DNA of 64,000 nucleotides. It comes from a virus. Its lineage: Duplodnaviria > Caudoviricetes. The stretch lies in the IMG/VR virus record IMGVR_UViG_3300028374_000002, positions 96,001 through 160,000 of that record. The stretch is one strand, 5' to 3'. The translations under genes and the position numbers were made by a program. The notes under the pieces were generated by a model, which searched no databases, was not told the origin of the DNA, and was given only the letters and a program-made list of their open reading frames with translations. Numbering within the stretch: the stretch's first letter is position 1; each line of letters opens with the position of its first letter. This document shows, in pieces, positions 1 to 64,000 of the stretch.

Positions 1-2
1 TA

Positions 3-410
3 AAACAATCTTCGTGGAAGAGTGTGGCTGTTATGAAGATAGATGATGACTTACCAGAGTATTATTCTTGGTTTCTGAAGAATAGGTTTAATTTACAACT
101 CAACAAACCCCTTAGAGGTTCACATGTTACCGTTATTAATGATGTTATAGATAGTAGCATATATGAGCAGTCTAGGTCTATATTCCATAAGAAGGAAATA
201 AGTATAGAGTATGATCCCACATTCATAAGATGCAATGATAAGGGTCATTGGTGGATAAAAGTTTATTCAAATGATATTGATAACATAAGAAGTGCAATGG
301 GGTTAGGAAAACCTTATTTTGGATTACATCTGACTTTGGGTAGAGCAACACATTTACAATTAGAACACTCTAACTATATAAGAAAGGTAATTATGAGGCA
401 TAATATCTAG
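3..410 (+). CDS. 2H phosphoesterase-family protein (5'-truncated by window edge)
   Basis: Two HxT motifs (GSHVTVI, LHLTLG) about 70 aa apart; the frame is open from position 3 (KQSSWKSVAVMK...), so the true start lies upstream. Confidence 0.65.
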   Translation, partial: KQSSWKSVAVMKIDDDLPEYYSWFLKNRFNLQLNKPLRGSHVTVINDVIDSSIYEQSRSIFHKKEISIEYDPTFIRCNDKGHWWIKVYSNDIDNIRSAMGLGKPYFGLHLTLGRATHLQLEHSNYIRKVIMRHNI

Positions 411-546
411 TATTTTTATCCTAAATTAAAAAAAATTATATATTATTTATTTATATATCATGATGTTGCATGTTTTTGTCGATTTAAAAATATACAACAT
501 CAACTTTTCTGCTAAATCATATATAATATCCAAATAAGATGTTAAT

Positions 547-1383
547 ATGATAAAAGCAGATAAATATTATTTAGACAATTTAAATAAAATAATTAACGAA
601 GGGACTTGGGATGAAAATCCTAGACCTAGATATAAAGATAGTACACCTGCCTATTGTAAATTTATTACAGGAGTATTCGAAGAATATGACCTATCTAAGA
701 ATGAATTTCCGATAACAACATTAAGAAATACTGCAACAAAAACTGGTATTAAAGAAATATTATGGATATACCAAAAACAGACTAGTTCATTAGAAGTAGC
801 TAGAGAATTGGGTATAAAATGGTGGGACGAATGGGATGTTGGTGATGGCACTATAGGCCAGAGATATGGTGCTACTATTAAAAAGTATAATTTAATGGAT
901 AATCTACTCTATAACCTAAAAAATAATCCATTTTCAAGAAGGCACATAATAGATATGTTCCAATATCAAGACTTGAACGAAACAGAGGGATTATTTCCTT
1001 GTGCCTATTCAACCTCTTGGTCAGTAAGAAATTATCAAGGATCTTATTACTTAGATATGACACTAAACCAACGTTCTAATGATTACATAATGGCTGGGTA
1101 TATAAATAAGATACAATATGTAGCCTTTCAAATGATGGTTGCTAAACATTGTGGATATAGAGTGGGCAAATTCTGTCATTTGGTTCAAAATTTACATGTA
1201 TATGATAGACATATGGATGCTTTAAAAGAAATACTAGATAGAACTCCCCTAGATAACCATCCAATCCTAGAACTTAATACAGAAGAAAACACAGATTTTT
1301 ATAGCTTTTCATTACAACACTTCAAAGTATTAAACTCAACAGGTACTAAGAAAATAAAGAGTAATCTAGAAATTGCAATCTAA
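547..1383 (+). CDS. thyA: Thymidylate synthase
   Basis: GLFPCAY catalytic Cys, QRSND, dUMP-specifying Asn in INKIQY, LHVYDRH. Confidence 0.95.
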   Translation: MIKADKYYLDNLNKIINEGTWDENPRPRYKDSTPAYCKFITGVFEEYDLSKNEFPITTLRNTATKTGIKEILWIYQKQTSSLEVARELGIKWWDEWDVGDGTIGQRYGATIKKYNLMDNLLYNLKNNPFSRRHIIDMFQYQDLNETEGLFPCAYSTSWSVRNYQGSYYLDMTLNQRSNDYIMAGYINKIQYVAFQMMVAKHCGYRVGKFCHLVQNLHVYDRHMDALKEILDRTPLDNHPILELNTEENTDFYSFSLQHFKVLNSTGTKKIKSNLEIAI

Positions 1384-1399
1384 AAATAATAACAACAAC

Positions 1400-1888
1400 A
1401 TGGATAATAACATAGAAGAAAGGGATTATAAAACAACTCTAGTTGAAAGTATTAGAAAAATTGACACAGAAGATTTAGATGACGATGTTAATCAAGATAC
1501 AAAAGTAGAGATAGTAAATAAACAAAAAGTATATTTTTGGATACGCCTCTACATGAAAGAAGAAAATAATGATATAAAGATTGGTAATAAAATCAATATA
1601 AAGTGGTTAAGAAGTGGCGAAAGCCTAGATACTATATTTACTGCCTATGGTAAAAAAGGATTGGAGAAAGATGAAGATGGTATAACAGAAAGTAAAGAAG
1701 ATGATAATAGAATACTATGTCTAATGGTCGATAGTGAAAAGATTAATTATAGCAAAGATATCCCATTCATAAGAACCTTGTTTAGAACTGGCTATCACTA
1801 TGAAGACCAACTTATAAAAAGAGATGAACTCATCTTCTACAAAGATGAGGAAGATATACTAATTGATTATTATGACATAGATTTCTAG
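1400..1888 (+). CDS. Hypothetical protein
   Basis: Open frame; likely start MDNNIEER after the thyA stop; no recognisable motif. Confidence 0.7.
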   Translation: MDNNIEERDYKTTLVESIRKIDTEDLDDDVNQDTKVEIVNKQKVYFWIRLYMKEENNDIKIGNKINIKWLRSGESLDTIFTAYGKKGLEKDEDGITESKEDDNRILCLMVDSEKINYSKDIPFIRTLFRTGYHYEDQLIKRDELIFYKDEEDILIDYYDIDF

Positions 1889-1950
1889 AAAAGGTGAAAA
1901 AAGAGTTTTTTATTTAATATATACATTATAAAAACAAAATAAAATATTGT

Positions 1951-2313
1951 ATGAAAAATTTAAAAACATTTGAAAGCTTCTCTACTAATGAAGGTATGAA
2001 AGATAGTTTTAACAAAGGTAAAAAAGCTGTTAAAAAATTCTTTAAAGGTCATGAAAGTAAGGAAGATTTTAATAAAGCAGAAAAAGCTTTTATGAAAGAA
2101 CTATCTGATGCTGAAGCCAAAGTCAAAAAAGATGAGGATTCTTTTTCCTTTGATAAGAAAGGCTTACAAGAGCAAGCTAAAGAGAATGATTATCTAGGAA
2201 AATTAGATATGAGAAAGGGTGGTCGTAATAAGAAAATCACTTATGTTGTATATGACAAGGGAACAACAGATTTTAAAAGATTAGCAAGTGATGCTAGTGG
2301 TGTAAGAAGGTAA
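1951..2313 (+). CDS. Small charged protein with capsid-targeting-like N-terminus (putative internal head protein)
   Basis: MKNLKTFESF N-terminus; TTAATATATA at 1914-1923; terminator downstream. Confidence 0.6.
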   Translation: MKNLKTFESFSTNEGMKDSFNKGKKAVKKFFKGHESKEDFNKAEKAFMKELSDAEAKVKKDEDSFSFDKKGLQEQAKENDYLGKLDMRKGGRNKKITYVVYDKGTTDFKRLASDASGVRR

Positions 2314-2346
2314 AACGGACACATAGTATCTATTAAATTAAATAAG

Positions 2347-2377
2347 AAATCACTCTATGTAAATGGAGTGATTTTTT
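2347..2377 (+). terminator. Rho-independent terminator
   Basis: AAATCACTC / GAGTGATTT stem followed by a T run. Confidence 0.7.
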
Positions 2378-2443
2378 ATTTTTAAAATAATTTATAACTT
2401 TTTGGTTTACTTCTACTATAATAGATATATAAAAAATTTATTT

Positions 2444-3970
2444 ATGCTAGTAGAAACACAATATCTGAAACACAAAAAGAAATTAGTTGTTAGTTATGTT
2501 GATAAATCAGGTGACATAAAACTAAAATATTATAATTGGGACAATCCAATGAAGTATGAGACTTGTCAAGATGATGACCCGTACCAACACCCAAAGTACA
2601 AATCGTGGGATGATAAGAGAGTTAAACAAGTAGAGGTATCATATCCCGATAGATACACTGTATATGAATTTTTAGATGCTCTCCCAGAAGAAGAAAAGGA
2701 TGAAATATTTGCATTCAATACTCCTAAAATATTCTTTATTGACATTGAGACAGAAATTGTAGATGGATTTCCAGAAGCAGCAGATGTATATGATAATGAC
2801 GAAAATCTAGTAAAAGAAGGAGCAGCAACAAAAGTCTTATCAATATCAATTGTATACGATGATAAAATTATCCTATTAGGTCTTAAAGATATGCCTAAAG
2901 CCATGCAAGATCGTATAAGAAACAACACTAACAAGTATTTTGAAAAATTTGGTGTTGAATACAAATTAAGATATGTTAAATACGATGACGAGTTTGATAT
3001 GATGTATAACTTCTTTCATAAAATGATTCCAAAAATGCCAGTCTTAACTGGTTGGAACTTTTTAAAGTATGACTGGTTATACCTAGTAAATAGATCTAGA
3101 AAACTTTCTAAAACAATTAACGGAAAAGAATATGTCATAGATCCTAAAGTATCGTCACTTACTAATAAAATAACTAAACAATGGGGTGCTGAATTTGAAC
3201 TACCTGCACATAGAATGGTATTTGACTATATGCAACTATATGAAATAGCAGACACATCTATCAAAGTTAAAGAAAGTTCTTCTCTAGATTTTGTAGCTAG
3301 TAAGCTAGTTGATGTAGAGAAAATAAAATACAATGGTTCTTTACAAAAGCTATATGAAGATGACTTCGAAACTTTTATGTATTATAATGCAGTTGATTCA
3401 GTCTTAGTACAAAAAATACACGAATCTAGAAATTATATATCAATAATATTTGCTATATCATCATTATCAAGAATAAGAATTGTGGATGTTATATCTCATA
3501 TGAACAACTCGTTAGCATCATTAGCAATAACAGAAGGTGTCCTTAGAAACAGATTCAGGGAACAAGATAATACTGTTTTGTTTAAAGAAGATAGAGGACC
3601 TGTACAGTCCACAATAAAAGGTGGATGGGTTAGAGATCCTGTTGTGGGGCTTAATCAGTGGGTTGTTTGTTATGATTTTGCTTCTCTATATCCAACAACA
3701 CAAAGGCAATTTTTCATATCACCAGAAAACTTCGTTGGTATCCAAAAACCAAATGATAAAACAAGATGTACCAACGAAAAACCAATAGATAGTGTAAATC
3801 ATGTCGTGTGTGCCAATGGAACAGTGTTTAACAAGCGTTTATCACCAACACTTAGAATGTTAGAAGATGTATATGCAGATAGAAAGAAGAATAAAAAAAT
3901 TATGATGCAGAAAAAAGAAGAACTTAAACGCCTTACTAATAAGATATCTAGGCTAGAATCTGAAATATAG
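2444..3970 (+). CDS. polB: Family B DNA polymerase, N-terminal half only (exonuclease + motif A + first finger helix)
   Basis: Exo I DIETE, Exo II GWNFLKYD, Exo III YNAVD, Pol motif A YDFASLYP; ends in the fingers region without motif B (KxxxNSxYG) or motif C (DTDS). Confidence 0.88.
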   Translation: MLVETQYLKHKKKLVVSYVDKSGDIKLKYYNWDNPMKYETCQDDDPYQHPKYKSWDDKRVKQVEVSYPDRYTVYEFLDALPEEEKDEIFAFNTPKIFFIDIETEIVDGFPEAADVYDNDENLVKEGAATKVLSISIVYDDKIILLGLKDMPKAMQDRIRNNTNKYFEKFGVEYKLRYVKYDDEFDMMYNFFHKMIPKMPVLTGWNFLKYDWLYLVNRSRKLSKTINGKEYVIDPKVSSLTNKITKQWGAEFELPAHRMVFDYMQLYEIADTSIKVKESSSLDFVASKLVDVEKIKYNGSLQKLYEDDFETFMYYNAVDSVLVQKIHESRNYISIIFAISSLSRIRIVDVISHMNNSLASLAITEGVLRNRFREQDNTVLFKEDRGPVQSTIKGGWVRDPVVGLNQWVVCYDFASLYPTTQRQFFISPENFVGIQKPNDKTRCTNEKPIDSVNHVVCANGTVFNKRLSPTLRMLEDVYADRKKNKKIMMQKKEELKRLTNKISRLESEI

Positions 3971-4008
3971 GTAGGCGAAGTCATATAATATATAAGTAAA
4001 TAATTCAG

Positions 4009-5793
4009 ATGATGAAAGATAATTACTATGTTTATGCACTATTAGATTCGTCTAAACCTGGTGACTATGCTTATAAAAATATAACTTTCAATTATGAACC
4101 CTTTTACATAGGTAAGGGGATTGGTAATAGAATAAAAGAAACACTACATGATAAATCCCCCTTTAAAAGAAACAAGATATCAAAGCTCAAAGAAGAAGGT
4201 ATTGAGATTATAAGTTTTAAAATAAAAATAGAATTATCTAACGAAGATGCTATTCTGTATGAAAAGGAATATATTAAGGTTATTGGAAGAAGAGACAAAT
4301 CAGCTGGTACATTAATAAATTTAACTGATGGTGGTGATGGTAGGCTTAGTAGTAAACCTTCTCAAATAACAAAAAATAAAATATCAAAAACCTATTTAGC
4401 TAAGAATCTAAAGTGGAATCATAAAAAAGAAATTTTAAACAAAATGTCAGACATGCAAAAGGGAAAGGGAAATGGTTTTTATGGCAAGAAACATAGTGAA
4501 GAAACCAAAGACAACCATTCTAATTTAATAAGTGGAAATAACCACCCTATGTATGGAAAGACACATAGTGATGATGTAAAAGCTAAACTTAAAAAACACA
4601 GAGCAAATAAGGTTTCAAATGAGAGTATAAGAAAGGCTTGTCAAGTATTTAATAAAGAAGTTGAAATGTTTGACCTAGATATGAATTATATAAATCTATT
4701 TGATTCAGTCAAATCTGCATCACTAGAAACTAACATAAATGAGTCTATAATATCTAAGTGTTGCAGAGGCGATATCAAAGACCCCACTAGGTATTATTTT
4801 AAATATAAGAATGATTCTGACAATATTAAACAAAACAAGTTTCTGATAAATAAAAATGAGTATTTCTACTATAAAAAAGAAAAGTATAAGCTTGTAAAAA
4901 GAAACAAAAAAACATGTATCTGCCTTGATAGTGATAACCAAGAGATAGTTATACATATAAAAGATTTTAAATATATATTCGAAAAGGCAGAAAACAACTC
5001 AAATATAACTGAACTATTTATGTTTATTAGAAGCATGGACAATACTGCAATATTATTAAATGATGTCATAACATCTAAAAAATTAAAGATAAAATATTGT
5101 GATATCATAAAATATAGCGAAATATTTAGCTCAGATAAAATGACCAAGGAAGACTTTGATGTTATAATATTCAGCGATGAGTGGAAAGATAAAAAAGAAA
5201 TAATAAAATATAGATTAATTAACTTGTATGGGAAGTCTAAAAAAATTGGTGCAAGGAAATGTGATATACGAGAAATAAAGGACAATAGTCTAATTAGAAC
5301 ATTTTTAAACGATAACCATCTACAAGGATTTGTTGGATCTAAAGTAAAGATAGGATTATTCTATGAGGATGAATTAGTATCGCTTATAACATTTGGTTCT
5401 CTTAGAAAGAATTTAGGACAGAAGAGCAAAAAAGACTATTATGAACTTCTTAGGTTCTGTAACAAAAGAGGATTTTCTATAATGGGTGGTGCATCAAAAT
5501 TATTTAAGTATTTTTTAAAAAAATACAATCCCAAGTATATTCTAAGCTATGCTGACTATCGTTGGAGCGAGGGTAATTTATACAAAAAGTTAAATTTCAA
5601 GTATTTAAACAAAACAATATCAAATTACTTCTATATAATAGATTATAATAGAAAGAATAGGTTCAACTTTAGAAAAGACATATTAGTTTCGAATGGGTAT
5701 GATATAAATAAAACTGAAGTTGATATAATGCACGAACAACACCATTATAGAATATGGGATATAGGATCACTAAAATTTACTTATGAAAGATAA
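4009..5793 (+). CDS. GIY-YIG endonuclease + NUMOD3-like motifs + C-terminal Mom-like GNAT domain
   Basis: YYVYALLD...PFYIGKG; HSEETK-type motifs; C-terminal NHLQG / IGLFYEDELVSLITFG / YELLRF / SYAD..GNLYKKLNF. Confidence 0.8.
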   Translation: MMKDNYYVYALLDSSKPGDYAYKNITFNYEPFYIGKGIGNRIKETLHDKSPFKRNKISKLKEEGIEIISFKIKIELSNEDAILYEKEYIKVIGRRDKSAGTLINLTDGGDGRLSSKPSQITKNKISKTYLAKNLKWNHKKEILNKMSDMQKGKGNGFYGKKHSEETKDNHSNLISGNNHPMYGKTHSDDVKAKLKKHRANKVSNESIRKACQVFNKEVEMFDLDMNYINLFDSVKSASLETNINESIISKCCRGDIKDPTRYYFKYKNDSDNIKQNKFLINKNEYFYYKKEKYKLVKRNKKTCICLDSDNQEIVIHIKDFKYIFEKAENNSNITELFMFIRSMDNTAILLNDVITSKKLKIKYCDIIKYSEIFSSDKMTKEDFDVIIFSDEWKDKKEIIKYRLINLYGKSKKIGARKCDIREIKDNSLIRTFLNDNHLQGFVGSKVKIGLFYEDELVSLITFGSLRKNLGQKSKKDYYELLRFCNKRGFSIMGGASKLFKYFLKKYNPKYILSYADYRWSEGNLYKKLNFKYLNKTISNYFYIIDYNRKNRFNFRKDILVSNGYDINKTEVDIMHEQHHYRIWDIGSLKFTYER

Positions 5794-6475
5794 TATAATA
5801 AAACATGAAGCTTTTTACAATATTGTTCAGAAAGATTTTGGACAATACTTCTCAATGATGGCATCTGCTGGTAATTTTTCAAATATTTGTAAACAAATAA
5901 GCTTAATTAGTAAATCTTCATTAGAGTATGGATATAGTGATTTAGAAATAGAAGAAGCTCTAAAACTAGGTACTATGAAGTTTGCAGGGGATTTATTTGA
6001 AATATTTGCAGAGGTGTTCTTCATAATTTACGGCAAAGACAATAGAATAGGTGTATATGACTACTTACCAGTACCAGCAGAAGATGATAATGGGGTAGAC
6101 GGATATGGTAAGAATATTGAAGGTGGTCCATGTACTGTACAAGTAAAGTTTAGAAATAATCCAACGTATGAACTCAAAGAGAGAGATGTAAAACAATTTG
6201 GTCTTAAAAGCATAACAGATTTCAATGTTGACTATGCTAGGAAAGACTCTATGGTTATATTTACAAACTGTGCAGGTCTCCACTGGTATACAAACTCACA
6301 AGTATTCAATGGTCTTTACCGAATAATAAATCAAGAATCTATATGTAAGCTAATTGATAACAACCAAGCATTTTGGGATTCATATGAAGAGGTTGTTTAT
6401 GAAAGCATAAAAAGTATGGAAACTGATAGACTAACTGAGATGTATTCCAAAAAGAATTATAGCTATAAAATATGA
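5783..6475 (+). CDS. Mrr-like PD-(D/E)xK restriction endonuclease domain protein
   Basis: LFEIFAE...DDNGVDG...VQVK arrangement typical of Mrr-type nucleases; overlaps both neighbouring genes. Confidence 0.6.
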   Translation: MKDNIIKHEAFYNIVQKDFGQYFSMMASAGNFSNICKQISLISKSSLEYGYSDLEIEEALKLGTMKFAGDLFEIFAEVFFIIYGKDNRIGVYDYLPVPAEDDNGVDGYGKNIEGGPCTVQVKFRNNPTYELKERDVKQFGLKSITDFNVDYARKDSMVIFTNCAGLHWYTNSQVFNGLYRIINQESICKLIDNNQAFWDSYEEVVYESIKSMETDRLTEMYSKKNYSYKI

Positions 6476-8148
6476 GAGATATAAAAGAAATACTATTAAC
6501 ACTTAATGATGACCAAAGGGAAATGTTTAAACTCTTACAGAATAATACAAGACACCAATTCAGAGTACCTACTGGTGTTGGAAAGGGTTATGTTATGATT
6601 TTGCACATACTTTGGAGGTTGATAAAGACAAGAGATACAAAAGTTGCAATAGCAAGCCATCGTCTTAGTTTAAATAACCAACACCTAAAGGATTTGATAG
6701 ACTTTTTTTGTGAGTTAAAACTAATAGGCAAAGTAAAGTTTCTAACAGTTGGATCTATGTCGCTTGATATTAATAAAGTCTTACAAAAAGATAAAGTACT
6801 AGCTAGAAATTTTAATAACTCACTATTCGATTATAATACAACACAAGATATAAGTTCTAGGCTTACAGTAGATAGAATATTTAGATCATCTTTAAGCACA
6901 GGAGAGATAAATCAGATAGTTAGAGATAATGACTATAATGGCTTTAAAACAGTTATTATATCAACCTATAATAGCCTTAATAAATTAAAAGACATAGACC
7001 TAGATATTATATATTGTGACGAGGCTCATATATTAGCATCTGAAAAAGAAGACTCTGATTTTAAAAAGTCCTATGAAATAATAAATACTAAGAGGCGTTT
7101 CTTCTTCACTGCCACTCCAAAAGATGTTGACAAGGAACTTATAAAAGAGGATGAGTCATCAGAAATATTCCTAATGAACAACAAGGACATATTTGGTGAC
7201 ATCTACCAAGTTCCTTTCAAAAAATGTATTCAGAAATCATATATATCAACGCCAATTATACATATATCACTACCTTCCGAGATATTGGAGGATAAAAACT
7301 ACGACTCTATTGAAAATAAATCTAAGTTTGTAAAAGATACATTCAAATCACATAAAGAATGGTTAAAGAAGAATTCTAACGAACCAAAAACCATATCACC
7401 CAAAATATTAATTAGGTGTGAGTCTGTACCCAGAATGTGGGATATGCATAAAGTACTAACTGAAATTATGCCTGATGTCACTATATGTGCTGGTGCATCA
7501 TACAACAAAGATAAAGAATGCAACCATGCTATAAATAATGAATGGATTAAGAGTAGAGATGAATTTGTGGATAAGATACAAAAGATAAAAGATGATGAAA
7601 AAGTAATTATACTACAGTATGATATATTTAGCGAAGGTATAAATGTACCAGGTATAACTGGTGTTATGTTTTTACAAGGCAAAATGCCAACTAGGGCAAA
7701 AATAATACAAAACGTTGGTCGTTCTACTAGACTTCATAAAATGGATAGAAGTAATATCAGAAAAGGCTTGATAAATAATAATGATTTGTCTAAATGGGTA
7801 AAGCCATACTGTGCAGTAATTCTACCATATTGGGATAGTAGAAGTGAATTTACTAAAGACCAACTTGCTTTTACTATACAAGATATGAGAGATAGGTGGG
7901 GATTTGATCCTAGATTTGAAGTTTCAATAGGAGAAGATATGGCAGAGTCAGAACTAGTCTACCAAGACGATGGACTAAACCGACTTGATAGGAAAAATAA
8001 AAAAGCCTATTTTATAGAATCCATTTTACATAAGATAGAAATTATTGACAAACAAACTAACGAATCTAAGAAACGTGCTTTATTAAATTCTCTATCGCCA
8101 ATAGAATTACTTAAACAAAATAGGATATCTAACTATAAAAACAAATAA
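6472..8148 (+). CDS. SF2 helicase/ATPase (Type III Res / Type ISP-like)
   Basis: PTGVGKG (variant Walker A), CDEAH, FTATP, SEGINVP, QNVGRSTR; ATGA overlap with the upstream nuclease. Confidence 0.8.
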   Translation: MRDIKEILLTLNDDQREMFKLLQNNTRHQFRVPTGVGKGYVMILHILWRLIKTRDTKVAIASHRLSLNNQHLKDLIDFFCELKLIGKVKFLTVGSMSLDINKVLQKDKVLARNFNNSLFDYNTTQDISSRLTVDRIFRSSLSTGEINQIVRDNDYNGFKTVIISTYNSLNKLKDIDLDIIYCDEAHILASEKEDSDFKKSYEIINTKRRFFFTATPKDVDKELIKEDESSEIFLMNNKDIFGDIYQVPFKKCIQKSYISTPIIHISLPSEILEDKNYDSIENKSKFVKDTFKSHKEWLKKNSNEPKTISPKILIRCESVPRMWDMHKVLTEIMPDVTICAGASYNKDKECNHAINNEWIKSRDEFVDKIQKIKDDEKVIILQYDIFSEGINVPGITGVMFLQGKMPTRAKIIQNVGRSTRLHKMDRSNIRKGLINNNDLSKWVKPYCAVILPYWDSRSEFTKDQLAFTIQDMRDRWGFDPRFEVSIGEDMAESELVYQDDGLNRLDRKNKKAYFIESILHKIEIIDKQTNESKKRALLNSLSPIELLKQNRISNYKNK

Positions 8149-8160
8149 ACAAATAAACAA

Positions 8161-9783
8161 ATGATATTAGATATTAAAAACACACATAGTGAAGATTTTA
8201 GATGTTCCTCAGATGTTTACCAAAGTTACTTACTTTCTAGACAATCATCTTTATTTATTACATGTATAGAAGATGTTGCATTAGATAGATTTTCTGATGA
8301 TATAGAATTAAATGACTATATAAAGACACAAGACGTTGTAGATAAAAGACATGGTATTCTAAGCACTCTAGGCGATGATAGATATAAATGGTCATTAATA
8401 AATAATATCTCGTATGAGAAAACATCAATAATAGAAAAGTTAGATAAAATATATAATATATTATCTTCTTATATTCATATTTCAGACCTAGAGAAAAGGA
8501 TAGATACAAAAGTAGTAACACCTTTAGATAAGCTAGGTATACCTATGATTGATATGGTAAGCAGATACAATAATTCATTTTGGGAAAATCCATATCATAA
8601 AATACTAGATCCATGTGGTGGTAGTGGTAGTCTGCTTATACTAGCTATAAAGAAATTTATGGAAGGTCTAAAAAATATTATTACAAACGAGAGAGATAGG
8701 TTTAAATGGATTATTGAAAACTGTATATATTTTGGGGATAAAGATTTAAAAACATGTTTTGTCTGGCTCTGTTGTGTTGATATAAAAAGTGAATATAGAC
8801 TAAATATTTATTGGGGAGATTTTATAGATGATAACTTCGAATACCATATGGAAGAAGTTTGGAGAATAAAAAGGTTTGATCTTATAATACAAGACCCACC
8901 GTTTAAAAAAGTAAACGAAAAGACAGACTCATTTAAAGATGTTTATCATAACTTTATAGAAAAAGCAACCACTATATCAAAACTATCTACTAGTACATCA
9001 CCTGGTAAGTGGCTTGGTAAAGTTGGTAGAAGTGATTTTAGAAATAGAATGATAAATAAGCTTGGTCTTAGAGAAATATACAAAGTAGATGATAACAAGG
9101 TATTTGAAGACTTTGATTTAAAAGGGGGTGCAATTATTTCTATGATTGATAGTGAAAGTAATCCAAAAGATGATGTGCTTGTAAATGGTGAGTATGTTGA
9201 TTTGTCTAAATATGATATAATACCAAATGATACTTCTAAGAATTCATTCTTAATAATAGAAAAAGTAATAAATAAAAAAAATATAACATATAGGTTAAAT
9301 TCTGAAATACATTTTGGAATAATAACTAATGATAAGAGGTTGTATCACGTAGGGCAGTACAAATGCCACGTTTCTAGGTATAAGGGTAATATTAAATATA
9401 TATCAGGTGTTGATGTTCGTTTAAAGAAGATTGGTAGATGGAAGTTACTTCTACCTGCAACTAGTAAAAAAGGAGGAATGGATCAAGAATTTTATAACCG
9501 AAGCGTGATAGCTAAACCAGGAGAAATTTGTAGTCAATCATTTACATTCTTTGATTTTGATACAGAAGAAGAATTATTGGTTTTTAAGAAATACTTAGAA
9601 TCAGATATATTCTCTTACTTAGTAAGACTTCGTAAAATAAAGCAACACATAAACTCAAAGGTTTTTATGTGGGTCCCAGATATAAATATTAAAGAAATAA
9701 TAAAAGATGGGAAAGAACTAGACAATAACTATTTTAGAGACTTACTTGACATACCAAGAGATATAGATTTAAGTTTAAAATAA
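8161..9783 (+). CDS. Amino-methyltransferase with C-terminal target-recognition region (Eco57I-like)
   Basis: Motif I ILDPCGGSGSL, motif IV variant IIQDPPF, C-terminal TRD-like WKLLLP...PGEICSQSF. Confidence 0.7.
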   Translation: MILDIKNTHSEDFRCSSDVYQSYLLSRQSSLFITCIEDVALDRFSDDIELNDYIKTQDVVDKRHGILSTLGDDRYKWSLINNISYEKTSIIEKLDKIYNILSSYIHISDLEKRIDTKVVTPLDKLGIPMIDMVSRYNNSFWENPYHKILDPCGGSGSLLILAIKKFMEGLKNIITNERDRFKWIIENCIYFGDKDLKTCFVWLCCVDIKSEYRLNIYWGDFIDDNFEYHMEEVWRIKRFDLIIQDPPFKKVNEKTDSFKDVYHNFIEKATTISKLSTSTSPGKWLGKVGRSDFRNRMINKLGLREIYKVDDNKVFEDFDLKGGAIISMIDSESNPKDDVLVNGEYVDLSKYDIIPNDTSKNSFLIIEKVINKKNITYRLNSEIHFGIITNDKRLYHVGQYKCHVSRYKGNIKYISGVDVRLKKIGRWKLLLPATSKKGGMDQEFYNRSVIAKPGEICSQSFTFFDFDTEEELLVFKKYLESDIFSYLVRLRKIKQHINSKVFMWVPDINIKEIIKDGKELDNNYFRDLLDIPRDIDLSLK

Positions 9784-9840
9784 TAGATAAAATAATAAAC
9801 TAAATAATTTACATAACTATAAATATAAATAATAAAAAAT

Positions 9841-11502
9841 ATGTCATTTAAAAAAGACTTAACCAAATTTAAACCAAGGAAAGAGCAACGAGAAACTATG
9901 GAGTTTATAGATTCGGAGTATAAGTCTAATCCATTGAAGAAGTTTTTCCTATTAGATTTACCAGTTGGTACTGGTAAATCACACCTAACATTTATGATTA
10001 CTGACTGGTATAGGAAAAATGTAAATAAAGCAACTAGAGTAGATGTCATAACAAATACTAAAATATTACAAGATCAGTATTCAGACACTTACGAATCAAT
10101 AGCAAACTTAAAAGGAAAAGATAATTATGAGTGTGCCAGTTATGCTTGTTCATGTGCACAGGGATCTGAATTTAATAAACTTAACAAGACCAAGTGTGAA
10201 GAATGTCCTTATACATCTGCAAGAGAAAACTTTATAAATGGTGGCATATCTTTAAGTAATTTTTACCTTTATATTCTTTATGCTATGAACAACACAAAAG
10301 TAATGGAAAGGAGAAATTCTAAAGTTTTGATTGTTGACGAAAGCCATCAGTTTGACGATGTGATGTCTAGTTTTATCTCTGTAAAAGTGACACATGCTAT
10401 GATCAAGCGATATAAGTTTTCACGACAAAAAGAGCTATTAAGAGAACTAGAATATGTTAAAGGTATTGAAAAATATGTTGATTTTCTACAATACCTAAGT
10501 AATGAAATAGTAGATACTATTGAGGGAATGGAAATGAACTTATCATCTGTTAAAAGAGACCAGAAAAAAGAAAAAAGAAATCTTAGACTAGATAAAGTTC
10601 TTAACAGTAATAAAAACCCAGATGTTAAATTAATGAACTTAATAACAGATCTTAAACAATTGGCTATAAAGATAGAACTTTTTTTAAAAGAATATAAAAT
10701 AAATCCTGATAACTGGGTACTTGAAGCAATTTTTAATGAGAAGACTAAAAAGAGAGAATTATCATTAGAGCCTGTCTGGGCTTACGATTACCTTGATAAA
10801 TATATATTTAGTCAATATGATATGGTGTTTTTGATGTCAGGGACAATTTTAAATAAAGAACTGTTTTGCAACCTAAATGGATTGGATGTTAAAAGAGCTA
10901 CATACTATAATATACCTTCACCATTCAATGTTAAATCAAGGCCAATATTTTATATGCCACTTGGTAAAATGTCATTTAAAAATAAAGAACAAACTTTTAA
11001 AAATTACATACCTTATATTAAAAAAATACTTAATAAATATAAAGGTAAGAAAGGAATAATACATACAAATTCTTTTGAATTACAAAGATGGATACAAGAA
11101 AGTATTGAAAATCCAAGACTTATATTCCATGACTCGTCAAATAAGGATGAAATGCTTAAAATGCACAAAGAATCAAAAGAACCAACTGTATTAGTTTCAC
11201 CATCTGTTGGTACTGGTGTTTCGTTTGATAATGATGATGCTAGGTTTCAGATAATTGCTAAAATACCATACCCATCATTGGCATCTAAAAAGAATAAACT
11301 AAGACAAAAGCAAAACTCTGATTGGTATTCATGGATGACATCAGCACTTCTACAACAAGCTTGTGGTAGAATAGTTAGGTCTAAGTTAGATTATGGAGAT
11401 ACTATAATAATAGATTCCTCTTTTGGAGACGTGATTAGATATTCTAGCAAATTCTTACCACATTGGTTTCAAAATGCGATAAAAACAATAAATGTTAAAT
11501 AA
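9841..11502 (+). CDS. dinG: DinG/YoaA-family Fe-S helicase
   Basis: PVGTGKS, Cys cluster CASYACSC...CEECPY, DESH, MSGT, QACGRIVRSKLDYG. Confidence 0.8.
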   Translation: MSFKKDLTKFKPRKEQRETMEFIDSEYKSNPLKKFFLLDLPVGTGKSHLTFMITDWYRKNVNKATRVDVITNTKILQDQYSDTYESIANLKGKDNYECASYACSCAQGSEFNKLNKTKCEECPYTSARENFINGGISLSNFYLYILYAMNNTKVMERRNSKVLIVDESHQFDDVMSSFISVKVTHAMIKRYKFSRQKELLRELEYVKGIEKYVDFLQYLSNEIVDTIEGMEMNLSSVKRDQKKEKRNLRLDKVLNSNKNPDVKLMNLITDLKQLAIKIELFLKEYKINPDNWVLEAIFNEKTKKRELSLEPVWAYDYLDKYIFSQYDMVFLMSGTILNKELFCNLNGLDVKRATYYNIPSPFNVKSRPIFYMPLGKMSFKNKEQTFKNYIPYIKKILNKYKGKKGIIHTNSFELQRWIQESIENPRLIFHDSSNKDEMLKMHKESKEPTVLVSPSVGTGVSFDNDDARFQIIAKIPYPSLASKKNKLRQKQNSDWYSWMTSALLQQACGRIVRSKLDYGDTIIIDSSFGDVIRYSSKFLPHWFQNAIKTINVK

Positions 11503-11527
11503 AAAATGCCCTTAGAGGGCATTTTTT
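11501..11527. terminator. Bidirectional terminator
   Basis: AAAAAATGCCC-TTAGA-GGGCATTTTTT between convergent genes. Confidence 0.85.
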
Positions 11528-11906
11528 ATTTTTTATCTTTTTTATTTTTCTTAGCTTTCTTGATTATAGAATCTTTCAAATGTATTGGTAATTTTTTTTG
11601 TTTAGCAGTTAAATACTCATCTTCATCTTTTTTAATGATTTCTGCCTTTAATTTCTTGGGTAACTTCTTTTGTTTATCTGTTAAAGATTCAACTACTTTA
11701 TCACTTAACTTCTTTTTAATTTCTTCTCTTTTCTCGTCATTTAAATCTTCCTCACCTTCATCTGAGTACTGATCATCCATAAGTTCATCCTCTAGTTCTG
11801 ATTCTTCACCCTCTTCGTTATTTTCACTATCTTCCATCCATTCGTTTTCATCTTCTTCTGAAAATCTTCCAAGGTCAAAACTTTCAAATGTTTTTAGGTG
11901 CTTCAT
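11526..11906 (-). CDS. Acidic/basic small protein with capsid-targeting-like N-terminus
   Basis: MKHLKTFESF; poly-E tract; duplicated LTxKQKKLP motif; TTAATATATA upstream on the minus strand (11935-11944). Confidence 0.6.
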   Translation of the reverse strand: MKHLKTFESFDLGRFSEEDENEWMEDSENNEEGEESELEDELMDDQYSDEGEEDLNDEKREEIKKKLSDKVVESLTDKQKKLPKKLKAEIIKKDEDEYLTAKQKKLPIHLKDSIIKKAKKNKKDKK

Positions 11907-12021
11907 TGCTTTTTATCTATTTTTTTATATAACATATATATTAATGTCTAATAACCATTTTTGTCATTTTGTACTAATATAGTAAAATATTTTAAAGGTT
12001 AATATAGTTAATATATAGTAT

Positions 12022-12810
12022 ATGAATAAAATAAAGAAATTTAACGAATATTCAAACATTGCCTCGATGGTCGATTGCTTTATGCATTCATTATACCAAA
12101 TATCAGAAAAAAATTCTATAAGTGATGACATATACAATAAACACAAAGATAGTATAATATCTAAATTTAATATAGAATTAAAAGATTTGGGGATGTTTTC
12201 TGATAAAGTATCTATGTTTATGCCCATAATAAATGAACTACTATCTAACTGTGATAGAATAGAATTAGAAGAAGAAGTGTCTGTTATAGCATCAATTTGT
12301 ACTTTTTATGTTATTTGCTTAGAATATGAGACATATCCAAATAAAGATGAGAATATACTGACAACTACTTCAAAAACACTATTGGAGGAATTGAAATTAA
12401 GAGGCGTTGGAAATGGTGTCATTAAAAAAATAATTAAGTCATTATATAGCATAAAGGACTTATTCTCATTTGTGTATAAAGATACTGATACTGATATAGA
12501 TGAATTCTCTGATTTACTTAAAATAAAAGGATTATCAAATCTACTCAAAGCAACACTTAGTGTTATTAGCTCAAATAAATTTGATTATAACAACTGTCCA
12601 AAAGAACTTCTAAGCATAATAGGGGGTATTGAGTCTAGTGTGTCAAGGGAAGATATGAATAAATTATTAAAGTCTATAGACTCCGATGATGTGAATAAAG
12701 AACAAATAATAAAAAACACTAAACCAAAGAAAATAAATAAGTTTGATGTAGATTCTCCAAATGGTATAGGCACTGAATATAATGATTCAGAAATGATTAA
12801 AGAGCAGTAG
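12022..12810 (+). CDS. Hypothetical protein with capsid-targeting-like N-terminus
   Basis: MNKIKKFNEY; TTAATATATA 4 nt before the ATG. Confidence 0.6.
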   Translation: MNKIKKFNEYSNIASMVDCFMHSLYQISEKNSISDDIYNKHKDSIISKFNIELKDLGMFSDKVSMFMPIINELLSNCDRIELEEEVSVIASICTFYVICLEYETYPNKDENILTTTSKTLLEELKLRGVGNGVIKKIIKSLYSIKDLFSFVYKDTDTDIDEFSDLLKIKGLSNLLKATLSVISSNKFDYNNCPKELLSIIGGIESSVSREDMNKLLKSIDSDDVNKEQIIKNTKPKKINKFDVDSPNGIGTEYNDSEMIKEQ

Positions 12811-12854
12811 TACTAAACAAACGGCTTTCCTAAAACTATAAAGGGGAAAGTACA

Positions 12855-13157
12855 ATGATGAAAAATATAAATTTATTATTTCCAACTATCTTAAAAGTTG
12901 CTGTTAAAACAGTTAGCACGGATTTTGCTACTATTGATGATGAAGAATTAGACAAAATTAGAAATATTGTAAAGACAGAAAACAGAATATCTAAAATAAA
13001 ATCAATACTAGAGGATAGCCAGTATGTAGAAAAACAAATAGAGGATAATAGTTCATACAAAGAACTTATGAAATCGGGTATATTACCGATTTCAACACAC
13101 CCTTCTGGAAGCATATTCTACCTTGATTACATGTATGATAATACAAATAAATCTTAA
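12855..13157 (+). CDS. Hypothetical protein
   Basis: ORF directly upstream of the helicase; no motif recognised. Confidence 0.6.
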   Translation: MMKNINLLFPTILKVAVKTVSTDFATIDDEELDKIRNIVKTENRISKIKSILEDSQYVEKQIEDNSSYKELMKSGILPISTHPSGSIFYLDYMYDNTNKS

Positions 13158-13216
13158 AAACACAAAGATAGGTAAACTTAAATATCTTATCACGTATAAT
13201 ATTAAAATAGAAATAT

Positions 13217-13945
13217 ATGACACCACAATTAGAAAAAGTATTCTTCAGCTATATTCTTTCAAATAGAAAAAAATACTATGAAATAGTTAAACCATTTTTC
13301 TTTAAAAATTCAACAATTCAGTTTGTATATGAGGTTATGAGAAATTACATGCTTACATCCACTGAAACAAAGCCCCCTAGTAATAGGCAAATACTAGATA
13401 TGGTATCATTAGAAGATAAAGAAGGTATCATAACAAAGCCTATGCTCAAATCTATATTAGATGTTAACCTAAGTGAATACAATGAAGTTAATTTTATACT
13501 TCCAAAGTTTAATGGATGGGTGCTGTCTAATAGAATCAAAACTGGAACAGTTGATGTCATAGAGGAAACTAGAAATTTGGATAACATATCAGACTTTGCA
13601 CATGCTGTTGAATCTGCTAATAAAATAAAAAGTATTATCAATGAGATGTCATCTGTAAATTTTGTACAAGATGAAGATATGGGATCTGATTTTGATGAAC
13701 CAGAAAACCATGTTCAAGATTCCTCAAGGTTTAAAGTAAAATGTGGATTCGAAACAATAGACCATATGCTAGGTGGTGGTTGGGATATCTCAACTTTGAA
13801 CGTAATTATGGCTCAAACTAATGGTGGTAAATGTTTTTCTACTAAAACACTTGTAAACACTAGAGTCAAGGACACTAATATTATTAAAGAGATAGAAATC
13901 GGAGAACTATTTAATGATATTAGTAATCAAAATAGTAATAGCTAA
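13217..13945 (+). CDS. dnaB: gp41/DnaB replicative helicase, N-part, ending in a 37-aa N-intein
   Basis: GFETIDHMLGGG...MAQTNGGK then CFSTKT (intein block A) and a stop. Confidence 0.9.
   Translation: MTPQLEKVFFSYILSNRKKYYEIVKPFFFKNSTIQFVYEVMRNYMLTSTETKPPSNRQILDMVSLEDKEGIITKPMLKSILDVNLSEYNEVNFILPKFNGWVLSNRIKTGTVDVIEETRNLDNISDFAHAVESANKIKSIINEMSSVNFVQDEDMGSDFDEPENHVQDSSRFKVKCGFETIDHMLGGGWDISTLNVIMAQTNGGKCFSTKTLVNTRVKDTNIIKEIEIGELFNDISNQNSNS
13832..13942 (+). mobile_element. Atypical short N-intein (37 aa) in the helicase Walker A motif
   Basis: Cys1 directly after GGK; CFSTKTLV...EIEIGELF. Confidence 0.85.
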
Positions 13946-14023
13946 ATTGTGTAAAATAAAGAGAGGTATCTAAACTTAACAAATTTTACAAGTATAATAA
14001 TCACACATAAATATAAAATATTA

Positions 14024-14467
14024 ATGAATAGTAATTTTAAAATAATAGAAGCCGATTCTCTCTTAGAAGGTGAGTACGACAAACCATTATATGATAAGTT
14101 CGTAGAAGCTTATGGGGTTAATAATTTAGAAGTTGAAACACCACAAGGGTGGATTGATATTGAAGGAATTGGAAAAACTATTAAATATGAAGAATATAAA
14201 CTAATCCTTGCTAATGGGTGTGAATTGATATGTGCAGATGACCATATACTATACAGATGTGATAATCTGAACTTTATTAGTAGGAAGTGTGACATAACAG
14301 AACTATTTTGTAAGAACTTAGAATTAGGTGATTTTATAATGACCAAAGAAGGCCCTGAGATGATAATGGATTTTGATAAGACTGGAAAAGAATCACATAT
14401 GTATGACTTACAACTTGGTGTAGGTTCTGATAAAAAATACTACACTAATGGTATATTAAGTCACAAC
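14024..14467 (+). mobile_element. Long C-intein (148 aa), Ser+1
   Basis: VETPQGW, block B CADDHIL, block F MYDL, block G SHN|S. Confidence 0.85.
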
Positions 14468-15184
14468 TCACTTTGGATGCAGAACTTTGCAGTAAAGAGT
14501 GCCAATAGTGGACATAACGTACTATACATTACACTAGAGATGAGTGAAAGAAAAGTTATGAAGAGGTTGGGTTCTATGCGTTTGAAAATACCTATAAATG
14601 ATTATGATACAATATCAAAAGATACTGAACTCATAAGAAGGAAGATAAAGGGATTATCTAGTATATCAGAAAATGATTTATTTGATAAGAAGGTAGGTAA
14701 GATAATGACTAAGTTTTGGGCAGCTGGTACTGCAAATATTGATGACTTTGATTATTATATCCAAAAGTTAAAAGATAAGAGAGATATAAAAATAGATATG
14801 ATTATAGTAGATTATATAACACTCATAGCACCATTAAAAGCACCAGGTGTTGATAGTCTCTATACTAAGGGTAAACAACTTGCTGAAGGTTTGAGGGCAT
14901 TAGGGGCTAAATATTCATGCCCAGTTGTAACTGGTGTACAAGTAGCTAAAGATGCTTGGAATTCATCTGATATAACACTAGAAAGTGTACCAGAATCTAA
15001 GGCTATCGCAGAAACTGCCGACACATTTTTTGCAATAATAAGAACGGAAGAAATGAAAAGGCAAAACCTATTCAGATTTAAACTTCTTAAACAAAGAGAT
15101 GGAGATTTTCTTAAATCACAGGTTAGACTAACATTAAACACGACATATCTAACATTAGAGGGTGATATGTTTGTTGATCAATAA
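14024..15184 (+). CDS. dnaB: gp41/DnaB helicase, C-part, starting with a 148-aa C-intein
   Basis: ...YTNGILSHN then SLWMQNFA; YITLEMSE, IIVDYI, SKAIAETAD, KQRDG helicase motifs. Confidence 0.9.
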   Translation: MNSNFKIIEADSLLEGEYDKPLYDKFVEAYGVNNLEVETPQGWIDIEGIGKTIKYEEYKLILANGCELICADDHILYRCDNLNFISRKCDITELFCKNLELGDFIMTKEGPEMIMDFDKTGKESHMYDLQLGVGSDKKYYTNGILSHNSLWMQNFAVKSANSGHNVLYITLEMSERKVMKRLGSMRLKIPINDYDTISKDTELIRRKIKGLSSISENDLFDKKVGKIMTKFWAAGTANIDDFDYYIQKLKDKRDIKIDMIIVDYITLIAPLKAPGVDSLYTKGKQLAEGLRALGAKYSCPVVTGVQVAKDAWNSSDITLESVPESKAIAETADTFFAIIRTEEMKRQNLFRFKLLKQRDGDFLKSQVRLTLNTTYLTLEGDMFVDQ

Positions 15185-15203
15185 ATTAAAAAAAAGATAA
15201 AAA

Positions 15204-16094
15204 ATGACTAGAAAAATTAAAGAGATTAAGGGACAGAAAGAACAGTTAGAAAACCACGAATATGACTTTATTGACGATGACGACAGTCTAGAAATATCCA
15301 TAGAGATAAATGAAGATGATTTTAACATCTCTGACAATGATGAAAGTGTAGATTCTGATGATGTTGAGAATGACAAAAGTGTTGAAATATCTAAACATAA
15401 AAGTGAGGGTAAGCATTCTTTAAAATATGATTCCATTTTCAAGGGGAAAAAAGAAGAACCTGTAAGTGAAGATGGTCCAGATAATATCTCAACATCTGTT
15501 AAAGATAATATAGAAATAGACAAAACATCATCCTATTACAAGCAATCAGTGGACTATGAAGCTTATATTAGAGAAAAAAAAGTAAAGGAAAAAGTATATG
15601 ATGTTCTTAAAAATAAGACTAGTCTTAGCTTTACATCAAATAGAAGAAAGCCTTCACGTATAGACTTTAATAAGTACTATAGGCTTATTAAAAAAGAACT
15701 AAATGACGAGAATTTTACCAATGTAGAATTATTTAATGAACTATCTGTATACTTTTCTGATAATTTATTTAATATGTTTAAACTATTAGATAATAAGTGG
15801 CGTACATCAATTATTGATGAATTACAAGAGCATATTGGAAAGGGTTCAAACTCTAAAGATGTTACAAACAGAAATATATATGAAGGAACTGAAATAGAGT
15901 TTCTTGTAGTTGAAAATTCAATATCTAAATTAATAACTGGTGTTGTTCTAGAAACTAACTATGAAGATTCTATTTACAGAGTTGACTCTTATGAGAATAA
16001 ATATGATGTTGACTTAGAGGATATCACTAAGATTTTGAATAATACAAAGTACAAATATAATTTAAATAAATTAGATCATATAGATTTTTTATAG
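15204..16094 (+). CDS. Hypothetical protein, acidic N-terminus
   Basis: 296-aa ORF between the helicase and nrdA. Confidence 0.7.
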   Translation: MTRKIKEIKGQKEQLENHEYDFIDDDDSLEISIEINEDDFNISDNDESVDSDDVENDKSVEISKHKSEGKHSLKYDSIFKGKKEEPVSEDGPDNISTSVKDNIEIDKTSSYYKQSVDYEAYIREKKVKEKVYDVLKNKTSLSFTSNRRKPSRIDFNKYYRLIKKELNDENFTNVELFNELSVYFSDNLFNMFKLLDNKWRTSIIDELQEHIGKGSNSKDVTNRNIYEGTEIEFLVVENSISKLITGVVLETNYEDSIYRVDSYENKYDVDLEDITKILNNTKYKYNLNKLDHIDFL

Positions 16095-16203
16095 TCTAAA
16101 TTATTAGTAATAAAAACTAGTTTAATTTTAAACATTATATGTTTGGGGAATATAAAATATTGATATATAAAATACATTAATAACAAAAAATAAATAATAA
16201 AGT

Positions 16204-17400
16204 ATGATAAAGGTAGTAAAAAGAAATGGTAAGAAAGAACCAGTAATGCTAGATAAAATTCTAGATAGAATAGAGCAACAAACTTATGGATTAGATAGAA
16301 AATGGGTAAGTCCATTTGATGTTGCACAAAAAGTAATTGGTGGTGTTGCACCAGATATAAAGACCTCAGTCCTAGATAAACTAGCAACCGAGACAGCTGC
16401 CGCATTAGCTACTAAGCACCCAGATTATTCAATATTAGCATCAAGATTAGCTATAACTGCATTGCATAAAGATACGAAAAAATCATTTTCTGAAACGGTT
16501 AAAGATTTATACAAATATATAAATCCAAAGACAAATGAGAAATCACCAATTGTGTCTAAAAGTTTCTATGAGATTGTTAAGAAAAATGCAGATAAGCTAG
16601 ACTCTGCTATAATACATACTAGAGACCATCATTTTGATTTCTTTGGTTTCAAAACATTAGAGAAGTCTTATTTGTTAAAAATAAATGGTGAAGTTGCAGA
16701 ACGTCCTCAATATATGTATATGAGAACTGCCATACAAATATGGCAAGATAATATTGATAAAGTTATTGAGACATATAATACGATGTCTGAGGGGTATTAC
16801 ACACACGCTACACCAACTTTATTCAATTCTGGTACTAGGAGACCACAATTATCTTCTTGCTTCTTATTAGACACGGAAGATGATTCTATTGAAGGGATAT
16901 TTAACACTCTTAAAGAATCTGCTCAAATATCTAAAAACGCAGGTGGGATAGGTATTAATTTCAATAATGTAAGAGCAAAGGGTAGTTATATAGCAGGTAC
17001 TAACGGTACTTCGAATGGTATAATTCCTTTCTTAAAGATTTATAATGAAACTGCTAGAGCAGTTGACCAGTGCTTTACACCAGAGAGTAAAGTAATAACA
17101 GAGAGAGGTGTTATAAACATAAATGAAGTAGAAAGGGGTGACAAAGTCTTGACTAGTGATGGTGTTTATAATTCTGTCATAAAGAGAAAAGATTTTAATA
17201 AATCAGATGACTTTATAACAATTACAACAAAGAGTGGTGTTAATAGAGTTACTAAAGGTCACCAAATATTAGTTATTAGAGGTTTGGATAAAGACATATC
17301 TAAAGAAGCCATTAAAGAAGGGATTAAGCAAGGTGTATATAATGTAGAATGGATTTCTGCTAATGAATTAATGAAAAGTGATAAAATAGTAAAATACTAA
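16204..17400 (+). CDS. nrdA: NrdA piece 1 (ATP cone + first catalytic Cys) + N-intein 1
   Basis: VVKRNG ATP cone, ATPTLFN, QLSSCFL, GGIG, RAVDQ then CFTPES. Confidence 0.95.
   Translation: MIKVVKRNGKKEPVMLDKILDRIEQQTYGLDRKWVSPFDVAQKVIGGVAPDIKTSVLDKLATETAAALATKHPDYSILASRLAITALHKDTKKSFSETVKDLYKYINPKTNEKSPIVSKSFYEIVKKNADKLDSAIIHTRDHHFDFFGFKTLEKSYLLKINGEVAERPQYMYMRTAIQIWQDNIDKVIETYNTMSEGYYTHATPTLFNSGTRRPQLSSCFLLDTEDDSIEGIFNTLKESAQISKNAGGIGINFNNVRAKGSYIAGTNGTSNGIIPFLKIYNETARAVDQCFTPESKVITERGVININEVERGDKVLTSDGVYNSVIKRKDFNKSDDFITITTKSGVNRVTKGHQILVIRGLDKDISKEAIKEGIKQGVYNVEWISANELMKSDKIVKY
17071..17397 (+). mobile_element. Split intein 1, N-part (109 aa)
   Basis: CFTPESKVIT, GDKVLT, block B TKGHQIL, WISANEL...D. 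Confidence 0.9.
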
Positions 17401-17410
17401 TATTTGTAGT

Positions 17411-17420
17411 TTAATATATA
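17411..17420 (+). promoter_or_regulatory. Phage promoter TTAATATATA ahead of the first intein-splitting endonuclease
   Basis: Exact match to the recurrent intergenic motif, correct orientation. Confidence 0.6.
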
Positions 17421-17466
17421 TAGTAACAATCCTCTAGGGTTTGTAAAAAATATATTAAACTATAGT

Positions 17467-18390
17467 ATGGTAAAGTGTAATACGGAAGAAACAATTAAAA
17501 AATTTAAAAAAAAGCATAGTAATAAATATAGTTATGAGTTAGTTAAATATAAATCAGCAATATCTAAGGTTAGTATAATATGTAGTAAGCATGGAATATT
17601 TGAGATAACGCCAAATAGTCATTTAAATGGTTCTGGTTGTAGTTTATGTGGTAGAGAAAGAACTGGTGAGAGCAAAAAGTCTGATACATCCTTGTTTGTA
17701 AAATCTGCTAATAGAGTACATTCTCATAAATATAATTATAATAGATGTACCTATATAACAAATTTAGACAATGTTACAATAACTTGTAAAAAACATGGCG
17801 ACTTTTACCAACAAGCTAGAAAGCATTTATCTGGACAAGGCTGTAAAAAATGTGCTAATGAAAGCCAATATTGTAATTTCGTAGAAAAATGTGAGAAAAA
17901 GTATAAAGACTATTTATATAGTAAAGTAAACTACAAAGGTATGTGTAGTGATGTTATAATAACTTGTAAAAAACATGGCGATTTCAGTATTAAAGCTGCC
18001 AATTTTTATCATAAAGGAAGAGGTTGTAAATTATGTAAAACATATAATAAGTCTATTAAAGAAGGCGAATGGTTAGATGATATGGGGATAGATAACATCA
18101 ATAGAAATGTGTATATTAATTTTGGTAAAAAGGTTTTCTGTGTAGATGGTATAGATAAGAAAAGAAAAATAATATACGAATTTTATGGTGACTTTTTCCA
18201 CGGAAATCCTGAAGTTTATAAAAAAACAGATATAAATCCACTTCTTAAAGAAGAATATGGAAAACTTTATAAAAAAACAAAAGATAAAGAAAACATTATT
18301 ATCTCAAATGGATATAAGATAATATATATTTGGGAAAATGATTATAATAAAAATAAAAATAAAAACGGAAAGTATGAAAGAAAACATTGA
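17467..18390 (+). CDS. Free-standing endonuclease (CxxHG...CxxC zinc repeats + Vsr/DUF559-like domain) splitting intein 1
   Basis: Three C.KHG.F..GC..C modules; VDG...IYEFYGDFFHG...IWE. Confidence 0.8.
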   Translation: MVKCNTEETIKKFKKKHSNKYSYELVKYKSAISKVSIICSKHGIFEITPNSHLNGSGCSLCGRERTGESKKSDTSLFVKSANRVHSHKYNYNRCTYITNLDNVTITCKKHGDFYQQARKHLSGQGCKKCANESQYCNFVEKCEKKYKDYLYSKVNYKGMCSDVIITCKKHGDFSIKAANFYHKGRGCKLCKTYNKSIKEGEWLDDMGIDNINRNVYINFGKKVFCVDGIDKKRKIIYEFYGDFFHGNPEVYKKTDINPLLKEEYGKLYKKTKDKENIIISNGYKIIYIWENDYNKNKNKNGKYERKH

Positions 18391-18565
18391 AAGTGGAACA
18401 GAATGGATTGAAGATCCTGTTGATTTAAATCTAATTATAGACAATTTAGATTTTGAAGGTATAGAGGATATATCAATTAATAAAATAGAGAATCAAAATG
18501 TTCATGATCTAGAGATAGAAAATCAACATAATTATATTGTTGATGGGCTAGGAATAGTTCATAAC
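18374..18565 (+). mobile_element. Split intein 1, C-part (64 aa), followed by Gly+1
   Basis: [22 protein letters not shown]; next codons are GGT GGA GGT. Confidence 0.85.
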
Positions 18566-19604
18566 GGTGGAGGTAAATAAGCGTATGCTTCCACTTTAAA
18601 AAATTTGGAGAATTGCTGGGAAATTCTTAGAGTTATCATTACTACAACATAAAGAGTAATCTTAAGTGTGAAAGTTAAAAAAATGATAAATTGGACAATC
18701 AGCAGCCGCCTTTCTTAGGGATAAGAAAAAGGTTCAACGACTAATGAGAGTAATGTAGACCACAAGAAATCAACACGAGCACCAAACACAGAAATGTGAA
18801 GATATAGTCTGATCTTGTATGAAAGTATAAGAAATTAGGATAAAGACCCTAATGATAACAAAGTAAATGAAACGCAAAGGAAGTATAGCCATTTATATGG
18901 AACCATGGCATGCTGATATTATGGAGTTCTTAGATTTAAGAAAAAACCAAGGTAAGGAAGAAATCAGGGCTAGAGATTTATTCCTAGCTATGTGGATGAA
19001 TGACCTATTTATGGAAAGAGTTGATTTGGACAAAGATTGGTCTTTGATGTGTCCTAACGAATGTAAAGGATTGGGTGATACTTATGGTGATGAATTTCGT
19101 GAGTTATACCTTAAATATGAAAGTGAGGGAAAATATAAAAAGGTTGTTAAGGCTAGAGAAGTTTGGAATAAAATCTTAGAGTCTCAAATAGAAACTGGTA
19201 CACCTTATATACTCTATAAAGATACTATTAATGAGAGGTCTAATCAAAAGAATATTGGTGTTATCAAAAGTTCCAATCTTTGTCTAGACGGTAGTAGCTT
19301 GGTAAGATGTAAGATTAATGGTGTTGAAGAAGAACTTGATATGGTTACTATAGATGGTTTGTTTAAAGATGGTAAGGTAATAGAAGTTTTATCTAGAGAT
19401 GTTAAGAATGGTCTTGATGAGTGGTGTCTAGTTGAGAATTCAGGAATGATAAACAATAATGCAGAAACAATTAAAGTAACAGACAAAGAAACTGATAACT
19501 TTATAATATGTACAGAAGATCATAAAATATGGACTGAAAACAGAGGATATATTAAGGCAATTGATTTAAACGTGGATGATATAGTTAAAATTATGGAATC
19601 ATAA
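18374..19604 (+). CDS. nrdA: NrdA piece 2: C-intein 1 + extein + N-intein 2; spliced join(18374..18574,18870..19604), 311 aa
   Basis: IVHN|GGG [intron] [14 protein letters not shown] ... ETGTPY ... KSSNL|CLDG; splicing restores the conserved VDQGGGKRKG. Confidence 0.9.
18575..18869 (+). mobile_element. ORF-less group I intron (295 nt)
   Basis: P AATTGCTGGGAA 18611, Q AATCAGCAG 18697, R GTTCAACGACTA 18732, S AAGATATAGTC 18799; P1 GTGGAGGT/GCTTCCAC with U.G at the 5' splice site; terminal G; GAAA-capped P8 and P9. Confidence 0.92.
19281..19601 (+). mobile_element. Split intein 2, N-part (107 aa)
   Basis: SNL|CLDGSS; block B CTEDHKIW; YIKAIDL...DD. Confidence 0.9.
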
Positions 19605-19639
19605 ATATCGGCAAATAAAATTATCAGAAACACACATAA

Positions 19640-19649
19640 TTAATATATA
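19640..19649 (+). promoter_or_regulatory. Phage promoter TTAATATATA ahead of the second intein-splitting endonuclease
   Basis: Exact motif 14 nt before the ATG. Confidence 0.6.
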
Positions 19650-19663
19650 AAATAAAAATAATT

Positions 19664-20515
19664 ATGTGTGTTTCTTCTAATTACTTATATATTATCACTG
19701 ATACAACAAAACCAGGTAACTATGAGTTTGGTAACCTTAAGTTTCAGTTCTTACCATTCTACGTTGGTGTTTCTAATACAGAAACCTATTACAAAAGGGA
19801 AGACGTGCATATAAGGTATGCTAAAATTAAAAAAGATGTTACCAAAAATAAGTATAAGATGAATATAATAAACAAAATACTTAAATCTAATAAAGAACCA
19901 CATATATATAGATTATACGAAAATTCTACAAGAGATTTTATATTTAAAAAAGAAATTGACCTAATACTAATGATTGGTAATAGGTTTGATAAAACAGGAC
20001 CACTAGTGAACATATCAAAAGGTGGTGAAGGTGGTGATACTTTCACAAACAATCCACGCAAGGAAGAAATAAGAGAGAAGCATAGGTTGAATGCAATAGG
20101 ATCTAAAAATAACATGTATGGTTTACCGTTGGAAAAAAGACCATCTCATATTTCAAAACTAAGTGGGACACATTGGAATAAGGATAGTGTTGTAAGCGAT
20201 TCCACTAGAAAGAAACTATCAAATAAGAGCAAAGGTCATAATAATAACAAGTCAAAATTTACACTATTATTTGATAAAGATTTCAATTTTATAAAAGAAT
20301 TTGAATGTTGTATGTATATAGCAGAACATATAGGATCAACAAAAAAAGCTGTTTCAACAACGGCAAGGAGAAATTCGAAAAAAGAAATCCCTTATCACAC
20401 AACAAAAGAATTCTTTATTATATATAAAGAGGACTGGGAAAATAAATTTAAACATAAAGAGGAAGAAATTAAAGAATTTCTTAGAACTTTTAGAAAAAAT
20501 AAAAATCAATTTTAA
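19664..20515 (+). CDS. GIY-YIG homing endonuclease splitting intein 2
   Basis: YLYIITD...PFYVG; GPLVNISKGGEGG; related to the N-terminus of 4009..5793. Confidence 0.8.
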   Translation: MCVSSNYLYIITDTTKPGNYEFGNLKFQFLPFYVGVSNTETYYKREDVHIRYAKIKKDVTKNKYKMNIINKILKSNKEPHIYRLYENSTRDFIFKKEIDLILMIGNRFDKTGPLVNISKGGEGGDTFTNNPRKEEIREKHRLNAIGSKNNMYGLPLEKRPSHISKLSGTHWNKDSVVSDSTRKKLSNKSKGHNNNKSKFTLLFDKDFNFIKEFECCMYIAEHIGSTKKAVSTTARRNSKKEIPYHTTKEFFIIYKEDWENKFKHKEEEIKEFLRTFRKNKNQF

Positions 20516-20540
20516 TAAAAAAATAAAAAAATAAAAAAGC

Positions 20541-20636
20541 ATGATAAAAATAGAAAGAGTAAAAAATAGACCTGTTTATGATATTACAGTAAATAAAAAC
20601 AATAATTTTTATGCAAATAACATATTAGTTCATAAT
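20541..20636 (+). mobile_element. Split intein 2, C-part (32 aa), Cys+1
   Basis: VYDITV..NNNFYANNILVHN|C. Confidence 0.9.
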
Positions 20637-21620
20637 TGTGGTGAGATAGTAGAAGCCACGGGAATTACAAAAGCACAAAAGCCTATATTGGAAAACAAGG
20701 AACTTTTAGAAAAATTAAATCTAGGAGAGTTTTATGGCAAAGAAAGTGTTAATGAGACTGCTGTTTGTAATTTGGCATCTATTGCACTACCTAAGTTTGT
20801 GAATAAGAATAAAACATATAATCATAAAAAGCTATACGAAACTGCTTATACTGCAACTGTAAATCTAAATAATGTAATTGATTATAATTATTATCCTTCT
20901 GAAAATGCTAAATTTTCTAATATATTACACAGACCGATTGGTTTGGGTGTACAAGGATTAGCAGATGTATTTTTCCTAATCGGAATTCCTTATGACTGTG
21001 ATGATGCTAAAGCACTTAATAAAGAAATATTCGAAACTATTTATTACGGAGCTTTATCTGCATCGAATGATTTGGCTAAGGAACAAGGAACATATGAGAC
21101 TTATAAAGGTTCTCCTTTATCAGAGGGTAAATTTCAGTTTGACTTATGGGGTGCTACACCAACAAAAAGATGGGATTGGGAAAAGCTAAGAGTTAAAATA
21201 TTAGAGCATGGTGTTAGAAACTCTTTAACTACGTGTGTTATGCCGACCGCTTCGTGTTTTACTAGTGATGGTACTATATTCACAGAGGATGGTGTAAAGT
21301 CTTATAGAAATATAATGAATGATATGGATATAGATTGGGAGAAAATAGAAGAAACCAATGAGCAAGGATGGATTAAATTTAAAACACCATTAATGGTAGA
21401 AACTAGATTTGGTCTTAGAGAGTCTAATAAAATATTCTACAATGGTCATAAGGAAGTTATAGAAATCGAATTAGAAGATGGGAACATATTTAAATGTACT
21501 GAAAATCATAAGTTCTTAGTAGAAAGGGATGGTGCTGATGAATGGATTACTGCTAATGATTTAGTAGAAAGTGATGAGATTGTTGAAAGTAGCCTAATGC
21601 TCGAAAATACGAGGGAGTAG
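20541..21620 (+). CDS. nrdA: NrdA piece 3: C-intein 2 + extein + N-intein 3
   Basis: ILVHN|CGE (thiyl-radical Cys as +1), VCNLASI, RPIGLGVQGLAD, RNSL..MPTAS|CFTS. Confidence 0.95.
   Translation: MIKIERVKNRPVYDITVNKNNNFYANNILVHNCGEIVEATGITKAQKPILENKELLEKLNLGEFYGKESVNETAVCNLASIALPKFVNKNKTYNHKKLYETAYTATVNLNNVIDYNYYPSENAKFSNILHRPIGLGVQGLADVFFLIGIPYDCDDAKALNKEIFETIYYGALSASNDLAKEQGTYETYKGSPLSEGKFQFDLWGATPTKRWDWEKLRVKILEHGVRNSLTTCVMPTASCFTSDGTIFTEDGVKSYRNIMNDMDIDWEKIEETNEQGWIKFKTPLMVETRFGLRESNKIFYNGHKEVIEIELEDGNIFKCTENHKFLVERDGADEWITANDLVESDEIVESSLMLENTRE
21255..21617 (+). mobile_element. Split intein 3, N-part (121 aa)
   Basis: MPTAS|CFTSDG; block B CTENHKFL; WITANDL..SD. Confidence 0.9.
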
Positions 21621-21640
21621 GCATAGGACAAGGCATCACT

Positions 21641-21650
21641 TTAATATATA
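21641..21650 (+). promoter_or_regulatory. Phage promoter TTAATATATA ahead of the third intein-splitting endonuclease
   Basis: Exact motif 15 nt before the ATG. Confidence 0.6.
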
Positions 21651-21665
21651 AATAAAAAAGTATTT

Positions 21666-22904
21666 ATGGTTAAAGTGATGTCTAAGTCTTTCTCTTCAAA
21701 GCGAATGTTTTTAAAAAAATTAAAAGGTGTGAAAATAGTTGAAAGTGATATAGAATGTGGTATAGATGAATTATTTGCGTGGTATGGAATACCAGAGAGT
21801 ATAAATTTATGTAAAAAAATTGACATAATAAACCTAAAATTAAATAATAACATCGATGATAGGCAGTTAAAAACATATTTAAAAAAATCATTAAATACTT
21901 TTGAAATTAAAAGGTTTTTATCCTATATTGAATATAAAAGTAATAATCCTAAAGATGTTAGTTCAGAAAATTATTTTAAGTTAGTATATGGTAAAGGTTG
22001 GGAAAATTATAAAGACAAGAAAGCAAAGGATAGAAAATCCCCATATGACTTAGAGTATGTTGCCAAGTCCAATAATATATCAACTGATAAAGCTAAATGT
22101 AAGATATCAAAAATGAAATCAGACAAAGCAACTAACCTAGTTGGATTTATAAGAAGACATGGTAAAGAAAATGGTGAAAAAATGTTTCAAAAATTTCAAT
22201 TAACTAGCAAACATACATTAGAAAAGTATATTAACAAACACGGAAGTATCATAGGATTAGAAAAATGGAATAAGTATTTGTTGGTTAAATCAGAAACTTC
22301 AGCATTTAATAAAAATTTTTGGATTAACAAAGGATTTACTAAAAAAGAATCAATCGCTAAAGTCAGAAAAATATCAGACAATAGTAGTTTGAAATATTTT
22401 ATAAATAAACATAATGGTAATATAGATGTTGCAAAGACTGAATTTATCAAATTTATTAGGAAAAAGGGTGTAAATTTCAATAATGCAAGTAAGGAGTCAT
22501 TAACTTACTTTAATAGTTTGTATAAAAAACTAATAGAATTTGGTATATATGATTGTGATATACACTTAGGTGCATTTGGTAAAAATGAGTTATGCCTTTT
22601 CTATGAAGATGGTTGCTATCTTTATGATTTTGCTATAAAAAGTCATAAGCTAATTATAGAATATCACGGTGAGAGATGGCATCCTAACCCTGATAGATTA
22701 TCTGATAAAGAATGGAATTCGTGGAAATGTATTGCTAGTGGTATCAGTGCAAATGAAAAGCATTTAAGAGATAGGCATAAAGAAAAAGTGGTATATGACA
22801 ATGGTTTCAAATTACTAGAAATATGGTCTAATGATACATATAAACTTAATTGTTATAAAATAAATAACTTTTTAGAAGAAAATAATATAAAAATAAATAA
22901 ATAA
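21666..22904 (+). CDS. Free-standing Vsr/DUF559-like endonuclease splitting intein 3
   Basis: C-terminal YLYDF...LIIEYHGERWH...LLEIWS; KHG..G..K repeats. Confidence 0.75.
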   Translation: MVKVMSKSFSSKRMFLKKLKGVKIVESDIECGIDELFAWYGIPESINLCKKIDIINLKLNNNIDDRQLKTYLKKSLNTFEIKRFLSYIEYKSNNPKDVSSENYFKLVYGKGWENYKDKKAKDRKSPYDLEYVAKSNNISTDKAKCKISKMKSDKATNLVGFIRRHGKENGEKMFQKFQLTSKHTLEKYINKHGSIIGLEKWNKYLLVKSETSAFNKNFWINKGFTKKESIAKVRKISDNSSLKYFINKHNGNIDVAKTEFIKFIRKKGVNFNNASKESLTYFNSLYKKLIEFGIYDCDIHLGAFGKNELCLFYEDGCYLYDFAIKSHKLIIEYHGERWHPNPDRLSDKEWNSWKCIASGISANEKHLRDRHKEKVVYDNGFKLLEIWSNDTYKLNCYKINNFLEENNIKINK

Positions 22905-22906
22905 TT

Positions 22907-23014
22907 ATGAAAATAAAAAAGATTACAAAATCACAAACGACTAAACCTACATGGGATATAGAAGTAGAAGATGTTCACGAGTATCTAACTGGAAATATGT
23001 GTGTGTCACATAAT
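22907..23014 (+). mobile_element. Split intein 3, C-part (36 aa), Thr+1
   Basis: MKIKKI...TWDIEVEDVHEYLTGNMCVSHN|T. Confidence 0.9.
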
Positions 23015-23686
23015 ACTGCACAAATACTAGGTAATGAGGCATCTTATGAAGCACAGACCTCTAATATGTACTCTAGAGGAACATTATCAGGTACATTTAT
23101 TATGGTTAATAAGTATCTTGTAAAAGAGCTAGTTAAACAAGGTATATGGGATGATAATATAAGAAAGAAAATTATAACAGAAAATGGTTCTGTTCAAAAC
23201 ATACCAGAGATACCTACAAATCTTAAAGAGATATTTAAGACAGTTTATGAGGTTAAGCAGAAGGATGTTATTGACATGTGTGCTGATAGGGGGGCTTTTG
23301 TTGACCAAACACAATCTATGAATATTTTTATGGATTCTCCAAACTTTGCTAAGCTAACTGCTATGCACTTTTATGGATGGGGTAGAAGAAAATTCTTAAA
23401 AGACGAAAGAGGTCAAGATGTTATACCAAGTGGTGATAATATAGAAATTATTTATAATGAAGATGGTACTCCTAGATTTTATAGAGATAAAAAATCTTGT
23501 CTAAAAACTGGTATATATTATCTAAGGAATAAAGGAGCAGCTGATGCTGTTAAATTTACTACTAAGCAAGTAACAGAAGAAGTTAAAGTTGATGAATCAG
23601 AAATGTCACCAAAAGAATTCCAAACTATGGTTGAAAATTCTAGAAATGCACAAGATGATGATGACTGTTTAATGTGTGGTTCTTAA
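22907..23686 (+). CDS. nrdA: NrdA piece 4: C-intein 3 + C-terminal extein
   Basis: VSHN|TAQILG, DQTQSMN, KTGIYYLR (Tyr pair), terminal CLMCGS. Confidence 0.95.
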   Translation: MKIKKITKSQTTKPTWDIEVEDVHEYLTGNMCVSHNTAQILGNEASYEAQTSNMYSRGTLSGTFIMVNKYLVKELVKQGIWDDNIRKKIITENGSVQNIPEIPTNLKEIFKTVYEVKQKDVIDMCADRGAFVDQTQSMNIFMDSPNFAKLTAMHFYGWGRRKFLKDERGQDVIPSGDNIEIIYNEDGTPRFYRDKKSCLKTGIYYLRNKGAADAVKFTTKQVTEEVKVDESEMSPKEFQTMVENSRNAQDDDDCLMCGS

Positions 23687-23707
23687 CATTTAATTACTAA
23701 GCAAGAC

Positions 23708-23741
23708 AAAAACTCTCAATATAATATATTGAGAGTTTTTT
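23708..23741. terminator. Bidirectional terminator
   Basis: 15-bp perfect stem AAAAACTCTCAATAT / ATATTGAGAGTTTTT between convergent genes. Confidence 0.85.
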
Positions 23742-24510
23742 ATTTCCATATGTTTTCTAAATCTATCCTAGCATTAACACCTACTTCTTTTCCATCTTTA
23801 ATTAAAGAATATTTGTTAAAATCTTTGAAAACATTTAGTATTTCCATCATTTTTATAATTTCTTTATGTTCTATATCCTCATTAAATATCTTAACTAAGT
23901 TATCTACCTCATCGTATGATAAGTTTCTTTTATCTTTGAGAAAATGTGTGAAGTCATAGAATAAATCAGAATATTTATGACCCTCTCCGTTTATTTCTTT
24001 TTTGAGTAAAAATTTACTGAGAGATGTTTCAACACCTATTGTTGGCAGGGAATAGATATAGTCGTTGATTTCAAAACATTTATCTTTATTGTTGTACATA
24101 GACATTGTGTCATTGCTTAAATTTATGTAGTTAAAATTCTTATGGCTAAACTCAATATATTTACTCTCTATTGTATCTTCATCGATATAATCAAATCCTA
24201 TTTTTTTACCAATCGTTAGTCTAACTATTTCAATGAAGATAAAAACTATATCTATGCTTCTTATATCTCCAAAATTATATCCTTTTTGAAAAGTTATATT
24301 GTTTATAACAACGGTTTTTATTTTAGCTATTACCATAGATATATCATCTTTTATAAAATTACTCTCATACATTTCTATATCTTGTATACTAGCTTTTCTG
24401 ATTTTCATACTGAAGTCATCTTGATAGAACAGACCCAATGAAGGCAATGTTTTTAATTTAATTACTTTTTCGTTTCCAAAAAATTTTTGTGAAAATTGTG
24501 CCAATTCCAT
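23740..24510 (-). CDS. Baseplate hub assembly-like protein (T4 gp26/gp51-like)
   Basis: LPSLGLFY...IRKAS..D....D...IFIEIVRLT resembles the gp26-like N-terminal pattern. Confidence 0.4.
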   Translation of the reverse strand: MELAQFSQKFFGNEKVIKLKTLPSLGLFYQDDFSMKIRKASIQDIEMYESNFIKDDISMVIAKIKTVVINNITFQKGYNFGDIRSIDIVFIFIEIVRLTIGKKIGFDYIDEDTIESKYIEFSHKNFNYINLSNDTMSMYNNKDKCFEINDYIYSLPTIGVETSLSKFLLKKEINGEGHKYSDLFYDFTHFLKDKRNLSYDEVDNLVKIFNEDIEHKEIIKMMEILNVFKDFNKYSLIKDGKEVGVNARIDLENIWK

Positions 24511-24607
24511 TAATATTTTAATTTGGCTTATATATTATTTAAACAAATCTTTGTTAGTATTAAACATTTATTTTTTTTTGTATATAATAATAAAATAATA
24601 TATAACT

Positions 24608-25009
24608 ATGTCAATAAACGTAAGAAACTCACAACTAACACAAGAAACTATTGAATCTATAAACCATCTTATTGATGAGGATATAAATGCAACTGTTGCT
24701 TTTAAACTTATGAGAATAATCAAAGAATTATCTTCTATTGTTGAGGATAAAAATAAGCTAGAGAAAAAGATTTTAGATAAATGGGTCAAAAGGGATGATG
24801 AAGAAAATCCTATAGTAGGCAAAGACCAAGATGGTAAAGAGATAGAGGGATCGGTAGAACTAAAAGACCCTAAATCATTTACTGAGGAAATGGAGAAGTT
24901 ATCACTTATGGAAAATGAAATAGGATTTGATAAAATAAAATTTGAAGACCTAAATTTAAAGACTGCTAAAATAAAAGATTTGATGAAAATTGAATTCTTA
25001 TTTGTATAA
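24608..25009 (+). CDS. Hypothetical protein
   Basis: Helical ORF with TAATATATA 3 nt before the ATG. Confidence 0.65.
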   Translation: MSINVRNSQLTQETIESINHLIDEDINATVAFKLMRIIKELSSIVEDKNKLEKKILDKWVKRDDEENPIVGKDQDGKEIEGSVELKDPKSFTEEMEKLSLMENEIGFDKIKFEDLNLKTAKIKDLMKIEFLFV

Positions 25010-25058
25010 AATATATATGGAGTGGCATTTTTAATATATAATAAAAAATATATTTATA

Positions 25059-26720
25059 ATGCCAAATACATATAGTATTTTCATAGGAGAAGTAATAGAG
25101 AGTACTAGCAAAGAAGATTTATTCGGATTGTTAGAACTTCTACCAGATAATACACAAAAGTTAATTAGTCCAAGAGATGCTAGGGATGCTTTCCTTACGA
25201 CTTGGGCCAATTCTACTTTTAAACTCACCTCTACTACTAGTCAAAATGAATACATAGGTATAGATACTGGGAACCCAGTAAATAGAGATGTAAAGACTAA
25301 AATATTACTAGGTAAAAGGAGCGTGGGATCATTCAATATAATGAGTGATGCTCTTTTAAACACAACAGATACCGATGTATTTTTCTTCAATACTAAAAAA
25401 GATAATGCTAGTCAAGATAAAACTAAAATATCTATATTAGCAGGAACAAATAGATTATTATATCCAAACTCACCATATTTAGAAACAGTTAGAGAGGAAG
25501 GCTCTGATGTCCTAAGCTTTAATATAGTAAATCCTAATCCACTTGGTACTTTAAATATATCATCATCTGATATAGTTAATATTAATGGGATATCGTTTCC
25601 TACAATTGATGATAATAGCACAGATGCACAAAATGGTAAGATACTTAAATATTCTGGGATATACCCATTTGGTAGTTTAGAATGGGCTGAACTAGAGGCT
25701 GGTGATGTACAAATTGGATCTCCTGGTTCAGAAACAAACATATATGGTAGTCCAGTTAATCTGAACGGATTTTCATTAGAATTTATAGAAAATGATATAG
25801 TCCCAGAGGATATAGGAGATATTAAACAAGGTGAGAGTTTCCCAGTTAATTCATTTGATGATAATGGGGATTTGGCTACACCACAAGACTGGCCAATATC
25901 AGAAATACTTAGAAGAGTATTATATCCAGAAATAGATCCAGAATTAGAGTTTGATTTAAGTCCAAGTAATAATAAATATGTAGAAATCGGTGATACTAAT
26001 ACCAAGTCTTTCACATTTTCTATAAAATCATTTCCTAGAAAGCCTTCAGAAAGAGTTTCAAGTTGGTTTATAAGAAATATACCTAATACTGGTGCGTGGA
26101 ACATTATAACACAAGGTGGACCATTATCAGATATACCAGGAGACACATTCAGTAGTTCTATCACAACACAGATAAATAGACAATTTACTGGAGAATTTGA
26201 ATATGAACTATTGGTTTCTACAAGGAGTGATTTAACATTATCACCTAGCAACAGTATAATTGGATATGATTATAAAAAAAGAATAACACTAGAATCAATA
26301 AAGCCCTTTTTTAACATAATAACTAATGATTCTGCAATAATATCTAGCTTATCTACTTCATTATCAGGCTCATTACCACCTAATAGTGTAACACCACAAA
26401 CACTTAAATTAGTTATAGAAAACGTAAATGTAATTAAAACAGTGGATAGCTATCCGACTAACGGTGGTAGTCTTAATCTTTCATTTGATGGACAAGGTTA
26501 TATCATATTCGCACAATCAGTCATATATCCACCTGTTAGACAAATAAAAGATGATAATGGATTTGTTATTTATGATATAAATGATTTAGCACTAAGTTCA
26601 TTTCAAGTAAATACTATAACATCATCATCACCATTTACATACTATGGTGGGTTTAGAGTATATAAAAGTATTTATATGGTAACTAGCAATTATACTTTTA
26701 ATCTACAAATAATATACTAA
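25059..26720 (+). CDS. Putative virion structural/tail protein, paralogue A
   Basis: S/T/N-rich beta-type composition; shares many blocks with 26723..28198; adjacent to the fibre gene. Confidence 0.55.
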   Translation: MPNTYSIFIGEVIESTSKEDLFGLLELLPDNTQKLISPRDARDAFLTTWANSTFKLTSTTSQNEYIGIDTGNPVNRDVKTKILLGKRSVGSFNIMSDALLNTTDTDVFFFNTKKDNASQDKTKISILAGTNRLLYPNSPYLETVREEGSDVLSFNIVNPNPLGTLNISSSDIVNINGISFPTIDDNSTDAQNGKILKYSGIYPFGSLEWAELEAGDVQIGSPGSETNIYGSPVNLNGFSLEFIENDIVPEDIGDIKQGESFPVNSFDDNGDLATPQDWPISEILRRVLYPEIDPELEFDLSPSNNKYVEIGDTNTKSFTFSIKSFPRKPSERVSSWFIRNIPNTGAWNIITQGGPLSDIPGDTFSSSITTQINRQFTGEFEYELLVSTRSDLTLSPSNSIIGYDYKKRITLESIKPFFNIITNDSAIISSLSTSLSGSLPPNSVTPQTLKLVIENVNVIKTVDSYPTNGGSLNLSFDGQGYIIFAQSVIYPPVRQIKDDNGFVIYDINDLALSSFQVNTITSSSPFTYYGGFRVYKSIYMVTSNYTFNLQIIY

Positions 26721-26722
26721 AT

Positions 26723-28198
26723 ATGCCAATTTATACTTTAAATAATTCAACTATAACAGAGAGTTCAACTTATGATTTAAGTAATTATGACCAAAAGATA
26801 GATTTACTCACAACACTTTTTGATAATACCACCAATCAAATTAAGCCAAGACCATTAAGGGATGCTATATTATCTATTTGGGCAAATACTGCATTTAAGG
26901 AAACAAAAGTTGGTGATATGACTTATATAGGCATTGATACACTAGACCCAAGAACAACTGGTGATAGAAAAGATGCTAAGTATAAGATATTATTAGGCAA
27001 GAGGTCATATACACCGAATGGAGAATCTTACTCTGAATCAAATGATATATTAACAGAGGATTTACTAGAAAGTGATACGGATATATTCTTTTTTAATACA
27101 AAGGATGATTTGGGTGATCAAAACACTACTAAACTATCATTTTTAGCTAGCACTGATAGCGAACTTCATATAAATGCACCTTATCTATCTACTCAGTACG
27201 TAAGTGGCATAGAATCACTAACATTTAATATAGTAAATAAAGGTGTTATAAACTTAGTGTCAGAAAACAACACATATATAAATAACTTAGGATTTCCCAA
27301 AGCTTCCGATAGTAATTCTTTAGACCTAGATAATAAACTCTTAGTTTATAGAGATGGGAACTTTATGTGGGAAGATTTTACATTGTTTTTAGACAATGTT
27401 GGTATGACTGGTTCTGAGTTAAACATATATGGTGATGTAAATATAAATGATTATAGTCTAGATTTCACTGATAGTAGAAAGCTCCCTATTGATTTTGGTG
27501 GACTTAACCAAGGTGAAACCTTTGGTTCTAATAGCATAACAGAAATGCTCAAAAGAATGATATATCCAAACCAAGCACCTACTGGTTCATTGGTGTTATT
27601 ACCACCATTTGATAATGGAATTGCCGAGGTTGGCACATTTCCAAATCCAATGATAGAATATACCATAGTTAAAAAGACCTCACCTACTATAACAACTATA
27701 TTAAGTAATATGAATCCTAGTTTTTATCCACCAATAGAAGGGATTCCTTACAAGACTATTATTGGTGTAGCAAGTGCAATAGTTATATCACCAATCAATA
27801 CATCAACACAGAATTATAAGATAATAGTAAGTGATTCTAATCAAGAAAATACAGATGATGTTTCAATAAAGGGTGTATATCCAATTTTCTATGGTATAGA
27901 TACAATTACATCAATTACAAATTCCAATCTATCTTTTTTAGACAAATTAGTAGAAGATAAGAGTAATAAAAATATTAACATAATTGGCGAAGGAAATATC
28001 TATTTTTTATATCCAGTTGAATATGATGAGTTGGTTGATATTACTGATTCTGATGACAATTCTATAGATTATGAGTCTGAGATAATATCTTATTCATCAC
28101 CACTAGGTTACTGGGCATCAAAAGATTATTACATATACTACTCAACAAATTCTTATAGCCTAGAGACTCCTACTGAATTTAAATTTAAATTCAGTTAA
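26723..28198 (+). CDS. Putative virion structural/tail protein, paralogue B
   Basis: Shared blocks RDA...WAN..FK, YIGIDT, KILLGKRS, FFFNTK.D, E.L.R..YP. Confidence 0.55.
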   Translation: MPIYTLNNSTITESSTYDLSNYDQKIDLLTTLFDNTTNQIKPRPLRDAILSIWANTAFKETKVGDMTYIGIDTLDPRTTGDRKDAKYKILLGKRSYTPNGESYSESNDILTEDLLESDTDIFFFNTKDDLGDQNTTKLSFLASTDSELHINAPYLSTQYVSGIESLTFNIVNKGVINLVSENNTYINNLGFPKASDSNSLDLDNKLLVYRDGNFMWEDFTLFLDNVGMTGSELNIYGDVNINDYSLDFTDSRKLPIDFGGLNQGETFGSNSITEMLKRMIYPNQAPTGSLVLLPPFDNGIAEVGTFPNPMIEYTIVKKTSPTITTILSNMNPSFYPPIEGIPYKTIIGVASAIVISPINTSTQNYKIIVSDSNQENTDDVSIKGVYPIFYGIDTITSITNSNLSFLDKLVEDKSNKNINIIGEGNIYFLYPVEYDELVDITDSDDNSIDYESEIISYSSPLGYWASKDYYIYYSTNSYSLETPTEFKFKFS

Positions 28199-28228
28199 AG
28201 ATAGAATAAAAAAATATATATATACCAT

Positions 28229-30067
28229 ATGTCGACACCATTAATAGATAATTTTGAATTAAAAGTAAATAAACCAATAGACAATAGATTTGTTGTTGGA
28301 CCTGATAGTTTTTACACCACAAGAGACTCAATAACTAATAAATATGAGGGATTAAGAGTCTGGGATAGTAACGTTAGTTCTTCATTTTTCTGGAATGGTT
28401 CAGAATGGGTAGAAGAAAATCAATCAACAGGTGTTGTTAATGGAACAGTTGGGAGGATTGGACTTTTCACATCAACCAATACAATTGGTGATTCGATTAT
28501 AACACAAGATGTGAATAGAATTGGTATAGGTAGACCACCACTAGCGGGATTTGGATTAGCAGTGAATGGTGGTGTAACTATAAGTGGTGATGATTTGTAT
28601 ATAGCAAGGAATTTGAGACATGTTGGGGATCCTCAATCATATCTTGCTTTCTCAGCTAATAACACAATAGATCTTATCACATCTAATATTAATAGGATGA
28701 GAGTAACACCAAGTGGTAATATAGGTTTTGGTATAACTAATCCTAGTGCAAAAGTACATGTTGCTGGTAATGTTAAAATTAGTAATAGCAATAGTGGAAG
28801 CCCAATAAGTAATATAATAGATTTGACATATCCTTATAATCCTACTGCAACAAAAAGAGAAAGTTATGTTATACTAGGTAGAGATTCTGATGTTGAATAT
28901 AAATACAGAGTAGGATCAGTTTCAGAAAATTCAAATGGGAATTTTGGTAGATTTGTGATAGATGAATTAATCAATGGGAATTGGGAAAGGTCTTTGACCA
29001 AAACATCACTTAGTGAGGGTGATCGTTACGGTATAGGAACAGTTAGTCCCGAAGAAAAAGTACACGTTGTTGGAACAACTAAATCCACTAATTTTAAAGC
29101 TGATAAAGGATATTACTCTTTTCAAGCACCTTCTACAAGCAATACAGATAATGAAAAATGGTTAAAGGTTTTTAGTATTAGCTACTCATCTTTTAGCAGT
29201 TTTAATTTTACACTGAAAATAAATGGTGGTGGTAATAGTAATAATACTAGTATAAATACAGATGTTTATATAAGTTTCAAGCGACAAAACTCCGAATCAA
29301 GAGTATATGCTAATATATCCAACTATGGAGAGACACAAATAAAACCAACAGAAGATTTTAGAATAATTAAGGAAGTAACAGGTACTAACCAAGGAAGGAT
29401 ATACATATACCACAAAGTCGTCCCAACATTTACCGCTTGTATTTATACAATATTGGGTAAAATAGATGCAACGGTTGAAGAATACCTAACATTCGAAGGC
29501 ACATCACCTAATATTCCAGATACAGCATGGACAGAAAGAATAATATCATCACCAATTAACCACAAACCTTCAGATGCAAAGATGTCATTAGTGCCATTAA
29601 GAACTATTGTAATGTTTTCTGGTAGTGATGCACAAGTTCCAATTGGGTGGGAACTATGTGATCTTAGCAGAACAGTTAATGGGATATCAATACCAGATCT
29701 TAGGGGTAGGTTTATTGTTGGTAAAGATACTAGAACAGGCTCTGGTTATACATTTACTGGAGCAGTAGGTGGTGATAAGGAAGTGACTTTGAATAAAGAT
29801 CAGATGCCAATACACAAACACAGTGGAACTGCTCAAAATGCGGGGGGGCACCTTCATACTGTAACGGTGCTAGATCCAATCACAGGTTCGCCTGTCGCTG
29901 GTTATGCGGGTAGTAATGATTATCAATTGAGGAACAAGACTGTTAACACCAGCCCAATTGGATCTCACTCTCATGATCTTAACGTTCAAAACGAAGGTGG
30001 TGGGCAAGCACACGAAAACAGACCACCTTATTATACACTTGCTTATATAATATATGTAGGTGAATAG
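28229..30067 (+). CDS. Tail fibre with C-terminal tail-collar/receptor-binding region
   Basis: GNIGFGITNPSAKVHV / GIGTVSPEEKVHV repeats; IVMFSG..GWELCD..PDLRGRF; QMP.HxH; HENRPPYY. Confidence 0.8.
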   Translation: MSTPLIDNFELKVNKPIDNRFVVGPDSFYTTRDSITNKYEGLRVWDSNVSSSFFWNGSEWVEENQSTGVVNGTVGRIGLFTSTNTIGDSIITQDVNRIGIGRPPLAGFGLAVNGGVTISGDDLYIARNLRHVGDPQSYLAFSANNTIDLITSNINRMRVTPSGNIGFGITNPSAKVHVAGNVKISNSNSGSPISNIIDLTYPYNPTATKRESYVILGRDSDVEYKYRVGSVSENSNGNFGRFVIDELINGNWERSLTKTSLSEGDRYGIGTVSPEEKVHVVGTTKSTNFKADKGYYSFQAPSTSNTDNEKWLKVFSISYSSFSSFNFTLKINGGGNSNNTSINTDVYISFKRQNSESRVYANISNYGETQIKPTEDFRIIKEVTGTNQGRIYIYHKVVPTFTACIYTILGKIDATVEEYLTFEGTSPNIPDTAWTERIISSPINHKPSDAKMSLVPLRTIVMFSGSDAQVPIGWELCDLSRTVNGISIPDLRGRFIVGKDTRTGSGYTFTGAVGGDKEVTLNKDQMPIHKHSGTAQNAGGHLHTVTVLDPITGSPVAGYAGSNDYQLRNKTVNTSPIGSHSHDLNVQNEGGGQAHENRPPYYTLAYIIYVGE

Positions 30068-30077
30068 TTAACTTAAA

Positions 30078-30758
30078 TTAGTCTATTTTTTCAAACCACC
30101 AATTAAAGTAAATATAGTTATCATCGACTAGGTTATAGTAATTATTATCGTGCTTTATAATTATCTTATCATCGTGTGAACGTATTAGTTCTATTTCTAT
30201 CCCTTCTGACATTATTAATTGCTTACCTGTTTCTACCGAGTAGCAAGTAACCTCATCATTAATTAGTTTATAAATACCTGGTTCTGGTTTTAACCATTTT
30301 TTAACTGTTTTTATTATTATCCCAGTTATTTTAATAACCCACTCTTTTGGTTGATAAAGGTCAAGGTCATTAAAAACTTCTGACTTGAAATTAGGTTCTG
30401 CACCTAAAACATTAGATATTTTCCCCCAATACTCATCTTCGTCTATTATAAAAGAAACATAAGCATCATAGTGTACGCTATTAGCCCTTAATATTCTAAG
30501 AATTTTCATACTAACTATATCTTGGTCTTCTAATGCTAACTTACTTCTTAAACTAGAGTATGCAGTAGTTCCTTTTAGAGTGAATAGAATATCATCAATT
30601 CTAGACATCGCTTGTCTTAATCCGTCTTGATGCTTATCAAAAGCGTTTGTAGATAATTGTGGATTATCCACATGTGCTGCTGGTCTAACAGAATCAGAAT
30701 TGAACCTTTGCATATTAAATTCTGTAAATTCTAGTATTAGCCTATTTCGTCTTTCCAT
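30078..30758 (-). CDS. Hypothetical protein
   Basis: 226-aa ORF; N-terminal LILEFTEF resembles the targeting-like motif. Confidence 0.7.
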   Translation of the reverse strand: MERRNRLILEFTEFNMQRFNSDSVRPAAHVDNPQLSTNAFDKHQDGLRQAMSRIDDILFTLKGTTAYSSLRSKLALEDQDIVSMKILRILRANSVHYDAYVSFIIDEDEYWGKISNVLGAEPNFKSEVFNDLDLYQPKEWVIKITGIIIKTVKKWLKPEPGIYKLINDEVTCYSVETGKQLIMSEGIEIELIRSHDDKIIIKHDNNYYNLVDDNYIYFNWWFEKID

Positions 30759-30760
30759 AT

Positions 30761-30774
30761 TTAATATATATTAA
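30761..30774. promoter_or_regulatory. Palindromic bidirectional promoter TTAATATATATTAA
   Basis: Perfect palindrome containing the motif on both strands, between divergent genes. Confidence 0.65.
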
Positions 30775-30791
30775 AAATCAAACCTTTAATT

Positions 30792-31109
30792 ATGAAAATA
30801 AAGAGATTTAATGAATCACAAGAAGATATAAACATATCAACACAAAGAGTTGGTGAGATAATAGAAGATATGAACAATATGTTATCAAATCTAGATGATA
30901 AAAATAAAACATTACAGTCATATACTAATGAGTTGTCCAACTATAAGAGTTCTTCTAAAACAAGTAATGACCAAATAGATGATTCTATAGTAGCTTTAGA
31001 AATTTCAATAAAGAATAACGAGGACACAATTGATAAGATTGATACAATTATATCTAACCTATTAAATTATAATGATAATGGTAGGGATTTCTTATATTCA
31101 GAAAACTAA
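30792..31109 (+). CDS. Coiled-coil protein with targeting-like N-terminus
   Basis: MKIKRFNES; heptad pattern. Confidence 0.6.
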   Translation: MKIKRFNESQEDINISTQRVGEIIEDMNNMLSNLDDKNKTLQSYTNELSNYKSSSKTSNDQIDDSIVALEISIKNNEDTIDKIDTIISNLLNYNDNGRDFLYSEN

Positions 31110-31111
31110 TA

Positions 31112-31606
31112 CTATTTAGTGAATTTAAGTTTATAAAGTGTTCTGTATACTAAGCATACAATATCATCAACTAAACTATGTATGTGTGTATCTTCTTCTG
31201 AAAAACATTGTTTAGCATGTTTTATATAGTCTGCCACTTCCTCAAAATAAACTACAAAATCCTTAGTTCTTGTTTCATCAGTATCTATTGACTCATATGA
31301 ACCAATAACACCGTACTGTCCTTGATATACTTCAATTGTATCATCTAATAAGTCTAATATATCTTCGTAATAATCCCCAAGTGCTTTATGTGCAGCATTT
31401 GAACCTTCCTCACCCCTTACTTGTAAGTGATAAACATGTGCCATCTCTCTAGATTCGAATATTTTTGAGAAAAACTTTATGACATCACTATCACCATCTT
31501 GAATTTCTTCTTGTTCTACTTGTGTAGCTTCATCAGTCTCATTATTTTCTAAATCCTCAACTATTTTAGTTATCCTAGATTTTTTTATTTGTGAAAATTT
31601 TTTCAT
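31112..31606 (-). CDS. Ferritin/Dps-like four-helix bundle protein
   Basis: AHVYHLQV...HKALGDYYE...D...E...G pattern typical of phage ferritin-like proteins. Confidence 0.55.
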   Translation of the reverse strand: MKKFSQIKKSRITKIVEDLENNETDEATQVEQEEIQDGDSDVIKFFSKIFESREMAHVYHLQVRGEEGSNAAHKALGDYYEDILDLLDDTIEVYQGQYGVIGSYESIDTDETRTKDFVVYFEEVADYIKHAKQCFSEEDTHIHSLVDDIVCLVYRTLYKLKFTK

Positions 31607-31612
31607 AATTTA

Positions 31613-31966
31613 TTATTTTTTTCTTATTAGTTCATATATATCGCTTAACTTAAAACCTTCTTCTTTCATATCACTAAACCATTTGTATTTATCAAACTCA
31701 TTAGCTTCTTTTTCTGAAAATTTACTATTCCATTTTTCAATTAAATCATTTGGGTCTTTTTCTACCTCTTTCTTATCCACCTTCTTAACATCACTATCTA
31801 TTAACAATATTTCATAGGTTTCTACATTATCAACTGCTGCTAATATATAATCTGCTTGATAACCAGCTTCTCCTTCATTTTCTGCACTTAGCATTAATTC
31901 TATAGTTGCATCTATTCTATAAGATTTATCAATTTTACTTTCTAGTACTTTTGTAAATTTCTTCAT
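31613..31966 (-). CDS. Hypothetical protein
   Basis: Start MKKFTKVLES chosen because TTAATATATA lies 4 nt upstream. Confidence 0.6.
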   Translation of the reverse strand: MKKFTKVLESKIDKSYRIDATIELMLSAENEGEAGYQADYILAAVDNVETYEILLIDSDVKKVDKKEVEKDPNDLIEKWNSKFSEKEANEFDKYKWFSDMKEEGFKLSDIYELIRKK

Positions 31967-32057
31967 ATCATATATATTAAAAAAATAGTTCCTTTTTCTG
32001 TAATAAAGCAAGAATAATTATTTAATATATAAGCTATACAAAAAATTACATAATATT

Positions 32058-32294
32058 ATGAAAAATATAAAAAAGTTTGAAGCATTTGTACAACAAAGTA
32101 GTCCTAATAGACAACCAGAGGTTGATCCAGGTGTAAAACCAGGCAGAAGGATTAGTCCATCTAAACCAGGACCAATTAGAAGAGATAAGCCAGGAGTTAG
32201 ACCAAGTCCTAAAGCTAGTGAAAAAGAACCAGTTAAAGCAACTGAGAAAGACGTTATAAATAAGTTCGTTGAATTAACAAACCAAAAAAAATAA
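32058..32294 (+). CDS. Pro/Arg-rich small protein with targeting-like N-terminus
   Basis: MKNIKKFEAF; KPG repeats; promoter at 32022-32031. Confidence 0.6.
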   Translation: MKNIKKFEAFVQQSSPNRQPEVDPGVKPGRRISPSKPGPIRRDKPGVRPSPKASEKEPVKATEKDVINKFVELTNQKK

Positions 32295-32300
32295 AAAAAA

Positions 32301-33791
32301 ATGATTAAAAAATTTGATAAATTCCTAGAGGAAGTTAGTATTGAAGGAAACCCTGGCATACCAGGCGAAGGTGGTAAGCAAGAAGGAGATGTAGATTATC
32401 TAAAAAATATGGAACGAGATGCCAGAGCTAAGTATGGTGCTGGTGCTGGTGAAAATCCTGGACCACATATTGGAAGAATAATGGGATTAGTTGGACAGTC
32501 GTCTAGACTCATTATACCACATAAAGAAGCATTAGAACAATTGGCTGAAAAGGTCATAAGAAATGAATTTGGTGATATTCTAGATGGTGTTGATTTAGAT
32601 ATAAAATTTGCAGAATCTGGTGATGATGTTGCAAAATTTATGAGTGAAGAAGATGAAGAAGAGGAAGATGAAGAAAAAATGCAAGAGATAAAAGACAAAG
32701 ACCTTATTAATAAGATACATAAGGCTAAACTTGCCAATGTATTAATACAAGGGGAAGCCAAGAATACAAAACACATTCTTAATTTACCAGAAGTAAAAGA
32801 AGAAATAGATATTATTTTTGGCAATAATTCAGATAGAATATTAAAAATTTGGAATGATATTACTAAGCTAGCAGAGAGATTAGATTGGTTAATACCAGTA
32901 GATGCGAAAGCTAATATGATGGAAAACCAACCTGGTGGGATGGCTGGTGCTGTAAAGGTTGACTGGGTAAAGAAGGAAAAGAAAGAAGAAGAAGAGGAAG
33001 AAGAATTAGATATAGACAAAATTATAGGTAGTGATGAGGATGAAGTGGAAGAAGATATGGATGTTGAATACACACCTACTATAAAGGCTAGGGGTATAGA
33101 CTTCCCAATGCTATTACATGAAGCGGTTAAGGGTATATTAGAACTTATAGCATCGATTTATCAACCAGGTGAAGGAGCTAGTGAAAAGGAAATGTCTGAT
33201 GCTAGGACTGTGAAATTTAACGTGTCTACTTTTCAGGATGAAGCAGAGGATTTTAGAACTGGACCAGAGGTTGCTAGTGCTTTAAGAGATTTTATAAACG
33301 AGAGTCCTAGGGCTAGTTATAGTAGAGTTATGAGACTTTATGTTTATGGTAAAATGTTAGATCCTAATTATATGACAGAAGAGCAATTTCTTAAATTATT
33401 TAGAGGTATTCTTAACGGAAGTAGTGATGCTAGAACAAAAGTAGATCAGATTGTTAATGAAATAGTTTCTGAATTAAAAGAATATGAGTCTGGTGAAGTT
33501 ATAGGACATGATGACAAGGATGATGATTCAGGTTTAGATTATGATGCACTTGGGATGACGAAGCCCGATGAAAGTGAGCAGTCTGACTATGACAGAGAAG
33601 ATTTAGATTCTATGTCAGAAAAAGATTTATTAGCACTAATGGACGATGCTTTGGATTCTGGTAATACTAAGAGAATGGAAGATATTGGTTCTGTTTTGAA
33701 ACAATTTTATAACGAGAGTATTACTACACAGATTTACTTAAAAGAATTAAATATGATTAAGGAAAACCACCAATATAGAAATAAAAAATAA
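32301..33791 (+). CDS. Large acidic protein with targeting-like N-terminus
   Basis: MIKKFDKFLEE; several poly-E/D tracts. Confidence 0.65.
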   Translation: MIKKFDKFLEEVSIEGNPGIPGEGGKQEGDVDYLKNMERDARAKYGAGAGENPGPHIGRIMGLVGQSSRLIIPHKEALEQLAEKVIRNEFGDILDGVDLDIKFAESGDDVAKFMSEEDEEEEDEEKMQEIKDKDLINKIHKAKLANVLIQGEAKNTKHILNLPEVKEEIDIIFGNNSDRILKIWNDITKLAERLDWLIPVDAKANMMENQPGGMAGAVKVDWVKKEKKEEEEEEELDIDKIIGSDEDEVEEDMDVEYTPTIKARGIDFPMLLHEAVKGILELIASIYQPGEGASEKEMSDARTVKFNVSTFQDEAEDFRTGPEVASALRDFINESPRASYSRVMRLYVYGKMLDPNYMTEEQFLKLFRGILNGSSDARTKVDQIVNEIVSELKEYESGEVIGHDDKDDDSGLDYDALGMTKPDESEQSDYDREDLDSMSEKDLLALMDDALDSGNTKRMEDIGSVLKQFYNESITTQIYLKELNMIKENHQYRNKK

Positions 33792-33796
33792 TAAAA

Positions 33797-35842
33797 ATGA
33801 AAGTACATAATTACAAAGGTTTTAGAAATGAAAGCAAACACGAAGTATTAGAACCTATAAACGAAAACTTAGATAGGGCTAAAAAGCTTATAAAGGAAAG
33901 AGAGACTATTAAAATAGCAGCAAAAGAACTTAACTTACTTTCTGATGATTTAAAATATAAGATGGAAGAGGGTGATATAATTACACTTAGGTTAGAAGAT
34001 TTCCCTAGAGAAAGTAGAGGAGATTTAGCTTATAAGATGAAAGGTGTTAAGATGAAGCCAGATGAACTTAAACAACTTGAAAAGAGTCCTACTTTTAAAG
34101 AACTGAGAGAGATTGTTGGGCAAAAGAACCTTGGATTCATGTACAACTTTGCATATATGTTTTATATAGAAAAAGCACCATTAGAGGATCTTAGAGATTT
34201 ATCAGATAAGTTAAAAGAATACAAGAGTTTGCTTCCTAGGTTATCAAAAATGCCAGAAATTGGTAGAAATTTTGATGCTAATTTTATCGATGATACTTAT
34301 ATAGATAATAGCACACCAGATACCGAAAGACCACTCACAAATTTTGAGACAATAACTGATGCTATGACAGAACTTGGGAAGTATAAAAGAGTTAAGATTG
34401 TACTAGATAGTTTGCCCAAAAAGATGAGAGATCAGTATGATACTGCACCAAAACTATTGAAGAATGACATGGATGAAATTGCTAGGGGATTTCTTGAAAC
34501 TGTTAGTGATGATGAAAAAGTTAGGGCTAAAGTTTGGCGGAATTTCTTTGGGGGTATGATAGAAGACACATATAAATTTACAACAGATGGTGATATTAAT
34601 CCTACATTTGGTAAAATGGTATATTCAAGTCGTATTAAAAAGTTTGAAAAAGAGCCAAATCCATTAAAAGCTTTTATAATAGATGCTAAAAAACATCTCA
34701 AAACATCAGTAGTTAATATTGATGAGCGTGAATCTAGGCTTAAAATCATAAAAAAAACAAATGATAGATTTGGACAAATGGGATGTGAATTGATTTTGGA
34801 TGATAGTGGTATAATCATTGTCATTGTGTTTTCATTCCCAGCTAATAATATGTTAAACGCACATGCTGGAGACCACTGTATAGTTAGTGCACAACACCAC
34901 TGGAATCACTATGTTGGTGAGTTTAATAAACAATATTATATCTATAACACCAACATAAGCAAAGTAGAAAATTTATCTACAATAGGTGTTAGTATTGAGC
35001 CCGATCAAGGTATAAGTTCTGCTGCTTGTCAAGATGTTCAAAATAATCCCATACGTAATAGATTTAGAGCTATTCTTAACTCATGGGAGAATGAATATGA
35101 CTTAGATTACAAGCTATTTGATATATTACAACCAATGAGTGAAGAAGAAGTAGATAAAAGAAAGAGAGCAAAAGAAGCAGATAGAGAAATAATAAAAAAG
35201 GGATTATCAATAGATGATATCAAAAGGCTTGTAACAGAAGATGGTGCTGACATTAATAAAAATTCCTCACAAGCCTTAATTAATGCAACTGAAGATGGTG
35301 ATTATGAGAAAATTAAACTATGCTTAGAGTATGGTGCATCACCTAATCTAGCATCTGGATCAAATGCAGCAATATCAAAAGCAAAAGACTTTGATACTGT
35401 TAAGTTACTTGTTAGCTATGGTTCGGATTTAACCACTAATGTACTTAAAGGAATAATAAATAATCCAGAGGCTCTACAATACTGTTTTGATGCTGGATTA
35501 GATCCTAATATGTCTAACTCAAGACCATTAAGAGAATGTATTAAAGGAACCTGGAAAAGCAAAGAAAACTTAGGCGATGCATACGTAGAATCTGCTAAGG
35601 TAATATTAGACCAACCAGAGGTAATAGAAAATGTTAAGAGAACAATAGATATTATGATTAAATACGCAGTTAATTATGGCAGAATTGGTATATTAGAATT
35701 GATGAAAAGAAAAGGCTTATTTACTAAATTAACCAACGAACAAGTAGAAACCTATGAAAAATGGCTTGAACAAGGTGGGAGAATAACACCAGAGTTAGCA
35801 GATGAAGTTCTTGAATATATATCCAAAAATATGTATGAGTAG
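33797..35842 (+). CDS. Protein with C-terminal ankyrin-like repeats
   Basis: GADIN..ALI.A...G.YE.IKLCLEYGASPN; TVKLLVSYGSD; AGLDPN. Confidence 0.65.
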   Translation: MKVHNYKGFRNESKHEVLEPINENLDRAKKLIKERETIKIAAKELNLLSDDLKYKMEEGDIITLRLEDFPRESRGDLAYKMKGVKMKPDELKQLEKSPTFKELREIVGQKNLGFMYNFAYMFYIEKAPLEDLRDLSDKLKEYKSLLPRLSKMPEIGRNFDANFIDDTYIDNSTPDTERPLTNFETITDAMTELGKYKRVKIVLDSLPKKMRDQYDTAPKLLKNDMDEIARGFLETVSDDEKVRAKVWRNFFGGMIEDTYKFTTDGDINPTFGKMVYSSRIKKFEKEPNPLKAFIIDAKKHLKTSVVNIDERESRLKIIKKTNDRFGQMGCELILDDSGIIIVIVFSFPANNMLNAHAGDHCIVSAQHHWNHYVGEFNKQYYIYNTNISKVENLSTIGVSIEPDQGISSAACQDVQNNPIRNRFRAILNSWENEYDLDYKLFDILQPMSEEEVDKRKRAKEADREIIKKGLSIDDIKRLVTEDGADINKNSSQALINATEDGDYEKIKLCLEYGASPNLASGSNAAISKAKDFDTVKLLVSYGSDLTTNVLKGIINNPEALQYCFDAGLDPNMSNSRPLRECIKGTWKSKENLGDAYVESAKVILDQPEVIENVKRTIDIMIKYAVNYGRIGILELMKRKGLFTKLTNEQVETYEKWLEQGGRITPELADEVLEYISKNMYE

Positions 35843-35859
35843 AAACTCTATATTAAAAT

Positions 35860-35889
35860 AAAAAACTCACATTAAATGTGAGTTTTTTT
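35860..35889. terminator. Bidirectional terminator
   Basis: AAAAACTCACAT / ATGTGAGTTTTT. Confidence 0.8.
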
Positions 35890-36592
35890 GTTCTAGTACC
35901 TTATATATGAGGTAAGCATCATTACAATCCTCATATGGCTTGTTTATAGATTTAACAGATGTTAAATCATCTTTTACATATTTACAGTGTTTGTACCAAT
36001 AATCATCAAACCTTTCATTCTCAACTATTGCCAAGTACATATCTGGTTTTTGAAAATTACCACCTGATATGCCTATTTTATTTCTCCATTTGTAATCAGT
36101 TCTAGGATTCTTACCACCAATTTCCCTTACTATAGGCTCATAAGTTAGTTTACAAGACTCTAGTTTTAAAGTGCTAGGTGACATAACAAAAATATTATTA
36201 GAAACTTTATCAAACAACTTCTTCCTAAGAAGTGTGGAGAATGCAACTAAGTCCACTAGGTCTCCAACTTTTGATCCAAAATTAAATCCTTCTATCCCTA
36301 TTTCAGTTGGTTCGTCTATGTCTATATTTTCTAAAATATCATCTATTATAGTATCTGTTATTCTATCATAGTCTTTTAATTTAGTAAGTTCACCTTCAGA
36401 ATAGTCTCCAAATTCACGGTATTCAACAAATCTATATATGACATGTTCTTCTGCCATCTTAAACCACTTTTTCATTCCCTTCTTACCATATACATCCCTT
36501 TCTCTAGTATAATTGTATATTTTAAATGTGTCTTTATTAGATACTACCATACCTGTTGATATAAGACTAGGGTCTATTGCTACATAATTCAT
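35867..36592 (-). CDS. ruvC: RuvC-like (RNase H fold) resolvase/nuclease
   Basis: VAIDPSLISTG, IGIEG, SPSTLK, EDCNDAY acidic tetrad pattern. Confidence 0.65.
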   Translation of the reverse strand: MNYVAIDPSLISTGMVVSNKDTFKIYNYTRERDVYGKKGMKKWFKMAEEHVIYRFVEYREFGDYSEGELTKLKDYDRITDTIIDDILENIDIDEPTEIGIEGFNFGSKVGDLVDLVAFSTLLRKKLFDKVSNNIFVMSPSTLKLESCKLTYEPIVREIGGKNPRTDYKWRNKIGISGGNFQKPDMYLAIVENERFDDYWYKHCKYVKDDLTSVKSINKPYEDCNDAYLIYKVLEQKNSHLM

Positions 36593-36644
36593 ACATTATA
36601 TATTAATATATACCCTTCCCTGTGTTGTGTATTAATTAAATTAC

Positions 36645-36652
36645 TATATTTG
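36645..36652 (+). promoter_or_regulatory. Bacteroidota-type -7 promoter element TAnnTTTG
   Basis: TATATTTG 10 nt before the ATG, with TTG about 18 nt upstream. Confidence 0.45.
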
Positions 36653-36662
36653 TGAAAAAAAT

Positions 36663-37142
36663 ATGATTATGTCGTTGTTGTTGAGCATTGTGGTTCTTAT
36701 ACTATCATTTATATTTTCTATATACCAAAAAAGAAGAGTAAGCATATTATCAGATATAATGATGGGTAAGAATTGTTATTCGTGTAAGAAAAGAATACAC
36801 GACACAGATGAAGATTATATGACACATATTGTAGCAATAGGTTATGATTTCAAATATACTATGTGTGATTCTTGTATTAGACACAAAAAGTTAATAAGGC
36901 TAAAGAGTGTATATTATAGAATCAAGCCTAATTTAAATGAATTTCTGATAAAAAAATATGATAAGAAATCTCCTAAAATATTTTATATATCACTAGGTTT
37001 TATTTTATTGGCAGTTGTGTTATCATTTGTATTTGATATTTTTTGGATTATGTTAGTACTTATCCAATTATTTGTTATGTTTGTGTCAATTATTATGTAC
37101 TATAGGTCATACTTGACTACAATTAAAAAAACCCCATCTTAG
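36663..37142 (+). CDS. Membrane protein with CxxC...CxxC motif
   Basis: N-terminal TM helix, CYSC...CDSC, two C-terminal TM helices. Confidence 0.6.
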   Translation: MIMSLLLSIVVLILSFIFSIYQKRRVSILSDIMMGKNCYSCKKRIHDTDEDYMTHIVAIGYDFKYTMCDSCIRHKKLIRLKSVYYRIKPNLNEFLIKKYDKKSPKIFYISLGFILLAVVLSFVFDIFWIMLVLIQLFVMFVSIIMYYRSYLTTIKKTPS

Positions 37143-37156
37143 AGATGAGGTTTTTT
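37125..37156. terminator. Bidirectional terminator
   Basis: AAAAAACCCCATCT-TAG-AGATGAGGTTTTTT. Confidence 0.75.
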
Positions 37157-37211
37157 GGGGCTGACTTGATTTGTCCACCTTCCACCAACTTATTTAATAT
37201 AAGTTTATTAT

Positions 37212-38441
37212 TTATCCAAATAAATCTTCTGCATCAGTTGCATCTGAGAATCCATCTGTATCATCATCATCAGCAGCATCGTTAATAGTCTTATTGAATT
37301 CTTTTTCAGTTTCTTCTATCTCATCCATAGATTTGAATCTAAAATAATCATTAACAATAGGATTCATTATCTCCAATATTTCATCTGTGAAGATATTTGC
37401 TTTATGTAATTTTTTAAGGAAAAATGATTTATCTAAATGCCTCACGTAGTATTTATTACCACCTGGTTTAAATGATAGCTCACCTGTATCCTTATCAACT
37501 TCCATCTTACCCTTGGCTATTCCTATCTCTTTAAAGTATTCAGGTCTACAGAACGCTTCTAAGCCAGTATATGGATTCATACCATCTACGAACGAAATAT
37601 CAAATCTTATTTTCTTAGGCTTAGCTAATCTATTTTTGCTAGTTTTAAAGAGAACGTTGATACCAGATTGTCCAAGATCCATATCATCCTCATCACCAGT
37701 TTTTAACTTAGACTTAGATAAGAATCCAATAACAGATGCAGAATATAAAAGTCCATTACCACCTCTTAACATCTCTTTTGGGAACATGTCTAGTGTTCTG
37801 TATGTTTGGTTTATAACTAGAAATGGTATTTTTAAAATACCTAAATCTGTATTTAAACTTCTAAACATAGAACTTAAGGCTTTTGCCTTTGTCATATCTT
37901 GTTTTATATCACCTTTTAATAAATCTAGCTTCTCTTTATTAGATGCCATTTGACCTAGTGAATCCAATACTAGAAGTATTTTGGGTAGATTGCTCCCAGC
38001 CATCTTTTGGTCTTTTAAGTCATCAACAAGCTGTGTTAATGTCATATTTATATCTTCGACTTTATTAGACCTAATAAGTCTAAATTTATCTAGATTGGTG
38101 TCTATGCCATAATTCGATAAATCTTGTAAGTCTATAGATTGTTCTGTGTCTATATAAATACATGAATATCCTAGTTTCTGTGCATTCTTCACAACAGAGT
38201 ATGCTAAAAAGGATTTACCAGATCCAGACTCCCCTGCAAATGCAGAAATTCTGTTAGTAGGTATACCACCGTTTAACATATGTGCTGAAAGTGCAGCATC
38301 TAGGATATATACACCAGTAGAAATAAAACTTCTTTCTTCTATTTCTTTCTCAATGTAAATAGGAACTTTCTTTGAAATATTATCTAGTATAGTTCCTACT
38401 TTACTAAATTCGAAATCTTTATTGCTTTTTTTCTTCGCCAT
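37212..38441 (-). CDS. uvsX: UvsX/RecA-like recombinase
   Basis: ISTG..ILD, GESGSGKS, YIDTE, LDSLG, INQTY, GGNGLLYSAS. Confidence 0.92.
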   Translation of the reverse strand: MAKKKSNKDFEFSKVGTILDNISKKVPIYIEKEIEERSFISTGVYILDAALSAHMLNGGIPTNRISAFAGESGSGKSFLAYSVVKNAQKLGYSCIYIDTEQSIDLQDLSNYGIDTNLDKFRLIRSNKVEDINMTLTQLVDDLKDQKMAGSNLPKILLVLDSLGQMASNKEKLDLLKGDIKQDMTKAKALSSMFRSLNTDLGILKIPFLVINQTYRTLDMFPKEMLRGGNGLLYSASVIGFLSKSKLKTGDEDDMDLGQSGINVLFKTSKNRLAKPKKIRFDISFVDGMNPYTGLEAFCRPEYFKEIGIAKGKMEVDKDTGELSFKPGGNKYYVRHLDKSFFLKKLHKANIFTDEILEIMNPIVNDYFRFKSMDEIEETEKEFNKTINDAADDDDTDGFSDATDAEDLFG

Positions 38442-38505
38442 ATTAAAAATGTTTTTTATTTATATACCAAATATTCTGTTTTGTTTGGAAATTTGTGTTA
38501 AATAA

Positions 38506-39006
38506 TCAAAAGAATATTTGCTCTAATCCTTTCTTACCATTCCCAGTTATCTCATCTCTTACATCCATTATCATCTTGCCTAGCATATTCTTACCATCTA
38601 TATTTTTGCACTTATCACAAAAACAAGATCCAAAATAGTTATCATGCCACCAATTGCCCTCTACTAACTCTTGATTACCAGTTGCAATTAGTTTACGCCT
38701 TAACTCTTTATTCTTAAATTTTTCAGTTATCCCAAACTTCATTACAATAAACCTATATTGCTTCCAATCATTTCTAGGCTTTATAGATTCTCCAACCTTT
38801 TTCACTAAACTAGCATTATCTAACTCAGATACCATTACTCTAAATTCATTTACAGTATATCTTTTCTTCTGAAACAAAACACTAGTATTTACTTTCATAG
38901 CTATATAATAATGCTCAACACTAGAATATATTATATCATCTTCCACTATCTCACATGGGTAGAAGTTAGACAAAAAGTGATTATCCCCTCTAAATACTCC
39001 AATCAT
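38506..39006 (-). CDS. NADAR (YbiA-like) family protein
   Basis: FLSNFYP, SVEHYY.AMK, KF...L..TG..ELVE..WHDN.FG, GKNMLGK. Confidence 0.9.
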   Translation of the reverse strand: MIGVFRGDNHFLSNFYPCEIVEDDIIYSSVEHYYIAMKVNTSVLFQKKRYTVNEFRVMVSELDNASLVKKVGESIKPRNDWKQYRFIVMKFGITEKFKNKELRRKLIATGNQELVEGNWWHDNYFGSCFCDKCKNIDGKNMLGKMIMDVRDEITGNGKKGLEQIFF

Positions 39007-39025
39007 AATTTATTTATTTATTTGT

Positions 39026-39355
39026 TTAAAAAAAGTCATAGTTGGCACCAACATATCTTGGTGTGTATCTCTTATCATATCCATTTATCTCTCTATTAAT
39101 ATCTTGCTTTGCTTTTTGTCTCTCTGTCCTATTAAGTTTTTTTCTAAACCATTTAGGAGCAACAGACCTATTGCTAAAGTTGTTACAACCTTCTGTGTAT
39201 AAAAAGTAAACTTTATTCGATATAACTGATGCCTCAGAGTGTGTTGAATATGATTTATCCCATGTATATGGTGTCCTTCCAAATCTAAGATACTCATCAT
39301 ATATAGCTAATGATATATTGTACTTATCTCTGAAAAAGTGTTTATTATGCTTCAT
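39026..39355 (-). CDS. Small basic hypothetical protein
   Basis: Start MKHNKH chosen downstream of the tmRNA terminator; APKWFRKKLNRTER. Confidence 0.6.
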   Translation of the reverse strand: MKHNKHFFRDKYNISLAIYDEYLRFGRTPYTWDKSYSTHSEASVISNKVYFLYTEGCNNFSNRSVAPKWFRKKLNRTERQKAKQDINREINGYDKRYTPRYVGANYDFF

Positions 39356-39367
39356 TTTTAATATGAA

Positions 39368-39397
39368 TAAAAAACCCATCATTAGATGGGTTTTATT
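39368..39397 (-). terminator. Terminator after tmRNA
   Basis: AAAACCCATC-ATTA-GATGGGTTTT. Confidence 0.8.
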
Positions 39398-39400
39398 TTG

Positions 39401-39774
39401 TGGAGAAGATGGTGTACCGCCCACCATGTCTTCAACAGTTATTAATAACTAATCATTTACAAGTTTATTTAGTTTTTCTAAACTAAAAAAATATATAATC
39501 TTTTTGATAAACTCTAAAAATTATTAAAAAACTGTTCCATATTTTTAATTGTATAGTGCCAATTGCAGATTTTTTAGAAACTACTGTTATGCAGTTGCTA
39601 GATCCTCTACTTGGATCATGTTGTTTTGTAGAGTCGCTACTAAATCTTCACGAGTTCCTACTTTGTTTACGTTTCCGTTTAAAAAATTTGTATTTTAATT
39701 TATTAATCGGGTAAATAACAATCCGATACTTGCATAGTTGCTAATTCACCATAAATCAATTCTAGAACTTCCCC
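39401..39774 (-). ncRNA. ssrA: tmRNA (one-piece, about 374 nt, CCA not encoded)
   Basis: 5' GGGGAAG pairs with 3' CTTCTCC-A including G3.U70; helix 2 pairing; pk1 ATCGG/CCGAT + TTATT/AATAA; tag ORF 39676..39587 GNVNK...EDLATA*. Confidence 0.92.
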
Positions 39775-39785
39775 ATAGTATTTTA

Positions 39786-39800
39786 CAAATATATATATTA
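39786..39800 (-). promoter_or_regulatory. Overlapping phage (TAATATATA) and host-type (TATATTTG) promoters for tmRNA
   Basis: Minus strand reads TAATATATATATTTG, 11 nt before the mature 5' G. Confidence 0.55.
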
Positions 39801-39811
39801 TATATGAAATA

Positions 39812-40615
39812 TCAAAAAAGTTTAACTTTTTTAAAACTATTGAAAGATTTCATATATTTTAAATTTTCTGATATGTTCCCAATTGGTATACCTTCCCAGT
39901 CTATAGACACACATGCACTTGCTAGTGATTCTAGAAATGATATATTTTGCTTTTCATCCGTAGTATGTTCATTATAATAACCAACAGAAATATTAGTACA
40001 CTCCTTTATCTTACCAATGAACGATGCAGAATCACTATAAACGCCACTGTCATCTAAATTAAATTTAAGGCCATTTTCTAAGAATGTATCTTTTAATCTA
40101 TTAGCAAAAACATCACTACAACACCTCTCTTTACTTTGATGTGTTACTATAGAGTCTATACCACGCCTATCAAAGCTCACACACTTAGTTATATGGTCTA
40201 GGTGTCTATTACTGTCAAAAGAATTAGATAAGGCACTAGAGCCTATCACACCAACTTCTTCGCCTATGAAGAAGTAATATAACCCAACCACACCCCTTTC
40301 TATCATATATAGCATCAATGTAACACCTGCCTTATCATCAGCCCCTAAAATTGTATTAGTTGAGAACACATAATCATTCCCTTCTATATTTTTAACAAAA
40401 GGATTTGTATTAACTTGCTCCTTGCCATAATTATCCAAATGTGAATTAAACATTGTACTAGGCTTATCACCAACCACTTTATAATAATTCCCAAACTCAT
40501 CCTTTTCCAATTGGGGCAATATATTTAGTAAATCTTCCTCAGTAGAATGAGGATGTGTTTTATCAACTAATTTTAAAAATGTTTTTCTAATGTCGTTATA
40601 ATTTGTATTATTCAT
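39812..40615 (-). CDS. M28/M20-like zinc peptidase
   Basis: SHLD, GADDKAG, GEEVG, SFD, GYYNEH. Confidence 0.85.
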   Translation of the reverse strand: MNNTNYNDIRKTFLKLVDKTHPHSTEEDLLNILPQLEKDEFGNYYKVVGDKPSTMFNSHLDNYGKEQVNTNPFVKNIEGNDYVFSTNTILGADDKAGVTLMLYMIERGVVGLYYFFIGEEVGVIGSSALSNSFDSNRHLDHITKCVSFDRRGIDSIVTHQSKERCCSDVFANRLKDTFLENGLKFNLDDSGVYSDSASFIGKIKECTNISVGYYNEHTTDEKQNISFLESLASACVSIDWEGIPIGNISENLKYMKSFNSFKKVKLF

Positions 40616-40637
40616 ATAGTATATATTAATTTAAGAA

Positions 40638-42533
40638 TCAAGAACGTTTCCAAACCCACCTTTTTAAACAACAACCCCACACTCTATAATTACCCATATC
40701 GTGCATAATACTTACTTCAGTTTTGTTTGAATCACCTCCCATTTTTATAAGTTTCTTTTTATTAAATGAGAATCTATGTCTTCTAATACCACCAACATTC
40801 CACCAGTAGTTAATTGGTGTCTCTCCATTTAATTCAAAGTTTAAAGAAGTATATAAACCACCATTAAACACAGAACTTTCAGAAAATGAATATATTTCAT
40901 CTACATCATAAGTTTTAATATATTTTTTAAATAGCTTAGATGCAGAACCAACCACAACAAGGTTAATCTTGTTACAAAACCTTACCAACTCTATTCTTTT
41001 CTTGTTATTATGAAATGCAATAACCGATACTAATTCATTGTCATAAAACAATCCTATTGCGGTTGACCAATTAGTTTTACCCTGTAAATGGTTGTTATCA
41101 AGGAAATTATTTACTAACTTTTTATCACTTATTATTAACATATCACACTTTCTAGCGAATACTTTATCTGTTATTAAACCTAATCGGTTCTTAACAACTG
41201 ATTTTATAATATCATTTTTGTATAACCAATCATCTTCCCATATATTTATAAGGTCATAATTATTAGATAAGCATCTATTCATTTTCTCATAATGGTAGTA
41301 CTTGTCCTTATTAAGTTCAGAATGCCAATATAAACCATTATACTCTATTGCTATCTTTTTTTCCTTTATTAAAAAGTCAATTTCGTAAGGACTAATCAAA
41401 GTCCTATCACTATGTATAGCATTTTGGTCTAATTCTTTTAAAAAATCTAATATATTAGATTCTTGACTAGATTTCCCAGAGTTTATTGGATTACACACAG
41501 TACAAGTTTCTATACTAGCATCTATTCTTCTTTGTAATGTTGTTGGATGTATCTCAAATTGATGACCACAACTATTATTTTTACTTAATAAAACAAATCC
41601 TTCTCTACTTGAATTAGAAATGAACGTAAATCCTTTATCATTATAGAACTTTATTCTATTTTTAAGTATCACGTTCTTATATCTATCTGATTTTAAGTAA
41701 GTCTTATATTCATCACTTTTTGTATAATGATCAACACCAAACTTATCCAAAAAATGTTTCTTAGACTTCTCTTTGAATTCGATAGTTTTAAAGTAATTAT
41801 CAACACCATACTTTTCCATATTTGAATCCTCTATCTTATCTCTTATCTTGATACTTTTTAAGGGATGTGCAACACCATATCTTTCAAAAGATATGTTCTT
41901 ATAACTTATCCAAAAATCTTGTGTTTTAGAAATATGATTAACACCATACTTTTCTATATTAGTCTGGCTTATTTTATTCTGAACCTCCTTTGATTTAGAT
42001 GGATGGTCAACACCATACTTCTCTAAGGAAAACTCTTTAGTCTTTTCTTTAAATTCATCTGTTTTGAAATAATGGTCAACACCATACTTTTCCTCGATAG
42101 TTGTTTTCCACCTTTCTCTAACTTCCTCATTTTGAAATGATGACTTATGACCCCACCTCTCAATATTTGTTTGTTCTTGCTTCTTTTTAATATCTTGTGA
42201 TTTAGCTATGTTATCAACACCATACTTTTCTAAAACAGTTTTTTTCCTTTTCTCCTTGGTCTTGTTACTGCTCTGTGCACACTTAGTACTACAATACGTC
42301 TTATATCCCTCTGTCCACTTTTTATTAAAGCTAACTCTGTTTATGCAAGAACTACACAGTACATAAGATGTTTTTTTATTTACAAAACACCAAAGACGTT
42401 CTTTAAACGATAATTCTAAATCTATTGTATATTCAACTATTTTATCATATATATCACCATGGTTATTTATGAAATATGATTCCCTTAACCTACTTGGTTT
42501 ATTATCTATTATCTTTATTATTTTATCCTTCAT
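40638..42533 (-). CDS. Hef-like endonuclease: 23-aa KYGV repeats + Zn ribbon + Vsr-like nuclease + Mom-like GNAT
   Basis: 8 KYGVxx repeats; EIDF..IAIEYNGLYWHS..IWEDDW; NHLQG..ELVRF. Confidence 0.8.
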   Translation of the reverse strand: MKDKIIKIIDNKPSRLRESYFINNHGDIYDKIVEYTIDLELSFKERLWCFVNKKTSYVLCSSCINRVSFNKKWTEGYKTYCSTKCAQSSNKTKEKRKKTVLEKYGVDNIAKSQDIKKKQEQTNIERWGHKSSFQNEEVRERWKTTIEEKYGVDHYFKTDEFKEKTKEFSLEKYGVDHPSKSKEVQNKISQTNIEKYGVNHISKTQDFWISYKNISFERYGVAHPLKSIKIRDKIEDSNMEKYGVDNYFKTIEFKEKSKKHFLDKFGVDHYTKSDEYKTYLKSDRYKNVILKNRIKFYNDKGFTFISNSSREGFVLLSKNNSCGHQFEIHPTTLQRRIDASIETCTVCNPINSGKSSQESNILDFLKELDQNAIHSDRTLISPYEIDFLIKEKKIAIEYNGLYWHSELNKDKYYHYEKMNRCLSNNYDLINIWEDDWLYKNDIIKSVVKNRLGLITDKVFARKCDMLIISDKKLVNNFLDNNHLQGKTNWSTAIGLFYDNELVSVIAFHNNKKRIELVRFCNKINLVVVGSASKLFKKYIKTYDVDEIYSFSESSVFNGGLYTSLNFELNGETPINYWWNVGGIRRHRFSFNKKKLIKMGGDSNKTEVSIMHDMGNYRVWGCCLKRWVWKRS

Positions 42534-42539
42534 AATTTA

Positions 42540-43400
42540 TTAATTTGTGAAATGTGAAGATAAATACTCAAACACATCTAAATCATAAGGTATCCTTACT
42601 AACTCAAACCCATTATCTATACACCATCTATTTTTTAAACCATCATATTCGACTAGCTTTTTATAATATTCTTCCCCACCGAATATATCAACTGGTTTAA
42701 AATGTTGTATTCCATCATACTCTATAAATGTCCTTATACCCTCTATGTAAAAATCAAACCTTAACTTCTTATCTTCTATCTTAACAACATATTCTTTTTC
42801 ATATTTGATTTCAACTAAGTCTAGAAATTCTATTATTTCCCTCTCGCCCTTTGATTTAGAACACACAGGACAGTTTGTGTTCATATGTAGGATATAATTA
42901 GGTTTAGTATCAAATTCTGTATTGCAATCAGTACAGAGGTGTTTATGCCTATGGTGCGATCCTTTATATTCTGTTGATAATAGCTTTATATTATTAGGCA
43001 GTATTGACTTGTATTTATCTATAGAGAATATCTTACCAGAACATGACGGACATCCATTTGTAGAACTTAATATAGATTTAGGACTTGTTATAAATTCCAT
43101 ATCACATGTTTTACACTTATGTAAAGTCTTTTCTCTCATACTTATATAATTACCTAAAAGTTCTATATCCTTAGTTCTTAAAGATTCCTCATATTTAATT
43201 TTCCTATCTGTACAATTACATTTTATTTTACTAATTTCTTTGGGCTTTTTCTTATATATTCTATTGCATTTAGTACATGAGAATTTAATAGCAGTCTTTG
43301 AATCTATATAGTCTGACTCCCTTTTAATATTAGGATAATTATTTAATAGCCTAGTATCAAGTTGTTCGTTTGTTATTTTCTTACCAGATTTTGACCACAT
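42540..43400 (-). CDS. Zinc-ribbon repeat + Vsr/DUF559-like endonuclease
   Basis: Several CxxC...CPxC modules; LRFDFY..FIEYDGIQHF. Confidence 0.8.
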   Translation of the reverse strand: MWSKSGKKITNEQLDTRLLNNYPNIKRESDYIDSKTAIKFSCTKCNRIYKKKPKEISKIKCNCTDRKIKYEESLRTKDIELLGNYISMREKTLHKCKTCDMEFITSPKSILSSTNGCPSCSGKIFSIDKYKSILPNNIKLLSTEYKGSHHRHKHLCTDCNTEFDTKPNYILHMNTNCPVCSKSKGEREIIEFLDLVEIKYEKEYVVKIEDKKLRFDFYIEGIRTFIEYDGIQHFKPVDIFGGEEYYKKLVEYDGLKNRWCIDNGFELVRIPYDLDVFEYLSSHFTN

Positions 43401-43463
43401 AATTTATATATTAAATAGGATTCTTTACTGTATTATAGCACAATAGTACGCAAAGTTTTTAAC

Positions 43464-43498
43464 AAAAAAAAGAGGAACAAATTAATTGTTCCTCTTTT
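43464..43498 (-). terminator. Terminator after the major capsid gene
   Basis: AAAAGAGGAACAA / TTGTTCCTCTTTT. Confidence 0.8.
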
Positions 43499-43518
43499 CC
43501 TATTTATATTCTTATGAA

Positions 43519-45222
43519 TTAGTTTAATAATCCATTCTCGTCTGTAATTCTCAAAGTCATAAATTGCTTTTGTGGGAACCAGCCTACTTCAGCTACTGCG
43601 TATCTTGAACGTAATAACATTCTAGGTGCAAAGGTAGCTTCCGAGATAACACTAATTGATTGTGCCATTAAGTAAGGTACAAATATGATACCTGGTTGGT
43701 CAGGATTGTTCTTTCTACCTAGAGCAATTCTGTTGTCGTTATACTTCATATATGGATCAACATATATTGATATATCCCCGATAGAACCTACTGGGTAAAG
43801 TTGTCCAGCTCCGTTTAGTTTAGATTTTACTGGGTTAAGAGTATAACCTGAAACATCCGATAAAGCTGCTGCTAAACCACCGTTAGTAACTAAATACTGT
43901 GCTGGTCCAACACGTCCTTCTGTTGCAATGTAGTTAGATGCATGCATTATCTTTGTGATAAGCTTTCTTTGCACAGCGTGAGTTGTCTCACCACCTACGT
44001 TAGCACCTGCATAGTTCGTGTTTAAATCGAACAAAGGCACTCCTGTACCTCCTCCTGGTGGTGTTCTTAATGGTGCAGACTCTCTGTTAAGTTCTCCCAT
44101 TTCAAATACTTTAGCAACAATTTGCTTAGATATTGTTTGAGAAAGTTCATTAACAAGAATGCTTTCCATTTTTTGAACGATATCCATACCAGTGTTGGCT
44201 TTGATATCTTCAATTTCAGTTCTTCTAAGTGCTGATGTTATCTCGATAGTACCAACGGCAATTGTTTTAGAAGAAATTTTCGGCCCAATGATACCTGCGT
44301 ATCTCTTGTCATCTTGCTCTCTATCCATTGGATAGTTTCCAGAAAAACCATTTTCACTTGTATTCCAGTTTGCAGAAAAACCTGGTAATTGGTCTTCAAG
44401 TGCAGAAATAAGTTCAACTTTTGCACCAGATACTGTTACACCAGCAACATTAACTAATTGATCAGTCATTGCAGTTGTTGAATCAAAAGTGTTTCTTGTT
44501 TGGTCAAATGCCCATGTAGTTCCAGCAGTTCCAACAGCACCATGAGATGTGTTAAATTGTCTGTAAGCTCTAAACATTGGGAATCCATCAATACGTGAAA
44601 ATCCTAAAAATTCTACTTGTCCTGTTTTATCAGATGCTTCTGTTGTAGTGATACCAGTATCTGGAGCGGTTTGTGCTGCGATATCATTGAAAAGCGTTCC
44701 GTTTTGTAAACCACCTTGTGATTCTACAATACCAGCAGTATTTAGTTGCTCCTTAAGTGCAGCTCTAACATCTGCGATATTATCAGCATTAAGTTTAAAA
44801 ACTTGTGGTCTTTCGTCAGAAGCACCTAAATGTGCATCATCATATCTAAAATCTACGTAAAGTAAATCGATTTTTGGTCCAGGAGAAGGCTTTACTGCAA
44901 CAAGGTCTAAACCTATTGTTTGTGCAGCAATCTTCATAGCTACTGGAAGTAAGTTTTGGCCTACATCTCCAGATCCCTGTGATCCACCGTTTTGTCCAAA
45001 AGCATTACCGATTGTTGAACCAGATAATGTTGATGGCTGTGCAGCTACAACACCTCCCATACCTGATACGTTAGATGCGTTTGCGTAAGCGTTTTCATTA
45101 ATTGAGTGGAATTCTGCGTACTCGCTCATCCAGTCAATTCTGTCGCCAGAAACACCCATGTTCTCTAGAACTGGTGTCCACTTCTTCTTGGCTTTTTGAT
45201 TGTCTATTCTAATGTGTGACAT
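43519..45222 (-). CDS. gp23: Major capsid protein (T4 gp23-like)
   Basis: KKWTPVLE, DLVAVKP..GP, EDIKA..G.D, EL...I...I, GI..VPY, RYA. Confidence 0.88.
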   Translation of the reverse strand: MSHIRIDNQKAKKKWTPVLENMGVSGDRIDWMSEYAEFHSINENAYANASNVSGMGGVVAAQPSTLSGSTIGNAFGQNGGSQGSGDVGQNLLPVAMKIAAQTIGLDLVAVKPSPGPKIDLLYVDFRYDDAHLGASDERPQVFKLNADNIADVRAALKEQLNTAGIVESQGGLQNGTLFNDIAAQTAPDTGITTTEASDKTGQVEFLGFSRIDGFPMFRAYRQFNTSHGAVGTAGTTWAFDQTRNTFDSTTAMTDQLVNVAGVTVSGAKVELISALEDQLPGFSANWNTSENGFSGNYPMDREQDDKRYAGIIGPKISSKTIAVGTIEITSALRRTEIEDIKANTGMDIVQKMESILVNELSQTISKQIVAKVFEMGELNRESAPLRTPPGGGTGVPLFDLNTNYAGANVGGETTHAVQRKLITKIMHASNYIATEGRVGPAQYLVTNGGLAAALSDVSGYTLNPVKSKLNGAGQLYPVGSIGDISIYVDPYMKYNDNRIALGRKNNPDQPGIIFVPYLMAQSISVISEATFAPRMLLRSRYAVAEVGWFPQKQFMTLRITDENGLLN

Positions 45223-45289
45223 AATTTTTGTTTTATTTTTTTTAAATTTGATATAATCTATATATAAACCCTTTTTTTACCTTTTTTTG

Positions 45290-45307
45290 AAAGGTGGATT
45301 TTTTATA
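45290..45307 (-). promoter_or_regulatory. 18-bp upstream element (copy 1) ahead of the capsid promoter
   Basis: TATAAAAAATCCACCTTT (minus), identical to 47501-47518 and equally spaced from TATATATA. Confidence 0.5.
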
Positions 45308-47441
45308 GACTTTTGAACCTTTCTAATATTGCATTAGTTTCATCATCAGATAAATTATCCTCTTGGATTAGTTTATCATGTGAAATTAATTTCTTACTAG
45401 TCGCTTCGTTTTTCTTGATATTTCTAGTATCCCAGAAATGCTCAACTTGACTTTCGGTTATCATGTTATCTTCTGGATAAAGTCTAGCTTGTGAAAGCAC
45501 TGACTTTTTAGAAGTCCCATCTAACTGCTCCCAGACTGGCTTGATACTATCAGGCATTAGTCTGACAACTCTGTCTTCTAGAGTTTCGTTCTTTGTTGAT
45601 AAAGATTCGCTTATTAAACTTAGAACGTCTTTCTGTGTGAAATAACTACTTTCGTTTATATGTAGTTTAACGTTGTCTTGTTCTTCGTTAGTTAAAGCGT
45701 AATAACTATCTATTTGTGATTTGTTTAAGAACTTTAAAAAATTCAAATCACTCGTCTCAGAAACTTTTCGTTTTTTAGCCTCTTCGATTAATTTATCAAT
45801 AGATTCTGATAAGTCTGAATCACTTAATTCTGATTCTTCCATTTCACAATCTTCATCTTCTTTTTCTTCGTGTGCATGAGCAACTTCTGCCATTGTCTTA
45901 GCAATACCAGTTTGCTTTCTAGTACCTTCTTCATCGTGCATATCTTCTTCATCATGCATATCTTCATCATGCTTACCTTCTTCATCGTGCATACCTTCTT
46001 CATCGTGCATACCTTCTTGAACACCAAATCCAACAGACTCTAGTGTTGGGAATTGCTCTCCTTTAGATTCAAATAATTTACCACCATTAAGTTTTTCTAC
46101 TATCATTCCTTGGTAGTCAACAGACTTGTCAAGGCTTTCAGCGATATACTCTGAATATGCAATGTTGTCATCTAGATTCTCTGCAATGTATTCTGAATAA
46201 GCAATATTACCATCAAGGTGTTCTGCTAGGTACTCTGAATAGTTAATAGAGTTATCTACATTTTCAGCAATGTATTCACTATAAGAAATGTTCTTACTTA
46301 CGTTTTCAGCGATGTATTCTGAATAATTAATGTTCTTATCTAGATTTTCAGCGATGTATTCTGAATAGTTAATGTTCTTATCTAGATTTTCAGCAATGTA
46401 TTCTGAATATCCAATGTTCTTATCTAGATTTTCTGCAACATATTCACTATAAGCAATGTTCTTGTCTAAATTTTCAGCAATGTATTCTGAATAGTTAATG
46501 TTCTTATCTAAGTTTTCAGCAACATATTCAGAATAGCTAATAGCTTTTTCTAAATTCTCTGCTAAATAGTCGTTATGCTTAGCTAGTTTACCAGTTGTCT
46601 CCTTTAATGATTTATTTTCATTAACCATTACTTGTACTTTCTCTGATAAATAATCTAAGTATCCTATTACTTTTTCGTTAGTAGTATTAAGTTCTTCGTA
46701 ATACTCTAATAATTGTTCTAGTTTCTTAGGGTTCATACTTCCCTTAGTTACTGCTCCCTTAACTTCCTTTTTAGTTTCGTTAAGCTCTTTAACTAAATAC
46801 TGTGAGTAATCAGTTAATTGTTTCTTTGTTACAAATTCATTTTTGTTCATGTTGAATAATTCGTTTATTTTTGATTCATCGGACATTTCATATATCCTAA
46901 AGTTAGATTTGGCATCGTTGTAGCCTAATGATTCATTAAGTACGGTAACATTCATTTTAGCGGATGCAAATCCAGGATCTGCTACAATGTCGTAAGTGAA
47001 TAGTTTTTTAAGTGATACAGAACCGTCAGATTCAGTAACACCCGCTGCTCTTGATGATACAAAAACAGGACAACCATCATTTACTAATGATTTTGCTTCT
47101 TTTCCCCAATAGGTACTTAAAAGCATAATCTCACCCTCTACTGAGTTCTTTTCTTGTACATAATCTGCCTTTCTAATTATGTGCGAAGCTCTTGATAAAG
47201 AAGTATCGAATACGTCTGGGTGATCAAACTCACCATAAACAACTCCTAGACTATTCATTCTTTCATTAAGTTCGCCCAAAGCTGGGAGAAACTTATCTGC
47301 TGAATAAACTCTATCGTTTCGATTTTTTACCCCGAATTCAGTGAAAGTCCCATTCATAACATATTCACCCTTCTTAGCAGAACCGTTAGATTCTTTAATC
47401 AAGGAGTTTGTCGAATTTTCTACTATTAATACTGGTTTCAT
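45303..47441 (-). CDS. gp21: Fused prohead protease (gp21-like) and scaffold
   Basis: G.F.E.GVKNRNDRVY, GEFDHP, SHII, VSSRAAG, TYDIVADPG; long coiled-coil repeat region. Confidence 0.85.
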   Translation of the reverse strand: MKPVLIVENSTNSLIKESNGSAKKGEYVMNGTFTEFGVKNRNDRVYSADKFLPALGELNERMNSLGVVYGEFDHPDVFDTSLSRASHIIRKADYVQEKNSVEGEIMLLSTYWGKEAKSLVNDGCPVFVSSRAAGVTESDGSVSLKKLFTYDIVADPGFASAKMNVTVLNESLGYNDAKSNFRIYEMSDESKINELFNMNKNEFVTKKQLTDYSQYLVKELNETKKEVKGAVTKGSMNPKKLEQLLEYYEELNTTNEKVIGYLDYLSEKVQVMVNENKSLKETTGKLAKHNDYLAENLEKAISYSEYVAENLDKNINYSEYIAENLDKNIAYSEYVAENLDKNIGYSEYIAENLDKNINYSEYIAENLDKNINYSEYIAENVSKNISYSEYIAENVDNSINYSEYLAEHLDGNIAYSEYIAENLDDNIAYSEYIAESLDKSVDYQGMIVEKLNGGKLFESKGEQFPTLESVGFGVQEGMHDEEGMHDEEGKHDEDMHDEEDMHDEEGTRKQTGIAKTMAEVAHAHEEKEDEDCEMEESELSDSDLSESIDKLIEEAKKRKVSETSDLNFLKFLNKSQIDSYYALTNEEQDNVKLHINESSYFTQKDVLSLISESLSTKNETLEDRVVRLMPDSIKPVWEQLDGTSKKSVLSQARLYPEDNMITESQVEHFWDTRNIKKNEATSKKLISHDKLIQEDNLSDDETNAILERFKSL
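46125..46544 (-). repeat. Ten tandem 42-bp (14-aa) coding repeats NIxYSEYIAENLDK
   Basis: Counted directly in the translation. Confidence 0.95.
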
Positions 47442-47500
47442 TTATTAGATTTTATTTTTTCCTATATCGTATATATAATGAGTTATTTCTCCTTAAATAA

Positions 47501-47518
47501 AAAGGTGGATTTTTTATA
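47501..47518 (-). promoter_or_regulatory. 18-bp upstream element (copy 2) ahead of the protease/scaffold promoter
   Basis: Identical to 45290-45307. Confidence 0.5.
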
Positions 47519-47591
47519 CGATTGTCGGATTTTTTAGTTAATTTTGAGAACTTTCACCGAATTTAATATATATACTAAAATAGTTACCCAT

Positions 47592-49142
47592 ATGAAATTC
47601 AAGACAACAAGAGGACTTACTATAGAAAAGCTAAAAAGTGAGTTCCCATCATACTATAATAAAATGGTTAACTTCTTAATAGAAGATGATGACATAACAC
47701 TATCTGAAAAAATATGGTTGTTTCAAAATGAATTAAAACAAAAACCAAAATGTCTGAACTGTAATAGTAAGGTAAGTTTCACTAAATTTTATAAAGGTTA
47801 CAGAACATATTGTAGTAGAAGTTGTGCTACCAAGTATAGCCATGGATTTAAAGAGGTAAAGGATAAGAGAGTTAAGAAAATGATAGAATGTAACAACAAT
47901 CCAAAGACTAGGAAGAAAATGACCGAAAGTGCTAACATAACAAAGTCTAATTTTTCTGATACTAAAAAAAGAGAAATAAACAATAAGAGGTCAAAGACAG
48001 TAAATGATAAATGGGGTGTTAAAAACATATCAAATGCAGAAAGTATTAAACAGAAAATAAGTACTAGACTACAAGAGGTACTACCTGGTATTAGGCTTGA
48101 AAAGACTAAAGATAGAATTACAAGTGCTGGGTTTTCTGTAATAGATATAGACAATGGTAATTTTAAATTATTATGCAGTAAATGTAAAAAAGAGTTTAAT
48201 ATTTCTAGTAAACTATTTAACCAAAGAAATAGATTTGATATTGAGCCTTGTCTAAATTGTAACCCCAATAACAATGATTCTTTTTTTGAAAGCAGTATAT
48301 GTGATTTTATCAAAGAAAATTATGACGGTGAGGTAAAAGATAAATGTAGAGATTTTAAAAAATATGAAATAGATGTGTATTTACCAGAGTTATCAATAGG
48401 TTTTGAATGCAACGGTCTTTGGTGGCATTCTGAGAGGTATAAGGAAAATAGTTATCATAAATCTAAAAACGATTTCTTCAAAGAGAAAGGGATACAAATA
48501 ATACACATTTGGGAAGATGATTGGAAATTTAAAAAAGAAATAATTAAAAGTAGAGTACTTAACATAGTTAGCAAAACTAATGAAAGGATATGGGGCAGAA
48601 AATGTGAGATAAGAGAAGTTAATAGTAATGTGTATAGAAAATTTGTAGATAAAAATCATTTACAAGGCCATGCACCAGCCAAATATAAGCTAGGTCTATA
48701 TTATAATGACAATCTAGTATCTGTTATGTCATTTTCTAAGTTAAGGAGGAATTTAGGTTATAAGACAAATCCAGATAATCATTACGAATTACTAAGGTTT
48801 TGTAGTAGTAAAAACACCACTATTGTTGGTGGATCATCTAAATTATTGAAATATTTTATAAGGGAATATAAACCTACTAAAATAATTTCTTATGCTAGTA
48901 AAGATTGGTCAGTTGGTAATTTATATAATAAACTAGGATTTATTGAAATAAAAGAAACTGTTCCTAATTATTTTTATTTCCACAAAGATGAAGGTCTTAG
49001 AATAAATAGATTTAACTTTAGGAAAGATGTATTAGTTAAAGAAGGATATGACAAAGATAAATCAGAACACCAAATAATGAATGATAGGAAGTATTATAGA
49101 GTTTATGACACTGGGTCATTATTGTTTGAAATGAATATATAA
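47592..49142 (+). CDS. Hef-like endonuclease with Vsr-like nuclease + Mom-like GNAT
   Basis: EIDVYLPE..GFECNGLWWHS..HIWEDDW; NHLQG..YELLRF; start MKFKTT after the promoter at 47563-47572. Confidence 0.8.
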   Translation: MKFKTTRGLTIEKLKSEFPSYYNKMVNFLIEDDDITLSEKIWLFQNELKQKPKCLNCNSKVSFTKFYKGYRTYCSRSCATKYSHGFKEVKDKRVKKMIECNNNPKTRKKMTESANITKSNFSDTKKREINNKRSKTVNDKWGVKNISNAESIKQKISTRLQEVLPGIRLEKTKDRITSAGFSVIDIDNGNFKLLCSKCKKEFNISSKLFNQRNRFDIEPCLNCNPNNNDSFFESSICDFIKENYDGEVKDKCRDFKKYEIDVYLPELSIGFECNGLWWHSERYKENSYHKSKNDFFKEKGIQIIHIWEDDWKFKKEIIKSRVLNIVSKTNERIWGRKCEIREVNSNVYRKFVDKNHLQGHAPAKYKLGLYYNDNLVSVMSFSKLRRNLGYKTNPDNHYELLRFCSSKNTTIVGGSSKLLKYFIREYKPTKIISYASKDWSVGNLYNKLGFIEIKETVPNYFYFHKDEGLRINRFNFRKDVLVKEGYDKDKSEHQIMNDRKYYRVYDTGSLLFEMNI

Positions 49143-49145
49143 GTT

Positions 49146-50759
49146 ATGATAAAAGAAGATATTTCTAATTTAGGAAAGTATAGCAAGGCTAAAATAACTG
49201 CCATATGTGATAATTGTCTTAATGAAAAGAAAACAACAATGAAATTATATACATCATATGGATATAAAGCAGGTGTGTACTTATGTAGGAGTTGTAAGAT
49301 GAAGAAGAATAATCTAGAAAAATATGGAGTTGATAATGTGTTTAAACTAGACAGTGTTAAAGATAAAATAAAAAGTAGCAACCAAGAAAAATACGGTGTT
49401 GATAATGTATCACAGTCTGATATTATTAAAGATAAAATAAGAGTTAGTAATTTAGAAAAGTATGGAGTGGAACACCATATGAAGAATAATAATGTTTTAC
49501 AGAAACAGAAAGATAGCAATTTAAAAAAATATGGTGTAGAGAATATTTCTTCACTAGATAGTGTTAAAGAAAAAAAGATATCTACATGTCTTAAAAATAA
49601 TGATGTTGAATTTATATTCCTAGACAAAGTCTTTATAGAAAACAGAAGAAACAACAATTTAGAAAAATATGGCGTAGAGAGTGTTCTTAGTTCAAAAGAA
49701 ATAAGAGACAAAATAAAAAATACTAATTTAAAAAGGTATGGCGTAAGAAATCCCTCTATGAATAAAGACATTTCTAATAAAATAAAAAGCAGTGTATTAA
49801 GAACCAAACATAAACAAATATTAGACAGAGGTGATATTTTATCTATTGATAGTGATAATAGAATGTTCGAAGCTTTTTGTAATAGTTGTAATAATAAATT
49901 TGATATAAGCTATTTTCTATACTACAAGCGAAGAGAAACTAATACAGAGATATGTACTATATGCAATGAGATAGATAAGCACCAATCTGGGGAAGAAATA
50001 AAAGTATTTAATTTTATAAATGATAATTATAGTGGTGTTATAATACAAAACCATAGAATATTAAACAAAGAATTGGATATATATTTACCAGAATTAAATA
50101 TTGCTTTTGAAGTGAATGGACTATATTGGCATTCTGAAATATTCAAAAGCAAAAATTATCACAAGGATAAGTATGACATGTGCAAAAGTAATAATATACA
50201 ACTTATACATCTATGGGAAGATAATTTGGACTATAATTTCGAAATTATAAAATCAATGATATTGAACAAGATTAATATGTCAATTTATAAAATATGGGCA
50301 AGGAAATGTATTATTAAAGAAGTATGTGATAATAATGTTATCAAGGAGTTTTTAAATAAGAACCATATACAAGGATATGCTTCTTCGTCTGTGAAGGTTG
50401 GACTATACCATAATGAAGAGTTGGTTAGCCTTATGACATTCAAAAAAAGTAAAGATAAATATGATTTAAATAGATTTTGTAATAAATTAAATACCAGTGT
50501 TGTAGGTGGTGCTTCAAGATTATTAAAGTATTTTAATAGGAATTATTCAAATAAAATATTTACTTTTTCTGATAATTCTTATAGCAATGGCGATTTATAT
50601 AAGACATTAGGATTTGATATAGAATACAATCTTAAACCAGACTATAAATATGTACAAAACAATATAAGGATTCATAAGTTTAACTTCAGAAATAAAGACA
50701 CCTCTGGATTATACAGAATCTATGATGCTGGTAAAGTTAAATATTACATGAGGGGATAA
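49146..50759 (+). CDS. Hef-like endonuclease with 23-aa repeats + Vsr-like nuclease + Mom-like GNAT
   Basis: 7 KYGV repeats; ELDIYLPE..FEVNGLYWHS; NHIQG..DLNRF. Confidence 0.8.
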   Translation: MIKEDISNLGKYSKAKITAICDNCLNEKKTTMKLYTSYGYKAGVYLCRSCKMKKNNLEKYGVDNVFKLDSVKDKIKSSNQEKYGVDNVSQSDIIKDKIRVSNLEKYGVEHHMKNNNVLQKQKDSNLKKYGVENISSLDSVKEKKISTCLKNNDVEFIFLDKVFIENRRNNNLEKYGVESVLSSKEIRDKIKNTNLKRYGVRNPSMNKDISNKIKSSVLRTKHKQILDRGDILSIDSDNRMFEAFCNSCNNKFDISYFLYYKRRETNTEICTICNEIDKHQSGEEIKVFNFINDNYSGVIIQNHRILNKELDIYLPELNIAFEVNGLYWHSEIFKSKNYHKDKYDMCKSNNIQLIHLWEDNLDYNFEIIKSMILNKINMSIYKIWARKCIIKEVCDNNVIKEFLNKNHIQGYASSSVKVGLYHNEELVSLMTFKKSKDKYDLNRFCNKLNTSVVGGASRLLKYFNRNYSNKIFTFSDNSYSNGDLYKTLGFDIEYNLKPDYKYVQNNIRIHKFNFRNKDTSGLYRIYDAGKVKYYMRG

Positions 50760-50799
50760 GCCATTTATTTATAAATACATTAAAAATAAATGAGTTTTT

Positions 50800-51156
50800 A
50801 TGATATTAACTAGAGAGGTCTCTATCAAGATAAGTGAGTCTAACTTTCAATACTATGATAACTTAGGATATGATGTAACAATTGGTGAGTACTTATTAAT
50901 ACCAATAGATTTACTATCCAGGGGATCACATAGAGAGATAAAGTGTAAGTGTGATACTTGTGGTGTTGAGAAAGATGTGTTATTTAAAAACTATGTTAAA
51001 TATGGTAATAAATGGGGTGAATATTTTTGTAGAAAGTGTTCAGAATTTAAAAGAAAGAAAACGCTTAAAAGAAATTTTGGTGTAGATTATCCTATTCAAA
51101 ATGAAGATTTAAAAAAGAAAATAAAATCATCTAGTTCTTCTAAAGAAAAATCTTAA
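50800..51156 (+). CDS. Stand-alone N-terminal zinc domain of the Hef-like family (no nuclease)
   Basis: YY..LGY....L..GS...I.C.CD.C + one FGVDYP repeat, homologous to the N-termini of 49146, 57251 and 61396. Confidence 0.6.
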   Translation: MILTREVSIKISESNFQYYDNLGYDVTIGEYLLIPIDLLSRGSHREIKCKCDTCGVEKDVLFKNYVKYGNKWGEYFCRKCSEFKRKKTLKRNFGVDYPIQNEDLKKKIKSSSSSKEKS

Positions 51157-51917
51157 TCAATAACATTATATCCATCTATTCCCCTAACTTTATCTATAGG
51201 TGGTACTTCAAATCCAAAACCATCTAAAAAGCTATAAAGCCTATCGTATAGAATAGTGTTTTTGCCTCTTATAACTTCAAATTCTTGAAATTCTTCGATT
51301 AGTTCTTCATCTGTAAGAGAATTGTTTCTAATCTCACCCATCATAGGTTGATTTTTAAAATAATTATATAGGTAGAATAATGGATTACCATACATTTTTA
51401 TATCCCCACCAACTTCTGGAAATCCTTCAAATGATGTTATGTTATTATTACTAATGTCTAAATCCCCCTCTATTCTTTTTGATATATAATCAAACGATTC
51501 TATTTTATTGTTACCACAAAACAGACCACCGTTTATAACTTCTGGTAGATATTTAAAACTTTTTATTTCATTACCAGCAAAGTCATAATGATGACCTACT
51601 TTACTAGGACCACCTTTAAGTGTTTTTAGATTATTCATAGCACAACTATAATCACCACCAACCTCTGTTGGTCCATTATTTAGGCTAAATATACCTGACT
51701 TGTATGCATTAAAAGAAAATTTAACTTTATTTATTTTTATAGGTAGCATATATCCAACTTTATCAAATATAGAGGTTTGGAAGTTATCATTTATATCTAT
51801 TGAGTAGTCATCATTTATAGTATAGTTTACTATACCGTGTGTTGTAACAAATTCTTTTATTTGGCTTATCTTTTCTTTATCACTTTTAAAGTCCTCATAT
51901 AATTTAATATTTCCCAC
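51153..51917 (-). CDS. Leucine-rich-repeat-like protein with targeting-like N-terminus
   Basis: About 22-aa VGGD..C..N.L.SL.G.P repeats; MGNIKLYEDF (GTG start 4 nt after the promoter motif). Confidence 0.65.
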   Translation of the reverse strand: MGNIKLYEDFKSDKEKISQIKEFVTTHGIVNYTINDDYSIDINDNFQTSIFDKVGYMLPIKINKVKFSFNAYKSGIFSLNNGPTEVGGDYSCAMNNLKTLKGGPSKVGHHYDFAGNEIKSFKYLPEVINGGLFCGNNKIESFDYISKRIEGDLDISNNNITSFEGFPEVGGDIKMYGNPLFYLYNYFKNQPMMGEIRNNSLTDEELIEEFQEFEVIRGKNTILYDRLYSFLDGFGFEVPPIDKVRGIDGYNVID

Positions 51918-51966
51918 GAAGTATATATTAAGTTAAAACTTTACTTTTTAAAAATATATAATAAAC

Positions 51967-53838
51967 ATGGAAAATAATAAAAAAGAAGGTGTTATAAACT
52001 TCTCAGTGAATGGGAATGCATCAATAGAAATTGATAAAACTAAGATATACATACACAAAAGCAAGACTTTAAATGCTTTAAATAAGGATTTAGTGAGTGT
52101 AAATGTTTATAAAAATAAATCAAGGCAAGAAGCTGAAGTAATCGAGGTATTAAAGAGAAATAGGAAAACATTTGTAGGTAAGGCAAGAGTAGGGAAAAAG
52201 ACTATTTTTGTAGTTGCTGATGATAATAAAACACCTGTTGACTTCTATATAAAGGGTGGTTTAACTTGTAAAAATGGACAGAAGGTAATAGTAGAGTTTA
52301 CTAAATGGAATGATGGTAAATCACCACAAGGGAAGATAATTGAGATATTGGGAGACTCTGGTGAAAATAATGCAGAAATGAACTCAATAATGCATGATTA
52401 TAATCTACCAGTAGAGTTTCCTAGAGATGTTGAGAAGGAAGCATCCAAAATCCCAAAGGAAATATCAATGAAAGATATTAGCGAAAGGAGAGATATGAGG
52501 GGAATTAAGACATTCACTATTGATCCAAAGAGTGCCAAGGATTTTGATGATGCACTTTCAGTTAAGAATATTGAAAGTGGTTTAATAGAAGTAGGTATTC
52601 ATATAGCAGATGTTGGACATTATGTAAAGGACGGAACTTTACTAAATGATGAGGCTATTAAAAGAGCAACATCGGTATATCTCGTTGATAGAGTTATACC
52701 AATGCTACCAGAGGTTTTAAGTAATGACATATGTTCTTTGAAGCCACATGTAGATAGATTAGCATTTTCTGTAATCTTAACTATAAATGAGGATGGTAAG
52801 ATATTAAAAGAATGGTTTGGTAAGACAATAATAAATTCAGATAATAGATTTACATATGCAGAAGCACAAAGTATAATAGAGGGAGATAGCCATGTATTAG
52901 ATTACGAAGTTAGGATATTAGACACAATTGCAAGGAAAATAAGAAAGAAAAGAATTGGAGAAGGTTCAATAGAAATGGGTGGTGTAGAAATACAATTTAA
53001 GTTAGCACCAGATAATAAAAAACCAATAGGTGTTTATTATAAGGTACAGAAAGAGGCTAATAAGCTTATAGAGGAATATATGTTACTAGCCAACAAAGCA
53101 GTTGCTAAGAAGCTATCAAATGCACAAAGAACAGGTGTTTATAGAGTACACAACACTCCTTCTATTGAGAAACTTAATGCACTAGCAGATATATGTGAAA
53201 GTTTTGGCTATAGTGTAGACTTAGAGAAAACTTCTAATGATTTAAAAAAGGAGTTGAATAAATTACTAATAGAGATAAAAGACCAACCAGAAGAAAATAT
53301 GATACAGACACTAGTAACTAGGTCTATGTCTAAGGCATATTATACTATAAAGAATATTGGACATTATGGGTTAGGATTTTCACACTACTCACATTTTACA
53401 TCTCCAATAAGAAGATACCCTGATCTTATAACACATAGGCTATTGTTAGGCTTATTAGAGAATAAGCCTAAGTCTAATCCTCTATCTATTGAAGAAGATG
53501 CAGAGTGGTGTTCACAAAGAGAAATAATAGCATCTAAGGCTCAGAGGGATTCTATAAAATACAAGCAAGTTGAATTTCTAATGGACAAGATTGGACAAAT
53601 ATTCCAAGGTGTCATCACTGGTGTTACTGACTGGGGCATATATGTAGAATTAACAGATAATAAATGCGAGGGTATGATAGCACCAAATGATTTAGGAGAT
53701 GGTAAGTGGAGAATAGATACTAAGAAATATACAGGTGATAATAAACTAGGTGATAAACTATCACTGGGTGATGAAATTACAATTGTTGTAGATAATGTGG
53801 ACTTGGATAAGAAACAGATAAACTTTAAAAAGTTTTAA
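51967..53838 (+). CDS. rnr: Ribonuclease R
   Basis: FTIDP.SAKDFDDALS, HIADV, TSVYL, IEEYMLLAN, HFTSPIRRYPDL, C-terminal S1 domain. Confidence 0.95.
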   Translation: MENNKKEGVINFSVNGNASIEIDKTKIYIHKSKTLNALNKDLVSVNVYKNKSRQEAEVIEVLKRNRKTFVGKARVGKKTIFVVADDNKTPVDFYIKGGLTCKNGQKVIVEFTKWNDGKSPQGKIIEILGDSGENNAEMNSIMHDYNLPVEFPRDVEKEASKIPKEISMKDISERRDMRGIKTFTIDPKSAKDFDDALSVKNIESGLIEVGIHIADVGHYVKDGTLLNDEAIKRATSVYLVDRVIPMLPEVLSNDICSLKPHVDRLAFSVILTINEDGKILKEWFGKTIINSDNRFTYAEAQSIIEGDSHVLDYEVRILDTIARKIRKKRIGEGSIEMGGVEIQFKLAPDNKKPIGVYYKVQKEANKLIEEYMLLANKAVAKKLSNAQRTGVYRVHNTPSIEKLNALADICESFGYSVDLEKTSNDLKKELNKLLIEIKDQPEENMIQTLVTRSMSKAYYTIKNIGHYGLGFSHYSHFTSPIRRYPDLITHRLLLGLLENKPKSNPLSIEEDAEWCSQREIIASKAQRDSIKYKQVEFLMDKIGQIFQGVITGVTDWGIYVELTDNKCEGMIAPNDLGDGKWRIDTKKYTGDNKLGDKLSLGDEITIVVDNVDLDKKQINFKKF

Positions 53839-53861
53839 TTAGAACAAAAACTAGCACAAAT

Positions 53862-53893
53862 AAAAACATGACTGAATATTCAGTCATGTTTTT
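53862..53893. terminator. Bidirectional terminator
   Basis: 15-bp perfect stem AAAAACATGACTGAA / TTCAGTCATGTTTTT. Confidence 0.85.
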
Positions 53894-53918
53894 ATTTTTG
53901 TACCAATCCATAATTATT

Positions 53919-55613
53919 TTAGAACTCAAACTCATCACCACCACCAGTATCTGGACTTGGATCATCTGTGCCACCAATATCTAAATCATCACCACCGTCA
54001 TCTATTGCAGAGTCGTCTGTGTCACCTGGTCCACCATCCATGGGAGCACCTCCCTCACCTTCGAAACCTTCAACACCAACTGCCGAACCCGCACCTTTAT
54101 TATTATCTCTAGCCCAGTATCTTTCATTCTCTGCTTTCTCTTCTGGTGTTAATTTAAACACATTGTCCATAATCCATTCTATATGAAAGTATGGCTGTTC
54201 TTCATTTCTCATAACCCCTAATAAGCTACTAACAACATCTGCCTTTTTAGACATATTATTTATCTTCTTCCAGTCCTCAAATGTTTGATTGCTATAGAAG
54301 TATATGTCTATTTGGTTTATAAAGTTTTCATCATCAGTAAGTTCTGGGAATTCTATAAGCAGTTGTAACCTCACTGGTTTGACAATCATTTCTTTAAAAT
54401 TCGCTCTAAGTCTACTAATAAAGTTATGAAATTTTATCTCATCTCTGGTCATATCTGATGCATCGGTAAATAAATTACCACCACCATTTTCAGACTCGAA
54501 TCTCTGTACAGGTATTTTAGAAGCTCTTTTGAGTGCTCTGTAAAACCAATTTAACATAGTTTCATCATTTAAATCATGACCTTCTTGCTTAACAAGTTCC
54601 ATATTAGGAGTACCTGCATCACCCTCTGGGAACCATATTTGTTTATTATAATGCAATTGTTTAGAACCATTCATAGATAATGTTCCTAAATCATCATCCC
54701 ATTCTACGTCTTCTGAATAGTCATGTATTAATTGTCCTATTTGTTCTTCTGCTCTTTGTCTAGACATTCCCTTAATAGGAACTGTAAATTTTTGATAAAC
54801 TTGAGCATTTAATACGTTAAACATTATTCTTGTCTGTTCAAGTATTTTAAGTTGGTTATATGGTTTTATAAGACCCTCCACATAAGAAGTTTCTGAATAA
54901 TCATTTTGTGTAGAATATGATATATAAACTATCTGTGAATCTAGAAATATTCTTCTTAACTGTGGATCTTCTGGATATTGTATCCATAAGTGTCCAACAT
55001 TAGGTTCATAAGCAGGTACTAATGTATCTGGTCTTAATCCATTAAATCCAATAATATTCTTCTTTTTATCATCAAAGATTATTTCTGATGCTAAATAGCC
55101 ATCGATTAAGAAATCTTTCATCATATTCCACGCAGTAATATTGTCAGAAAATCCATACTTAGTATAAACTTTTTTGAAATATTCTAGATATTTATCTTGT
55201 ATCTCTTGTGAATATTCATTTGAAAGTGATCTTGCTGAACAAAAATCACTTTCATCGTTATATACTATACATTCATCACACACAGAAGATACAAAATCTC
55301 TTATATCATCCTTTATAGAATACTCTCTAAGTATTCTTCTTTTATCAGCATATGATTTGTCAAGATACGGAATAGATTTTCTACTTAATACAGATGATAC
55401 GGCCCTTTGGCTGAAGAAATCATACATTGAATTCCCCTTTGATGAATAAGGATCTTCATTGATTCCTATACCTACTTGGTTTCTTATAATCATATCATTA
55501 TAATTCATTCCATAATTTGAAAGATTTCTAAGTATTTTACTAAAGATTCCTTTATTCTCTATTGCTGAATTTGCAGTACCAAAATCTGAACTAGTAGTAT
55601 TATATGTTGCCAT
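53919..55613 (-). CDS. gp20: Portal protein (T4 gp20-like)
   Basis: DECIVY, FLIDG, SYVE..IKPYNQL..LE....FNV, WFP..G, FYRAL..ASKIP..R, TRDEIKF..FI.RLR. Confidence 0.88.
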   Translation of the reverse strand: MATYNTTSSDFGTANSAIENKGIFSKILRNLSNYGMNYNDMIIRNQVGIGINEDPYSSKGNSMYDFFSQRAVSSVLSRKSIPYLDKSYADKRRILREYSIKDDIRDFVSSVCDECIVYNDESDFCSARSLSNEYSQEIQDKYLEYFKKVYTKYGFSDNITAWNMMKDFLIDGYLASEIIFDDKKKNIIGFNGLRPDTLVPAYEPNVGHLWIQYPEDPQLRRIFLDSQIVYISYSTQNDYSETSYVEGLIKPYNQLKILEQTRIMFNVLNAQVYQKFTVPIKGMSRQRAEEQIGQLIHDYSEDVEWDDDLGTLSMNGSKQLHYNKQIWFPEGDAGTPNMELVKQEGHDLNDETMLNWFYRALKRASKIPVQRFESENGGGNLFTDASDMTRDEIKFHNFISRLRANFKEMIVKPVRLQLLIEFPELTDDENFINQIDIYFYSNQTFEDWKKINNMSKKADVVSSLLGVMRNEEQPYFHIEWIMDNVFKLTPEEKAENERYWARDNNKGAGSAVGVEGFEGEGGAPMDGGPGDTDDSAIDDGGDDLDIGGTDDPSPDTGGGDEFEF

Positions 55614-55679
55614 TTATGATTTGTATTTACATTATATATTAAGTTACAAACCTCCCATTAATCGCTTGATTAGCAAGGG

Positions 55680-56366
55680 TTAATACTTTTTAATATTTCT
55701 TTGTAATCTTTTTATATGTCCTTTAAGGACATCGTATTTTTCAGATATCTCAGAATTAACATCATAAAAATCGCTTAATAATGATAATGTCATCTCTCTA
55801 TGTCTCTGTTCTCTTTTAGCTAGCTTAGCTTCCCATATTTGCATAAGCTTCATAGGATCATATTTATTTTTTGGATGTTGGTGGTATAAGAATCTTGGAA
55901 GTATGTCTAAGCTAACTTTATGAACTACTTTTATTCTAGATACATCATATTCATTAAGAGCATATTCAAATCCCAACCTCCTAAGTTCATCATATATACC
56001 TTGTAGGTCTACTTTTAGATAGTTATTATCTTCAAAATCTTTCTCTGTTATGTACTTATCAAATAATAATACCCTAACCTCTAATGGTATAAAATTAAAG
56101 TTAACACCAAATGCTATAACCTTCCCAGACATCTTTCTATAATCTGCTAGAAATATTGGCGAGTATTTCATCCAATTAGACTCATCTTGGTAATGTAAAA
56201 AATAGAATCCACCATTTGACATTTTAGAAACTGGTATTGCATTAAACTCTTTTGTAGTTTTTGTATATTGCTCATAAAAGTATAAGCTGTTGTTCTTGAA
56301 ATTATCAGAAATACTATTACCATGTAATAATAAATCTAGCTTTGTTCGTTTAAATAGTTCTGCCAT
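55680..56366 (-). CDS. DNA end-protector-like protein (T4 gp2-like)
   Basis: FYFLHY...SPIFL...GVNFNFIPLEVR resembles the gp2 GLNLHY.P..R block; position between portal and gp4. Confidence 0.55.
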   Translation of the reverse strand: MAELFKRTKLDLLLHGNSISDNFKNNSLYFYEQYTKTTKEFNAIPVSKMSNGGFYFLHYQDESNWMKYSPIFLADYRKMSGKVIAFGVNFNFIPLEVRVLLFDKYITEKDFEDNNYLKVDLQGIYDELRRLGFEYALNEYDVSRIKVVHKVSLDILPRFLYHQHPKNKYDPMKLMQIWEAKLAKREQRHREMTLSLLSDFYDVNSEISEKYDVLKGHIKRLQRNIKKY

Positions 56367-56413
56367 AGTATATATATTATTTTAGAAAAAGAACATTTCT
56401 TAATATATACAAT

Positions 56414-56935
56414 ATGTTAAACTCAAAACCAAATAACAAAAAGTATCACCAAGGTAATTATAGACCTAAGAATAGAGATAAGATAGTTAAAATGAATTCA
56501 GAAGGTGGTGTCTATTTCAGAAGTGGTCTAGAACAAAGATTTATGGTTTACTTAGACATGAATGATAATGTTAAGAAATGGGGTGCAGAATGTTTGAAGA
56601 TAAGCTACCAAAAAATGAATCCAAGTTCTGGTGCTTTAAAACAACATACTTACTACCCAGATTTCTACTATGAACTAAGAGGTAGTGATGGTGTTTTAAA
56701 ACAAGTAGTTGTTGAAGTTAAGCCTATGAAAGAGTACAGAAATGTACAAATGCTTATGGAGAATAAGCTAAAAGTACCAGAAAATGGCTTAAAGAAGTTG
56801 AGGAATTTTGAATACGACCTAAAAATGGCACATACAAACAGAAGCAAGTGGGAGGCAATGATAAAGTGGTGTGATAAAAAAGGTTATAAGTTTATAATAA
56901 TAACAGAAGAGCATCTAAAGCAGTATGGCGTTTAA
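56414..56935 (+). CDS. gp4: Head completion nuclease (T4 gp4-like)
   Basis: YRPKN.DK, RSGLE..F, YYPDF, VEVKP, KWEA...W...G.KF.I.TE. Confidence 0.85.
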   Translation: MLNSKPNNKKYHQGNYRPKNRDKIVKMNSEGGVYFRSGLEQRFMVYLDMNDNVKKWGAECLKISYQKMNPSSGALKQHTYYPDFYYELRGSDGVLKQVVVEVKPMKEYRNVQMLMENKLKVPENGLKKLRNFEYDLKMAHTNRSKWEAMIKWCDKKGYKFIIITEEHLKQYGV

Positions 56936-57207
56936 ATAACTAATATCTCGTTTAGGTTTAGTAAATTATTCATCTCATGTCTCATAAGCTTAACTGTTTC
57001 TAAGCCTTTTATTAAATTAGATTTTAATAAAACATCAATAGGCTCACCAATAGCTCTCTCGTAGTATTCTGGGACTTTATTCCTGCCACTATAGATTGAT
57101 TTTAAATATTTGTCTCTAGATTGTAAATCTGAATGTATGGAACAACCACATGGTCTGTTATTATTCTTTTCACTTTCTTCCCATAGTTGTAAAACAGCTC
57201 TTGTCAT
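56932..57207 (-). CDS. Hypothetical protein
   Basis: 91-aa ORF convergent with gp4. Confidence 0.55.
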   Translation of the reverse strand: MTRAVLQLWEESEKNNNRPCGCSIHSDLQSRDKYLKSIYSGRNKVPEYYERAIGEPIDVLLKSNLIKGLETVKLMRHEMNNLLNLNEILVI

Positions 57208-57250
57208 ATATTATTATTTGTGATTATTATATATGAATTAATTTAAATGT

Positions 57251-59035
57251 TTAACTTTTATATAGCCATTTTTCTTGACCAGTCGAAAATATTCTATAAT
57301 AACCCCTTTCGTTCATTATTTCTAACTCAGTCTTATCTTTATCAAATCCTTGTTTTACTAGCTTTCTTTTAGAGTAATTATATCTGTGTATTCTTTTCCC
57401 ATTTATAACCCAAAAATAATTAGGTTTAGATAATGTATCAAAAACAAAACCTAACTTTTTATAGACACCACCACCAAATAATGATATGTCGGCATATGAT
57501 ATTAAATATTCAAACTTAGTATTGTCTACGAAATACTTAAATAGTTTAGAAGCACCACCAATAACACTAGTATTTAATTCATTACAAAACCTAATTAATT
57601 CATATTCTTTTTTATTGTTTGTTCTCCTCCATCCGAATGTCATTAAACTAACTAACTCATCATTAAAATATAATCCTAAGTTTATTGAAGAAGATGCATA
57701 TCCTTGTATATGATTATTGTTTAGAAATAATTTATAATCTTTGGTATTGACCTCTCTTATATCACATTTTCTAGCATATATTCTATTATTTACTTTACCC
57801 AATCTATTCCTTATGATTGATTTTATTATTTCTTTCTTGCTATCCCAGTCGTCCTCCCATATATGTAGCAGAGATATCCCCTCTTCATTGCACTTATTTG
57901 TTTTACTGATATGATAATCACTACTTTTGAATAGTTCAGAGTGCCAGTATATGCCGTTACACTCAATAGCTATATTATATTCTGGTATGTATATATCAAT
58001 CTCCTTACCTTTTAGTATTTTTTTATCATTTTTTATATAGCCAATTCCTAGACTCTCTATAAAAGAACCAACTTGTGTTTCGAAGTTAGAATATAATACA
58101 CCAACTGGGTTGCATTGTGTACATATCATCTTACATGAGTTAAACCTTGCTCTTAATAAACCTTTGTTTATATCAAAGGTATTATTACATTCTTTATGTA
58201 TTAATGAGAATGTCTCATTTTTATATGAATTAAGTATATACTTATCTGATATTAGTTCTGCATATCTTTTAAATGTTTTTCTCTGTTTAGTATTCTTTGC
58301 CTTTAACTTAAAATTTTCATTCTTAGAAGGATGCTCACCCCAGTTTGAAAAATTTGTAGATTTTACCTTCTCTTTATATTCTATAGTTTTTGAATAATTA
58401 CTAACACCCCATTTCTCTATAGAAGTTTCTTTTATTTTGTCTTTATAGTAGTCTGATTTGGATATCCAATCTACACCATATTTATCATTAAATGATTTTC
58501 TTGATTTGGATATAGTCGATTTACTTTGCATAGACCAGTCTACACCTAAGTTCTTTTGATTAGTTTCTTTTATTTTGTTAATAACGCCAATAGACTTAGA
58601 AGGATTAGTAACACCATACCTATCTAAAGATGTTTGTACGAACTTATCCTTCCATTCTTTCGTCTTAGAATAGTGGGAAACATTATATTTGTCTAGAAGG
58701 CTTTTCTTAAGAGTTTGTTTAACTTCTTCTGATTGCATTGGATTTTTAACACCATACTTTTTAAGAGAAGTCTTTTCAGATTTTATCTTTTTACAAGAGT
58801 TGCAATAATATATCCCACTTAGACCATTCGTGTAATTCCAGTAGTCTTTAAAGCCATTAGAGACTTCTTTGTTACAGTTTTGGCATATACATGTAATCTT
58901 AGATGAAGTTCCCTTAGACAAGTGTTCTACGCTTATATCTATATATTTACCAACACTAATATCATATCCAAATGATTTGTAATATTTTATATTCCTAGAG
59001 TGACCCTTTATCTTTATCTTTTTTTCTTTTATCAT
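57251..59035 (-). CDS. Hef-like endonuclease with 23-aa repeats + Vsr-like nuclease + Mom-like GNAT
   Basis: 7 repeats; EIDIYIPE..IAIECNGIYWHS; NHIQG..YELIRF..SYAD. Confidence 0.8.
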   Translation of the reverse strand: MIKEKKIKIKGHSRNIKYYKSFGYDISVGKYIDISVEHLSKGTSSKITCICQNCNKEVSNGFKDYWNYTNGLSGIYYCNSCKKIKSEKTSLKKYGVKNPMQSEEVKQTLKKSLLDKYNVSHYSKTKEWKDKFVQTSLDRYGVTNPSKSIGVINKIKETNQKNLGVDWSMQSKSTISKSRKSFNDKYGVDWISKSDYYKDKIKETSIEKWGVSNYSKTIEYKEKVKSTNFSNWGEHPSKNENFKLKAKNTKQRKTFKRYAELISDKYILNSYKNETFSLIHKECNNTFDINKGLLRARFNSCKMICTQCNPVGVLYSNFETQVGSFIESLGIGYIKNDKKILKGKEIDIYIPEYNIAIECNGIYWHSELFKSSDYHISKTNKCNEEGISLLHIWEDDWDSKKEIIKSIIRNRLGKVNNRIYARKCDIREVNTKDYKLFLNNNHIQGYASSSINLGLYFNDELVSLMTFGWRRTNNKKEYELIRFCNELNTSVIGGASKLFKYFVDNTKFEYLISYADISLFGGGVYKKLGFVFDTLSKPNYFWVINGKRIHRYNYSKRKLVKQGFDKDKTELEIMNERGYYRIFSTGQEKWLYKS

Positions 59036-59092
59036 TATATGTTATATCTATATATCTAAAAGAGTTGTTGCTAAAGGGTGTGAAAATATAAA

Positions 59093-59458
59093 TTATAGAG
59101 AATGAATACCATTACCATCGTTAGAACCCTCTATTGATAGTACCTTTATTAGATTATCACCATCGCCTTTCTTTTTATAGAGTTCATTAAATCCCTTAGC
59201 TAACCCTCGTTTAAATATTTCTGTGAAGTATGCAAAGGCATTTACTGACTTAGCTTCGTTAAAGTTATACCAATTTTGGTACATGTCTAAAACGCCTGAT
59301 TGGTAGCAATCCATTTTATCATCATTTGACCAGTACCTCATTTTCTTAATGGTTTTATTTCCTAGTAATTCTAGCATCTTCTCAGCCTTTCTAGTAAGCT
59401 TACCTCTTGCTTTTGATACTATTATTTCTACATATAGTTCTTTGTTGTTTAAATACAT
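59093..59458 (-). CDS. gp55: Late-transcription sigma factor (T4 gp55-like)
   Basis: YLNNKEL...YNFNEAKSVNAFAYFTEI. Confidence 0.8.
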   Translation of the reverse strand: MYLNNKELYVEIIVSKARGKLTRKAEKMLELLGNKTIKKMRYWSNDDKMDCYQSGVLDMYQNWYNFNEAKSVNAFAYFTEIFKRGLAKGFNELYKKKGDGDNLIKVLSIEGSNDGNGIHSL

Positions 59459-60370
59459 TTATGTTCTATTATTTTTATATATATTATATATATTTTTATC
59501 AATAAGTTTTAACTTTTCATTAACAGATTCGTCATATTTGATTATTAATAGATTTATTCTATTATTTGCACAAAATTCTTGTTTTATCTTATCTTTTTTT
59601 CTATTATATTCCAAATTTTTAACACCACCAAAGTATTTTACTGGCTTATAGTGTTGTTCACCATTATATTCAATACAAATATTGTATTTTGGTATATAGA
59701 AATCAAATCTTAAAGGAAGCTTATTTACACAACCATTAAAGGATTTTTGAAATTCATATAATATTTTATTTTTGTCTAGAAAAATACTTATCATACTCTC
59801 CCCCTTTGACTTATTACAGTCTGGGCATCCATTCATGCTATATAAGTGATTATCAGGTCTTTGGCTAAAAATGCCATGCTTAACACATATTATATCAACA
59901 TGTGTTTTGTTATTTGTATAATTAACATTAGAATAATCCCATTTATGTTCTCCCCATATACTTTTAGAACTATCTATAAAGTCAGCTTGTAGTTTTGCCC
60001 TTTTACATACATCACAATCTTTTTCTTGGTTTAGATGTTGTTTAGGATAAATTTGAAAATAAGTACCATGACTTCGGCAACCTATTGTTAATTTACTCCT
60101 AGAACACTTGTACAAAGTTTTTGAATAATCCCATTTATGTTCTCCCCATACTCTCTTAGACTCTTGTATGAATTTATCTGTTGTCTTTACTTTTGTAGAG
60201 CATAATGGACACAGGTTGCCTTTTCTTATTTGTTTTAAGTTTCTAGAAAATTTAGTTTTGTGTTTATTGCAGACTATAATGGATTTAGTTGTATTGTTAG
60301 TATATTCGAAATATGAAAAATTATAATTAATTAGTTCTGTAACTTCTTCATAAAAGTTTGCTTTTTTCAT
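59459..60370 (-). CDS. Zinc-repeat + Vsr/DUF559-like endonuclease
   Basis: WDYS...I.C..HG.F...HL...C..C modules; LRFDFY..CIEYNGEQHY. Confidence 0.8.
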   Translation of the reverse strand: MKKANFYEEVTELINYNFSYFEYTNNTTKSIIVCNKHKTKFSRNLKQIRKGNLCPLCSTKVKTTDKFIQESKRVWGEHKWDYSKTLYKCSRSKLTIGCRSHGTYFQIYPKQHLNQEKDCDVCKRAKLQADFIDSSKSIWGEHKWDYSNVNYTNNKTHVDIICVKHGIFSQRPDNHLYSMNGCPDCNKSKGESMISIFLDKNKILYEFQKSFNGCVNKLPLRFDFYIPKYNICIEYNGEQHYKPVKYFGGVKNLEYNRKKDKIKQEFCANNRINLLIIKYDESVNEKLKLIDKNIYNIYKNNRT

Positions 60371-60431
60371 ATAGGCTATATATTAAGTTAAATATGTAAC
60401 AAATAATTGGTGATAAGTAGTTTATTTTTAT

Positions 60432-60439
60432 TATATTTG
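60432..60439 (+). promoter_or_regulatory. Bacteroidota-type -7 promoter element TAnnTTTG
   Basis: TATATTTG 15 nt before the ATG. Confidence 0.45.
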
Positions 60440-60454
60440 TATAAAACTTAAAAT

Positions 60455-61366
60455 ATGAAAAAAGCATTTATATTTATAGGGTTGCCATTGTCAGGTAAAT
60501 CTATGTATATTGAATCTAGAAAGAAAAAAGACTGGATTGGTATTAAGGTTGTATCTGCTGATAATATAAAGCTAACACACCCTGACTATAATCACAACGT
60601 CCCAGAACATGTGCATTTGTGGAGTACAAAAATGGCAGAGGAAGAGATAATTACTCTAGCTAAACAAGGGTTGTCTAAGATTGTTATGGATGGTGGTGGT
60701 ATTAACAATAGCTATACCATCAGAATAATTAATATGCTTAAGGACAATGGGTATAAAACAGAATTAATTCATATCAAAACCCCTTTACAAGTATGTCTTA
60801 GCAGAAATGAAAAACGTGAGAGGAAAGTACCACACATTGATATAATAAGAAAAGCAGCCAAAGAGAATATACAATTTAATAGAATATCAGAAATTTGTGA
60901 TATTTCAACTGTTGTTAATCACTTTTCTAATAAAAACATATTTGTAGATATGGATGGTGTTATAGCTGGATTATCTTTACTACCTACATATGAGGACAAA
61001 GTAGATTTTGTTAATAATGAAATATTCAAAACGCTATTACCAGTAAACCCCGTAATTGATAAACTAGAAAAATTAAAAGAAGAAGGAAGAAATATCTATA
61101 TATTATCAGCAATTCCAAATTCACTTTCGTATATAGATAAAAATGAGTGGTTAGATAAGCATTTCAACATAGACAAGGATAAGAGATTTTTTGTAAATTC
61201 GGGTAGGCACAAAGCAGAGATGTTAGATAATCTTAGATTAAAGTTAAAGCTAGAGAAAAGGGATGTATGTCTTATAGAAGACACACACTCTACTCTAGAA
61301 AAAGTAAGAGATTATGATATGAATCCTATACACGTATCAGAATTTCTCACAGATGGTTTTGTATAA
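60455..61366 (+). CDS. Polynucleotide kinase-like P-loop domain fused to a HAD phosphatase
   Basis: GLPLSGKS, DGG.I, R...ER; HAD motif VDMDGV, ILSA, LIED. Confidence 0.75.
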   Translation: MKKAFIFIGLPLSGKSMYIESRKKKDWIGIKVVSADNIKLTHPDYNHNVPEHVHLWSTKMAEEEIITLAKQGLSKIVMDGGGINNSYTIRIINMLKDNGYKTELIHIKTPLQVCLSRNEKRERKVPHIDIIRKAAKENIQFNRISEICDISTVVNHFSNKNIFVDMDGVIAGLSLLPTYEDKVDFVNNEIFKTLLPVNPVIDKLEKLKEEGRNIYILSAIPNSLSYIDKNEWLDKHFNIDKDKRFFVNSGRHKAEMLDNLRLKLKLEKRDVCLIEDTHSTLEKVRDYDMNPIHVSEFLTDGFV

Positions 61367-61400
61367 CAAAAAAGCTCTTGAATAACAAGAGCTTTTTAAT
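61365..61400. terminator. Bidirectional terminator, copy 1 of a direct repeat
   Basis: AAAAAGCTCTTG-AATAA-CAAGAGCTTTTT. Confidence 0.85.
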
Positions 61401-63132
61401 ATTTTTTCTCAAATTTTATTTTACCACAGTCCCATATCTTCTTATAGTTATTATCTTTCATAAATTTACTTTCTGTTAGATTTGTATTTAAATTAGATTT
61501 TTTATAATTTGACTTATGTATTCTCTTACAACCAACGATATATTTATAGTCTGGTTTTGTTTCTTTAATTTTCACAAATCCTAAGTTTTTATATAGACCA
61601 CCATCAGACCAGTCGCTATCAGCATAACTTATTAATCTTTTGGGACTGTGATTTTTAACGAAATAACTCAATAATTTACTAGCACCTCCAATTACAGAAG
61701 TATTCTTTTTATTACAGAATCTGTTAAGATTCCACTCATCACTCATCATTCTTTTTCTACCTTCTAAATGATCAAAGGTCATTATACTAACCAATTCTTC
61801 ATTGTGGTACAGTCCCAATTTTAGTGAGGATTTTGCTCTTCCCTGTATATGATTTTTGTCTAAGAAATTAGTTACAATCTTCGTATTTTTTATTTCTTTT
61901 ATAACACATTTTCTAGCACCTATTTTATTACTTATACTCAACCAGTTACATATTTGTGATTTTAGTATTTCTATATTATTTACCCAATCATCTTCCCATA
62001 TATGTATTATTCTGATTCCTTTATCAAGAAAATATTTACTCTTATCATAGTGATAGTTTTTTTCTTTATATTCTTCTGAATGCCAGTATAATCCATTAAA
62101 TTCAAAACCTATATTAAGTTCTGGTAAGTAAACATCTATTTCTAAACCATCTCTATAAGATTTTATTATAGAACCATTATATTTAGAAGTTATATATTCT
62201 AGTAGTTCTTTCTCTTTTATTGATTGTGAACTGCTTATGGGATAACATGTAGTACAAAGTGGTAGGTTAGACCTTGACCTTTTTAAATAATTATCTATAT
62301 GTATTTTATAATCATGTTCTTTGTAACACCTCATCAAAGAGATACCATTATCAATATACTTAATGTAATTATCATCACTAGATATTGAGAACTTTCCTGG
62401 TCTGAATATATCAGATTTCATAATATTATCAGAATCCCATTTATTAGACATAGTCTTTTTATTTTTTATCTTAAAATCATCAGATAGTAAATAGTTAGAT
62501 TGACCATACCTATCCTTATTAGTCTTATTAACACTTTGTCTAACACTTTCTAACATTGAAGGATTTTCAACACCATATTTTCTTATGTTTGTAGTCCTTG
62601 ATTTATCTCTTACTTTTTTTGACATCATTGGATACTCGACACCATGATTTTTAAGACAAGTTTCTTTAAATTTATTTTTAAAATGCTTTGATTTAGATAT
62701 ATGGTCTACTCCATACTTATCAATTAATGTTTGGGATGACTTTTTTCTTATTTTTTTTGATTGTTGTAAGTATTCAACACCATATTTTTCTATATTGGTC
62801 TTTTTAACGCTTTCTTGTATTTCTTTTAGCATCATAGGATGGTCTACACCGTATTTTTTTATACTAGTTTCTTTAGCCTTTAGAGATCCACACTTCATAC
62901 AACAGGCATACTTACTACCATTTGATATATTTCTAAAATACTCTTTTATCTGTATATTGACTTCCTTGTTACAAAAATCACAAGATACATCCACATCGAG
63001 TCTTGATCCCTTGGATATATGTTCTATTTTTATTTCTATTTCATCTTTATGAACTTCATACCCAAGTGATTTATAATATTTTATCTTTCTACACCCTTTG
63101 GTCTTTATTGTTATGGTCTTTTTTATTATCAT
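61396..63132 (-). CDS. Hef-like endonuclease with 23-aa repeats + Vsr-like nuclease + Mom-like GNAT
   Basis: 7 repeats; EIDVYLPE..GFEFNGLYWHS; NHIQG..NLNRF..SYAD. Confidence 0.8.
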   Translation of the reverse strand: MIIKKTITIKTKGCRKIKYYKSLGYEVHKDEIEIKIEHISKGSRLDVDVSCDFCNKEVNIQIKEYFRNISNGSKYACCMKCGSLKAKETSIKKYGVDHPMMLKEIQESVKKTNIEKYGVEYLQQSKKIRKKSSQTLIDKYGVDHISKSKHFKNKFKETCLKNHGVEYPMMSKKVRDKSRTTNIRKYGVENPSMLESVRQSVNKTNKDRYGQSNYLLSDDFKIKNKKTMSNKWDSDNIMKSDIFRPGKFSISSDDNYIKYIDNGISLMRCYKEHDYKIHIDNYLKRSRSNLPLCTTCYPISSSQSIKEKELLEYITSKYNGSIIKSYRDGLEIDVYLPELNIGFEFNGLYWHSEEYKEKNYHYDKSKYFLDKGIRIIHIWEDDWVNNIEILKSQICNWLSISNKIGARKCVIKEIKNTKIVTNFLDKNHIQGRAKSSLKLGLYHNEELVSIMTFDHLEGRKRMMSDEWNLNRFCNKKNTSVIGGASKLLSYFVKNHSPKRLISYADSDWSDGGLYKNLGFVKIKETKPDYKYIVGCKRIHKSNYKKSNLNTNLTESKFMKDNNYKKIWDCGKIKFEKKY

Positions 63133-63171
63133 AGCTTAATTCTTATATGCAATTTGTCTTTGGAAGTTTCA

Positions 63172-63208
63172 AACAAAAAAAGCTCTTGAATAACAAGAGC
63201 TTTTTAAT
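63172..63208. repeat. Copy 2 of the 36-37 bp terminator direct repeat
   Basis: Identical to 61365-61400 except for one extra A. Confidence 0.9.
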
Positions 63209-63227
63209 TTAAAAACTTTTAATGTAT

Positions 63228-63998
63228 TTATTTACTTAACTTCACTTTTTCATTATATTGAAGTTCTTTTACCCCACCTAATTCGGACTTAAGATTTTTA
63301 TGTCTTTTCTCTAGATTTACCAATGCAGTAGAAAGTGTAGTAGACTCCCCAATCATTTGTATAGAACCCTTTACTTTTTCAATGTTAAAATTGACATCCT
63401 CTAGTTTTAAAGTGATTTCTCTTTCCTTATCTTCTAGTTTTCTCTTAACCATTGTTTCTTTACCCAACTTATTCTCATAAAAATAAGTTAAATCGTAGTT
63501 AAGTTCGTTTCGGACTTCATTTACTAATTCGATTGCAGATTCAAATTGAAAGAAGCTATTTCCATATCTCTCATCACATCTATATAAGAAGGTTGCGTTC
63601 TTATAGTTAAAGGCATAACATTCTAAATAAGGATTTATTAAGTTATCAATTTTTTTAACAACGTCTAGTTCTACAAATTTATCCATATTTTTAGCAACTT
63701 CTTGAATAACTGGATAGAAGTTCTTGTTTATAATTGGTATAATAGGTGAATTAAATAATGATTCTAATGTACTTTCATCTTCAAGTTCATCATCATTAAT
63801 ATAAATAGATTTATTATCTACACCAAGACCTATAGTTAAATGTTCAGAAATTCTAAAATTTATTTTATCATTATCTATTTGAGCATATGTCATAGCAGAT
63901 TCAATCAATCTTAATTTTCTAAGTTCTGATTCTTCTTTTATATGATCTTCTAATAGTGTTTTCTCAATTGCATCTTCTGTTAATAGAAACCATGAATC
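63228..63998 (-). CDS. Hypothetical coiled-coil protein (5'-truncated by window edge)
   Basis: Frame stays open to the window end (DSWFLLTEDAIEK...). Confidence 0.65.
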   Translation of the reverse strand, partial: DSWFLLTEDAIEKTLLEDHIKEESELRKLRLIESAMTYAQIDNDKINFRISEHLTIGLGVDNKSIYINDDELEDESTLESLFNSPIIPIINKNFYPVIQEVAKNMDKFVELDVVKKIDNLINPYLECYAFNYKNATFLYRCDERYGNSFFQFESAIELVNEVRNELNYDLTYFYENKLGKETMVKRKLEDKEREITLKLEDVNFNIEKVKGSIQMIGESTTLSTALVNLEKRHKNLKSELGGVKELQYNEKVKLSK

Positions 63999-64000
63999 TT

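Follow-up and report, generated by a model that had tools for sequence, protein, structure and literature searches.

The window analysed here (64,000 nucleotides, with positions counted from its first letter) comes from an uncultured huge phage with a G+C content of about 29%. It contains six genes that code for a C-terminal Mom-like domain, and these are very probably homing endonuclease genes of the Hef type to which a domain of the Mom family has been joined. The order of domains is N-terminal DNA-binding modules (either DUF7487 'KYGV' repeats and zinc ribbons, or NUMOD motifs), then a nuclease, then the Mom-family GNAT domain. All six ORFs were confirmed to be open at the coordinates given in an initial, sequence-only reading. 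For P0003 the start may be a TTG at 47544 or the ATG at 47592 that had been chosen originally. P0004 follows P0003 in tandem, 3 nt behind its end. The whole 201-kb contig contains 11 ORFs with a Mom-like domain according to a profile search, compared to the six in the window.

4009..5793, plus strand: gene P0001, 594 aa; GIY-YIG, NUMOD3/NUMOD1, decayed Vsr-like remnant, Mom-like GNAT domain
5221..5787, plus strand: Mom-like GNAT domain of P0001; profile match (contig 101221-101787)
40638..42533, minus strand: gene P0002, 631 aa; DUF7487 repeats, zinc ribbon, Vsr-like nuclease, Mom-like domain
40647..41204, minus strand: Mom-like GNAT domain of P0002; profile match; no Pfam Mom match of its own; aligns with the other five
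47544..49142, plus strand: gene P0003, 532 aa from TTG; zinc ribbons, Vsr-like nuclease, Mom-like domain
48546..49136, plus strand: Mom-like GNAT domain of P0003; profile match; Pfam Mom 21.6 bits
49146..50759, plus strand: gene P0004, 537 aa, Hef-type; DUF7487 94.8 bits; phrog_3339
50250..50702, plus strand: Mom-like GNAT domain of P0004; profile match, model positions 1-155 only
57251..59035, minus strand: gene P0005, 594 aa; DUF7487 repeats, zinc ribbon, Vsr-like nuclease, Mom-like domain
57257..57823, minus strand: Mom-like GNAT domain of P0005; profile match; Pfam Mom 31.7 bits; domain chosen for modelling
61396..63132, minus strand: gene P0006, 578 aa, Hef-type; DUF7487 105.4 bits; phrog_3339
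61405..61962, minus strand: Mom-like GNAT domain of P0006; profile match; Pfam Mom 26.4 bits

The shared C-terminal domain is related to Mom of phage Mu

The sequence-only reading had claimed that the six ORFs end in a common domain, which measures about 180 aa. Their C-terminal 175-195 aa indeed align, with 29 invariant columns and pairwise identities of 42-49%, and the motifs that had been quoted (ARKC, FL..NH(L/I)QG, GL...ELVS, RFC, GGASKL, S(Y/F)AD, G.LY..LGF) are found in the six-domain alignment. The Mu Mom motifs that had been given for comparison (KHYS, LGVF.G..LVG, ELNRM, SFADERCG..GVVYQASNF) occur in the Mu record, and the block-by-block alignment holds, with an identity of about 16-18% between the window domain family and Mu Mom.

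When the six isolated domains were compared with the Pfam Mom family (PF25680, curated cut-off 27.1 bits), four were matched, P0001 (31.3 bits) and P0005 (31.7 bits) above the cut-off and P0006 (26.4 bits) and P0003 (21.6 bits) below it. The other two, P0002 among them, gave no match in this search. Profile-profile comparison by hhalign of 47 family members with 24 Mom proteins resulted in a probability of 92.7% and an E-value of 4e-7 over 131 columns.

An AlphaFold2 model of the P0005 domain (pLDDT 94.6) shows a GNAT fold in which, as in Mom, additional helices are inserted behind the core; in P0004, 17 aa of this insertion are missing, which is seen as a gap in the alignment. The best Foldseek matches of the model are both chains of the Mu Mom crystal structure (8bv8_A/B, E 1e-8 and 1.6e-7), and the next GNAT follows at E 2.9e-5. 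With VIA-align, Mom has a Z-score of 12.3 and the longest span, 159 residues aligned to Mom 36-221, while 123-143 residues are aligned in the other rows. Ordinary protein or small-molecule N-acetyltransferases have Z-scores of about 13 in that comparison, against 12.3 for Mom. A Mom-type GNAT fold had been proposed from the sequence, and hhalign as well as AlphaFold2/Foldseek bear this out, with 8bv8 as the nearest structure. The window domain has a GNAT fold, and Mu Mom is its nearest relative by sequence and by Foldseek.

N-terminal modules and nuclease domains

The PHROG family phrog_3339 ('homing endonuclease') covers most of P0002-P0006 with E-values between 1e-107 and 1e-124 (P0002, 1.8e-117; P0003, 1.6e-108; P0004, 1.1e-107; P0005, 3.1e-124; P0006, 3.6e-114), while in P0001 the match is confined to the C-terminal 200 aa. 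Pfam assigns DUF7487 to P0002 (135.8 bits) and MTES_1575 to P0003 (E 2.8e-5), and full-length P0005 matches DUF7487, Mom (27.8 bits), MTES_1575 and Vsr. The matches of the nuclease domains to Vsr and MTES_1575 are weak.

Five ORFs had been described as carrying an upstream Vsr-like nuclease, and in five of the six this domain is located directly upstream of the Mom-like domain. A profile of these five nuclease domains matches I-Bth0305I (3r3p) with E 1.7e-7, and the fold compares to 3r3p_B with a TM-score of 0.76 by target (Foldseek). None of the five window copies deviates at the catalytic positions E, D, N and H, which are 79-96% conserved among 156 family sequences; where the EDxHD motif has its final Asp (D222 in I-Bth0305I), the window nucleases have an invariant His. 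In a two-domain model (pTM 0.88), nuclease and Mom-like domain are predicted to form one compact unit. Of the 150 best-matching database relatives of the Mom-like domain, 149 have a Vsr-like nuclease next to it.

The sixth ORF, P0001, carries a GIY-YIG domain and NUMOD3/NUMOD1 in place of an intact Vsr-like nuclease. 'YVY' and 'YIG' motifs are seen in its translation, and the GIY-YIG domain (LEM-3 GIY-YIG, PF22945, 26.7 bits, cut-off 27) is followed by the NUMOD DNA-binding motifs (NUMOD3, 51.3 bits, cut-off 20.4; NUMOD1, 19.2 bits). The protein also matches phrog_314 'homing endonuclease' (E 5e-14). Between the NUMOD region and the Mom-like domain, residues 334-409 represent a decayed Vsr-like remnant (hhalign E 1.4e-4) that has lost all nuclease catalytic positions, D, N and H among them.

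Conservation of the Mom active site

The His of the NH motif, which had been called invariant, is present in all six window copies. The earlier count for the SxAD aspartate, the equivalent of Mom D149, was also correct (kept in four copies, Glu in one, lost in one): it is Glu in P0002, Ser in P0003 and Asp in the other four. In P0003, where it was counted as lost, an Asp is present at +2 from that column. In more than 12 of the 156 sequences, the Asp149 column holds N, S or K and an Asp follows at +2; among the 20% that do not have the acidic residue, several carry this Asp.

Except for the two replacements in P0002 (D to E) and P0003 (D to S), the window copies keep the equivalents of H58, R111, S124, D149 and Y159, and P0001 has all of H58, R111, S124, D149, R151 and Y159. 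Among the 156 family members, the equivalents of Mom H58, R111 and Y159 and the glycine of the cofactor loop are each kept in 156, S124 in 138 and D149 in 125. Five of the seven Mom active-site residues are kept across the family, the exceptions being Tyr59 and Arg151. The R151 column contains Ser in 71, Arg in 43 and Asp in 23 of the 156 sequences, and in the window Arg occurs only in P0001 (one of six); the Y59 column is always I, L or V in 47 aligned sequences. The dimer residue W48 of Mu Mom is not kept in the window family, and the beta4-alpha3 loop is glycine-rich (V-x-G-x-A-S) where Mu Mom has P-R-N-x-E-S.

For Mu Mom it has been reported that the Ala variant of R151 has no detectable activity, that R111 is Mom-specific, not general to GNATs, and needed for activity (PMC7261163; PMC13219725), and that deletion of the helical insertion abolishes activity (PMC13219725). 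Most of this insertion is absent from P0004, yet all nuclease residues are kept there. Altered Mom motifs combined with intact nuclease motifs are common among the 156 proteins, and P0001 and P0148 are examples of proteins in which the nuclease motif has decayed while the Mom pocket is kept. Intactness of the nuclease motifs is not associated with intactness of the Mom motifs among the 156 (75/35/34/12; odds ratio about 0.8).

Mobility and distribution

At the syntenic sites, neither of the two closest megaphages (LR745206.1 and LR756502.1) has any of the six genes; the flanking genes there show 50-80% protein identity. The insertion neighbours are essential and conserved: polB, the major capsid gene, the portal region. 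P0001 is located between polB and a DinG-like helicase gene, and P0002 adjoins the major capsid gene; the relatives have neither insertion. Such site-by-site presence and absence between related phages is the behaviour of mobile elements. The six copies fall into at least four lineages of the tree, and for P0005 the closer sequences are database proteins (64-65%), not its paralogues in the same genome (41-49%). In other genomes, the number of places is 10 for LR756500.1, 8-9 for Lak phages and 11-12 for Campylobacter phages. The 635-kb close relative LR745206.1 has no nuclease-Mom unit; its match is restricted to the N-terminal 144 aa.

Relation to known systems

The fusion of a nuclease with a Mom domain defines a very large family that is already in print, with a function that is a prediction there. 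Iyer, Anantharaman, Krishnan, Burroughs & Aravind 2021 (Viruses 13:63; PMC7824862) described jumbo-phage Mom-REase fusions and predicted their function. The view that such genes should be recast as more than simple homing endonucleases is thus not new, as a cut-and-protect function had already been predicted by these authors (PMC7824862). Their fusions share with the window genes a Mom-family GNAT domain, a DNase of the restriction endonuclease fold and the occurrence of several copies per large phage genome, e.g. five in Pseudomonas phage PA5oct (PMC7824862), where a protein annotated as 'Hef-like homing endonuclease' aligns with P0005 residues 120-592. The window copies differ in being new sequences from an uncultured megaphage, one of them with GIY-YIG as the working nuclease instead.

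Annotated Hef-like genes from T4-like, ViI-like/LIMEstone, Campylobacter, Klebsiella and Acinetobacter phages code for a nuclease-Mom unit that is 30-49% identical. They also have in common with the window genes the Vsr-like nuclease followed by the C-terminal domain, and the free-standing, sporadic occurrence between conserved genes. While the Hef-type proteins of the window have long N-terminal extensions with DUF7487 and zinc ribbons, many of the T4-like matches consist only of the nuclease-Mom core of about 280 aa. Hef of the T4-related phage U5 is likened to the window proteins by its description, not by its sequence.

With Mu Mom (8bv8, PF25680) the window domain shares the GNAT fold, the helical insertion behind the core and the equivalents of H58, R111, S124, D149 and Y159, but it is only about 16-18% identical, does not keep R151, Y59 and W48, and has the glycine-rich loop instead of P-R-N-x-E-S. 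In addition, it never occurs stand-alone, and no com-like regulator was seen. In five of the six genes the nuclease is homologous to that of the EDxHD enzyme I-Bth0305I, with the E/D/N/H positions in common. However, it is internal and followed by the Mom-like domain, whereas that of I-Bth0305I is C-terminal; the window genes are free-standing rather than intron-encoded, and they have His at the final Asp of EDxHD. Only P0001 resembles the GIY-YIG homing endonucleases (Seg or I-TevI-like), with a GIY-YIG catalytic domain followed by NUMOD motifs. To Type IIG and other fused restriction-modification enzymes there is an analogy of architecture only, a single polypeptide that combines a nuclease with a DNA-modifying domain: the modifying domain of the window proteins is predicted to be a GNAT acyl or aminoacyl transferase and not a SAM methyltransferase, and the genes occur in the surroundings of homing elements and not in defence islands.

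Possible functions of the Mom-like domain

Mu Mom is Gly-tRNA(Gly)-dependent and moves glycine to the N6 of adenine in double-stranded DNA after replication (2026, PMC13219725); the protein itself binds tRNA (PMC13219725). The acetyl-CoA and Fe that the sequence-only reading had proposed as cofactors trace to a Mom model from 2020 (PMC7261163), and later work identified Gly-tRNA(Gly) as the donor (PMC13219725). That reading had suggested that the genes may be self-contained cut-and-protect units or, alternatively, that the GNAT domain may gate cleavage. Its homology component stands, as sequence, fold and the kept H58/R111/S124/D149/Y159 equivalents agree with Mom, while Tyr59 and Arg151 are not conserved. 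From the alignments, the R151 and Y59 columns, the loss of the insertion in P0004 and the lacking association between nuclease and Mom motifs would argue against a protective transferase; strict protect-or-die coupling should leave intact motifs associated, which is not seen among the 156. A free-standing homing endonuclease can normally do without modification, as the target sequence is absent from its own genome. Likewise, the close relative LR745206.1 shows no nuclease-Mom unit, so the phage lineage does not need the mark.

The domain might instead be a module for DNA recognition or clamping that performs no transfer but binds, and perhaps flips, the target adenine and positions the nuclease. 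I-TevI or Seg enzymes, whose C-terminal domains bind DNA, provide an analogy. In P0001 the Mom-like domain occupies the slot of the DNA-binding domains of GIY-YIG homing enzymes; it is coupled to the nuclease in 149 of 150 relatives, and in the model the two domains form one body. That each of the 11 paralogues has its own copy fits a role in individual site choice, and the non-conservation of R151 and Y59, which are needed in Mu Mom, as well as the frequency of altered Mom motifs next to an intact nuclease point in the same direction. However, if the domain only bound DNA, one would not expect it to have retained, at this degree of divergence, the Gly of the cofactor loop (156/156), the equivalent of Ser124 (88%) and the acidic residue (80%), and we consider this alternative possible but rather unlikely.

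We give less weight still to the published prediction of Iyer et al. 2021 (PMC7824862), by which the proteins are single-chain restriction-modification weapons, with a nuclease that hits host or superinfecting phage DNA and momylation that protects the carrier genome-wide. The high copy number (11 in 201 kb, with similar counts in LR756500.1, Lak and Campylobacter phages) would agree with this, and active-site conservation speaks for it just as for the account that we prefer. However, single genes between conserved essential genes with site-by-site presence and absence among close relatives are a homing signature, the length of the N-terminal repeat arrays suggests that the sites are long and specific, and since one loosely specific Mom suffices for genome-wide protection, 11 diverged copies are not needed. 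Furthermore, Hef of phage U5 is reported in a review (PMC2988022) to cleave the nrdB gene, the primary paper being cited there under a title that calls Hef a homing endonuclease, and Hef-type enzymes have already been placed in the EDxHD homing family (Taylor et al. 2011, PMC3239194). It seems very improbable that the GNAT domain acts separately from cutting on a substrate other than DNA, such as aminoacyl-tRNA (as in GNAT toxins of the TacT/AtaT type) or protein. Ordinary N-acetyltransferases score structurally as high as Mom, a CoA-type loop that is absent in Mom is kept in the family, and Mu Mom itself binds tRNA; but by sequence the domain is nearest to Mom, Arg111, which is specific to Mom, never varies, and the obligatory linkage to modules that bind and cut DNA suggests DNA as the substrate.

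We tentatively prefer, with slightly more doubt than belief, the account in which the Mom-like domain of these Hef-type homing genes is a protective adenine transferase. The N-terminal modules would guide the enzyme to a site in the genome of a phage without the gene, the nuclease would cut there, and recombinational repair would copy the gene in. The Mom-like domain would add an acyl or aminoacyl group to the N6 of adenine in DNA, either at the enzyme's own site or close to it. The group may come from an acyl-CoA, because the V-x-G-x-A-S loop, which is typical of CoA-dependent GNATs, is present here and absent in Mu Mom. The modified genome of the carrier would escape cutting, as it does with a fused restriction-modification enzyme.

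The phage and its relatives

The window (bases 96001-160000) stems from a 201-kb viral contig with an estimated completeness of 28%. Its G+C content is ~29% throughout. Among its genes are T4-like ones for structural and replication proteins, including the following:

2402-3970, family B DNA polymerase fragment (polB)
43519-45222, major capsid protein Gp23
53919-55613, portal protein Gp20

When 5 kb were compared to the phage collection by megablast, no near relative was found, and relatives were identified through protein searches. The nearest ones that the collection contains are megaphages, uncultured and 635-735 kb in size. Capsid, portal and polB show 72-80% protein identity to the megaphages LR745206.1 and LR756502.1; Lak phages are more remote relatives than these two.

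Six genes with a common C-terminal domain

All six ORFs listed by the sequence-only reading are open, and they share a C-terminal domain as had been claimed: the last 175-195 residues can be aligned at pairwise identities of 42-49%, and 29 columns do not vary. Every motif that had been described for the domain is present in the six-copy alignment, and the tally of the conserved His and of the SxAD Asp (Asp in four copies, Glu in one, lost in one) is exact.

4009-5793, plus strand, P0001
40638-42533, minus strand, P0002
47544-49142, plus strand, P0003
49146-50759, plus strand, P0004, in tandem behind P0003
57251-59035, minus strand, P0005
61396-63132, minus strand, P0006

Five of the proteins consist of DUF7487 "KYGV" repeats and/or zinc ribbons, followed by a Vsr-like nuclease and the Mom-like domain. 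P0001 (4009-5793) has a GIY-YIG domain together with NUMOD3 and NUMOD1 motifs. It retains a Vsr-like remnant, including the "FSDEWKDKKEIIK" helix, from which the catalytic Asp, Asn and His are gone. The 201-kb contig contains 11 copies of the Mom-like domain, each within a long open frame and none stand-alone.

The nuclease profile, built from five domains, matches the catalytic domain of I-Bth0305I (3r3p) with an E-value of 1.7e-7. The equivalents of E170, D196, N208 and H213 of I-Bth0305I are invariant, while D222 aligns with an invariant His. Phage endonucleases of the "Hef type" had already been assigned to the EDxHD family by Taylor et al. 2011 (PMC3239194). An AlphaFold2 model of nuclease plus Mom-like domain (pLDDT 92.6, pTM 0.88) matches both phage Mu Mom (8bv8) and 3r3p (TM 0.76 by target for the latter), and its high pTM suggests that the two domains are held in a fixed arrangement. 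Among the 150 best relatives found for the Mom-like domain, 149 have a Vsr-like nuclease adjoining it. P0148, the sole exception, corresponds over its full length to the GIY-YIG chimera P0001 (56% identity), so that this chimera represents an established lineage.

Homology of the domain to phage Mu Mom

The proposed homology to Mom is supported by three independent routes (Pfam, profile-profile comparison and modelled fold). The Mu Mom motifs given in the sequence-only reading were found in the Mu record, and they align in identical order. PF25680 (Mom) is the only Pfam family which matches the isolated domains; four of the six match, and for two of these the score exceeds the curated cut-off. 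Profile-profile comparison of 47 family members with 24 Mom proteins resulted in a probability of 92.7% (E 4e-7, 131 columns), the alignment spanning Mom residues 39-188. Searches from fewer sequences gave little: phmmer with one domain sequence against PDB sequences did not find Mom, a six-sequence profile retrieved only noise and weak GNATs, and hhalign of the six copies with Mu Mom alone as the target gave a weak match, at 1% probability. The homology became clear only once the alignments were deeper on both sides and the folds had been compared.

The P0005 domain was modelled with a pLDDT of 94.6. Foldseek retrieved Mu Mom (8bv8), which is a tight dimer, as the best match to this model (E 1e-8), with the first ordinary GNAT following at 2.9e-5. 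By VIA-align Z, Mom (12.3) is no better than ordinary N-acetyltransferases (~13). However, the aligned span is longest for Mom, with 159 residues as compared to 123-143, and takes in a helical insertion behind the GNAT core; 17 residues of this insertion are missing from P0004. Mom is thus set apart from ordinary GNATs only by aligned length, Foldseek and sequence scores, and not by VIA-align Z. The GNAT fold of the domain is beyond doubt and Mom is its nearest known relative, at ~16-18% identity.

Insertion sites and mobility

All six genes are missing from LR745206.1 and LR756502.1, although their neighbours on either side are conserved there, in collinear order. In these relatives, a gene for a DinG-like helicase directly follows the polB fragment, while the window has 5.9 kb at this position, comprising the P0001 endonuclease gene and three ORFs. 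The block extends from 4009 to 9783, and the three ORFs are:

5783-6475, ORF of 230 aa
6472-8148, ResIII/DEAD helicase
8161-9783, Eco57I-like N6-adenine DNA methylase

The block is possibly an island for modification, or one resembling restriction-modification systems, that is mobile and travels with the P0001 gene. We considered that 5783-6475 might be the C-terminal half of polB, split off by P0001, and rejected this, as nothing in the relatives corresponds to this ORF and its only matches are hypothetical proteins from Synechococcus phages. The polB ORF itself (2402-3970, 522 aa) contains the exonuclease domain and, of the polymerase domain, only the first third; the version in the relatives stops at the same position. 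The remaining polymerase must therefore be encoded elsewhere, and phages of this group appear to have a split polB.

At the P0002 site, the homologue of 39812-40615 follows the capsid gene in the relatives. The P0002 gene is directly adjoined by an ORF for a DUF4379 treble-clef zinc finger protein (42540-43400, 286 aa) that is also missing in the relatives, and this may be another mobile nuclease-associated gene.

At the site of the P0003/P0004 tandem, the relatives have only a short stretch between the RNase II gene and a gene coding for 712 aa (L002:18733-19149 in LR745206.1, L003:19437-19826 in LR756502.1). The RNase II gene was found at this site in LR745206.1 and had no match in the LR756502.1 stretch; in the window, the RNase II/R-type exoribonuclease is encoded at 51967-53838 (RNB domain, E 9e-110). 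The short stretch matches only the N-terminal 90-150 aa (the DUF7487 part) of P0004, P0005 and P0006, and this piece is the sole match to P0005 in LR745206.1. It is either the remnant of a lost endonuclease gene or codes for a stand-alone DNA-binding protein.

The homologues of 56414-56935 and 63228-63908 are 2.4 kb apart in LR745206.1 and 3.1 kb in LR756502.1, as compared to 6.3 kb in the window. The first of these ORFs, which codes for a TnsA-like endonuclease, is kept in both relatives. The P0005 and P0006 genes bracket two ORFs (59459-60370 and 60455-61366, the latter with matches to AAA_33/zeta-toxin-like kinases and NT5C nucleotidases), and the whole 6-kb block is missing in the relatives. 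Possibly, it represents cargo that has been mobilised between two homing genes.

In a maximum-likelihood tree of the domain, the six copies fall into at least four lineages which are interleaved with proteins from other sources, and P0005 has closer relatives among database proteins than among its paralogues. Matches to the PHROG family phrog_3339 ("homing endonuclease") span the greater part of five proteins, and counterparts in PA5oct and in a Bacillus phage are annotated as "Hef-like homing endonuclease". Absence site by site, multiple lineages and 11 copies in one contig form the pattern of free-standing homing endonuclease genes, and the six genes are almost certainly of the Hef type.

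The active site

According to the 2026 structure paper, the active site of Mom consists of H58, Y59, R111, S124, D149, R151 and Y159 (PMC13219725). R111 (R101 in the 2020 paper) is Mom-specific and not common to GNATs (PMC7261163). We surveyed the equivalent residues in 156 sequences, namely the six copies from the window together with the 150 top-ranking representatives from the database (34-65% identity to P0005).

Table. Equivalents of Mu Mom active site residues in the Mom-like domain.
H58: His in 156 of 156
R111: Arg in 156 of 156
Y159: Tyr in 156 of 156
S124: Ser in 138 of 156
D149: Asp in 125 of 156; more than 12 of the listed exceptions have Asp at +2
R151: Arg in only 43 of 156
Y59: Ile, Leu or Val throughout 47 aligned sequences

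P0003, the copy in which the Asp had been counted as lost, has the arrangement with Asp at +2. In the beta4-alpha3 loop, the sequence is V-(I/V)-G-(G/S/A)-A-S-K-L, with no variation at the first Gly. GNATs that use CoA have a similar pyrophosphate loop, (Q/R)-x-x-G-x-(G/A), whereas the Mom family has P-R-N-x-E-S there. The pocket does not seem to duplicate that of Mu Mom, and another donor may be used.

Possible roles of the Mom-like domain

Mu Mom transfers glycine from Gly-tRNA(Gly) to adenine N6, which is followed by on-base isomerisation (PMC13219725), unlike the 2020 model, in which Mom depended on acetyl-CoA and iron (PMC7261163). The sequence-only reading had proposed that nuclease and hypermodification act as a cut-and-protect unit. 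This idea is already in print as the prediction of Iyer et al. 2021 that the nuclease is directed at DNA of the host or of superinfecting phages, with momylation shielding the phage itself (PMC7824862); five such Mom-nuclease enzymes are present in PA5oct (PMC7824862). A review names nrdB as the gene that is cleaved by Hef of phage U5 (PMC2988022), and in its reference list the title of Sandegren et al. 2005 calls Hef a homing endonuclease. Our literature search brought up no experiment that tested the Mom-like domain in any Hef-type protein, and no paper was found for "Hef-like" together with "acetyltransferase".

In our reading of the residue survey, the pocket appears to be under strong purifying selection, and this favours a working enzyme. 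It is quite possible, if short of probable, that the domain is a working DNA adenine transferase which would mark the enzyme's own site. That it serves solely as a DNA-recognition module we consider unlikely, and it would be very surprising if it acted on a substrate other than DNA. A role of the proteins as general restriction-modification-like weapons is improbable.

Marking of the enzyme's own site can be extended to a fuller proposal, which is distinctly more tentative. The domain would be an active adenine-N6 acyl or aminoacyl transferase, possibly with acyl-CoA rather than Gly-tRNA as donor, and each homing endonuclease would be immune to its own cut through modification. The homing element would then amount to a minimal restriction-modification unit in one chain, its mark being a hypermodified base. 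Several points argue against such a strict coupling of cutting and protection. R151, which is essential in Mu Mom, is not conserved; P0004 is devoid of the insertion, yet its nuclease motif is intact; and the integrity of nuclease and Mom motifs is not associated across the 156 proteins. In addition, homing endonucleases are ordinarily self-immune and require no modification for this. However, many of the "losses" among the 156 proteins are conservative or possibly compensated, and thus the absence of an association does not decide between the models.

Significance

The Mom-like domain is matched by 17,186 clusters at 50% identity, and P0005 by 436 phage records. The nuclease-Mom unit is thus among the commonest selfish gene types of large phages. 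The six genes are new members of a known and very abundant family and add no new principle. What Mom does in a homing endonuclease is a good experimental target, and the 2026 demonstration of Gly-tRNA usage by Mu Mom, together with the crystal structure, makes the role of the Mom-like half directly testable. The window offers useful material as a natural set of variants, with Asp replaced by Glu, Asp shifted by two positions, the insertion deleted, or the nuclease swapped for a GIY-YIG domain.

Self-immunity based on modification, if true, could explain how the family has come to comprise over 17,000 sequence clusters and to reach 11 copies in 200 kb. If DNA is modified by the domain, self-recognition through base modification would be shared by restriction-modification systems and homing endonucleases, and site-specific hypermodified adenines would be expected in phage DNA of many environments.

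Follow-up and report, generated by a model that had tools for sequence, protein, structure and literature searches.

Split-intein genes carrying a single fracture are already known. Those described by Dassa et al. 2009 (PMC2677866), including NrdA-1 to NrdA-7, have one fracture per locus, with DnaE-1 alone also containing part of a second intein, and they share a one-strand cassette of three open reading frames (ORFs), a hairpin spacer and a free-standing GIY-YIG or Vsr-like endonuclease. The nrdA of Aeromonas phage Aeh1 is split at one place by the HNH endonuclease gene mobE without an intein, and its separately translated pieces assemble non-covalently into an active enzyme (PMC3045599; PMC2677866). 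The coincidence of an intron and an intein is on record for bnrdE of Bacillus phage SPbeta, where the intein is contiguous (Lazarevic 1998; Derbyshire and Belfort 1998; cited in PMC3653736). In addition, engineered tandem trans-splicing uses fragments flanked by halves of different inteins with a defined joining order (Pinto et al. 2020, PMC7090010).

Here we describe nrdA of a lake huge phage, located at 16204–23686 on the + strand of the window, by which we mean the whole stretch of 64,000 nucleotides that was analysed. The locus resembles those of PMC2677866 in its cassettes, hairpin spacers and endonuclease types, and its site 2 is the fractured NrdA insertion point of that work, directly N-terminal to the thiyl-radical Cys. 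Unlike those loci, this one gene is fractured three times; its three inteins are unrelated, one has Gly at +1, a group I intron is also present, and the two middle pieces bear a C-intein and an N-intein from different pairs. Our search turned up no publication on a natural gene with several split inteins. Like nrdA of Aeh1, where a hairpin damps translation of the endonuclease gene, this is a phage nrdA in separately translated pieces, with free-standing homing-endonuclease genes preceded by hairpins; the Aeh1 break is at a different site. We read the locus as an nrdA allele that gathered a group I intron in addition to three independent fractured-gene cassettes and that is expressed and joined as proposed below, and give this reading a probability of about 0.7.

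The gene is broken at VDQ/GGG, SSNL/C and MPTAS/T (slashes mark the insertion points) by three cassettes, each consisting of an N-intein closed by a stop, a free-standing homing-endonuclease gene (HEG) and a C-intein that has a separate start. The insertion sites are conserved and fall in specificity loop 2 (site 1), at the thiyl-radical Cys (site 2) and in the PTAS/T motif (site 3). Extein 1 (16204–17070, 289 aa), which according to Pfam contains the ATP-cone, the all-alpha domain and the start of the barrel, including SSC, is 82% identical to an intact NrdA in contig L005. It is followed by N-intein 1 (17071–17400, 109 aa plus stop), with Cys1, a block B T-x-x-H and Hint/Hint_2 matches, by a spacer (17401–17466) and by HEG1 (17467–18390, 307 aa). 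C-intein 1 (18374–18565, 64 aa, net charge −14), recognized by an Intein_splicing match, alignments and a complex model, terminates in VHN and precedes the three Gly codons (18566–18574) with which extein 2 opens. The remaining 137 aa of extein 2 (18870–19280), terminating in SSNL, lie beyond the intron and run into N-intein 2 (19281–19604, 107 aa plus stop, net charge −11), which is 67% identical to same-site homologs in L107 and L194. After HEG2 (19664–20515, 283 aa), C-intein 2 (20541–20636, 32 aa, net charge +3) terminates in VHN with the thiyl-radical Cys at +1, and extein 3 (20637–21254, 206 aa) carries C-x-E and VCNL and terminates in MPTAS. N-intein 3 (21255–21620, 121 aa plus stop, net charge −16; Intein_splicing match), HEG3 (21666–22904, 412 aa) and C-intein 3 (22907–23014, 36 aa, terminating in SHN with Thr at +1) then lead to extein 4 (23015–23686, 223 aa plus stop), with the YY radical-transfer pair and the C-terminal CxxC. 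All of these features are on the + strand, and the ORFs, junction motifs and extein lengths given in a first-pass annotation agree with them to the base.

At all three breaks the N-part is in frame with its N-intein, whose stops are at 17398, 19602 and 21618, and a GIY-YIG or Vsr-like endonuclease ORF follows after a spacer of 66, 59 or 45 nt. The ATG of C-intein 1 (18374) lies within HEG1 (end 18390), while C-inteins 2 and 3 begin 25 nt and 2 nt past the endonuclease stop. HEG1 matches phrog_681, phrog_559 and phrog_22677 and contains Zn-finger repeats, and its C-terminal DUF559/Vsr-like domain recurs in HEG3; a homolog, 48% identical, occupies the same position in LR756504. HEG2 appears to be of GIY-YIG/NUMOD type, with a weak Pfam match to LEM-3_GIY-YIG and nearest Atlas clusters that are all GIY-YIG/NUMOD (score 0.96), and HEG3 is DUF559/Vsr-like, with weak Pfam matches to DUF559 and MTES_1575, phrog_22677 and Atlas DUF559 clusters. 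The motif TTAATATATA was counted 20 times where 2.8 copies were expected; every copy lies 5′ of an ORF, and one stands ahead of each endonuclease gene (17411–17420, 19640 and 21641). Hairpins predicted at −18.4, −13.5 and −7.2 kcal/mol, energies that refer to the native sequence only, take in the three endonuclease ATGs, the first extending from the 17401–17466 spacer to the HEG1 start, and no structure is predicted in the leaders of pieces 3 and 4. A promoter-like TTAATATATA and a start-masking hairpin of their own would place the endonuclease genes under control separate from the nrdA pieces.

The group I intron (18575–18869, 295 nt, no ORF) starts 9 nt after cassette 1 and reaches 57.5 bits with RF00028 (E 5e-14), above the gathering score of 50. 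It has U before the 5′ splice site, G as its final base and an exon GGAGGU able to pair with GCUUCC, and an in-frame stop lies two codons past the 5′ splice site. Homologous introns score 60.4 bits in L006 and 76.5 bits in L194, and the final base is G in all seven homologs (7/7). Judged by these features, 18575–18869 has what is expected of a group I intron. It divides piece 2, such that translation table 11 gives five nrdA ORFs, and four NrdA polypeptides result once it is spliced from the RNA.

Joined, the exteins amount to 289 + 140 + 206 + 223 = 858 aa and 97.5 kDa, of which extein 1 is 32.5 kDa and exteins 2, 3 and 4 together 65 kDa. Pfam places ATP-cone, Ribonuc_red_lgN and Ribonuc_red_lgC in the correct order across the pieces, with Hint/Intein_splicing at the piece ends. 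Residues 1–858 align end to end with residues 3–850 of the uninterrupted 850-aa NrdA in LR756502.1, a related 642-kb phage, at 77% identity, and the catalytic motifs, with the Cys/Asn/Cys/Glu/Cys set, are all kept over the four pieces, i.e. SSC (217), SSNL/CGE (426–432), VCNL (472), YY (803–804) and the C-terminal CLMCGS. For the intact relative NrdA, human RRM1 and yeast Rnr1 are both hits at E = 0. The proposal that the exteins rebuild a complete class Ia NrdA is thus borne out, and the joined product appears to be a complete class Ia-type ribonucleotide reductase (RNR) alpha subunit (NrdA/R1).

The three split inteins are about 30% identical to one another, in agreement with the earlier view of four polypeptides and three different split inteins, each with a free-standing endonuclease gene. 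All have the class 1 residues Cys1, block B T/S-x-x-H, penultimate His and terminal Asn, and their N/C halves of 109/64, 107/32 and 121/36 aa compare with ∼100–125/∼35 aa in canonical split inteins. The +1 residue is Cys at intein 2, Thr at intein 3 and Gly at intein 1, the one place where the Cys/Ser/Thr of class 1 is missing. Joints 2 and 3 therefore look canonical, but canonical transesterification is impossible at junction 1 because Gly, not Cys/Ser/Thr, is at +1. The ordered four-way trans-splicing of the first-pass annotation is plausible at two joints and not, by the canonical route, at the first, and because of this Gly+1 a single 97.5 kDa chain cannot safely be inferred.

The assignment of Gly to +1 follows from the intron P1 pairing and from the empty alleles, both of which set it. 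Nine split alleles, at identities down to 32%, keep Cys1, T..H, VHN and Gly+1 at intein 1, and 101 non-redundant contiguous inteins with C...HN/GGG at site 1 were found in viral contigs; Gly+1 was invariant across all split and contiguous site-1 alleles seen. Intein 1 thus shares with the contiguous Gly+1 RNR inteins at VDQ/GGG its site in loop 2, Cys1, the His-Asn terminus and Gly+1, and differs in being interrupted by an endonuclease gene and in lying only 9 nt away from a group I intron. We found no paper describing the chemistry of the Gly+1 RNR intein family at VDQ/GGG. A-type BIL domains reportedly splice without a nucleophile on the C-flank, Asn cyclisation followed by thioester aminolysis having been proposed. 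They are said to resemble intein 1 in having a HINT domain with Cys1, and a terminal Asn after which no nucleophilic residue comes, but, unlike it, to be unsplit and to occur in variable bacterial surface proteins, not essential enzymes.

For a model of the N1+C1 complex the score was 0.87, with the best control at 0.01, although split-intein complexes have already been solved and the score may reflect likeness, not binding. Among solved complexes, 51 of 78 attain this mark, whereas 2 of 108 do so among mismatched pairs, and the model runs concur in at least 95% of contacts with partner pLDDT of at least 75. A 28-aa extension of C-intein 1, conserved and strongly acidic, is set against N-intein 1 in the model. 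It is quite possible, at odds somewhat below even, that junction 1 is never ligated and that intein 1 is a non-covalent clamp or excises itself at both ends, giving an alpha subunit of two chains (extein 1 and exteins 2-3-4). The invariance of Gly+1 in every split and contiguous allele seen and the modelled position of the acidic extension would fit such an arrangement, and functional two-piece NrdA is known in phage Aeh1 (PMC3045599; described in PMC2677866). A pure clamp, however, would not need Cys1, T..H and His-Asn, yet these are invariant to 32% identity, although double cleavage would need them; furthermore, the 101 contiguous site-1 alleles must at minimum excise their intein for a working barrel.

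Returning to the fractured-cassette reading, in which each cassette is a mini-intein divided by a free-standing homing-endonuclease gene, we infer transcription, splicing chemistry, assembly order and enzyme activity as follows. The nrdA pieces would be co-transcribed, the intron removed from the RNA, and four polypeptides made, namely extein 1-N1, C1-extein 2-N2, C2-extein 3-N3 and C3-extein 4, in which each N-intein would pair with its own C-intein. Pairs 2 and 3 would undergo standard class 1 protein trans-splicing to give the 65 kDa extein 2-3-4 product. At pair 1, either Asn cyclisation would come first and the freed Gly amine would then attack the Cys1 thioester and ligate extein 1, as proposed for A-type BIL domains, or the pair would associate and hold or cleave the pieces, and extein 1 would remain a separate chain. 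The endonucleases would carry the cassettes into intein-free alleles by homing, and loss of an endonuclease gene would freeze the split in place.

A stronger form, in which the locus is a four-fragment assembly line kept by selection, with three pairs orthogonal in vivo and the Gly+1 joint closed by thioester aminolysis after Asn cyclisation, is put forward tentatively, and we consider it rather doubtful. Three orthogonal pairs are, as earlier suggested, required for ordered joining, but orthogonality is ordinary for unrelated inteins, with negligible cross-interaction in 15 of 16 tested (Pinto et al. 2020, PMC7090010), and is here the expected default, needed yet not a sign of special adaptation. 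Pairs 2 and 3 are alike in charge polarity, the N-half acidic and the start of the C-half basic, and C2 (+3) and N3 (−16) share one polypeptide; given this shared polarity, mis-pairing or cyclisation of C2/N3 may occur. The system of PMC7090010 is man-made, whereas the phage locus is natural, maintained by selection in several lineages and polymorphic.

In a contig from another sample (L007), 98.9% identical over 15 kb, the layout is identical, with 23 SNPs and 0 indels in the locus, and 23 lake and salt-lake runs contain at least 58% of the sampled locus 31-mers. L107, L194 (a 566-kb contig), L196, L197 and L198 have these same three split inteins at the same sites, with endonuclease genes that are variously present, replaced, degenerate or absent; in L194 the split inteins outlast endonuclease gene loss. 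In public metagenomes, ext1+N1 pieces form more than 110 protein clusters, and C2-ext3-N3 pieces, with an intein on both sides, make up 32 of the top 120 clusters, hence at least 32 in all. N3 Cys1 and the block B His are present in 32/32 of these, while HN in 32/32 follows from their selection by the HN/C pattern. The split-nrdA arrangement is not unique to this phage but occurs commonly within a clade of huge phages from lakes. Intact alleles, for which a search in related phages had been suggested, were found in 15 related IMG/VR contigs and in LR756502.1, whose three sites are empty exactly at the predicted junctions, which puts the layout far beyond chance. An intein-free allele (L195) coexists with the split one, such that the nrdA locus is polymorphic. 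Compared with the window's DNA after in-silico splicing, L195 shows 4 differences in 1,935 nt, three of which lie no more than 24 nt from insertion sites 2 and 3, in line with homing.

This near-identical intein-free allele could also be taken to mean that selfish elements have overrun the four-piece allele and that it is decaying and inactive, the phage using host RNR or another copy. nrdB was not found on the 201-kb contig (28% complete), another nrdA may lie in the 72% of the genome outside the contig, and host RNR could mask a defective phage nrdA. However, the 13 reading frames (four polypeptides, three HEGs and six intein halves) are intact in the window and in L007, as are frames in the five diverged lineages (there with the HEGs variously present, replaced, degenerate or absent), every catalytic residue is kept, and the split inteins persist without endonuclease genes in the 566-kb genome. 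Between the window and L107, dN/dS is 0.04–0.41 for the six intein halves and 0.07–0.13 for the exteins, values well under 1 whose direction alone is reliable because dS is saturated, and they point to purifying selection on both. Moreover, in the complete relatives LR756504.1 and G001 (348 kb, with inverted terminal repeats) the only nrdA is one split at site 1, and nrdB is intact. Decay is thus improbable. Mis-assembly or a chimera of several strains' reads, conceivable for a metagenomic source in which cassette-bearing and cassette-free strains coexist, can practically be dismissed, as the same part order recurs in separate assemblies from other samples and pipelines (IMG/VR, JGI, Logan) at identities to the window from ∼99% (L007) down to 60–90%, with reading frame and intein motifs preserved at every junction.

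As an intein-free allele coexists, the intein-laden allele is not needed by the species. One of its three joints is without the residue that textbook protein splicing requires. If the selection-kept assembly line were true, peptide ligation at the Gly+1 joint would proceed by a chemistry with no known precedent among inteins, and one 97.5 kDa RNR alpha chain would arise from three protein-splicing events and one RNA-splicing event.

We compared the reading of nrdA, the gene for the ribonucleotide reductase (RNR) alpha subunit, with ORF calls over 16204-23686 (+), and the order of ORFs matched that proposed in the first-pass annotation. Piece 1 (16204-17400, +) ends in AVDQ/C, where the slash marks the junction, followed by 108 further intein residues and a stop. 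The free-standing endonuclease gene HEG1 (17467-18390, +; 307 aa) comes next, and a short C-intein 1 ORF begins at an ATG at 18374 within the HEG1 3′ end (+) and runs to VHN/GGGK and a stop. The remainder of piece 2 is an ORF from 18867 (+), reading KRKGS...SSNL/C plus 106 residues and a stop. After HEG2 (19664-20515, +; 283 aa), piece 3 (20541-21620, +) carries 32 intein residues up to VHN/CGE and, at its 3′ end, MPTAS/C plus 120 residues; HEG3 (21666-22904, +; 412 aa) then precedes piece 4 (22907-23686, +), which opens with 36 residues up to SHN/TAQ. Read-through from N-intein 1 into HEG1 is ruled out by several in-frame stops between them, and from N-intein 2 into HEG2 by their different frames.

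Pfam searches placed ATP-cone, Ribonuc_red_lgN and Ribonuc_red_lgC in the right order over the four pieces, with Ribonuc_red_lgC profile positions 1-72, 75-213, 190-392 and 391-514 in successive pieces, while the piece ends gave Hint or Intein_splicing matches. Joined in silico, the exteins form a protein of 858 aa (289+140+206+223; 97.5 kDa) that aligns over its full length to intact NrdA, and a motif check found the catalytic residues spread over all four pieces as first described. The window is taken from a 201-kb viral contig of IMG/VR (bases 96001-160000; G+C ~29% in the window; CheckV completeness of the contig 28%). Among published genomes, those of the uncultured huge phages LR756502.1 (642 kb) and LR756504.1 (636 kb) are closest to it. 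The joined exteins are 77% identical over the whole length to the 850-aa uninterrupted NrdA of LR756502.1, which itself matches human RRM1 and yeast Rnr1 (E = 0). Intact alleles were indeed present among related phages: LR756502.1 and 15 related IMG/VR contigs are empty at all three sites and uninterrupted at the predicted junctions. In these alleles exteins 1-2-3-4 abut exactly at AVDQ/GGGKRKGS, SSNL/CAEIVE and MPTAS/TASILG, which fixes the intein boundaries.

The layout is also found in a 78-kb contig from a different sample (L007), which is 98.9% identical over 15 kb and differs across the nrdA locus by 23 SNPs and no indel. Ten of these 23 SNPs lie within N-intein 1 (17071-17400, 330 nt), seven of the ten being synonymous; such a local excess may reflect recombination over a tract around the HEG1 site. 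Each of 23 public runs contains at least 58% of the 31-mers sampled from the locus; these runs are lake-water and salt-lake metagenomes, and no RNA run is listed among those carrying the locus.

The same three split inteins occupy the same three sites in five further metagenome contigs, i.e. L107, L194 (566 kb), L196, L197 and L198, with the intein halves of L107 and L194 being 62-91% identical to those of the window. All three endonuclease genes are lost in L194 apart from 3′ remnants, from which the C-intein ORF continues to draw its start region. HEG1 and HEG3 are missing from L107, where the intron described below contains a 205-aa ORF instead; at site 3, L196-L198 carry different ORFs or fragments. 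A comparison of the window with L107 gave dN/dS values of 0.04-0.41 across the six intein halves and 0.07-0.13 across the exteins; because dS is saturated, only their direction is reliable. In a collection of 5.8 billion proteins, 32 of the best 120 clusters, chosen by the HN/C pattern, were the doubly flanked C-intein 2–extein 3–N-intein 3 piece, all with Cys1 and His-Asn; a further 56 were C-intein 2–extein 3–extein 4 and 12 were extein 2–extein 3–N-intein 3. Pieces made of extein 1 and N-intein 1 formed more than 110 clusters in the same collection. The four-piece nrdA allele is real, selected, widespread and polymorphic. The first-pass annotation, which saw a subunit assembled from four polypeptides by three split inteins, is thus confirmed in its layout and partly supported in its interpretation, the Gly+1 at junction 1 being one exception.

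Other relatives differ in which sites are filled. L028 (3367-5538) has a contiguous intein 3 whose N and C parts are joined in frame by 24 nt, which is either the ancestral mini-intein or the result of the two parts fusing again once the endonuclease gene had gone. L055 (3952-6387) has a contiguous intein before the SSC Cys (...VEN/CFLL) together with split inteins 1 and 2 and the intron. Since these relatives carry other combinations, the clade shows combinatorial polymorphism of site occupancy. One counterpart with empty sites is L195 (JGI 3300039150, 1,935 nt), which reads extein 2–extein 3–extein 4 with sites 2 and 3 empty and corresponds to window 18876-23926; the comparison sets the cassettes at sites 2 and 3 at exactly 1,356 and 1,760 nt. 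Only 4 differences in 1,935 nt separate it from the in-silico spliced DNA of the window. Three of the four lie 5, 24 and 7 nt from insertion sites, and one is a Gly to Ala change at +2 of site 2. The chance of at least three of four differences falling within ±24 nt of the two sites (5% of the length) is about 5e-4, a rough figure because the ±24 nt size was chosen after looking. This pattern fits co-conversion or target-site immunity, and suggests that homing is under way.

All three inteins have Cys1, a block B T-x-x-H (TKGH, TEDH and TENH) and a C-terminal His-Asn, and their N and C halves measure 109/64, 107/32 and 121/36 aa. The position of the split is the usual endonuclease-insertion split site. 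Pairwise identity among the three is only 28-34%. The net charges are +3 and −14 for the N and C halves of intein 1, −11 and +3 for intein 2, and −16 and 0 for intein 3, so that the polarity of pair 1 is reversed relative to that of the other two. Pairs 2 and 3 are alike in polarity and so cannot be told apart by charge alone. Searches of IMG/VR with N-intein 2 or N-intein 3 alone gave only the sister contig and distant matches, and the relatives of inteins 2 and 3 were located through extein searches. The earlier claim that the three pairs must be mutually orthogonal holds as a default expectation rather than as a demonstrated adaptation, because Pinto et al. (PMC7090010) found negligible cross-interaction in 15 of 16 unrelated inteins and these three are ~30% identical.

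The gap between the GGGK stop and KRKGS in piece 2 is a group I intron, matching RF00028 at 18532-18831 with 57.5 bits (gathering score 50, E 5e-14); it was missed by the whole-window Rfam search at the gathering threshold and seen only in a local E-value search. Pairing is possible between GGAGGU at the exon end and GCUUCC just within the intron, and the upstream reading frame meets a stop two codons into the intron. As a U precedes the 5′ splice site and the last base is G, the intron spans 18575-18869 (295 nt). Its last three bases (18867-18869) are ATG, in frame with exon 2, and a terminal ATG is found in five of seven homologous introns, the remainder having CTG or ACG; this ATG could permit translation of extein 2 and N-intein 2 without C-intein 1 from unspliced RNA. 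In L107, intein 1 is without an endonuclease gene, and the adjacent group I intron (948 nt) holds the 205-aa ORF (4363-4980) with a DUF559-like motif, showing that the endonuclease of the composite element can sit in the intein or in the intron.

Intein 1 is followed by Gly, where canonical splicing has Cys, Ser or Thr. A different intron splice site or a shifted intein boundary giving a nucleophilic +1 residue is excluded, as the empty alleles read VDQGGGKRKGS and no Cys, Ser or Thr is in reach. Gly+1 is the sole possible reading, because of these empty alleles, the intron P1 pairing that fixes the exon end GGT, and the lack of nearby Cys/Ser/Thr. Nine split alleles, down to 32% identity, all keep Cys1, T..H, VHN, Gly+1 and a conserved acidic extension of C-intein 1, and viral contigs contain 101 non-redundant contiguous inteins (148-415 aa) of the form C...HN/GGG at site 1, many from giant-virus bins. 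Conservation of the catalytic residues suggests that intein 1 still goes through thioester formation and Asn cyclisation; the reaction may end in ligation or in double cleavage, as the sequence fits either. A model of the N-intein 1 and C-intein 1 complex scored 0.87 against 0.01 for the best control, a score that 51 of 78 solved complexes attain, as do 2 of 108 mismatched pairs; because split-intein complexes have already been solved, this pass could be due to likeness alone. At least 95% of contacts are common to the runs, partner pLDDT is at least 75, and residues 16-30 of the acidic extension are modelled in contact with N-intein 1, which again may reflect likeness only. In the complete relative G001 (348 kb, inverted terminal repeats, 100% complete) and in LR756504.1, the only nrdA is a copy split at site 1, and nrdB is intact in both.

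HEG2 is a GIY-YIG/NUMOD endonuclease, with a weak Pfam match and nearest Atlas clusters that are all GIY-YIG/NUMOD (score 0.96). HEG3 is DUF559/Vsr-like, and so is the C-terminal domain of HEG1, as indicated by weak Pfam matches, a common phrog_22677 and Atlas DUF559 clusters; HEG1–HEG3 gave a tblastn match at E 3e-6. PDB sequence searches with HEG1, HEG2 and HEG3 returned nothing useful. Dassa et al. 2009 (PMC2677866) described fractured genes with endonucleases of the same two families. The motif TTAATATATA has 20 copies in the window compared to 2.8 expected (for example at 1914, 12008, 17411, 19640, 21641 and 25031), all 5-173 nt upstream of an ATG-started ORF. Motif and ORF share the strand in every case, which makes a phage promoter element probable. 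HEG1, HEG2 and HEG3 each have one copy in front, and the nrdA pieces have none. A hairpin covers each of the three endonuclease starts, and pieces 3 and 4 have A-rich leaders with no structure. The motif and hairpins point to endonuclease genes that would be under separate control from the nrdA pieces, an arrangement demonstrated for Aeh1 mobE and suggested by Dassa et al. (PMC2677866).

Two further intein loci were seen in this phage. Upstream of nrdA, a DnaB/gp41-like helicase (13217-13945 and 14024-15184, +) is intein-split at an atypical position: its first ORF ends ...NGGK/C plus only 36 more residues, and its second opens with ~147 intein residues, which include block B (CADDH) and run to SHN/S, so that Walker A GKS is restored. 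The helicase halves have no endonuclease gene between them in the window, and L194 has a 391-aa Vsr-like ORF there. Beyond the window end, at C1:166905-169943 (−), three Intein_splicing matches fall in one 1,121-aa open frame; thus one or more contiguous inteins are present in another gene of this phage as well.

To our knowledge, natural split inteins join two protein halves. A literature search for natural genes with at least two split inteins found only engineered tandem trans-splicing. Each nrdA cassette here is a textbook example of the fractured genes of Dassa et al. 2009 (PMC2677866), and the NrdA site in that paper is identical to site 2; the paper shows neither several fractures in one gene nor middle pieces between halves of different inteins. 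At the Gly+1 joint this intein family is available in split form, which makes it easy to assay. The locus and its relatives provide a natural set of co-evolved, coexisting split-intein pairs, which can be used to study what determines the choice of partner and is of use in joining proteins from multiple fragments. In this phage, two or three trans-splicing events are required to make an essential enzyme, and middle pieces carrying halves of different inteins must therefore avoid reacting with themselves or with the wrong partner. Finally, the series of intein-free, endonuclease-bearing, endonuclease-degenerate and endonuclease-free alleles captures the full life cycle of fractured-gene elements within one phage clade, and shows that the split stays fixed once the endonuclease is lost.

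What the first reader, a model, noticed from the sequence alone, without database searches (positions are those of the whole stretch)
17071..18574. Split intein with Gly at +1, inserted in the RNR specificity loop
Seen: intein 1 starts with Cys and ends in HN, but the next codons are GGT GGA GGT, so residue +1 is Gly. Known: canonical splicing needs a Cys, Ser or Thr +1 nucleophile. Some bacterial intein-like (BIL) Hint domains were reported to splice or cleave without one. The Q|G site corresponds to loop 2 of class I RNR (E. coli QGGVRG), which controls substrate specificity. Inference: either ligation occurs by aminolysis of the thioester by the freed Gly amine, or the domain only cleaves and leaves a nicked loop 2 in a non-covalently assembled enzyme, as in genes-in-pieces phage RNRs. 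Either outcome would be mechanistically unusual for a split intein.
Basis: partly seen in the sequence, partly recalled or inferred. Interest (0 to 1): 0.85.

Follow-up and report, generated by a model that had tools for sequence, protein, structure and literature searches.

The report
Split RNR intein followed by glycine
A huge-phage ribonucleotide reductase gene is cut by a well-conserved split intein whose downstream partner starts with glycine instead of the Cys/Ser/Thr that textbook protein splicing needs, so the enzyme is probably rejoined or matured by a chemistry never tested for a true intein.

Summary
Intein 1 starts at Cys (17071) after ...AVDQ. It ends ...VHN (18563-65) and is followed by GGT GGA GGT. 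A 295-nt group I intron (18575-18869) begins right after those three codons, and RNA splicing gives ...VDQ|intein|GGGKRKGS.... A related huge phage with an uninterrupted gene reads VDQGGGKRKGS, so residue +1 is Gly and no residue is missing.

It is not an error. All 74 metagenomic IntC homologues that retain the intein C-terminus end HN|GGG, and nine loci share Cys1, the block B T-x-x-H, His-Asn and the intron.

The element is the split form of a very large intein family at this RNR loop 2 site (human Q288|G289). Some cis members have Ser at +1, including the catalogued CroV intein. Many have Gly, including Pandoravirus entries in a published supplement and about 378-aa inteins in bacterial genomes. 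In four cultured bacteria this gene is the only class I/II RNR.

The mechanism cannot be computed. My best guess (0.45) is BIL-A-like ligation: thioester at Cys1, Asn cyclisation, then attack by the freed Gly amine. The main rival (0.3) is cleavage only, giving a nicked two-chain RNR.

This scan has met the same family before on other DNA: giant viruses, bacteria and one split phage case. I found no experimental test in the literature I could search.

The parts
16204..17070 (+). N-extein: RNR alpha piece 1 (ATP-cone, all-alpha domain, start of the barrel), ending ...ARAVDQ
   Evidence: Pfam PF03477, PF00317 and PF02867 hits. It aligns to human RRM1 up to Q288.
17071..17397 (+). IntN1, 109 aa. 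It has Cys1 (its only Cys) and block B T-K-G-H, and ends IVKY before the stop at 17398-17400.
   Evidence: C1, T61 and H64 are invariant in 8 loci that are 39-62% identical. There are sub-threshold Pfam Hint and Hint_2 hits. The best PDB sequence hit is the hedgehog Hint domain 1at0, E 0.002.
17467..18390 (+). Free-standing homing-endonuclease-like gene (307 aa) between the intein halves
   Evidence: Its homologues in 7 loci carry PF05265 DUF723; the window copy hits only weakly (E 0.066). The nuclease function is inferred from its position, as in fractured genes (PMC2677866). It is absent in L009.
18374..18565 (+). IntC1, 64 aa: a conserved acidic N-terminal part (ESGTxWIEDPxDLNL), then canonical blocks F and G ending GIVHN
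   Evidence: Pfam Intein_splicing E 2e-4. PDB hit to the Spl DnaX mini-intein 7cfv over the last 35 residues. 74 homologues.
18566..18574 (+). Gly+1, Gly+2 and Gly+3 codons (GGT GGA GGT). They are the last 9 nt of exon 1 and the 5' strand of the intron's P1 helix.
   Evidence: In L007 the intron starts GAG, so read-through gives GGGE-stop while the spliced reading is GGGKRKGS. This fixes the 5' splice site after the third Gly codon.
18575..18869 (+). ORF-less group I intron, 295 nt; internal guide sequence 18587-18595; terminal G at 18869
   Evidence: RF00028, 57.5 bits, E 4e-14. It is conserved in 9 loci, with visible compensatory changes in the 3' hairpins.
18870..19280 (+). C-extein segment [14 protein letters not shown]...SSNL, running up to Cys1 of split intein 2 at 19281
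   Evidence: Pfam PF02867; coordinates.

Best explanation
Intein 1 is an active, naturally split Hint domain of the RNR loop 2 intein family that has no +1 side-chain nucleophile. The proposed course is as follows. After RNA splicing of the intron, IntC1-GGGKRKGS...(piece 2) is translated and pairs with piece 1-IntN1 (inferred; supported by a model). Cys1 and the block B Thr/His make the Gln(-1)-Cys1 thioester (inferred from conserved residues). His-Asn cyclises and frees the alpha-amine of Gly+1 (inferred from conserved residues). That unhindered amine sits at the head of a flexible GGG stretch. It is held near the thioester by the Hint active site and by the already associated RNR barrel halves, attacks the thioester directly, and makes the native Gln-Gly bond of loop 2 (inferred by analogy with type A BIL domains). 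The product is the same covalent loop 2 as in the uninterrupted enzyme.
For: All chemical residues except +1 are kept across deep divergence. C1, T61 and H64 are invariant in 8 IntN sequences that are 39-62% identical. His-Asn is present in 74 of 74 IntC homologues. Rough dN/dS is 0.37 for IntN1, 0.25 for IntC1 and 0.19 for the extein. The halves are modelled as binding: ipSAE 0.71 against a best control of 0.00. That mark was reached by 51 of 78 solved complexes and 2 of 108 mismatched pairs; the runs agree in at least 88% of contacts and the partner pLDDT is 71. Split-intein complexes are solved, so this pass shows likeness and may come from memory. The host loop 2 is letter for letter that of the empty-site allele. 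Homologous inteins at the same site with Ser+1 (CroV; P0102, P0139 and others) are ordinary class 1 inteins that must leave an intact loop, and the S/G label changes about 4 times (2-5) on the intein tree. Gly+1 cis inteins interrupt the only PF02867 gene of four cultured bacteria, including Thiothrix eikelboomii, and of the complete 636-kb phage LR756504.1, so a working enzyme must result. There is a chemical precedent: type A BILs ligate through the freed amine (PMC4031507).
Against: No experiment exists for any member that I could find. In type A BILs cleavage products dominate over the spliced product. From general knowledge, +1 Ala or Gly mutants of ordinary inteins only cleave. Once Asn has cyclised, nothing covalent holds the C-extein to the intein, so ligation depends on extein-extein association, which is unshown. 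All the conservation evidence fits a cleavage-only route equally well. dS is saturated, so the dN/dS values are rough.
Confidence: 0.45

Rival explanations
1. Cleavage only. The thioester at Cys1 is hydrolysed or thiolysed and Asn cyclisation releases the C-extein. The Hint domain leaves, and RNR works as a non-covalent complex nicked between Gln and Gly of loop 2, like a genes-in-pieces RNR.
For: It needs the same conserved residues. Cleavage dominates in BIL domains. Phage Aeh1 NrdA works as two chains (PMC3045599). A flexible loop can often tolerate a nick (general knowledge).
Against: The nick would put charged ends beside Q288 and R293, residues known to carry specificity signals (general knowledge; alignment). 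Ser+1 sister inteins at the same site keep the loop intact. Loop 2 sequence in Gly+1 hosts is as conserved as in uninterrupted genes. Unaided thioester hydrolysis is slow (general knowledge).
Confidence: 0.3
2. Ligation or maturation uses some other nucleophile or a helper. Candidates are Lys+4, Ser+8, a host or phage ligase, or a small-molecule thiol relay.
For: Lys+4 is conserved (GGGK or GGKR). Nothing excludes a trans factor.
Against: Position +8 is Ala in many Gly+1 hosts (GGGKRNGAF, GGKRKGAV). Lys attack would give an isopeptide branch, not the native chain. No conserved neighbouring gene is shared by the phage, giant-virus and bacterial hosts. The intein has no Cys other than Cys1, so a class 3 type relay is out.
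Confidence: 0.1
3. No chemistry at all. The intein halves only zip the two RNR pieces together and stay attached, or the element is a decaying remnant in a dispensable gene.
For: Aeh1 NrdA tails assemble fragments without being processed. A phage RNR is an auxiliary gene.
Against: Cys1, T-x-x-H and His-Asn would then not be kept in 74 of 74 and 8 of 8 diverged copies. A Hint domain of about 170 aa would sit in the specificity loop. The exteins are under purifying selection. In four cultured bacteria the interrupted gene is the only class I/II RNR.
Confidence: 0.08
4. Assembly or annotation artefact: the true +1 residue is Cys, Ser or Thr, or the splice sites are elsewhere.
For: None was found.
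Against: There are 74 independent homologues, 9 loci and contigs from 4 runs. The empty-site allele fixes the junction. Other intron splice sites would delete the essential GG or run into stop codons.
Confidence: 0.01

Closest known systems
CroV (Cafeteria roenbergensis virus) RNR alpha intein, an InBase entry tabulated in the supplement of Green et al. 2018 (PMC5784728), and other Ser+1 loop 2 inteins (e.g. P0102, P0139, P0162)
   Same: Same insertion site (...VNQ|C). Very similar block A (CFTPDT against CFTPES) and blocks F/G (HNYLTSSGIVHN against [13 protein letters not shown]). Recovered by the IntN1 profile.
   Different: They are contiguous, with a LAGLIDADG domain inside. Residue +1 is Ser (HN|SGRRKGS), so canonical splicing is possible, and the mature loop reads QSG rather than QGG.
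Gly+1 cis inteins at the same site: Pandoravirus RNR inteins (supplement of PMC5784728), Undibacterium NrdA WP_322118607.1, and NrdA of Thiothrix eikelboomii, Thiocystis violacea and others
   Same: Same Q|G junction with His-Asn|Gly-Gly and the same intein family.
   Different: They are contiguous, carry an internal endonuclease domain and have no adjacent intron. The window's copy is split, has a free-standing endonuclease gene and has an intron 9 nt downstream. In the sources I could search they are catalogued but neither commented on nor tested.
Type A bacterial intein-like (BIL) domains, e.g. Clostridium thermocellum BIL (Dassa et al. 2004; Aranko et al. 2013, as cited in PMC4031507)
   Same: A Hint domain with Cys1 and C-terminal His-Asn and no +1 nucleophile. 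Reported to ligate through the freed alpha-amine, and to do so in trans when split artificially.
   Different: BILs sit in variable bacterial proteins and are not known to be mobile or tied to homing endonucleases. This element sits in an invariant site of a core enzyme, shows presence/absence polymorphism and is naturally split.
Fractured genes with split inteins and a free-standing homing endonuclease (Dassa et al. 2009, PMC2677866)
   Same: The gene order is extein-IntN, endonuclease gene, IntC-extein on one strand, in phage-like metagenomic DNA, including nrdA.
   Different: All the NrdA split inteins described there lie at the thiyl-radical site, which is this window's intein 2 (SNL|C), and they have canonical +1 residues.
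Phage Aeh1 NrdA-a/NrdA-b genes-in-pieces RNR (PMC3045599)
   Same: An RNR alpha subunit made from separate polypeptides after invasion by an endonuclease gene.
   Different: Aeh1 uses unprocessed charged tails and no Hint chemistry. Its split is at another place, with Cys431 and Glu433 (Aeh1 NrdA-a numbering) on the first piece.

Membership tests
Class 1 intein | Hint splicing blocks A, B, F and G, with Cys/Ser1, block B T-x-x-H and C-terminal His-Asn | tested here: met
   Cys1; TKGH; blocks F/G align to the Spl DnaX mini-intein; the intein ends VHN.
Class 1 intein | [quoted passage not shown] | tested here: not met
   Gly in the window, in 74 of 74 IntC homologues and in 9 of 9 loci.
Class 1 intein | In-frame insertion at a conserved host site, with an intein-less allele and an associated homing endonuclease | tested here: met
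   Empty site in LR756502.1; the site is loop 2; an endonuclease-like gene lies between the halves.
Class 3 intein | Block F Cys nucleophile with the WCT signature | tested here: not met
   Cys1 is the only Cys in IntN1 and there is none in IntC1.
Type A BIL domain | Hint domain with His-Asn end and no C-flanking nucleophile | tested here: met
Type A BIL domain | Resides in variable, non-conserved bacterial proteins without mobility signs | tested here: not met
   It lies in invariant RNR loop 2, shows presence/absence polymorphism and is linked to an endonuclease gene.
Type A BIL domain | Ligation of the flanks by aminolysis | not testable with these tools
   Needs protein chemistry.
Naturally split intein of a fractured gene | IntN at the end of one ORF, IntC at the start of the next on the same strand, with an endonuclease gene between | tested here: met
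Naturally split intein of a fractured gene | The two halves associate | tested here: inconclusive
   The model supports binding but does not show it: ipSAE 0.71 against a best control of 0.00. The mark was reached by 51 of 78 solved complexes and 2 of 108 mismatched pairs; at least 88% of contacts are shared between runs; partner pLDDT is 71. Like complexes are solved, so the pass may be from memory.
Naturally split intein of a fractured gene | Protein trans-splicing gives a ligated host protein | not testable with these tools
   No proteomic or biochemical data were available here.
RNR loop 2 intein allelic family (CroV RIR1 type) | Insertion after the Gln of [DN]Q in loop 2, and sequence homology of the splicing domain | tested here: met
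   The IntN1 profile recovers cis inteins at [VI][DN]Q|C with E down to 1e-16. The CroV junctions were read.
Group I intron (flanking element) | Rfam RF00028 core, P1 with U.G at the 5' splice site, terminal G, structure conserved in relatives | tested here: met
   The whole-window scan with default filters missed it.

The most novel reading that the evidence does not exclude
A naturally split intein forms a native Gln-Gly peptide bond in trans with no side-chain nucleophile at all, through attack of the freed Gly amine on the Cys1 thioester. It would be one member of a widespread, so far uncharacterised mechanistic class of true mobile inteins that includes the sole RNR of some cultured bacteria. 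Such an intein would give scar-free protein ligation at glycine.
Probability: 0.42. Interest if true: 0.9.

Novelty: new variant of a known kind. Interest (0 to 1): 0.72.

Why it matters
Every textbook and review states that inteins need Cys, Ser or Thr at +1. Here a mobile, conserved intein family in an essential enzyme does without it, and this window holds its naturally split form.

If it ligates, it defines a further mechanistic class of protein splicing. It would also offer a natural tool for traceless trans-ligation at Gly, which protein engineers have long wanted.

If it only cleaves, it shows that RNR tolerates a nick in the loop that carries allosteric specificity signals, and that inteins can persist as pure self-removing proteases.

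Either result is directly testable with two small constructs and one tryptic peptide (AVDQGGGK). The strict linkage with a group I intron nine bases away also gives a clean case of two self-splicing elements, one acting on RNA and one on protein, inherited as a unit.

Tried and rejected
- **Rfam scan.** A whole-window scan at gathering thresholds found nothing. Only the targeted scan found the intron.
- **Other intron splice sites.** They would delete the GG of loop 2 or run into stop codons.
- **The intron's terminal ATG as a start for piece 2.** Only 5 of 9 loci have ATG there; the others have TTG, CTG or CAG.
- **Sequencing error.** Rejected.
- **Class 3 type internal Cys relay.** The intein has no Cys other than Cys1.
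- **Ser+8 as nucleophile.** It is Ala in many Gly+1 hosts.
- **Residues that separate Gly+1 from Ser+1 inteins.** A few block F columns differ, but they follow lineage and none is an obvious catalytic change.
- **Locus search with the Undibacterium intein alone.** The search for related loci found nothing. The alignment query worked.
- **Cultured phages.** A tblastn of IntN1 against 50,697 phage records found only the uncultured huge phage LR756504.1.
- **Expression.** No RNA holder was listed for the stretch, so RNA splicing could not be observed.
- **Literature.** Searches for Gly+1, NrdA or RNR inteins and for inteins lacking the nucleophile found no description of this junction. Lazarevic 2001 (PMC55833) is not held. 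From memory I recall an InBase entry named 'Avin RIR1 BIL' that may be a bacterial member; I could not verify it.
- **dN/dS.** It is only rough because dS is saturated.
Full report
**What is in the sequence.** The + strand from 16204 to 23686 encodes one class Ia RNR alpha subunit in four pieces, joined by three split inteins. Each gap holds a free-standing endonuclease-like gene. Piece 1 ends ...ARAVDQ, followed by Cys at 17071-73, a 109-aa IntN1 and a stop codon. A 307-aa gene follows (17467-18390). IntC1 starts at the ATG at 18374 and ends ...GLGIVHN at 18565. The next nine bases are GGT GGA GGT. Inteins 2 (SNL|C...VHN|CGEI) and 3 (PTAS|C...SHN|TAQI) have ordinary +1 residues.

**The bases after GGG are a group I intron.** A targeted Rfam scan gives RF00028 at 57.5 bits (gathering score 50, E 4e-14). 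The three Gly codons (18566-74) pair with 18587-95 to form P1, with a U.G pair at the splice site, and the intron ends in G at 18869. Joining 18574 to 18870 gives ...VHN|[17 protein letters not shown]. In locus L007 the intron begins GAG instead of AAA. Read-through there gives GGGE-stop while the spliced product is still GGGKRKGS, which fixes the 5' splice site after the third Gly codon. Nine loci share the intron, with compensatory changes in its 3' hairpins.

**The empty site fixes the junction.** The related 642-kb huge phage LR756502.1 has an uninterrupted gene that reads [23 protein letters not shown]. The intein therefore lies exactly between Gln and Gly, and nothing is missing from the host sequence. 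Ungapped alignment to human RRM1 places the junction at Q288|G289, with R293 four residues later. From established RNR structural work, this is loop 2, the specificity loop.

**It is neither an error nor a lone mutant.**
- A search with IntC1 returned 79 proteins. All 74 that retain the intein C-terminus (64-100% identical to the window) end VHN|GGG and then K or E and a stop; the other five are fragments lacking it.
- Nine loci were examined: the window, LR756504.1 and seven metagenomic contigs. All show VDQ|C, block B TK[GDE]H, an IntN ending in Tyr-stop, IntC...HN|GGT GGT GGT and the intron.
- One locus (L009) has lost the endonuclease gene but keeps both intein halves.
- Contigs of four sequencing runs at 10-69x depth agree over 18300-19100. 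Two are identical and two differ by one letter, with no variant reported at the junction; some of these runs may be the source sample.

**The intein looks active.**
- C1, T61 and H64 are invariant in IntN sequences that are only 39-62% identical. His-Asn is invariant in the 74 IntC homologues.
- Rough dN/dS values are 0.37 (IntN1), 0.25 (IntC1) and 0.19 (N-extein), with dS saturated.
- The last 35 residues of IntC1 align to the Spl DnaX mini-intein. IntN1's best PDB sequence hit is the hedgehog Hint domain.
- A complex model supports pairing of the halves: ipSAE 0.71 against a best control of 0.00. That mark was reached by 51 of 78 solved complexes and 2 of 108 mismatched pairs; the runs share at least 88% of contacts and partner pLDDT is 71. 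Split-intein complexes are solved, so this shows likeness rather than proof.
- Cys1 is the only cysteine in the intein, so a class 3 relay is excluded.

**Family context changes the picture.** A profile of IntN1 searched against 1.8 billion representative proteins found 2,937 Hint proteins. Many of them are RNR alpha chains with a contiguous intein at the same [DN]Q| site.
- Thirteen of these cis inteins, from the numbered list, have Ser at +1 (HN|SG[KR]R.GS).
- About sixteen distinct ones have Gly at +1 (HN|GGGKR or HN|GGKR).
- On an intein tree the S/G label needs about four changes (2-5 across bootstrap trees), although the base of the tree is poorly resolved.

**Gly+1 members in bacteria.** A scan of one genome per prokaryotic species with the motif VAVNQCF[AD] found 384 genomes. 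Of the 80 loci kept, all 74 readable ones carry an intein of about 378 aa ending [H/R/S]N|GGKRKG. In Thiothrix eikelboomii ATCC 49788, Thiocystis violacea DSM 208, Thiorhodococcus mannitoliphagus DSM 18266 and Halochromatium salexigens DSM 4395, this interrupted gene is the only PF02867 (class I/II RNR) gene. The same holds for the complete phage LR756504.1. A RefSeq Undibacterium NrdA has the same junction. A working enzyme must therefore come out of Gly+1 precursors.

**What the literature holds.** The supplement of Green et al. 2018 (PMC5784728) lists the CroV RNR intein, an InBase entry, with junctions VNQ|CFTPDT...GIVHN|SGRRKGS. That is the same site with Ser+1. It also lists Pandoravirus RNR inteins with the N-extein ending YVDQ and the C-extein starting GGGKRKGAF. 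That is Gly+1, and I found no comment on it. The split NrdA inteins of Dassa et al. 2009 all lie at the thiyl-radical site, not here. I found no paper that discusses or tests the Gly junction. Earlier notes of this scan describe the same family in giant viruses, in bacteria and in one other split phage case, and reach the same open verdict.

**Mechanism.** What is shown is that every residue needed for thioester formation and for Asn cyclisation is conserved, while the residue needed for transesterification is absent. The rest is inferred.
- *Best reading (0.45): BIL-A-like ligation.* Cys1 forms the thioester, Asn cyclisation frees the Gly amine, and that amine attacks the thioester to form the native Gln-Gly bond. 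This route is proposed for type A BILs (PMC4031507). Three things favour it: the exact retention of the native loop sequence, the interchange with Ser+1 sisters that must give an intact loop, and the position of the nick that would otherwise lie beside Q288 and R293.
- *Main rival (0.3): cleavage only, giving a two-chain RNR.* Its precedents are the dominance of cleavage in BILs and the functional split NrdA of phage Aeh1.
- *Minor rivals:* another nucleophile or a helper (0.1), an unprocessed zipper or a decaying element (0.08), and artefact (0.01).

**Why intein and intron travel together.** They are 9 bp apart. Any homing event started by the endonuclease would carry both by co-conversion. 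This is inference only. The Gly codons serve both as loop 2 and as the P1 strand. In the window the middle codon is GGA, which pairs with a U of the guide sequence; the other loci have a U-U mismatch at that position.

**Verdict.** The window holds the naturally split, intron-linked form of a widespread Gly+1 RNR intein family. Members of that family have been catalogued, but their chemistry is untested as far as I could find.

Noticed in passing
window 18575-18869 and 18566-18595: In all 9 loci, and by implication in all 74 IntC ORFs that stop after GGG[K/E], the group I intron lies exactly 9 nt after the intein. The empty allele lacks both. The two elements seem to be inherited as one unit. 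The window's GGA codon repairs a U-U mismatch in P1 that is seen in the other loci.
   Followed up: partly
L009:4866-5001: One relative on a 566-kb contig has lost the endonuclease gene between IntN1 and IntC1, leaving a gap of about 135 nt, but keeps both intein halves and the intron.
   Followed up: no
window 18374-18460: IntC1 has a conserved acidic stretch of about 28 aa in front of the canonical 35-aa IntC (ESGTxWIEDPxDLNLxID). The intein totals about 173 aa, which is larger than usual mini-inteins. In the model this stretch is part of the interface.
   Followed up: partly
window 19281-20636 and 21255-23014: Split inteins 2 (SNL|C...VHN|C, with a GIY-YIG-like gene at 19664-20515) and 3 (PTAS|C...SHN|T, with a 412-aa gene at 21666-22904 that has weak DUF559/REase hits) have canonical +1 residues. 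Intein 2 is at the site of the NrdA split inteins of Dassa et al. 2009.
   Followed up: partly
window 14024-15184: A DnaB/gp41-like helicase ORF starts with a long intein-like N-terminal part ending SHN|S. Other notes of this scan read it as an atypically split intein.
   Followed up: no
L040, L042, L079 (genome contigs) and P0158: Some Gly+1 cis inteins lack the penultimate His: Halochromatium has RN, Thiocapsa has SN and one metagenomic protein has TN. In Halochromatium salexigens the gene is still the only class I/II RNR.
   Followed up: no
window 18876-18917 (run X6, record 5): A small contig from the same lake sample reads ...RYVDQGGGKR... across the site. It is an uninterrupted RNR from another organism in the community.
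   Followed up: no
LR756502.1 393656-395326: The huge phage with the empty site carries a second PF02867 RNR gene elsewhere. The phage with the Gly+1 split intein (LR756504.1) does not.
   Followed up: no

Follow-up and report, generated by a model that had tools for sequence, protein, structure and literature searches.

A group I intron adjoining a split intein in the fragmented nrdA gene of a huge phage

Homing endonucleases encoded by free-standing genes are familiar, as are split inteins and group I introns, and ever since SPbeta the presence of both an intron and an intein in a single ribonucleotide reductase (RNR) gene has been a textbook curiosity. The nrdE gene of SPbeta carries both elements, as cited in the portion of PMC3653736 drawn on here, which refers to 1998 work on this subject, including "Lightning strikes twice" (Derbyshire and Belfort 1998). 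In fractured genes, split inteins are accompanied by free-standing Vsr-like or GIY-YIG endonucleases (Dassa et al. 2009, PMC2677866). The part of PMC2677866 drawn on here includes one locus without an endonuclease and describes a split-intein site at the thiyl-radical Cys of NrdA, which matches the position of intein 2 in the locus analysed below. In collaborative homing, documented for two phages and reviewed in PMC3984707, an ORF-less intron is found together with a free-standing endonuclease whose target is the site where the intron inserts. Phage group I introns are known to contain in-frame stop codons near their start, which halt the ribosome so that the ribozyme can fold (PMC3984707). 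A further solution is provided by the nrdA-a/mobE/nrdA-b arrangement of phage Aeh1, in which the pieces assemble non-covalently through added tails (PMC3045599). Finally, neighbouring inteins influence each other's homing (PMC10643990).

The locus described here lies in a window of 64,000 nucleotides (positions 96001-160000) from an IMG/VR record of 201 kb; all positions below count from the first letter of this window. Because the 201-kb record is only 28% complete by CheckV, the source virus is a huge phage. Its class Ia nrdA gene, which encodes the RNR large subunit, is spread over four ORFs (16204-23686) and is divided by three split inteins, with endonuclease-like ORFs present in all three intein gaps. 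The parts of the locus are as follows.

16204-17400, + strand: nrdA ORF 1, an N-extein (...ARAVDQ) followed by IntN1 (CFTPES...)
16204-17070, + strand: N-extein of ORF 1, ending ...ARAVDQ, with Pfam matches to ATP-cone, Ribonuc_red_lgN and Ribonuc_red_lgC
17071-17400, + strand: IntN1, the N-terminal half of split intein 1 (Cys1, block B T..H), with weak Hint/Hint_2 matches, followed by a stop codon
17467-18390, + strand: putative free-standing homing endonuclease located between the halves of intein 1 (phrog_681, phrog_559)
18374-18580, + strand: nrdA ORF 2, IntC1 (...GIVHN) followed by GGGK and a stop codon
18374-18565, + strand: IntC1, the C-terminal half of split intein 1, ending ...GLGIVHN, with a weak match to Pfam Intein_splicing
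18566-18574, + strand: GGT GGA GGT, the first three C-extein residues, with Gly at +1
18575-18869, + strand: ORF-less group I intron of 295 nt (RF00028; covariation; junction fixed by intron-less homologues)
18867/18870-19604, + strand: nrdA ORF 3, an extein segment (...SSNL) followed by IntN2
18870-19280, + strand: exon 2, the extein segment ending ...SSNL
19281-19604, + strand: IntN2 (CLDGSS...) with its stop codon, the N-terminal half of split intein 2, located at the thiyl-radical Cys
20541-21620 and 22907-23686: two further pieces of nrdA

IntN1 (within 16204-17400), the endonuclease (17467-18390) and IntC1 (within 18374-18580) are separate ORFs in one host gene, which is the layout of a fractured gene. 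With the intron out, the spliced cistron encodes 311 amino acids that comprise IntC1, the extein segment and IntN2. A megablast search of 16000-24000 against phage records gave no match.

The conserved QGGGKR loop is interrupted by the intron after its third Gly codon, 9 nt past the end of intein 1. This reading of the sequence agrees with the original prediction, which placed a group I intron, devoid of an ORF, three codons after the C-intein; the interval given at that time, 18566-18878, contains the intron and extends 9 nt into each exon beyond its true bounds, 18575-18869. In a local Rfam search of 18300-19100, RF00028 (Intron_gpI) is matched over the full model (1-253) with 57.5 bits and E=7e-14, above the curated gathering score of 50 bits, and a homologue of the intron from locus L004 scores 70.2 bits. 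RF00028 was missed by the whole-window Rfam gathering pass and by the whole-genome family search, and, given the clear match in the local search, filter sensitivity is taken as the reason for these misses. Single-sequence minimum free energy folding of the intron gives a weak signal (z = -1.87) and does not recover the core. No plus-strand ORF is present inside the window intron, and an nhmmer search for more copies found only this one in the 201-kb record. L001 (LR756504.1), a 636-kb uncultured phage, has the same layout and an intron that is 73% identical. Further loci were obtained with an IntC1 peptide query in IMG/VR and public assemblies. From these loci 16 distinct introns were extracted, and ten of them, 10-36% diverged, make up the alignment used for structural comparison (A2). 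The mapped elements of the window intron are listed below.

18578-18580, + strand: TAA stop within the P1 loop, read in the exon 1 frame
18587-18594, + strand: internal guide sequence GCUUCCAC, the 3' strand of P1
18604-18809, + strand: catalytic core overall
18604-08/18782-86: P3
18614-19/18699-704: P4
18624-18695: P5 with its extension
18705-18733: P6/P6a
18739-43/18805-09: P7, GACUA/UAGUC
18745-18772: insert between P7 and P3'
18787-18798: P8
18814-18853, + strand: hairpins P9 and P9.1, with compensatory changes in 5/7 and 5/6 pairs, respectively
18867-18869, + strand: ATG that ends the intron and shares the exon 2 frame, with G18869 as the terminal (omega) G

P1 is formed between the exon sequence GUGGAGGU (18567-18574) and the internal guide sequence, and the 5' splice site falls directly after T18574. 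The U.G character of the splice-site pair, U18574.G18587, is kept in 10/10 homologues, and P1 is 98.8% paired across them. In most relatives, namely those in which the middle Gly codon is GGT, P1 contains a U-U mismatch. At the opposite end, the terminal G is conserved in 16/16 distinct introns. The P, Q, R and S elements, the U.G pair of P1 and the terminal G that had been named from the window sequence can all be located, the latter two being invariant in the homologues.

RNAalifold applied to A2 reveals compensatory changes in 37 of the 72 predicted pairs. After P7 and P8 were added to this structure by hand, for a total of 77 pairs, 96.7% of the alignment cells are paired, compared with 36-39% when the partners are slid. 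Both sides are changed in 39 of the 77 pairs, compared with 5-10 in the slid controls, and the covariation of A2 is equalled in 0 of 500 shuffles. In addition to P9 and P9.1, compensatory changes are observed in P3 (4/5 pairs), P5, P5a/b, P6, P6a, P8 and the insert helix. No base varies in P4 or P7, which are therefore uninformative on selection either way. Based on this covariation and the Rfam score of the L004 homologue, the intron structure is judged to be under selection in every lineage sampled. The segment 18575-18869 is, by these comparisons, a real group I intron, as had been anticipated, with exact junctions and a selected structure, and it probably splices in vivo. The extra helix between P7 and P3' suggests that it belongs to the IA type and is IA2-like.

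The predicted ligation, GGAGGT|AAACGC, removes 295 nt. Both this junction and the size of the loss had been forecast, and both agree with the uninterrupted homologues and with locus L014, where a split intein occurs without an intron and the extein continues directly after VHN, matching the predicted ligation. In the 26 uninterrupted nrdA genes of close phages, whose N-exteins are 77-87% identical to that of the window, the sequence reads ARAVDQGGGKRKGS[I/M]AIY[M/L]EPWH. When intein 1 and the intron are removed from the window, VDQ|GGG... results, which is the sequence of those 26 genes residue for residue. Across its initial 30 residues (exon 1 supplying GGG, and exon 2 KRKGS...RKNQ), the C-extein is identical to that of the uninterrupted alleles L095, L096, L097 and L109. 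Over the insertion site, empty alleles carry GTTGACCAAGGTGGTGGTAAAMGNAAAGG, with the pattern GAYCAA|GGTGGTGGT|AAA. Of the nine bases in the three Gly codons, eight are paired with the guide sequence; the 9-nt spacer between intein and intron thus holds the whole exon side of P1, and splice-site choice is independent of the intein. The third Gly codon, which as GGT provides the U of the U.G pair, is GGT in 11/11 occupied alleles and in 9/20 empty ones, where GGT, GGA or GGG is found. This constraint in the occupied alleles is the mark expected of a working splice site.

In unspliced RNA, the in-frame TAA at 18578-18580 ends the reading frame as IntC1-GGGK-stop, in line with the original prediction, and an in-frame stop lies at intron codon 2 in 14/16 homologues. 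As had been pointed out, the intron's closing ATG (18867-18869) shares its frame with exon 2. It is not universal: the last three bases of the 16 distinct introns are ATG in 11, TTG in two, and CTG, ACG and CAG in one each. The three lineages with the latter endings, L001 (CTG), L016 (ACG) and L085 (CAG), lack a usual start codon for exon 2 at the 3' splice site; initiation at the next Met would delete the conserved KRKGS..YLEPWH. Since exon 2 of L001, L016 and L085 has no usual start before its 17 conserved initial residues, splicing is considered obligatory there. Proteins in which IntC1 is fused to exon 2 would be a sign of spliced cDNA. A database search for such longer proteins found none, a blank that is weak evidence, and returned only two N-terminally extended calls, both of which still end in GGGK.

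Intein 1 has the residues of a canonical class 1 intein (Cys or Ser at position 1, T..H, HN). Cys1 and the T..H of block B are invariant in 13 IntN1 homologues, and the C-terminal HN is present in 73/73 IntC1 homologues. In these 73 distinct database proteins, VHNGGG is followed by only one or two terminal residues, mostly K. No Cys, Ser or Thr nucleophile is present at +1, a position occupied by Gly in the window (VHN|GGG) and in all 73 split homologues. Contiguous inteins at the same site in giant-virus-like RNRs, identified with a pattern scan that was seeded with VHNGGGK, start with Cys, end with His-Asn and also have Gly at +1. Canonical protein splicing requires Cys, Ser or Thr at +1. 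The Gly residue makes this chemistry impossible at intein 1, and RNA splicing leaves the residue unchanged. A literature search found no report of an RNR intein with Gly at +1. The intein 1 step may be a non-canonical ligation, or a cleavage followed by non-covalent assembly. For the former, Asn could cyclise, and the freed Gly amine could then attack the Cys1 thioester. A similar aminolysis route has been proposed for A-type bacterial intein-like (BIL) domains. The idea that RNA splicing gates protein splicing survives in part: RNA splicing is needed to obtain a single IntC1-extein polypeptide, and is obligatory in the CTG, ACG and CAG lineages, whereas protein splicing in its canonical form is barred by the Gly at +1.

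The ORF in the gap of intein 1 (17467-18390) matches phrog_681, annotated as endonuclease, with 8e-30 and phrog_559 with 4e-26. A Pfam search of this ORF gave no match; in relatives, the gap endonuclease has a precomputed Pfam match to DUF723. It is present in about 9 of the 16 distinct intron-bearing loci and absent in 7. In L003, one of the seven, a 205-aa nuclease ORF is located within the P5 region of the intron. This intron ORF and the window gap ORF both match phrog_559, and BLASTP between them detects no pairwise similarity, so that the PHROG family alone is common to both. The pairs L087/L088 and L091/L092 have near-identical inteins and introns, with and without the gap ORF. Given these placements in the intein gap, in the intron or nowhere, the nuclease gene is best described as a movable, dispensable passenger. 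A nuclease presumably moves the intein-intron insertion, and the assignment of this role to a particular nuclease is equally presumptive.

The distribution of the two elements is drawn from a biased sample, in that occupied loci were found by an intein query and empty loci by an extein query. All 11 intron-bearing alleles with a complete N-extein also carry the intein. Intron-only alleles numbered 0 in a pattern scan of viral contigs, and a scan of metagenomes gave at least 120 matches, all of them chance among the matches listed. An intein without the intron does occur, both in L014 and as the contiguous inteins of giant-virus-like RNRs. As proposed at the outset, intron and intein interrupt the same short target: their sites are 9 bp apart, and they are always together in the sampled phage clade. 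On an N-extein tree of 37 sequences, the label "intein+intron" requires at least 6 changes on well-supported branches, and two near-identical sister pairs consist of an occupied and an empty allele (L003/L111 and L089/L115). Counted per 30 nt, mismatches between L003 and L111 number 6 directly upstream of the junction and 4 and 3 in the 60 nt that follow it downstream, compared with 0-2 elsewhere, and L089 and L115 differ by 11 in the first 30 nt downstream, followed by 0 and 0 in the next two bins. In addition, the Ser codon of KRKGS is AGY in 9/11 occupied alleles and TCN in 20/20 distinct empty alleles. The junction-local mismatches and the split in Ser codons are taken as marks of gene conversion that carried flanking exon sequence. 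When averaged over all pairs, co-conversion leaves no clear signal in the first 30 nt of exon 2 (0.25 between occupied alleles versus 0.27 between occupied and empty ones), and the co-conversion signal thus rests on particular pairs and the Ser codon. Correlation of the intein, intron and extein distance matrices does not discriminate, as everything tracks overall divergence. Between the window and L003, the intron distance is 0.10 and those of the intein halves are 0.24-0.33, a discordance that hints that the intron can also move alone. Overall, the intein and the intron appear to spread between related phages as one composite mobile package, probably by joint homing.

These observations are brought together with considerable confidence in one reading, that a functional ORF-less group I intron and a split intein form a composite mobile insertion in which the nuclease is a dispensable passenger. 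In this mechanism, a ribosome on the 67-codon IntC1 exon would halt at the TAA two codons into the intron. Self-splicing would link IntC1-GGG to KRKGS... and thereby create the 311-aa protein, and no form but this spliced one could be linked covalently, via intein 1 to piece 1 and via intein 2 to piece 3. Closely related phages would gain or lose the split intein and the intron as a block. A more specific version, in which the two elements are one homing unit served by a single nuclease gene that resides in either of them, and in which the ribozyme and a non-canonical joining at Gly +1 act in series, is advanced tentatively and is on balance doubtful.

Translation of unspliced RNA would allow two other readings. 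The intron may splice while unspliced RNA with an ATG or TTG end additionally yields M-KRKGS...IntN2, a bypass or fail-safe that would lead to a non-covalently assembled RNR. Such an end is found in 13/16 distinct introns, and the A-rich stretch gataacaaagtaa before ATG18867 resembles the A-rich leaders of genes in the window, which have no Shine-Dalgarno sequence. The missing +1 nucleophile of intein 1 means that a non-covalent route is not absurd, and NrdA of Aeromonas phage Aeh1 functions in two pieces (PMC3045599 and PMC2677866, in the parts drawn on here). However, the CTG, ACG and CAG lineages retain both the intron and the conserved start of exon 2 with no usual start codon, and the ribozyme structure is strongly selected everywhere. 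The ATG, moreover, lies at the 3' splice site, where the folded intron would be expected to engage it, and could be shared by descent. A fail-safe of this type is thus viewed as improbable. A decoy function is very unlikely. It would have IntC1-GGGK titrate piece 1, with the rate of RNA splicing setting the amount of active RNR, and it draws on the architecture alone, as unspliced RNA must give IntC1-GGGK, a complete C-intein half; splicing of T4 introns, moreover, depends on translation and growth state (references in PMC3984707, in the part drawn on here). The sequences do not call for such a gate, and the early stop that would produce the decoy is a general trait of phage introns. Furthermore, 26 close relatives are without the whole insertion and L014 has the intein without the intron. 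An insertion that is dispensable in relatives looks like a tolerated parasite, for which a decoy would be a cost.

Two further readings dispense with the composite insertion. If two independent parasites had settled at a hot spot, their co-occurrence would be a product of sampling and they would not home as a unit. The sister pairs weigh against this proposal because their occupied and empty members differ by both elements at once, and elements 9 bp apart would, given established homing mechanisms, have to co-convert in homing or repair. No intron-only allele was found in viral contigs or among the metagenome matches listed. Independence would nevertheless accord with the known preference of introns and inteins for the same conserved sites (PMC2814812), with the inteins without introns in L014 and many giant-virus RNRs, with the discordant intron and intein distances between the window and L003, and with the nuclease ORF that the L003 intron has of its own; the proposal is regarded as unlikely. 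That the intron is dead or a chance likeness, a spacer between separately translated RNR pieces, is hardly credible. Although this would account for the single-sequence fold of only z = -1.87 and for the two broad Rfam passes that missed the intron, it is contradicted by two RF00028 scores above the gathering cut-off, the extensive covariation, the exact junction and the constrained exon strand of P1.

The composite insertion constitutes a natural family, with 16 distinct introns and 73 distinct IntC proteins, in which two kinds of element located 9 bp apart are distributed as a block. It would provide a test bed for the movement of endonucleases between host elements, for the question of whether adjacent selfish elements assist or impede one another in homing, and for the tolerance of a phage to four intervening sequences in an essential gene. 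A Gly +1 intein whose substrate exists only after RNA splicing also matters for expression from genomic DNA. What is new at this locus, as judged from sequence comparison, is the location of the P1 exon strand in the Gly codons, the presence of the intron never without the intein in the sample, the patchy occurrence of the pair and the variable position of the nuclease.

Like the T4 td, nrdB and nrdD (sunY) introns and those of Staphylococcus and Bacillus phages, the intron is a small group I intron in a phage nucleotide-metabolism gene, with a P1 U.G pair and a P/Q/R/S core, and its core shares 70-78% identity with introns from Staphylococcus, Bacillus, Listeria and Lactococcus phages. In contrast to the T4-type introns, it is ORF-less, it is positioned 9 nt from a split-intein junction, and the upstream exon of its cistron is only a 67-codon C-intein half. 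The intein of SPbeta is reportedly contiguous and its gene reportedly of class Ib; here, the intein is split, and the intron, 9 bp away, is distributed with it as a unit. As far as the cited part of PMC3653736 describes it, SPbeta nrdE shares with this locus the presence of an RNA-level and a protein-level intervening sequence in one RNR large-subunit gene. The resemblance to the loci in the part of PMC2677866 drawn on here includes an RNR gene split by inteins, an endonuclease between the halves and a phage known from environmental DNA. The NrdA inteins described there are at the thiyl-radical Cys, whereas intein 1 here is at VDQ|GGG with Gly at +1, and an intron adjoins the split intein here, a feature not described in that part of PMC2677866. 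Aeh1 is similar in that a phage nrdA gene is cut by a mobile endonuclease and its pieces are reassembled post-translationally; unlike Aeh1, which has neither intein nor intron, this locus has both. With collaborative homing, the locus shares an ORF-less intron and a nearby free-standing endonuclease gene, and L003, with a related nuclease ORF in its intron, corresponds to the end state predicted by that model. It differs in that the endonuclease is located inside the split intein and not beside the host gene, and in that 7/16 intron loci are without the gap gene. Homing by the putative endonuclease at 17467-18390 would nonetheless fit the picture in PMC3984707. Taken together, these comparisons show a ribozyme of an ordinary kind whose partnership with a split intein is unusual and apparently undescribed.

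The ORF-less group I intron of the window (18575-18869) differs from its counterpart in L003, a homologous locus of a related phage, by 10%, whereas the IntN and IntC halves of split intein 1 differ between the two loci by 33% and 24%, respectively. Such a disparity in sequence divergence is a hint that the intron alone was exchanged recently. The L003 intron is 948 nt in length and carries a nuclease ORF in its P5 region:

L003 4288-4905: intron nuclease ORF, 205 aa, phrog_559 and phrog_9084 ("homing endonuclease")

The intein gap of L003 is devoid of an endonuclease. In two further pairs of homologous loci (L087 and L088; L091 and L092), intein and intron diverge by about 1% within each pair, and the roughly 300-aa gap endonuclease is found in one member and is missing from the other. 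Turnover of the nuclease gene is therefore much faster than that of the elements that host it.

The window intron was recovered neither by a gathering-mode Rfam scan of the whole window (1-64000) nor by a search of its own genome with RF00028, the Rfam group I intron family. Despite these two misses, it scores 57.5 bits in a local Rfam search. Owing to speed filters, AT-rich phage introns can pass unnoticed.

The endonuclease ORF and IntC1 overlap in different reading frames, the IntC1 start codon, ATG18374, falling within the final 17 nt of that ORF (window 18374-18390). At the gene starts checked between window positions 14024 and 23000, a Shine-Dalgarno motif is absent and the leaders are A/T-rich only, a pattern that suggests Shine-Dalgarno-independent initiation in this phage-host system.

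Close to the nrdA locus, a fourth split intein is observed in a DnaB/gp41-like helicase, and it is also present in the relatives L003 and L004:

Window 14024-15184: C-terminal piece of the DnaB/gp41-like helicase, with a long C-intein part at its start, ending SHN/S (slash, junction)

In the more distant relative L016, the N-terminal nrdA piece spans 810 aa (L016 509-2941) and probably contains an additional intein upstream, besides IntN1.

Intein 1 itself is inserted at VDQ/GGG:

Window 17071-18574: intein 1 region with its junction; homologous loci L010-L084

The +1 residue is Gly, and a Cys, Ser or Thr nucleophile is therefore absent from this position. The same +1 Gly is observed in 73 split homologues of intein 1. 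It is likewise shared by contiguous inteins at the same site in giant-virus-like RNRs (scan seed VHNGGGK), all of those found having Cys as the first residue and HN as the last; these comprise mini-inteins of 148-154 aa and endonuclease-containing inteins of about 300-415 aa.
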